The position numbers were made by a program, and so were the translations under genes. A model generated the notes under the pieces. It saw nothing but the letters and a program-made list of their open reading frames with translations. It was not told where the DNA came from and did not search any database. From the IMG/VR virus record IMGVR_UViG_3300031758_000059: a stretch of DNA of 20,000 nt; one strand, given 5' to 3'. Shown here in pieces: positions 1 to 20,000 of the stretch. The stretch comes from an uncultured virus (IMG/VR IMGVR_UViG_3300031758_000059) (lineage: Duplodnaviria > Heunggongvirae > Uroviricota > Caudoviricetes > Crassvirales). Position 1 is the first letter of the stretch. Every line of letters begins with the position of its first letter.

Positions 1-1159
1 AAGCTGTTGAGTCTGTAAGCGAAGTAGTGTCAATTAGCTCAGATACAAGATTAGCGTCATACTCAAGTCTTACGGGATTGCCATCCTCGTCAACCATATC
101 ATACCCTTCCGTATAATTTCCATACATCAAGCGGTTACCCATAATGGTCTGCGCTCTTGCAAGTAGTGGTACGTTATCGTATAATCTGAGTAGCTCAGAT
201 TCGGGAAGGATAGTAAATATCTTGCTATTGCTAAATGTATAAGTATAGTCTGTATTATCTGCAAGTCCAAGATTTGCTTTGTCAAGTTTCTCAATCACCT
301 TGACAATACTTGCTCCCGCTTCTTTAAAAAGCAGGTCGATACCAACAACAAGAGGCCCGCCCGTATTGTAGGTGACAATAGCAGCATTGTGCAAATTGAC
401 CATACCCTCGTTGAGATAACTATTTACGCTAAACTCAAATGGGTTAGGCTGAAACGCAGGAGCTGACCACTGAGACGTTGCGCTATACTCGCCATCCTCG
501 TATCTATAACGATAGGCAAAGCAAATAAAGCGAGTCTCTAAAAAGTTATCCTGAGCACCTGTAGTGATAGGTTGGACACCCGGGGCTTCAACGGGTGGTT
601 TCTTGATGACAAGAATAGATTCAGAGGTGAATTGGTCTACATCGGCAACAGGGTCAGGATAATTTCTTTTACGATTAAGAACCCTTGGAGGATTATAATT
701 GTCAGTAAAGAAGATTAGGTTATCAATAATATCAATGCCTGTAATCAAGTATTGCGGATTAAAGTTTAACGTGGTATTCACGCCACCTCCATTGTCAATA
801 CTTACAATATGATACGTTAATATCTGAGAGTATACATTAAATGATACTATCATGTCAAGCTTACCCGTATTACCTACAGGGAAGTTTGAGTCATGGATAA
901 ACCAATAAAGAGTTTCGTTGGCACTGTCGTCAATAGCACCAATACATTTTGCGCTTGAGCTGAGCGGAGTGCCATCAATATATTTTAAAGTAGTTAGCTG
1001 AACATTACCTTTTGTGTTTTCAATAACACCAATCTCAGCATTTTCAGTAGACCCCATGCGTACATTGAGCGCATCAATATACTCTCCGTTTGGAACAAGT
1101 CGCTCGTCCACGACTTTATTCATCCTACCTGCTGTGAAATTTCTTGTAATGTTCGCCAT
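1..1159 (-). CDS. Tail stabilization / muzzle (nozzle)-like protein, N-terminal part; continues beyond left edge
   Basis: Absent from the ORF track because it is truncated. ATG at 1159, 1 nt after the TAA of the upstream gene. It reads MANITRNFTAGRMNKVVDERLVPNGEYIDALNVRMGSTENAEIGVIENTKGN..., resembling the 'MNKD.DERL.PNGEY.DA.N' N-terminus of crAss-like stabilization proteins. Located after two ring-like genes. Confidence 0.75.
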   Translation of the reverse strand, partial: MANITRNFTAGRMNKVVDERLVPNGEYIDALNVRMGSTENAEIGVIENTKGNVQLTTLKYIDGTPLSSSAKCIGAIDDSANETLYWFIHDSNFPVGNTGKLDMIVSFNVYSQILTYHIVSIDNGGGVNTTLNFNPQYLITGIDIIDNLIFFTDNYNPPRVLNRKRNYPDPVADVDQFTSESILVIKKPPVEAPGVQPITTGAQDNFLETRFICFAYRYRYEDGEYSATSQWSAPAFQPNPFEFSVNSYLNEGMVNLHNAAIVTYNTGGPLVVGIDLLFKEAGASIVKVIEKLDKANLGLADNTDYTYTFSNSKIFTILPESELLRLYDNVPLLARAQTIMGNRLMYGNYTEGYDMVDEDGNPVRLEYDANLVSELIDTTSLTDSTA

Positions 1160-1160
1160 A

Positions 1161-2084
1161 TTATTTTAACCACTTGTCCATACCACGCAGGTTCATAAGA
1201 AGTCTGCCCGGATGAATGTTACTCATTCTGATTTTTGCGTTACGAAGAAGTGCAGCTTTCTCTTTACGAGCGCGAGCTACAATATATTCTTGAACGCCAA
1301 GCTTAGAGTTTAGTACCTCATACGTGATATACGCATAGATGTACTTCTCAAATAATTTATTAACCGTTACGTTAGCATCGTTGCCATTCTCCATTCCATC
1401 AGAGATGTATTCGAGAATAACAGATTGACCATACATATCAGAGTTAAAGTTTATTACTCCCATTCGTTGGTCAATAGCAAAGGTTGGGTTGAAGTTAGCT
1501 GTCTCTGTGTTTAAACCATAGCGCTCACCAAGACTATAATCAAAATACCACATGCCATCAACACACCATCCTTCCTGTCCGTTATATCTACTTTGTGGGT
1601 TAAGATATATACTCTTCTTAGTTCCTGCTAAACGCTGCTCATCAATCTCAGAGAACTCAGGAGAAAGCGCATTACCTTCTTGGTCAAATAATATCTTCCC
1701 CGTTTGGTCTTGAAGATAAGCAAGTGAAGAAAGGATTTGAATGTTCTCGGTAAGTGGTCTTAAGTATCCGTCTTTGTAAAGATTTACGCGAACCCAATTG
1801 ACATAATCAGATGGGAGAATATATCTAAGACCATCATCTACTGTAAGCTCTAATACTTTTATGCTTTTAAAAGCATCGTAGTTCAACTCTTGAATAGCAC
1901 GCTTTGCGTGAAATAATATCTTAAATCTCTCTTCATTATTTACAAGAGAGTGATTGCCCGAATACATCAACAAAAAGTTGTTGACAATATCATATAGGCT
2001 TACGTATTGATATGACCCCCAATTCCTATCAATGGGTTGGTTACCGCTATTTTCGTAATACTGATATTGACTAATGTATGCCAT
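1161..2084 (-). CDS. Putative tail ring / head-tail connector structural protein (307 aa)
   Basis: Full ORF. 'FHAKRAIQELNYD...LPSDYVNWVRV...ILEYISDG' resembles tail tubular/ring proteins. Synteny between capsid and stabilization genes. Confidence 0.6.
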   Translation of the reverse strand: MAYISQYQYYENSGNQPIDRNWGSYQYVSLYDIVNNFLLMYSGNHSLVNNEERFKILFHAKRAIQELNYDAFKSIKVLELTVDDGLRYILPSDYVNWVRVNLYKDGYLRPLTENIQILSSLAYLQDQTGKILFDQEGNALSPEFSEIDEQRLAGTKKSIYLNPQSRYNGQEGWCVDGMWYFDYSLGERYGLNTETANFNPTFAIDQRMGVINFNSDMYGQSVILEYISDGMENGNDANVTVNKLFEKYIYAYITYEVLNSKLGVQEYIVARARKEKAALLRNAKIRMSNIHPGRLLMNLRGMDKWLK

Positions 2085-2086
2085 AA

Positions 2087-2827
2087 TTATTGCGATTGTT
2101 TTTGTTCTTCAGCAGCACCAAACTGAACTGCTGTAATCTCACGTATTGACATTCCTGCATACTGAAGTATTTTAGTAATGAGCTTATACTCATCTTCAAA
2201 CGGAACTTCAAAGTCTTGATAGTCAGGTTGAGATTGGTCAAACACAGGCTCACCATTAGTAAGCGTGATGTAAGTCCACTTAGGGTCTTTGGGATATCTA
2301 AAATAATTTGCATCAACTTCGTTGGCAAGATTGATTGTCGCAGGATACACTGTAAGAATACTACCCTCTTGTGTATACGCAGGATACTGCTCTGTTGGTG
2401 CAGTAAGATTAGAAGTAGTAAGCATCGTAATTTTTGTATGCGTTACCTTCTCGGCTTCTCCTTTAAATACACGTGTAAGCCCCGATGCGTCATAACACAT
2501 AATCTTATTAATCATAAAATAGTCGAAGCCTGTTGTAGTTACAGACGGAAGATAAAATCTATTTGTCGCGGGTGTTACTTGTGTAAGCGTTGATGTAAGA
2601 GCAAATAATTCCATGGCTTCTTCAGTAGCTTTTCTGATGTCAGCATACGAAGTGCCCGACATACGAGCATTTTCCATGTTGAGTAACTTATTGTACTCTG
2701 AAAAATATTCTTCAAACACCTCCAACTGAGCCTCTTTTGCGTAGAGGTTAAAATCGGAAGGTGAGATGTATCCGTAATTGTTCTTATTCAGAACAGCTAA
2801 AACGGTATTTCTTACGGAATTTATCAT
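2087..2827 (-). CDS. Putative tail ring / adaptor (tail tubular) structural protein (246 aa)
   Basis: Full ORF 'MINSVRNTVLAVLNKNNYGYISPSDFNLYAKEAQLEVF...YFRYPKDPKW...LITKILQYAG'. The layout is typical of podoviral adaptor/ring proteins. First gene after a terminator plus promoter. Confidence 0.6.
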   Translation of the reverse strand: MINSVRNTVLAVLNKNNYGYISPSDFNLYAKEAQLEVFEEYFSEYNKLLNMENARMSGTSYADIRKATEEAMELFALTSTLTQVTPATNRFYLPSVTTTGFDYFMINKIMCYDASGLTRVFKGEAEKVTHTKITMLTTSNLTAPTEQYPAYTQEGSILTVYPATINLANEVDANYFRYPKDPKWTYITLTNGEPVFDQSQPDYQDFEVPFEDEYKLITKILQYAGMSIREITAVQFGAAEEQKQSQ

Positions 2828-2840
2828 TATAATCTTTTTA

Positions 2841-2848
2841 CAAATATA
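2841..2848 (-). promoter_or_regulatory. Bacteroidota-type -7 promoter element (TATATTTG)
   Basis: Minus strand reads TTTTTTTGTTTATATTTGTAAAAAG, matching the TAnnTTTG consensus and ending 13 nt upstream of the ATG at 2827. Confidence 0.65.
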
Positions 2849-2851
2849 AAC

Positions 2852-2878
2852 AAAAAAAGAGGGTATAGAAATACCCTC
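2852..2878 (-). terminator. Rho-independent terminator
   Basis: Perfect 8-bp stem GAGGGTAT-TTCT-ATACCCTC (2859-2878) followed on the minus strand by T7, about 30 nt after the stop of 2909..3655. Confidence 0.8.
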
Positions 2879-2908
2879 CGTAACCGATTGCTTGCTTATA
2901 TATTAAAC

Positions 2909-3655
2909 CTACAGTAAACTATTTTCAAGCATTTTCAGGGCATCAATACCTTCATCTGTCTTCAGAAACTCAGCCACCGTGAAATAAGGGTCCTGACCAT
3001 AAGGTACAGTTATCATCTTTTTCTTGTTGGAAGCGGTATTAAACCATACCTCTTTCTGCCCGTTTCTGAAGGTCAGCAATTTATTTTCAAAGAACACATG
3101 CACATTTGATTGGTGCTTCAGCTGTGGGTCGTTGAGTATATTAAGGAACCCGTGAGGGTCTTTTTTGGCATATACCAACACATCACGCTTCAGCTCTGCG
3201 GTAGTAAACCTACTTGGGTCTTTTCCAAATAGTACCCTTGAAACCAATTCAAGCTGCTCTACACTAAGCTGACGAGCTTCTACAAGCGCATCAACCTCTG
3301 CGGCAAGCTTCTCAACCTCTTTGGCCGCATCTTTTTCGTGGTCTACCTCGATAAATGTTCTACCATTTAAGGGGTGATAGTGTAAAAACTCCTGTAGAAC
3401 AGGGTTGTTTTTGGGTACTCGAAGGAACCCATTCTCAAATATTACAGGCTCTACAATTGCATTTCCGTCTTGCTCATCCTCAAAAGCAGTCTTCTGATTG
3501 ATGGCATATCTGAGAGGTCTATTAACGTTATTTGCCTCGTCAAACCACAGAAGAGGGAATCTTCTCGTGTTTCTCGAAGGCAAAGTGTAAGATAAGGGAG
3601 CTGAATCCCCTTTTAGCTTATATATCCTGTCTGCAGGAACTAATTTCTGTTTCAT
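2909..3655 (-). CDS. Hypothetical protein following the major capsid gene (248 aa)
   Basis: Full ORF flanked by two terminators. Phage-like composition; no recognisable catalytic motif. Confidence 0.75.
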   Translation of the reverse strand: MKQKLVPADRIYKLKGDSAPLSYTLPSRNTRRFPLLWFDEANNVNRPLRYAINQKTAFEDEQDGNAIVEPVIFENGFLRVPKNNPVLQEFLHYHPLNGRTFIEVDHEKDAAKEVEKLAAEVDALVEARQLSVEQLELVSRVLFGKDPSRFTTAELKRDVLVYAKKDPHGFLNILNDPQLKHQSNVHVFFENKLLTFRNGQKEVWFNTASNKKKMITVPYGQDPYFTVAEFLKTDEGIDALKMLENSLL

Positions 3656-3678
3656 TAGATTTTAATTTAATTAGATTT

Positions 3679-3716
3679 AAAAAGAAGGGGGAGTGTCTTT
3701 AAAGACACCCCACCCT
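3679..3716 (-). terminator. Rho-independent terminator downstream of the major capsid gene
   Basis: Minus strand AGGGTGGGGTGTCT-TTAA-AGACACTCCCCCT then TCTTTTT. GC-rich stem with one bulge and one G-U pair, 12 nt after the MCP stop. Confidence 0.8.
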
Positions 3717-3728
3717 ATATTACTTGTA

Positions 3729-5150
3729 TTATGAACCGTAACGGAACAATACGAAGTTGTTAGCACCCAAGGTACAAACGCAACGCTCAGAAAGGAAGTT
3801 AACCTCCATTGCGTCAAGGTCGCTTGTTTGAGCACCACCCGCAGAACCTGTAATCCAAGTTTTGTATCTGCGGTCTTCAGTCTCAGACGCTCTGTAACGA
3901 ACGTGTAAGAATGGACGCTTAGCGTTCTTGCCAAGGATTTGGTCGTACACGGTAGTTGAACCGGCAGGAACCAAAAGACCTGTAACAGTACCTGCAGCTT
4001 GTGCACCTGTAGGTAATCCACCACGCATAGTTGGGTCGTTCAAGTATTTCCAATCAGACTTGTAGAAGTCGTAACCTCTGCGGAAGCCTGTGAAACCAAG
4101 ATTGAGCGCCATGTCCTTATCGTTGTCGAAAAGACCATAAGACGTACCACCTGTACCGTAGCTGTTCTGAGCAGCAAGCATATCATCAATGTCAAAGCTG
4201 AAGGCACGGTTAACGAAGATTACGTTCTCTTCGATAGAACCTTGCTTGTCAAGACGAGAGATGATGCTGTCGAAATCTACAAGAGTAGTTGGGTTACCAC
4301 CACCCCATACGTTTCCGCGCTCATTTACTACGTAGAAGATACCTTCAGAACCTTTGTTACCAACCTGCGTATTTGCAGTTTGAGTAGCAACACCTGAACC
4401 TGACTCAGCAGGAACAGCCTCAATCATTGCAGTCTCAAGGTAGTCCTCAAAACGCAAGCGAGTCTCGTGCTCACTCTTCAAATACCAAAGGTATCCGGTA
4501 GCTCCGTTCTCAGTTGTTACCTCTACCCATCCAATCTGTGCCATGTCAGAACCGCTTACAGCGTATTTGTCCTTGATGATAATTGGAGAGTTAGAGAAGA
4601 TTTCGTCTTCTGCTTCCAAAGAACCAATCATTCCATTAGTTCCTTTCTTGAACTCAGAACCGTAAATCCATACAGATAATGTATCAGTTGATGCGAAAGT
4701 CTGACCTGCAGCCTCATAGTAAGCTACATCAAAAGTACCTGATGTTGTGTTAACAGCAGTAACGATACCTTTGTTAGAAAGACCTGTGGCATTGTCAGAG
4801 ATGTAAACAGTCTGACCAACACGGATAGCGATACCACTTACGTTAGCATCACTTACAGTGATAGTTGCAGTGTCATCACCTGCGTCTCCGTTAGAAGCAC
4901 AATCAACATACTTAGTATGCAGACGGCCTTGCTCAGCCCACTTAATCATGTCTGAGTTAGATGGCATCTCTGCTCCTACCATACGTAGGAAAGATGCTAC
5001 AGTACGATTACCATAACGCTCAAACTCCTTCTCATAAGTATCAGGAAGATACTGATTAAGGAAGTTGAAGTTGGTAATATAGTTAGTCGATAATGGTACC
5101 TGCTCCGCACTTGGCTGAAGCTGATAACCGGGATTTGGTAAAACAGCCAT
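3729..5150 (-). CDS. Major capsid protein (473 aa)
   Basis: Follows portal and scaffold and is followed by a strong terminator. Motifs 'YLPDTYEKEFERYGNRT..FLRMVGAEMP..SD.I.W.EQGRLH' and C-terminal 'M.VNFLSERC.CT.GANNF' resemble capsids of crAss-related Bacteroidota phages. Confidence 0.85.
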   Translation of the reverse strand: MAVLPNPGYQLQPSAEQVPLSTNYITNFNFLNQYLPDTYEKEFERYGNRTVASFLRMVGAEMPSNSDMIKWAEQGRLHTKYVDCASNGDAGDDTATITVSDANVSGIAIRVGQTVYISDNATGLSNKGIVTAVNTTSGTFDVAYYEAAGQTFASTDTLSVWIYGSEFKKGTNGMIGSLEAEDEIFSNSPIIIKDKYAVSGSDMAQIGWVEVTTENGATGYLWYLKSEHETRLRFEDYLETAMIEAVPAESGSGVATQTANTQVGNKGSEGIFYVVNERGNVWGGGNPTTLVDFDSIISRLDKQGSIEENVIFVNRAFSFDIDDMLAAQNSYGTGGTSYGLFDNDKDMALNLGFTGFRRGYDFYKSDWKYLNDPTMRGGLPTGAQAAGTVTGLLVPAGSTTVYDQILGKNAKRPFLHVRYRASETEDRRYKTWITGSAGGAQTSDLDAMEVNFLSERCVCTLGANNFVLFRYGS

Positions 5151-5160
5151 TTTTTTAGTT

Positions 5161-6255
5161 TTAATTTATTTTTTTAATGCTTCGGATTTTTAGACTCCTT
5201 CCGGAATCCGGTGTCACCGATTTCACCTGCATTCCACCCTTGTTTACAACTTCAGGGGCTCTACGCTCAGACATGTTAATATTTTTTGTCTTACGTAAAA
5301 CATCTTCAGTCGCATCTGCTAAACCCTGTTCATAGAAATGCTTAGCAAACTTTTCGGGATTCATTGCAATTGACAAAGCCCTATGGTATCCTGCAGCGTC
5401 TTTGATAAGACCACTCTCATCCAAAAACTTGTTAATAAAGTTCATCGGAGTTGCTTGAGCCTTCTTCAGTTCTGCTGCTGCACCGGGAGAAAAGACAACC
5501 TTCTTGTCGTTAATGTCGAACTCAAAACCTTTGAAGTCTTTACTAAAGACCTCTTCGGACTTTTGGTCGAACCACTTACGCTTACGCTCGTTTTCCTCCT
5601 GCAGGGTTTTTGCCTGTTGTGTATACTGACGGTACGCTTCAAACTCTTCTTTCTCCTGTTGAGATAAGCTTAGACCACTTGACTCAAGTGGAAACTTGTA
5701 TTTCTCTTTTTGGGAGTTGAAGTAATTTTTAGCCTCCGCAATAGCCTTCTTTCTTGCTATCTTAGTTTTCTTGACCTTAGATTCATCATCGACTTCTTCA
5801 TCGTAAGAATACTCTTCCATGAGGATATCAATGTCTTCTTTGTCAAGACCTTTCTGCGTATCAGCAAGATAATCTCTAAGAAGTTGGTCGGGGTCCATAG
5901 CGTCAAAGTCTTTCTTTAACTTGACAAAGTCATCAAAACCACGCCCTGTTTCCTTCTTAAAATTTAAATAAGCAGCCACGTCTTCAGGGAGCTGTTCACT
6001 CTCTTTGCGTTCTGCCATCAACTCATCAAATGAATTGATTTGCTTATTGTAGCGCTTTCCAATATATGAAAGAACTTTTTCCTCTGATAGCTCCTCTTCC
6101 TGAGCAGGTTCCGGCTCAAGAGAAGATGTGTCAATTTTTACTTCAGGTTCAGCATTTCCACTTACTTCCTCCTCATGCTTCTTTAGAAGCTCTTCTTCTA
6201 CCTGCTGAACACTTTTTTCTTCTACGCCATCAAGAGCACGTACTTTAATTTCCAT
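5161..6255 (-). CDS. Putative capsid scaffolding protein (364 aa)
   Basis: Acidic, E/K-rich, predicted helical/coiled-coil, with a basic C-terminal tail. Located between portal and MCP. Confidence 0.65.
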   Translation of the reverse strand: MEIKVRALDGVEEKSVQQVEEELLKKHEEEVSGNAEPEVKIDTSSLEPEPAQEEELSEEKVLSYIGKRYNKQINSFDELMAERKESEQLPEDVAAYLNFKKETGRGFDDFVKLKKDFDAMDPDQLLRDYLADTQKGLDKEDIDILMEEYSYDEEVDDESKVKKTKIARKKAIAEAKNYFNSQKEKYKFPLESSGLSLSQQEKEEFEAYRQYTQQAKTLQEENERKRKWFDQKSEEVFSKDFKGFEFDINDKKVVFSPGAAAELKKAQATPMNFINKFLDESGLIKDAAGYHRALSIAMNPEKFAKHFYEQGLADATEDVLRKTKNINMSERRAPEVVNKGGMQVKSVTPDSGRSLKIRSIKKIN

Positions 6256-6276
6256 TAGATTAGATTTAATTTGTTA

Positions 6277-6284
6277 CAAATTTA
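6277..6284 (-). promoter_or_regulatory. Bacteroidota-type -7 promoter element (TAAATTTG) for scaffold-capsid transcript
   Basis: Minus strand TTTTTTGTATAAATTTGTAACAA in the 48-nt portal/scaffold intergenic gap. Near-identical context to the 2841-2848 site. Confidence 0.65.
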
Positions 6285-6303
6285 TACAAAAAATGTTACA
6301 TTT

Positions 6304-8739
6304 TTAACGAGGTTCAAACTCGGCTAAGTCAAAACCATCAAGGGTATCCTCATTTGACTCGAAGTTCATTGGAGGTAGGTTGTTCTTTCTTTGGTTTATG
6401 AGCTTAGACTGCTGCGTATTTTGGATAGCAATACGCTTTTCTTTAGCCGTTTCCTTCATATCCTCGCGGGTAGTGATGGCGGTTTCCTTAATACCTGCTA
6501 TTTGCATTTGGTACTTAAACTCCTCGCTCATCAGTATCCGTTTCATCTCAGCCTCAGCCTTCATCTTCTCAATATCAAAAGCCACCTCGGCTTGCTTGAT
6601 TTGCATCTTTGCTTGCGTCTCAAGCTGTATCTTTTGCATAGCCGTTTGCGCAGCAAGCTCCTGAGACTTCAGTTGCTGCTGAGCAATCATTGCCTGCTTT
6701 TGCATCTCCATGCGCTCTTCTCTATCCTGCTTCTTAACTCTTTTAAGCTTGAGAAGCTGATTAGCAAGCTTTATGTTTTTAATCTCTCTAATGTCAATAG
6801 CATCCTCAAGGTTAATGTCACCCTTAGATAATGCCATTTGGATATTAGCTTCAAGCTGAGCTTTCTGCTCTTCGTCCGGAGAAACTTCAATAAAGATGCC
6901 AAAGTCATAGATATATAGGTCGCTTATCTCATTTAAGATAGATACATTGTATTTGCCAATCTTATTGGCGAAGTCGTCTTTAAAGTCAGCGTACTGCAGA
7001 ATATCTGCAACACGGTAGGTAAGGGCCTCGGCAAGAGACCTGTATACGTACAAACCGCCCTCAAGAATATGGCGTGTCGCGGTGTTAGAGTTTAGGGCCG
7101 CAAGCTTTTGAACCCCTACCAATGCGTTCGGGTCAGGCATAGAGCCATCTCTTGCCTCATTCAGTCCTGTCACAGACCGAATCATGTCAAGGTAGTGGTT
7201 GTAGTTAGCTATTAGCATCTGCGTCTTGCTTGCTCCTGAATTAGAAGTAAGCTGTTGAATAGGTACACGAGCATTGTTAAACTCACCTTCCTGCGTGTAG
7301 CTACGCCCAATCACACTACCTGTTTGGAAGTAAAGACGCAGTGCGTCTTCAGGATTATAAGCCTGCCCTGTACCAAGGTCAACCTCATTTAGACCATCAG
7401 CATCGATGAACACACCATCAGGGACAGTGCGTGCAATAACTTGCTGTAGTTTTAAATGGGTTAATTGAATAAGGTCTGCAAATGGTATCATCCTACGCAC
7501 AAGCGATTCAATAACACCTTTGTACATTCTTGGTGCAACTGCAACATAATTCGGCAGCGCATGCTGAGAAGTTGATTTTGGTCTCACCATGTTCTCACTC
7601 ATTTTCCACTTGAGTAAGAAGTTTGTTCCCATTACCATCACACCCTCATACCAAACATCAATTGTCTTTTCAATCTTTTCAAACTTTCCTTCCTCCATCA
7701 TTTCTACAGGAGGATTGAATTGGTCATCTTTTTCAATTATACGTGTACCACCTGTTTCAAGAATCTTCTTCTTGTAAACCATTTTCTTTGTGGTCTTGTA
7801 ATTGAAATATAATAAAGTTGCTGTATCACGATAGAACAAACTATTCTCGTAGAATCTTGCTACGTTGTAATAGTCATACCAACTCTGTGAGTACATTGAA
7901 ATCTCTTGCAATTGCTCACGAGTAAGTGTTGGGTCTATCTTTAATAACTCCGTTATTGGAAGAGTTTTAATTTCTCCCCAATAGAAGCAATCATTAAAGT
8001 AAGGGTCTTCCGTATAGCTGTATACCACATTTGCAGGGTCAACATAAGAGACCTGCACACCTGCTCCGGGTAAAAATTCATGTTTGGCCACACCAATACC
8101 CAAAACGGTAAGGTCATAGTCAATACGCTTACGAGTATCTTGATAATGATTCTCATCAAATATTGTATTGATAGCTTCTTCTTCTGCTATCTCAATTGCG
8201 GGCTTGTAGTTTAATTGCATATACAGCGACAATTCCTCGTCTGTTTCGGGAAGTTCTTCAGGGTCCATTGTAAATGGATTTATCCCTGTAGACTCTTGCA
8301 CCTGCATAAGAACGTCTTTAGCTACCATCTGCCCCTCAATCATATCTTGATACTTGCTGCGCTTCGCTTGTGACATTGCATCTTGTGCATAAGCTTTCAC
8401 TTTGAATAAGCGGTCACTCATACCATTTACAACAATGTCAACAAATTTTGGAAGAATAGGAACAGGAGTCCAATCTAAATTTAGATATGACAAATCTCCG
8501 TCTATTGCAAGTTCATTTTTATACTTCTGAACAGACTGCTCACCACGAGCGTATAAGCGCAGTCTATGAAAATCACGCCATTGATTATAGTATCTACATT
8601 GGTTTCCATCTTTGCGGAACCATTCATATTGAATTGCTTGGCCAACTTGTAGACCAAACGCATCAGAAGCTTTCTCTGCATCAGTTACAAACTGACTTGG
8701 AAAACCGGTTGCGGATATGTTGACTATGACATCTTTCAT
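6304..8739 (-). CDS. Portal protein (811 aa)
   Basis: Directly downstream of TerL with an ATGA overlap. 'PVPILPKFVDIVVNG' and 'IRSVTGLNEARDG' are portal-like segments. Long Q/E/K/M-rich C-terminal coiled coil resembles the barrel of P22/crAss-type portals. Confidence 0.85.
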   Translation of the reverse strand: MKDVIVNISATGFPSQFVTDAEKASDAFGLQVGQAIQYEWFRKDGNQCRYYNQWRDFHRLRLYARGEQSVQKYKNELAIDGDLSYLNLDWTPVPILPKFVDIVVNGMSDRLFKVKAYAQDAMSQAKRSKYQDMIEGQMVAKDVLMQVQESTGINPFTMDPEELPETDEELSLYMQLNYKPAIEIAEEEAINTIFDENHYQDTRKRIDYDLTVLGIGVAKHEFLPGAGVQVSYVDPANVVYSYTEDPYFNDCFYWGEIKTLPITELLKIDPTLTREQLQEISMYSQSWYDYYNVARFYENSLFYRDTATLLYFNYKTTKKMVYKKKILETGGTRIIEKDDQFNPPVEMMEEGKFEKIEKTIDVWYEGVMVMGTNFLLKWKMSENMVRPKSTSQHALPNYVAVAPRMYKGVIESLVRRMIPFADLIQLTHLKLQQVIARTVPDGVFIDADGLNEVDLGTGQAYNPEDALRLYFQTGSVIGRSYTQEGEFNNARVPIQQLTSNSGASKTQMLIANYNHYLDMIRSVTGLNEARDGSMPDPNALVGVQKLAALNSNTATRHILEGGLYVYRSLAEALTYRVADILQYADFKDDFANKIGKYNVSILNEISDLYIYDFGIFIEVSPDEEQKAQLEANIQMALSKGDINLEDAIDIREIKNIKLANQLLKLKRVKKQDREERMEMQKQAMIAQQQLKSQELAAQTAMQKIQLETQAKMQIKQAEVAFDIEKMKAEAEMKRILMSEEFKYQMQIAGIKETAITTREDMKETAKEKRIAIQNTQQSKLINQRKNNLPPMNFESNEDTLDGFDLAEFEPR

Positions 8740-10973
8740 CTAATAAGTTGACTTGTTGTTCCACTATTAGTGTACCTTGCGAAATTAACACTAATTTTCG
8801 ACTCTTTTTTCTCAGGTAAATATACGTGTTTTTGGTTTGCCATTATCGCAAGACCTGAGCTAATAGCTGCGTCAAAGCGTGTACGGTCGCTAATATCAAA
8901 CTTTGCCCAATCCTCAAGTGTGCGTGTAAATGGCATCGTTCCAATCTCATCAGCAGGTCTGTATGTTCCTGCTAAATCAAAGCCAATGTACTTTTCAATA
9001 TACGACTCAATAGCTGTTGCGTGCGCCTGCTTCACTTCTTCAGAAGAGTTAGGAATACCACCAAGCTCCCTCTCAGTCTTACTCAATTTATTGAGCAGTC
9101 TGTCGGGTCTGTTCATACAGAACTGACGGTAGCCTCTATTTTTAAAATGGTAAAGTAGTCTCGGCTTGTTATTCTCCGCAAGCACCGGCATCCCGTAAAA
9201 CACGCAAGCCATAAGCACCTCTTCAAAAAATATCTCAGCCGTCTGAGGACGAGCAATGTACTCAAGAAAGAACTGATTGACCGGAGCGTCATCCATGTGG
9301 TACTTGGTCATCCCGTGCAGCGACCCGTTGGAGCCACGTCCCCCTACCACTGCTGATATATCGTAGGGGTCACAGCCAAAACTCCCAAGGTGTTCATTGC
9401 CGGGGTATTTTACTCCACTGCGAGTGGAGACGCTATTTTGCATGTGAACAGGTGGGACCCAACTAATTAAGAACCTACCACGAGGGTCAGGAGTCCATAT
9501 AACCTTGGTGTCTTTCTCTCCGTCTTTCCAATGAAATGTTCCACGTGAAACCATGTGCGCCTGAATCTGCGAGTCGTTGTAGTCAATCTGTTGGTATATC
9601 TTGGTCAGGTTAAATAGCGCCTGCTTACTCTCGTCACGAAAAGCGTGGCTTTCGGTGCGAGGGAACTGACGATAAAACTCATTTAGTGCATCGGCATCAT
9701 TTTTAAGCGATTCAACCTCTGCCTCCCAATAGTCAATAGCCCCGTTGGTTATATCTTGCCCGTCTACGCCAATGATGGGACTGTCGGGTTTTCTAAATAC
9801 AGGCATGCCGTAGCGGTCAATAAACCCCTCCATGTTCCACTCCATCGGAATAAATAGGGAGTACAGCCCACTCTTGGTCTGTCCGTTGGCGTTTCTGTTA
9901 AGAATATTTGAATCCTCATACAGCTTTTTATAGTTATCACCGCCCTTGCTTAGTGCATTCGAGGTGGAGCCCATCATGCACTTGCCAATTATCTTACTAC
10001 CCACCCGAAGACAGGTCTTGGTTACACGCCAATTATTAAGAATGTTATTTGGCTTTACCCACTTAGCACTCTCGTCATGGGCAAGGAACAGGAGTTTCTC
10101 TCCATCGTAGGAGTTCTCCTCAGTATTTTTCCAATCTATTGTGGTATCAAGACCATCGACAACGCTTCCTTCGGTAGTGGTCATGTTCTTCTTGGTAATC
10201 TTTGCAGCCGGAACGCGGTAGGCAAGCTCAGTCTTTGGCTTATCCATTCCGTCCATAATCGGACGGAAAAAGAATGGCAGCCTGCTATTAATAGGCACAA
10301 CCTTATCGGTGAACATCTTTTTGGCATCAGCACCCGTCTTTGACAGGATACCAATACGAGAGTCGCGAGCAAGGGTTGCTATGTTTACGCACTCTGATGA
10401 AGACATAAAAGAAAACCCTGAGCGTCTTATTTTTAGATATATCATCCCAAAAGCTCTTGAGTCTGCGCGGCACGCCTCCCAAAAGATAAAAAAGATTCTA
10501 TTAGCTTCTCGGTAGTCAGGATAGCCAATGTCAATACTTGACCACTGCAGGTACATATAGTGTGAGCCCGTAATATAGGTCGGCTCTCCGTTATTCATAA
10601 ACCACATACCCCCTTCACGCCTGTCAAACTCCTGCTCGATATAATCAACCCACCGGTCTTTAAACTCAGTAGGCATCTCGTTCCAATGAAATATTGATTG
10701 AATTTTGCTTAGTTCCCTTGGTAGGTCTTGCCTTTCCCAATACTGCTCACTTTTGGTGGTGTGTCTTTGAAGACACTCTTTAGGTGCGAGGGGTAGGGCG
10801 ATGAGTAGCCCTGCGACATTTATGATGTCACCAATCTGACCCGTCTTAGATATGACAACCATGTCATACTGCTCGTTGTAACCATATCTCCAAGCTTTTA
10901 GTGTGTTCTTCTTAGAGACAGCGTTCTTCGGCACGTAGTCATGTACGACTCGATATAGACCTTCGTTCTGCAA
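8736..10973 (-). CDS. terL: Terminase large subunit (about 745 aa, TTG start)
   Basis: Walker A-like LKIRRSGFS, Walker B LFLAHDE, coupling motif GSTSN, and RNase H-like nuclease acidic residues (FGCDPYD, AENN, FDAAIS). Confidence 0.9.
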   Translation of the reverse strand: MQNEGLYRVVHDYVPKNAVSKKNTLKAWRYGYNEQYDMVVISKTGQIGDIINVAGLLIALPLAPKECLQRHTTKSEQYWERQDLPRELSKIQSIFHWNEMPTEFKDRWVDYIEQEFDRREGGMWFMNNGEPTYITGSHYMYLQWSSIDIGYPDYREANRIFFIFWEACRADSRAFGMIYLKIRRSGFSFMSSSECVNIATLARDSRIGILSKTGADAKKMFTDKVVPINSRLPFFFRPIMDGMDKPKTELAYRVPAAKITKKNMTTTEGSVVDGLDTTIDWKNTEENSYDGEKLLFLAHDESAKWVKPNNILNNWRVTKTCLRVGSKIIGKCMMGSTSNALSKGGDNYKKLYEDSNILNRNANGQTKSGLYSLFIPMEWNMEGFIDRYGMPVFRKPDSPIIGVDGQDITNGAIDYWEAEVESLKNDADALNEFYRQFPRTESHAFRDESKQALFNLTKIYQQIDYNDSQIQAHMVSRGTFHWKDGEKDTKVIWTPDPRGRFLISWVPPVHMQNSVSTRSGVKYPGNEHLGSFGCDPYDISAVVGGRGSNGSLHGMTKYHMDDAPVNQFFLEYIARPQTAEIFFEEVLMACVFYGMPVLAENNKPRLLYHFKNRGYRQFCMNRPDRLLNKLSKTERELGGIPNSSEEVKQAHATAIESYIEKYIGFDLAGTYRPADEIGTMPFTRTLEDWAKFDISDRTRFDAAISSGLAIMANQKHVYLPEKKESKISVNFARYTNSGTTSQLIR

Positions 10974-11226
10974 ATCCTTGTTTTGTATCTGTTCTGTTTA
11001 CTCCTTTCTCAAGCATCTCAAGCGCTTCTTTCTCTGCCTCAATCTTATTTAAAATCTCAAAGGCATCAAAGATGGCAAGCTTCTTAGTAGCTGCTGCGTT
11101 CTTAAGCCTATCTGCTGCAAGCTCATCATCAGGGTCAGGCTTGATAATATCTTCCTTCGCCACTTTGATAAGCTGCTCGACTGCTTGATAGCCTGCTTCA
11201 ATAATTTTTGCTTTGATATCTCTCAT
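10939..11226 (-). CDS. Putative terminase small subunit (95 aa; ATG 11226, alternative GTG 11229)
   Basis: Small helical charged protein immediately upstream of terL and overlapping it. Function inferred from position only. Confidence 0.5.
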   Translation of the reverse strand: MRDIKAKIIEAGYQAVEQLIKVAKEDIIKPDPDDELAADRLKNAAATKKLAIFDAFEILNKIEAEKEALEMLEKGVNRTDTKQGFAERRSISSRT

Positions 11227-11702
11227 CACTTCTCTTTTAAGAATACAACTTGAATTAGACGAGCAGAGTCGTCTGAGCCAAAGTTCTCAAATATGTTTCT
11301 GCTATGCGGTAGTTCAGAGTCAAACATCAATATACGATTAAACTTAGAATACACCACACATGATGGCTTCCCATCTTCGTCATAAATAGTAGTACCGTCT
11401 TCATCAGGGTGCCTGCGACTCAAATAAAGTATAGCAGTAATGTCACCCATCATCTCATCGGTATGAATAAAGTTTGGTTCTTCTTGATTAAGCGGTGACT
11501 TTCTAATGAAATTATACGCCACTTTGTAAACAGGTCCCGCTAATTCAAGCGCAAACCTTGCAAACTCATCATCATGAGGGCGTGGCTGAATGTTTTGAAA
11601 CGTATTGACGCCATCAAATACATCTATAAATTCACTACTAAGTATTTCGGAAACATACTCTACAGGATTATGAATGACATTATCGGTTATGATTAAGTTC
11701 AT
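11226..11702 (-). CDS. 2-oxoglutarate/Fe(II)-dependent oxygenase family protein (158 aa)
   Basis: HxD (FIHTD), 'AILYLS', 'GTTIY', 'FNRILMFDS.LPHS' (distal His) and 'RLIQVVF' (2OG-binding Arg) form the canonical double-stranded beta-helix signature. Confidence 0.85.
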   Translation of the reverse strand: MNLIITDNVIHNPVEYVSEILSSEFIDVFDGVNTFQNIQPRPHDDEFARFALELAGPVYKVAYNFIRKSPLNQEEPNFIHTDEMMGDITAILYLSRRHPDEDGTTIYDEDGKPSCVVYSKFNRILMFDSELPHSRNIFENFGSDDSARLIQVVFLKEK

Positions 11703-12253
11703 AGCTTCATCGTTATTTGATGGTCAAATATTCGGTATAGCTTTTCCCCATCCACGTCAAACTCATATTCGCTGTCAGGCTTAAAGCACACGGTGTCCCC
11801 TTCTCGTACGCCTTGGGTCAGCAGGTAAGCATTCGGGTAAACCATAGTCCCCATAAGCGGCTCATTGGTGAACGGCTTTTTGATATAAGAGTCTACGGCC
11901 GGCATTGGCTTTACGAAGCAGTAGCGGTCATAGGTATGCCATTTGCCGTCATGGCGGTAGAGGTAAAATTGGTTGGGCTCTACAAAGAAGATATCATCTC
12001 GAAAGAAGCTTCGACTGCTTTTACGTCTACCCTTAATGTCGTTATAGAACTTAAAAACGTTATGGTGCACAAGTAGCGTATCGCCTTTTTGAACGGGGCC
12101 TGTGTAGCCGCGAGGCACCTCAACCACTTCAGCATAGCGGTTAGAGAACCTGTGGTCCTCCTCCGAGGTGTTGACGATAAGCTCTATGCCACCAACTTCT
12201 TTGGTATTGTTATAGCGCTGTCCTGTAACAATAAAATCAAACGGAGATTGCAT
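11699..12253 (-). CDS. GroES-like co-chaperonin, apparently two tandem domains (184 aa)
   Basis: C-half 'CFVKP...GTMVY...GVREGDTVCF....EYEFDVDGEKLYRI...I' parallels GroES 'VKVGDxVLF...GxEVKxDGEEYLI'. The N-half has the same pattern ('GGIELIV..AEVVEVP..VQKGDTLLV'). Confidence 0.65.
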   Translation of the reverse strand: MQSPFDFIVTGQRYNNTKEVGGIELIVNTSEEDHRFSNRYAEVVEVPRGYTGPVQKGDTLLVHHNVFKFYNDIKGRRKSSRSFFRDDIFFVEPNQFYLYRHDGKWHTYDRYCFVKPMPAVDSYIKKPFTNEPLMGTMVYPNAYLLTQGVREGDTVCFKPDSEYEFDVDGEKLYRIFDHQITMKL

Positions 12254-12480
12254 TAATATTCGATATTGTATTCAGTGGACACAGGCATATTGTGATTAAA
12301 AGACTTCCATAGCATCGTTTCATTTTTTTCGTTGGTGATGAAGATTTTTACATCTCCTGTCTCCGGGTCGAACTTAATGAGGTTAATGTGATGGCTGTCT
12401 CCAAGGACCTTCTGTCCTACAATGTAGTGCATTGCACTACCCTTGTAGTCGGGTCCTATAGATATTTTCCTGATGTCCAT
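12253..12480 (-). CDS. Hypothetical protein (75 aa), first gene of the packaging operon
   Basis: Full ORF with a TAATG overlap to the next gene, preceded by a promoter motif and the AATCT-repeat leader. Confidence 0.7.
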   Translation of the reverse strand: MDIRKISIGPDYKGSAMHYIVGQKVLGDSHHINLIKFDPETGDVKIFITNEKNETMLWKSFNHNMPVSTEYNIEY

Positions 12481-12505
12481 ATTAGATTAGATTAAATTTC
12501 ATTTA

Positions 12506-12513
12506 CAAAGTTA
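12506..12513 (-). promoter_or_regulatory. Bacteroidota-type -7 promoter element (TAACTTTG)
   Basis: Minus strand TAACTTTGTAAAT, overlapping the TAA stop of 12511..12747 and heading a chain of overlapping genes from 12480 to 6304. Confidence 0.6.
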
Positions 12514-12747
12514 ATGCACAACTCCGAGATAATCCGTACCCGTGATGCGGTAGACGTTTCCGGCCACTAAACCTGCAGCGAGTGCGGCAGCGTTATTTGC
12601 ATACACAGGGACGCTTGGGATAGGGAGGGCGAGTATATCGCCAACTGTGAAGTTCTTGGTCTTGTTAGAATCTTCAGCATCTGTGCCGATAAGTTTATCG
12701 GCATAGGATACGTTATTGTCAGTTGCGTATGAATTAATAGTTCCCAT
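12511..12747 (-). CDS. Small fibre/virion-associated protein (78 aa)
   Basis: Full ORF. N-terminal 'INSY..D..V...DKLIGTD.....TKNFTV' and C-terminal 'VYANNAAALAAGLVAGNVYR' resemble the termini of phage fibre/decoration proteins. Confidence 0.6.
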   Translation of the reverse strand: MGTINSYATDNNVSYADKLIGTDAEDSNKTKNFTVGDILALPIPSVPVYANNAAALAAGLVAGNVYRITGTDYLGVVH

Positions 12748-12753
12748 GTGTGA

Positions 12754-13098
12754 TTAAGGATTAGGAGTAGCCCAAGGCAGAGGAAGTGATACTACCGGTG
12801 GGTTAATTAAATTTTCAATTTGTACTGCAAGACCTGCATCAATTGCAGGTGTGTCAAGACCTGCTTCAAGCCATCCGCAAACCTGCTCAAAAGTAAGGTC
12901 TTCGTAAGGAGTGAAGTCTTCAGGTGATGGAGCAGGCACTGCAAGAGAGCCATACACATCAGCGAAGTAAGTGTTGTCACCAACTACATCAGTTGCGTTG
13001 CGTCTCCAATGCACAGTGAATACTACGTCATCGAGACCATCAGGAGTTGTAGGGTATTCATCCATCGCGGATACAACCCAATTGTAAACGATTGCCAT
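12754..13098 (-). CDS. Small acidic protein downstream of tail fibre, possible fibre assembly/tip protein (114 aa)
   Basis: Full ORF with A-rich leader. The pattern 'YNW...VVFTVHWR...FTPYEDLTFEQV.GW...INPP...LPW' is commonly seen next to phage fibre genes. Confidence 0.65.
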   Translation of the reverse strand: MAIVYNWVVSAMDEYPTTPDGLDDVVFTVHWRRNATDVVGDNTYFADVYGSLAVPAPSPEDFTPYEDLTFEQVCGWLEAGLDTPAIDAGLAVQIENLINPPVVSLPLPWATPNP

Positions 13099-13131
13099 TT
13101 TGTTTTTGTTTTTATTGATTAAGAAAATATT

Positions 13132-16100
13132 TTAACACCATCCGGGATTTACTATTGGAATATATACAAGCACACCATCTACCTCCACTTCTATCACTTT
13201 ATTGCTTACCATAAATGATGCCGCAAAGTCAGCATAGGTTGTAGGCAGACCACAAGAGTTTGTGATTCTACTTCCGAGTTTCCATGGAACGGCAGTACCA
13301 CCTGTAGGTGTTCCTGTTTTAATGGAGCCGTTAGAAACAAGGAAGTTTCCTGAGAAAACATCAGTTGCGGTAGCGGTTATTGACACACGACCTGCACCAC
13401 CTGCACCAATAGTCAAAGAGTCATCACCATGATAGTAGGAGAAGTAACCTCTGTATTCCTTATTGGTCCCGTCAGTACCATCCGCAAAGTAAATACCTCC
13501 TGTACCTGTGGTGTTATTGGCAATGGTCATACCTGCAAGTGTAGTACCTGTGCTTCCAAGAACAAGCGTATTGGCATCTCCCGAAAAGTCACCGGGGTTG
13601 GTGTTCCCGATACCTACGTTACCTGTTGATGTAATACGCATTCTTTCAACAGGAGTATTAGACCCTGATATTGGAGATGTTGAAAATATAATACTACTTG
13701 GACTTCCAAAAGAGCTATAAGAGTCTTGAGATAAGTTTATCTCAGAACCCCCATATAGATTTCTAATCTTAAATGCAGTTAATCCATTTCCTTGACCATA
13801 ATCGTGATAAATCGCACCTTCTCCATAACCACCGGAACTTGTTAGTAAAATCCCTTCGTTAGCGTGTGAAGAATTGCTAATAGCTATTGTTAATTTAGCA
13901 GTAGGACCACTTGTACCAATACCTACATTCCCACCTGCCGCAATACGCATTCTCTCACCATTTGTTCCCTCGTTAAATGCTATATAGCTACCTGCGCAAA
14001 CATTAAATCCTAAAGAACCGGAAGCAAATTGACCAATACCTACGTCATTATGAATGCCGCCAAAATCTTCAAATTTTATTCTAAAGAAGTCTTCGCTTGA
14101 TGGCGCTCCATAAGAAGCTTTACCAAATGTTAATGGAGAAGTGGGGTTTGTGGTTCCAATACCTACCAATCCTGCACCTGTTACTCGAGCAACCTCACCA
14201 TTACCATTATAAAATAGAGCTACATTATCAGTAGTGTTTGATGAGTAAGCAAGAAGACCTGCTTTGCCTGACCAATTCACATCTGAACCAATTCCTGCCA
14301 CAACGCCAAATCCGTTTGTATTACTATTTGATGTAAGACCAAATACCCCATAAGCATGCCCCGTAGTATGTGCGGTTGTTGTACCAACTCTACCGTAAAT
14401 AGCAACGATTCCACCGTTAATATTTATTGATGTACTACCATCTACTTCTGTTAAGACACCGGTAGCCCTACCATTTGCAAGGGCTGTTGTTTCAGTAAAA
14501 GAAAGATAAACTCCTGTTACGCTATTTGAACCCAATCTTACAGTTGGAATGTTAGCTCTTATAGCATAATAAGGAGGTCTTAAGTCTGTATCAACAGTTG
14601 CTAATTCTAAACCTGTTACTGTTCTTCCGTTAAAGTTTATACCCAATTTTGACGCAGGAGCACTTGTTCCAATTGCAACATTACCACCTGATGTTATTCT
14701 CATGCGTTCGGATATAGCGCCACCGCTTGCAGTACCTATGTATAAATCAGCAGCATTAGTAGACTCTCCACCATTCTGTATTGAAACACCAAACACAGCA
14801 GCATCTTTATTTGCCCCTGTGGTATTCTGCATTATAGAAATAACATTAGTAGAACTTGTGCTTATTGCTGAGTTAACAGATAGTTTTGAAGTTGGAGTAG
14901 TTGTTGCAACACCAACATTACCGGCAGACGTAATACGCATACGCTCGGTTATAGAGGATGGATATGCACCACCACCACTATTAAATGTAAATACAGCACC
15001 TCCTTCTTTATTGGTACTCTCATTATATACAGTGATGGTAGCAGCAGCACCTCTATTTGTTATAGGTCTAAATGCGAGAGATACCGCATGACTGCTTGAC
15101 GTTGTACCGGGGTCATTTGCAGTTAATAGTAAAGCTGTTGTAGTTCTTATATCAGAACTATTAAAAGTAGTAAGTGTTCCATAATTAGACACTAATATAC
15201 TATCAGGAGAAGTTGTTCCTATTCCTACTCTTGAACTAAAATATGATGTACCAATTACTCCAAATTCAAGTGATGTGCCATTCCAATAAGAATATTGTTT
15301 TTGTGAGCCACTTACTGCTAAATTTGCAATATACCCTGCACTTGCAGATGTTTTATTGATATTTAACATATTGCCTGCGCCACTCACATCAAGTGTATAT
15401 GAAGGAGAAGAAGTACCTATACCAACCAATCCCCCCGATGTGATTCGCATTTTTTCTGTTACAGAGCCACCAATTTTTGTTTTAAAATATAAAGCTCCAT
15501 CACCATCTCCTTGAAGAAGTGCTCCTACAATTCCCCAAGTATATGCACCACCATTATTTGTAAAAGTAATATTTGGAACATCAGAGTTATTTGATGCTTG
15601 AACGATTCCAAGACTTAAGAATCTTGCAGTACCGTTTACGTCTAACTTGTATGCAGGAGAAACAGTTCCAATACCAACATTGTCAGCAGCAAATATACTT
15701 CCTGAGTTAGCGTAGAAATATCCTTCAACACCTGATAAGTTTTTCTCATTTGTTCCTGTACCGGGAGTTCCTATGGCGTTTACAACACTAAATCCACTAT
15801 CAGTACCATTGTATGCTTGCCACTGAAGCGTTGTGTTTGCGCCTAAGAAATCACTACCATACAAAACTTGTACCCATATTTCACAGTTTCCACAACCACC
15901 CGTCATTCTTGCTTTTACCTGAACAACCATTCGGTTGTAAGTATTGCGCTGCCATTGAACAAAAGGTAAAGAACAAGTATTTGATACAGTGATTTCTCCT
16001 TCTTCCTCAGAAGTATTAGTATTAACTCGATAGTAAATCTTATCTGTAGTAAATGCACCACAAGTTCCTAAATGAACCCAAACAGTGCCATAAGTAATTG

Positions 16101-19100
16101 AGTTAGGAATTGCTAATACATTGTTCCCATATCCATAAACTCTTTCATGTCTGCTTGTTCCAACAAGATGCAAAGTTCTGCTTGGAGCAGTAGTTCCAAT
16201 ACCTATATATCCTGTGCTTCCTTGTAAATAAAATCTCTGAGTTCCACTAACTCTTAAAGATATGTTTTGTGCAGTACTTGGAACATTTATGTAAGAATCT
16301 CCTGCAAGGCTTTGAGCTCCAAGATAAAAAAGTGTTTGATTAATACCGGGGTCAACATTTTTAACTGTAAAGTTTCCATAAGCCCCACCTGCAGGATTCA
16401 TCTGAAACTCATAAGTGGTATTAACCGATGATGAGTTTGAAGGCTTGAATGTGCCAATTAATGTAGGGCCACCACCAACAGCTCCTGATATATTCATCAC
16501 ACCTATGTTCGCATCTCCATTAACATGAAGATTTGCTGTAGGAGAACTTGTCCCTACTCCTACATACCCACCATCAGGATTAAGAGCTAAGTGCGCCCAT
16601 GTTGAAGCACTACCTGCATTATCTGTTACCTGTAATTTTACATAGGAATCATTTGAGTATATAGTCATTCCTCTTGTTCCACCGCCACCTCCACCTGTAG
16701 TAAATCGAGCAATGTTATTCCCTACGGCTCCACCATTCACTTCAAGTTTATATCCGGGACTACTTGTATTAATTCCCACATTACCCGAAGAAGTAATACG
16801 CATTTTTTCAGTAGCACCATAAGCAGTGGTAGTTGCAAATGCTAAGTGTCCTGTATTCCAATTCCCATCTCCTGAGTCTCCTGCAAGAATACCATATATA
16901 GCAGCATAGTTATTATTATAACTTCCGCTTGTTGTCCTTGAGCTAAAACTAATTATAGGAGAGAATGAACCAACAGAATAAACATTATTGGTCAAATCAA
17001 GACCTCCTCCTATTGAAGCATTAGAAGTATTTGAAGAGGTAACAGTAATACCTTCAGCGTTAAAAGAATTACCGGTTCCATTTATATATGGTAAACGAGC
17101 CCCTAAATAAGACCCAAGAGTTAAACGAGTTGCAGTAGAAGTTGTGCCAATACCTACATTATTATAAAAAATCACGTCACCCCAAGGCTGAATATCCATT
17201 CTTAATGATGGAGCAGTAGTGGAATTAGATGCGTTTCCTGTAAAGAATCCAATACCTTGTATTGCCCAAGAAGTTTGATTAGTTGGCCTAATTGATGCAG
17301 AGTCTTTTGTGTACGATGTATTCTTCCAAACAATACCATGAGAATAGCCATTTGGTTGTTGAAACACAAGGTCATAGTCAGAAGATATATAAAGACCTCC
17401 ACCTTCAACTTGAAGCTTGTATGTTGGAGCAGTAGTGCCAATACCCACATTACCATCCCCTGTTATACGCATTTTCTCAGTAGCATCGGTTATATTAACA
17501 GTGTTAGCTACGTGAGTATAAAAAGATAGATGGGTAGACCAATCAACGGTATAATTAGTTCTTGAACCTGCAATACCACTCCAATGCACACCTCCACCAC
17601 TACCAAACCATACTCCACTCATTGTATTTTCATTAGTCGTAGAAACTAATGTTAACCCATACATGTTTGAGTTTTTGGTAGCAGTAGTGCTAAATGCAGC
17701 ACCACTTGTTTGTATAGTTGTTCCTATGTTAATTGGCGATGTTGTCCCAATTCCAACATTACCACCGTATTGGAGAACCATCAAATGTGTTGCTCCTGCT
17801 CTAAAGTTTATACTTGTTCCTGAACTACTTGATACAAATTCACCTAATCCTGAAATAAATTGACCTCCTGCCGATAGTGAACCATTTGTATTTAATGTTA
17901 CAATCCCTGCATTTCCTTGTACATCTAACTTATAACCCGGACTACTTGTTCCAATACCTACATTTCCATTAGATGAAACTCTCATTAGTTCACTAAATGT
18001 TCCACCTGTTGCTGAAGAGAAACTATTACCTAATCCAAACAAAAGCTCTCTATTCGCTGACATGATAACATTCGGTCCTGCTACACCTGCGCTATCGTTA
18101 TTACCCATTATGAAGTAAGAAGGACACCCACCACCACTTGCAGGAGCTGCTATTGAAAGACTTCCGCTTGATGGTATACCGCAAACTCCTGTAACATGAA
18201 GATTGGCTACAGGAGCAGAAGTGTTAACCCCCACGTTAGTACCATTATCATAAATGATACTATTGGTAAGAGTATTGGCATCTTGCCATCTCGGCACATA
18301 GTTAGCTGTACCACTACCGTCAACAACACCACCTGCCGTCTCAATGATATTACCTGAAGAGTCAACGGCAAGGTTATATGCTACGGTTCCGGTATAGGAA
18401 CCGCTACCATAAGCATTGAGTAGAATCTGTCTGTTGTTTTTAATGACCGCAGCTTGCAGTCTTGCAGCATTTGTTCCTACCCAAAAGTTAATACCCTGAT
18501 TAGAATCATTATCATAGTTAAAAATGTGCAATCCTCTTGCCGTACTTGTACTTTGATTAAGTCCGGAAAAACCTTTTTTATAATCACCTGCTGAAGGGCT
18601 ATAATCTAAATATATAGAATCTGAATATTCTGCAGTAATACTACCAACAACATGCAGCTTAGTCAAAGGCACTGTTGTACCAATTCCTACATTACCTGCA
18701 ACGGTAATACGCATTCTTTCAGTATCGTTTGTATCAAACGCAAGGTATCTGCTAAGTGGTGCATATAAAGTAATCCTATTTGTGAAACCTAATAGTCCAC
18801 CTACAAATGTGCCTGCTACACTTAGTGCTAATGTTGGGTAAGCTGATGCGTTAATATCTAATGATGTAACATTTGTGCCTGAGTATGGAGTGGTTGTTCC
18901 AATACCCACATTCCCCCCATTGAAATAGGATGAGCCGCTTGAGTTTAAAAATACTCCGGTTGTGCCTGTGCTGTTTTCAACGGTAGCAGTTCCATTACCA
19001 CTCGCATCTTCATATACGTAGAAGATGTTGTTTGTATTAGCGTTTCTTTGAATCGCAAATGGAACACTATTTAGTCCTGCTGACTTTACATGCAATCTAT

Positions 19101-20000
19101 AAGAAGGTGAAGAAGTACCTATTCCGACCAATCCTGAAGCGGTAATCCGCATCTTTTCAGAAGACTGAGTTGTAATCGTAAGATATGTAGAGGAATATAA
19201 ATCAGCATAAGCTCCTCTTGTGCCGTCTTCCCAAGCTAATGTAGCCCTATTATTTGAAGAAGTGTTTTGAGCTGAGATTGCAGTTTGAACGTTAGCAACA
19301 GTACTGTTTAATTGGATATAGTTATGAGTGTTATTGTCCACTTGCAACTTAACCGCAGGGGCTGTTGTCCCAATTCCAACATTTCCTGTAGATGTAACAT
19401 ACAACCTATGACCACCACCTGACTGCCATATTGAAAATCCTATTGAATCATTTATCTGTCCAACTCTCCACTTTTCAACAGACGAAGCATATATCTTTAA
19501 TGAAGCATATCCATTTGTAGAATCAAGACTAAGCTCTGCACCACCGTTTGCTGATTTAAAAAATCCTGAAGAGTCACCGCTTGACCTGTAAACAACCAAA
19601 GCATCACCGGGACTACTCGTTCCAATTCCAACATTACCTGTAGCGGTTATACGCATCCTCTCGGTAGCACTATTATAAAACAACAACGGTATTGCATCTC
19701 CTGTATATAAGTATTGACCTACAGCGTTAATACCAAATAATGCACTACCTAACGTACTTTGTGCTAATAAATAAGCGTCATCTGTATTAAAGGTATTTCT
19801 AACTCTTATAGCAACTCCTGCTGCAGCTTGTATATCTAACTTATATGATGGACCTGCTGTTCCAATACCCACGTTAGTACCATTGTCATAAATAATACTG
19901 TTCTGAATGGTATTAGCATCCTGCCACTTAGCAATGTAATTAGCTGTACCTGTACCATCAACACCGGTAATCTCAGAAAGGCTTACCCAATCAGTACCTG
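13132..20000 (-). CDS. Giant modular tail fibre / adhesin (>2280 aa), 5' end outside window
   Basis: The frame of 13132..19872 stays open to the edge (GTDWVSLSEITGVDGTGTANYIAKWQDANTIQNSIIYDNGTNVGIG), so GTG 19872 is not the true start. G/S/T/N-rich with about 22 GNVGIGT-type units. Confidence 0.88.
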   Translation of the reverse strand, partial: GTDWVSLSEITGVDGTGTANYIAKWQDANTIQNSIIYDNGTNVGIGTAGPSYKLDIQAAAGVAIRVRNTFNTDDAYLLAQSTLGSALFGINAVGQYLYTGDAIPLLFYNSATERMRITATGNVGIGTSSPGDALVVYRSSGDSSGFFKSANGGAELSLDSTNGYASLKIYASSVEKWRVGQINDSIGFSIWQSGGGHRLYVTSTGNVGIGTTAPAVKLQVDNNTHNYIQLNSTVANVQTAISAQNTSSNNRATLAWEDGTRGAYADLYSSTYLTITTQSSEKMRITASGLVGIGTSSPSYRLHVKSAGLNSVPFAIQRNANTNNIFYVYEDASGNGTATVENSTGTTGVFLNSSGSSYFNGGNVGIGTTTPYSGTNVTSLDINASAYPTLALSVAGTFVGGLLGFTNRITLYAPLSRYLAFDTNDTERMRITVAGNVGIGTTVPLTKLHVVGSITAEYSDSIYLDYSPSAGDYKKGFSGLNQSTSTARGLHIFNYDNDSNQGINFWVGTNAARLQAAVIKNNRQILLNAYGSGSYTGTVAYNLAVDSSGNIIETAGGVVDGSGTANYVPRWQDANTLTNSIIYDNGTNVGVNTSAPVANLHVTGVCGIPSSGSLSIAAPASGGGCPSYFIMGNNDSAGVAGPNVIMSANRELLFGLGNSFSSATGGTFSELMRVSSNGNVGIGTSSPGYKLDVQGNAGIVTLNTNGSLSAGGQFISGLGEFVSSSSGTSINFRAGATHLMVLQYGGNVGIGTTSPINIGTTIQTSGAAFSTTATKNSNMYGLTLVSTTNENTMSGVWFGSGGGVHWSGIAGSRTNYTVDWSTHLSFYTHVANTVNITDATEKMRITGDGNVGIGTTAPTYKLQVEGGGLYISSDYDLVFQQPNGYSHGIVWKNTSYTKDSASIRPTNQTSWAIQGIGFFTGNASNSTTAPSLRMDIQPWGDVIFYNNVGIGTTSTATRLTLGSYLGARLPYINGTGNSFNAEGITVTSSNTSNASIGGGLDLTNNVYSVGSFSPIISFSSRTTSGSYNNNYAAIYGILAGDSGDGNWNTGHLAFATTTAYGATEKMRITSSGNVGINTSSPGYKLEVNGGAVGNNIARFTTGGGGGGTRGMTIYSNDSYVKLQVTDNAGSASTWAHLALNPDGGYVGVGTSSPTANLHVNGDANIGVMNISGAVGGGPTLIGTFKPSNSSSVNTTYEFQMNPAGGAYGNFTVKNVDPGINQTLFYLGAQSLAGDSYINVPSTAQNISLRVSGTQRFYLQGSTGYIGIGTTAPSRTLHLVGTSRHERVYGYGNNVLAIPNSITYGTVWVHLGTCGAFTTDKIYYRVNTNTSEEEGEITVSNTCSLPFVQWQRNTYNRMVVQVKARMTGGCGNCEIWVQVLYGSDFLGANTTLQWQAYNGTDSGFSVVNAIGTPGTGTNEKNLSGVEGYFYANSGSIFAADNVGIGTVSPAYKLDVNGTARFLSLGIVQASNNSDVPNITFTNNGGAYTWGIVGALLQGDGDGALYFKTKIGGSVTEKMRITSGGLVGIGTSSPSYTLDVSGAGNMLNINKTSASAGYIANLAVSGSQKQYSYWNGTSLEFGVIGTSYFSSRVGIGTTSPDSILVSNYGTLTTFNSSDIRTTTALLLTANDPGTTSSSHAVSLAFRPITNRGAAATITVYNESTNKEGGAVFTFNSGGGAYPSSITERMRITSAGNVGVATTTPTSKLSVNSAISTSSTNVISIMQNTTGANKDAAVFGVSIQNGGESTNAADLYIGTASGGAISERMRITSGGNVAIGTSAPASKLGINFNGRTVTGLELATVDTDLRPPYYAIRANIPTVRLGSNSVTGVYLSFTETTALANGRATGVLTEVDGSTSININGGIVAIYGRVGTTTAHTTGHAYGVFGLTSNSNTNGFGVVAGIGSDVNWSGKAGLLAYSSNTTDNVALFYNGNGEVARVTGAGLVGIGTTNPTSPLTFGKASYGAPSSEDFFRIKFEDFGGIHNDVGIGQFASGSLGFNVCAGSYIAFNEGTNGERMRIAAGGNVGIGTSGPTAKLTIAISNSSHANEGILLTSSGGYGEGAIYHDYGQGNGLTAFKIRNLYGGSEINLSQDSYSSFGSPSSIIFSTSPISGSNTPVERMRITSTGNVGIGNTNPGDFSGDANTLVLGSTGTTLAGMTIANNTTGTGGIYFADGTDGTNKEYRGYFSYYHGDDSLTIGAGGAGRVSITATATDVFSGNFLVSNGSIKTGTPTGGTAVPWKLGSRITNSCGLPTTYADFAASFMVSNKVIEVEVDGVLVYIPIVNPGWC
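13590..19900 (-). repeat. About 22 dispersed 'E(R/K)MRITxxGNVGIGTxxPxxxLxV' linker repeats separating unrelated modules
   Basis: Counted in the translation. Exact DNA matches include gtaatacgcattctttca (13631-13648 and 18704-18721), tgttgtcccaattccaacatt (17740-17760 and 19363-19383) and gaagaagtacctat (15407-15420 and 19109-19122). Confidence 0.9.

Follow-up and report, generated by a model that had tools for sequence, protein, structure and literature searches.

Avoidance of restriction sites by bacteriophages is textbook knowledge. According to a survey of phage genomes, such avoidance is found almost exclusively at the sites of orthodox Type II systems (Rusinov et al. 2018, PMC6286503). 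Methylation of the asymmetric word CCAG has been documented in no fewer than five organisms: a CCAG methyltransferase was reported from H. pylori A45 (the hp0944 product, confirmed by knock-out) and the motif also from T. phaeum (PMC10689673), and further cases are M.Gel16401IV (m5C) and Exiguobacterium GIC31 (PMC4752239) as well as Sporosarcina P32a (PMC5930826). Neither CCAG nor CGNCG appears as a motif in the main texts of lake and sea metaepigenome papers (PMC6329791, PMC8919816) and of an m5C survey (PMC11954522). Among viruses, the halovirus Hardycor1 has a genome with AGCT, CTAG and TGCA at zero, in which CCAG is under-represented with an odds ratio of 0.11 (PMC7911831).

The DNA analysed here, referred to below as the window, is a 20,000-bp stretch with 40.9% G+C. 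It is the structural module of a crAss-related podophage of about 60 kb, whose relatives link to Bacteroidota, in agreement with the hosts considered likely in the preliminary description. The features identified are listed in Table 1. More than 608 relatives of the terminase were found in IMG/VR, and no Rfam match was obtained in the window. On gene order only, the virion structural protein may be the major capsid protein.

Table 1. Features of the window, with strand and supporting matches
Feature	Position	Strand	Evidence or remark
Purged stretch	1..20000	both	CCAG, CTGG, CTAG, GATC and CGNCG all 0
crAss-type muzzle protein, N-terminal part; gene exits window	2..1159	-	Pfam crAss_MUZ PF25731, E 6.1e-10; phrog_14478
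Virion structural protein	3729..5150	-	phrog_13704, E 3.8e-102
Portal protein	6304..8739	-	phrog_6547, E 1.9e-145
Terminase large subunit (family marker)	8736..10973	-	phrog_6681, E 9.7e-183
158-aa protein, weak 2OG-Fe(II) oxygenase match	11226..11702	-	PF13640, E 9.5e-5, under curated cut-off
Biggest non-coding gap, 500 bp	12254..12753	.	likewise motif-free (ORF list and window counts)
Tail fibre gene, 2246 aa	13132..19872	-	PHROG phrog_9942, phrog_18345; about 16 degenerate internal repeats

Computed counts bore out the reported absence of CCAG, CTGG and CTAG, each of which occurred zero times. Zero-order expectations were 52, 48 and 72, respectively, close to the 50, 50 and 70 roughly estimated beforehand, and a second-order Markov model predicted 70, 45 and 43. 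Sibling words were common (CCAA 136, CCAC 104, CCAT 149, CTAA 68, CTAC 85, CTAT 69), and the next most depleted tetramer still present, CGCG, reached 0.47 of its Markov expectation. A stricter null was built from 300 synonymous-codon shuffles within 13 ORFs, which make up 95.9% of the window. Mean counts on the coding strand were 45.8 for CCAG (minimum 31), 82.5 for CTGG (minimum 64) and 44.6 for CTAG (minimum 26), none of the 300 shuffles coming near zero; the observed counts were thus far under a null preserving composition, protein and codon usage. Control words stayed near the same null (observed versus expected: CATG 46 and 48.7, CCGG 35 and 31.5, AGCT 93 and 88.4). The absence is therefore selective and no effect of base composition, as had been proposed, and the earlier argument that CCWGG alone is insufficient as an explanation is likewise supported. 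The tail fibre gene lacked the motifs just as completely as the remainder of the window.

Two further words, missed in the preliminary description, were also absent. GATC was expected 72 times under the zero-order model, 53 times under the Markov model and 50.9 times after codon shuffling (minimum 37). CGNCG, detected in a scan for gapped motifs, was expected 19 times from the CG count and 25.5 times after codon shuffling (minimum 12).

For the most part, the CCAG/CTGG sites were lost through the use of synonymous codons. When the actual coding strand is read, codon pairs that would create the motif were used zero times in every context, and their synonymous alternatives 22 to 144 times. At 59 of the 77 CCAG/CTGG sites in orthologues of the relative G007, the window keeps the same two residues, about 56 being expected by chance at 85% identity; together with the codon-pair table, this site comparison indicates that sites were lost without protein change. 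The principle of codon pairs bent around the motif, put forward earlier, thus holds on the coding strand. The Pro-Gly example offered for it does not: the quoted words near 16754 and 19607 are present, but every long ORF lies on the minus strand, so that this reading had been taken on the non-coding strand.

A near-identical record of 45.9 kb (G001, 99.96% identity to the window over 17,934 bp) served as a stand-in for the whole genome of this phage. Observed and expected counts were 0 and 229 for CCAG/CTGG, 0 and 166 for GATC, 2 and 166 for CTAG, and 1 and 46 for CGNCG, and the purge is consequently genome-wide. From position 17935 to 20000 the window diverges from this record, and all five words are still at zero there.

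The distribution of the purge was analysed among 126 contigs, comprising the window and 80 relatives (81 records) plus 45 further contigs. Of these, 71 were purged of CCAG/CTGG, 53 had it at normal levels and 2 were ambiguous. Within the 81 records it was the word most often purged (59/81), ahead of GATC (50/81), CATG (27/81) and CTAG (22/81); subset counts gave 38/64 for CGCG, 20/64 for GGCC, 19/64 for GCGC and 11/30 for CGNCG. Other asymmetric tetramers were purged in sister clades (CCCG 7/39, CCGC 3/39). The CCAG state was all-or-none, only 2 of the 81 records lying between 0.1 and 0.4 of expectation, and at least nine changes of state were required on the terminase tree. Close relatives carried CCAG at normal levels, such as G007 (263 sites, 210 expected) and G011 (137 sites, 89 expected), whose proteins are 85% and 83% identical to those of the window, respectively. 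Purging of CCAG was associated with purging of GATC, CATG and GGCC, a raw association in which relatedness is ignored; when CCAG was compared with the other motifs in phylogenetic pairs, 4-5 independent pairs were obtained, too few for significance. Tail-fibre similarity was compared with CCAG state as well, and 2-3 matches per segment were obtained in either class, the fibre being too variable. The mosaic across the family is the pattern expected from varying sets of host enzymes.

The joint loss of CCAG and CTAG had been attributed to a single system with the degenerate asymmetric target CYAG/CTRG. Both words are indeed missing from the window and absent or nearly so in its near-identical record, but this idea now deserves hardly any credit, since the two purges were uncorrelated over the 126 related contigs (both words purged in 21, CCAG only in 37, CTAG only in 11, neither in 33; Fisher p 0.28). 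One complete genome (G014:C198) lacks CTAG altogether (0 against 191 expected) and yet contains 412 CCAG sites against 227 expected, and chromosomes of the host phylum are depleted for CTAG and not for CCAG. CCAG/CTGG is a target in its own right and not half of CYAG, and the scarcities of CTAG and CCAG within one genome can differ in cause.

Equal depletion in host chromosomes had been named in the preliminary description as the sign of a mutational or repair bias. Among 52 sampled stretches of Bacteroidota chromosomes, CTAG fell to 0.1 of its zero-order expectation or lower in 31, whereas CCAG did so in none. The CCAG part of the claim thus survives and CTAG behaves differently: its host median was 0.07 of the zero-order expectation (about 14-fold depletion) and 0.34 against the Markov model, compared with median observed/expected ratios of 1.11 for CCAG (minimum 0.43) and 1.28 for GATC, and CGNCG was likewise not depleted. 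Part of the CTAG absence may therefore stem from a cause shared with the host rather than from phage-specific restriction. As an account of the whole pattern, a mutational or repair bias (very-short-patch repair, for instance) or a word bias inherited from the host, with no selection by defence, is extremely improbable. It draws on CTAG only, leaves the loss of CCAG, GATC and CGNCG without a counterpart in the host samples, and is at odds with total absence, with a bimodal state and with relatives at 83-85% protein identity that show normal or excess CCAG. Even CTAG was at 0.4 of expectation or more in 40 of the 81 family members, so that its loss is no fixed trait of the family. For CCAG, then, the pattern varied among close relatives and was lacking in chromosomes of the host phylum, which is how avoidance is recognised; this did not hold for CTAG.

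Links to particular hosts were also considered. Cultured relatives growing on Flavobacterium, Cellulophaga and Tenacibaculum did not avoid CCAG. Loci of 17 relatives were located in metagenome-assembled genomes, eight of them with Bacteroidota names; a single one of the 17, in a bin named Aliivibrio, was CCAG-purged, and the host lineage imposing the purge is therefore missing among the named hosts. A 3-Mb contig labelled 'Saprospiraceae' was evaluated as a possible prophage carrier and rejected, as no phage/host boundary was seen in 120 kb and CTAG was phage-like throughout.

A cause encoded by the phage itself was sought in gene content. Profiles of phage methyltransferases gave no match (PF00145 in 0/50 records, PF01555 in 0/34, PF02086 in 0/34), the records including six at least 90% complete and many fragments; self-methylation involving these three profiles was thus not observed, and no phage methyltransferase explaining CCAG tolerance was found in purged or unpurged records. 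Proteins particular to unpurged records were fibres, a GIY-YIG homing endonuclease, holin-like proteins and unknowns, and the overall contrast between purged and unpurged records consisted of unknowns and fibres only, with relatedness and incomplete contigs as confounders. Some gene families do occur only in purged genomes, among them a conserved 316-aa protein with no assigned function and 859 homologues, and it is conceivable that the phage makes its own CCAG-specific nuclease, to degrade host DNA for example, and must itself lack the site. We regard this as quite improbable. Neither Pfam nor PHROGs shows a signature of a nuclease or a methyltransferase in any purge-specific family, the gene contrast is subject to the confounding just mentioned, and the shifting mosaic of CCAG with GATC, CATG, GGCC and other classic sites would be left unexplained. 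The 316-aa protein had no match in Pfam, PHROG or solved structures, by sequence or profile, its only lead being a weak resemblance to amidoligases (Atlas).

A host defence reading short sites, as initially proposed, remains the best explanation. We infer, with a probability of roughly 0.7, restriction-site avoidance directed against several host systems, one of them a CCAG-specific endonuclease of the orthodox Type II kind. A lytic crAss-related podophage of about 60 kb infecting Bacteroidota, with no detectable methyltransferase, would escape host restriction by lacking the sites attacked. The genome has been purged of at least five distinct targets, namely CCAG/CTGG, GATC, CTAG, CGNCG and, probably, a small number of 6-mers, each codon being picked, mostly synonymously, according to its neighbour. 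The enzyme behind the CCAG loss, reading the asymmetric 4-bp word in hosts of the window's sub-clade, would most likely be an orthodox Type II system of subtype IIA/IIS, in which the endonuclease is separate from the methyltransferases, because the loss is complete on both strands, the state is all-or-none, and it co-occurs with purges of classic Type II palindromes. As CCAG is at normal frequency in chromosomes of the host phylum, self-protection such as methylation would be needed there.

The CCAG word could also be read by another kind of host defence, either Type III, Type IIG or a system outside restriction-modification. Being short and asymmetric, CCAG resembles Type III targets. Type III cutting requires inversely oriented sites, and a purge of one strand only would therefore suffice. 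Such a one-strand purge was seen in 0 of 125 records, the loss being independent of orientation, and the residual CCAG sites of three near-purged whole genomes (G002, G003 and MW202828) occur in both orientations, so that the strand-asymmetric loss typical of Type III was not observed. For Type IIG, a single CCAG row for an unknown methylase is labelled IIG in a methylome survey of prokaryotes (PMC4752239), but the phage survey reports no avoidance of Type I or IIG sites and only rare avoidance of Type III sites (PMC6286503). The failure to find a cognate Type II endonuclease in the literature searched would fit these alternatives, the normal CCAG frequency in host-phylum chromosomes would not, and taken together they appear unlikely, if less so than a nuclease of the phage. 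An orthodox Type II enzyme is accordingly preferred.

The phenomenon is of a known kind, and the motif is unusual. The preliminary description held that the responsible system may not be characterised, which is no longer tenable for the modification activity, CCAG methylation being on record, but stands for cleavage: the full-text literature searched described methyltransferases only and no CCAG-cutting endonuclease. The case is an extreme example of the known evasion of restriction by phages, and suggests that an enzyme of that kind exists. The chances are about even that the commonest pressure on this family of more than 600 members is an undescribed, orientation-blind CCAG endonuclease, widespread in one environmental Bacteroidota lineage, accompanied by a second undescribed activity against CGNCG. 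In this large family of environmental phages, the signal that is strongest and most widely shared comes from an asymmetric tetramer for which methyltransferases alone are on record, and the purge predicts a new non-palindromic 4-base cutter, perhaps also a CGNCG cutter. Non-palindromic 4-base cutters are few and useful as tools. If the prediction is true, purged phage genomes form a map toward both the CCAG and the CGNCG enzymes. The on/off mosaic of words among near-identical phages would likewise reveal, at no extra cost, which restriction systems the hosts possess, and could tie uncultured phages to metagenomic hosts typed by their methylomes.

The known CCAG methyltransferases share the same asymmetric 4-bp word, come from several phyla and are, where a type is stated, Type II; in the available parts of the reports, they are modification activities, none from Bacteroidota, with no partner endonuclease described and no tie to the hosts of this phage. 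Hardycor1 resembles the present phage in missing several tetramers and in its scarce CCAG, but it is an archaeal virus with 67.8% G+C whose CCAG is reduced yet present and for which no family-wide analysis was made (PMC7911831). Avoidance is also shared with the virulent dsDNA phages of the phage survey, in which short sites are wholly or nearly lost, most strongly in non-temperate phages, and are mainly Type II palindromes such as GATC (PMC6286503). The present family differs from them in that CCAG and CGNCG have no recognised cognate host enzyme, in that a gapped word, CGNCG, is purged too, and in that the word purged most often is the non-palindromic 4-mer CCAG/CTGG (59 of the 81 records, compared with 50 for GATC).

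The preliminary description claimed that CCAG, CTGG and CTAG are missing from the window (20,000 bp, 40.9% G+C), and recounting confirmed this: none occurred, against zero-order expectations of 52, 48 and 72 and second-order Markov expectations of 70, 45 and 43, respectively. Sibling words were plentiful, at 136 (CCAA), 104 (CCAC), 149 (CCAT), 68 (CTAA), 85 (CTAC) and 69 (CTAT). GATC was also absent (72 zero-order, 53 Markov), as was CGNCG in a gapped-word scan (the CG dinucleotide count predicts 19), and among the words still present CGCG was the most depleted (0.47 of the Markov expectation). The minus strand carries all 13 ORFs, which together span 95.9% of the window. Synonymous codons were shuffled 300 times within each ORF, preserving proteins and codon usage; this null is conservative because the purge already weighs on codon usage. 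Coding-strand expectations were 45.8 for CCAG (minimum 31), 82.5 for CTGG (64), 44.6 for CTAG (26), 50.9 for GATC (37) and 25.5 for CGNCG (12), the real count being zero each time. Control words agreed with the shuffles (observed versus shuffled: CATG 46 and 48.7, CCGG 35 and 31.5, AGCT 93 and 88.4). The absence is real and very strong; it is a multi-target restriction-site purge, restriction-site purging as such being a known phenomenon. CATATG was also not found in the window (5.9 in codon shuffles).

Codon choice had been proposed to steer round the sites. The examples cited, at 16754 and 19607, do contain the words named but came from a reading of the non-coding strand; the proposal held on the true coding strand, site-making codon pairs being absent in every context and synonymous alternatives in use. 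After two-fold residues, NNC-TGG was never found against 22 NNT-TGG (baseline NNC share 0.40); CCA-GNN was never found against 84 other Pro codons before G, CCA representing 28% of Pro codons with 66 uses before non-G; NCT-GGN numbered 0 versus 144 (baseline NCT share 0.40), and GAT-CNN 0 versus 45 GAC-CNN (GAT share 0.52). The genes shared with G007, a close relative with normal CCAG (85% protein identity over 3,472 aligned residues), hold 77 CCAG/CTGG sites there. At 59 of them both residues are the same in the window (about 56 expected by chance), and the purge therefore carried no extra amino-acid cost.

By PHROG and Pfam matches, the window carries the large terminase subunit and the portal, alongside virion structural proteins, a muzzle protein of crAss type and a tail fibre of 2246 aa. 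The nearest record, G001 (45.9 kb), is 99.96% identical to the window over 17,934 bp and is purged throughout (CCAG/CTGG 0 of 229 expected, GATC 0 of 166, CTAG 2 of 166, CGNCG 1 of 46). The 6-mers ATGCAT, CATATG, GAATTC and GGATGT/ACATCC, 4–20 expected each, were also absent from G001 (L081-L083); they are suggestive of further restriction targets, each being weak singly. The divergence between both records inside the fibre gene looks like a recent fibre exchange, and the exchanged part is as free of purged words as the rest. Repeats within this gene mean that a peptide module recurs along the fibre. G002 is a complete relative of 64.8 kb with terminal repeats. Its products include a BT4734-like primase, recombination proteins (Sak and RecE-like), GroEL, GroES, a 2562-aa protein without Pfam match and the crAss muzzle C-terminal domain, and no methyltransferase is among them. 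Its early-gene cluster includes a highly conserved 316-aa protein (859 homologues at 60–80% identity), for which Atlas gives only a weak amidoligase lead, and may form a module for small molecules or peptide ligation.

Location of features in the window and in the complete relative G002 (L084)
Sequence	Position	Strand	Feature
Window	11699-12253		GroEL and GroES-like chaperonins, phage-encoded (likewise in Flavobacterium and Cellulophaga relatives)
Window	13132-19872	-	Fibre gene; a 40-70-nt unit repeated about 16 times in degenerate form, irregular spacing of 204-885 nt
Window	17935-20000		Divergence from G001 inside the fibre gene; remnant is a 178-bp patch at 90% identity
L084	3906-8578		Early-gene cluster conserved in purged genomes: GATase-plus-gamma-glutamyl-cyclotransferase fusion, RadC-like JAB protein, 316-aa protein
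L084	9582-11827		GroEL and GroES-like chaperonins, phage-encoded

More than 608 IMG/VR contigs carried a terminase related to that of the window. The main sample consisted of the window and the 80 best of these relatives (74–88% identity), a word being considered purged at 0.1 of expectation or less, with an expectation of at least 8. The state of CCAG was bimodal, 2 records being intermediate between 59 purged ones and 20 at 0.4 of expectation or more, and it changed at least nine times on the terminase tree. A second sample, centred on an unpurged relative, comprised 45 new contigs after removal of 20 loci re-sampling contigs already counted; CCAG was purged in 12, GATC in 18 and CTAG in 12 of them, and the asymmetric words CCCG and CCGC in 7 and 3 of 39. 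AciI is an enzyme for CCGC. Of all 126 records, 71 were CCAG-purged and 53 normal, with 2 unclear. Whole purged records had 0 CCAG of 311 expected (G004), 0 of 263 (G005), 0 of 211 (G006), 4 of 320 (G002) and 2 of 217 (G003); normal ones had 263 versus 210 (G007), 137 versus 89 (G011), 180 versus 198 (G008), 326 versus 204 (G013:C10) and 412 versus 227 (G014:C198).

Words purged in the phage family and their frequency in Bacteroidota chromosome samples
Word	Purged, window and 80 best relatives	Chromosomes, median observed/expected	Chromosomes at 0.1 or less
CCAG/CTGG	59/81	1.11 (range 0.43-2.07; CCAG)	0/52
GATC	50/81	1.28	0/52
CGCG	38/64
CATG	27/81
CTAG	22/81	0.07 zero-order, 0.34 Markov	31/52
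GGCC	20/64
GCGC	19/64
CGNCG	11/30

The preliminary description had named CCAG or CYAG as the target, the latter merging CCAG and CTAG into one. Our data were not in agreement with a CYAG target, as both purges were independent (both 21, CCAG only 37, CTAG only 11, neither 33; p 0.28) and G014:C198 had lost CTAG (0 of 191 expected), yet had twice the expected CCAG. In raw counts, which ignore kinship, CCAG purging accompanied that of GATC (56 both, 10 CCAG only, 11 GATC only, 30 neither) and of CATG (28 both, 31 CCAG only, 1 CATG only, 49 neither), and it was never combined with that of CCCG (0 both, 64 CCAG only, 8 CCCG only, 19 neither). A kinship-paired test of such associations left only 4–5 independent pairs, putting significance out of reach. 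A sister group (L226, L227, L228, L232, L251, L253 and others) purges CCCG/CGGG, often alongside CCGG, CGCG and GATC and never with CCAG, suggesting that its hosts belong to another lineage, whose asymmetric 4-bp target also differs.

Equal depletion in host chromosomes had been named as a sign of mutational or repair bias rather than defence. Sixty genomes of the phylum to which a Flavobacterium bin belongs supplied one stretch each; the 52 of at least 10 kb were used, 8 shorter ones being dropped. Neither CCAG nor GATC was at or below 0.1 in any stretch, and their loss is therefore phage-specific, a matter of selection rather than bias; CTAG scarcity, on the other hand, is common to the host phylum. 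Within the phage family, CTAG was at 0.4 of expectation or more in 40 of 81 members.

Cultured phages with the same terminase (30–45% identity; 86 of 87 records found) infect Flavobacterium, Cellulophaga, Tenacibaculum and Maribacter, and 8 of 17 relatives inside metagenome-assembled genomes were in bins named Bacteroidota. Bacteroidota hosts are therefore likely, binning being weak evidence. In one Flavobacteriaceae bin (G013), four contigs (C7, C9, C10 and C21) together held five terminase relatives, a single 117-kb contig having two, and a 3-Mb 'Saprospiraceae' contig (G012:C33) with a terminase relative had a phage-like CTAG frequency and no visible phage/host boundary over 120 kb; both are possible binning or assembly chimeras. 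CCAG was not avoided by the cultured relatives elemoA (153 versus 134 expected), phi46:3 (155 versus 151), phi38:1 (136 versus 213) and Gundel_1 (141 versus 121); the uncultured spring phage MW202828 avoids it (4 versus 221), and only 1 of the 17 genome-binned relatives was purged. The host lineage imposing the CCAG purge lies outside the named hosts. No gene emerged as a candidate.

Methyltransferases of three major families were not found in the phage records (PF00145 in 0 of 50 records, PF01555 and PF02086 in 0 of 34 each), many of these records being fragments and six being at least 90% complete. No one-strand-only CCAG purge was seen among 125 records, and residual sites in three near-purged genomes occurred in both orientations, which argues against a Type III system, since one orientation would suffice there. 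Our search of published papers found no description of a CCAG endonuclease; the prominent asymmetric CCAG target, distinct from CTAG, points to an enzyme without description in the literature searched. A published survey reports avoidance almost exclusively at orthodox Type II sites and, in roughly one viral genome in ten, almost complete loss of sites (PMC6286503). CCAG methylation has been reported in H. pylori A45, where it was lost on hp0944 knock-out, and T. phaeum (PMC10689673), in Geopsychrobacter (M.Gel16401IV, Type II, m5C) and Exiguobacterium GIC31 (PMC4752239), and in Sporosarcina P32a (PMC5930826). CGSCG-like and CGWCG-like motifs are also found in the Sporosarcina table, and these are similar to the CGNCG missing from the window (PMC5930826).
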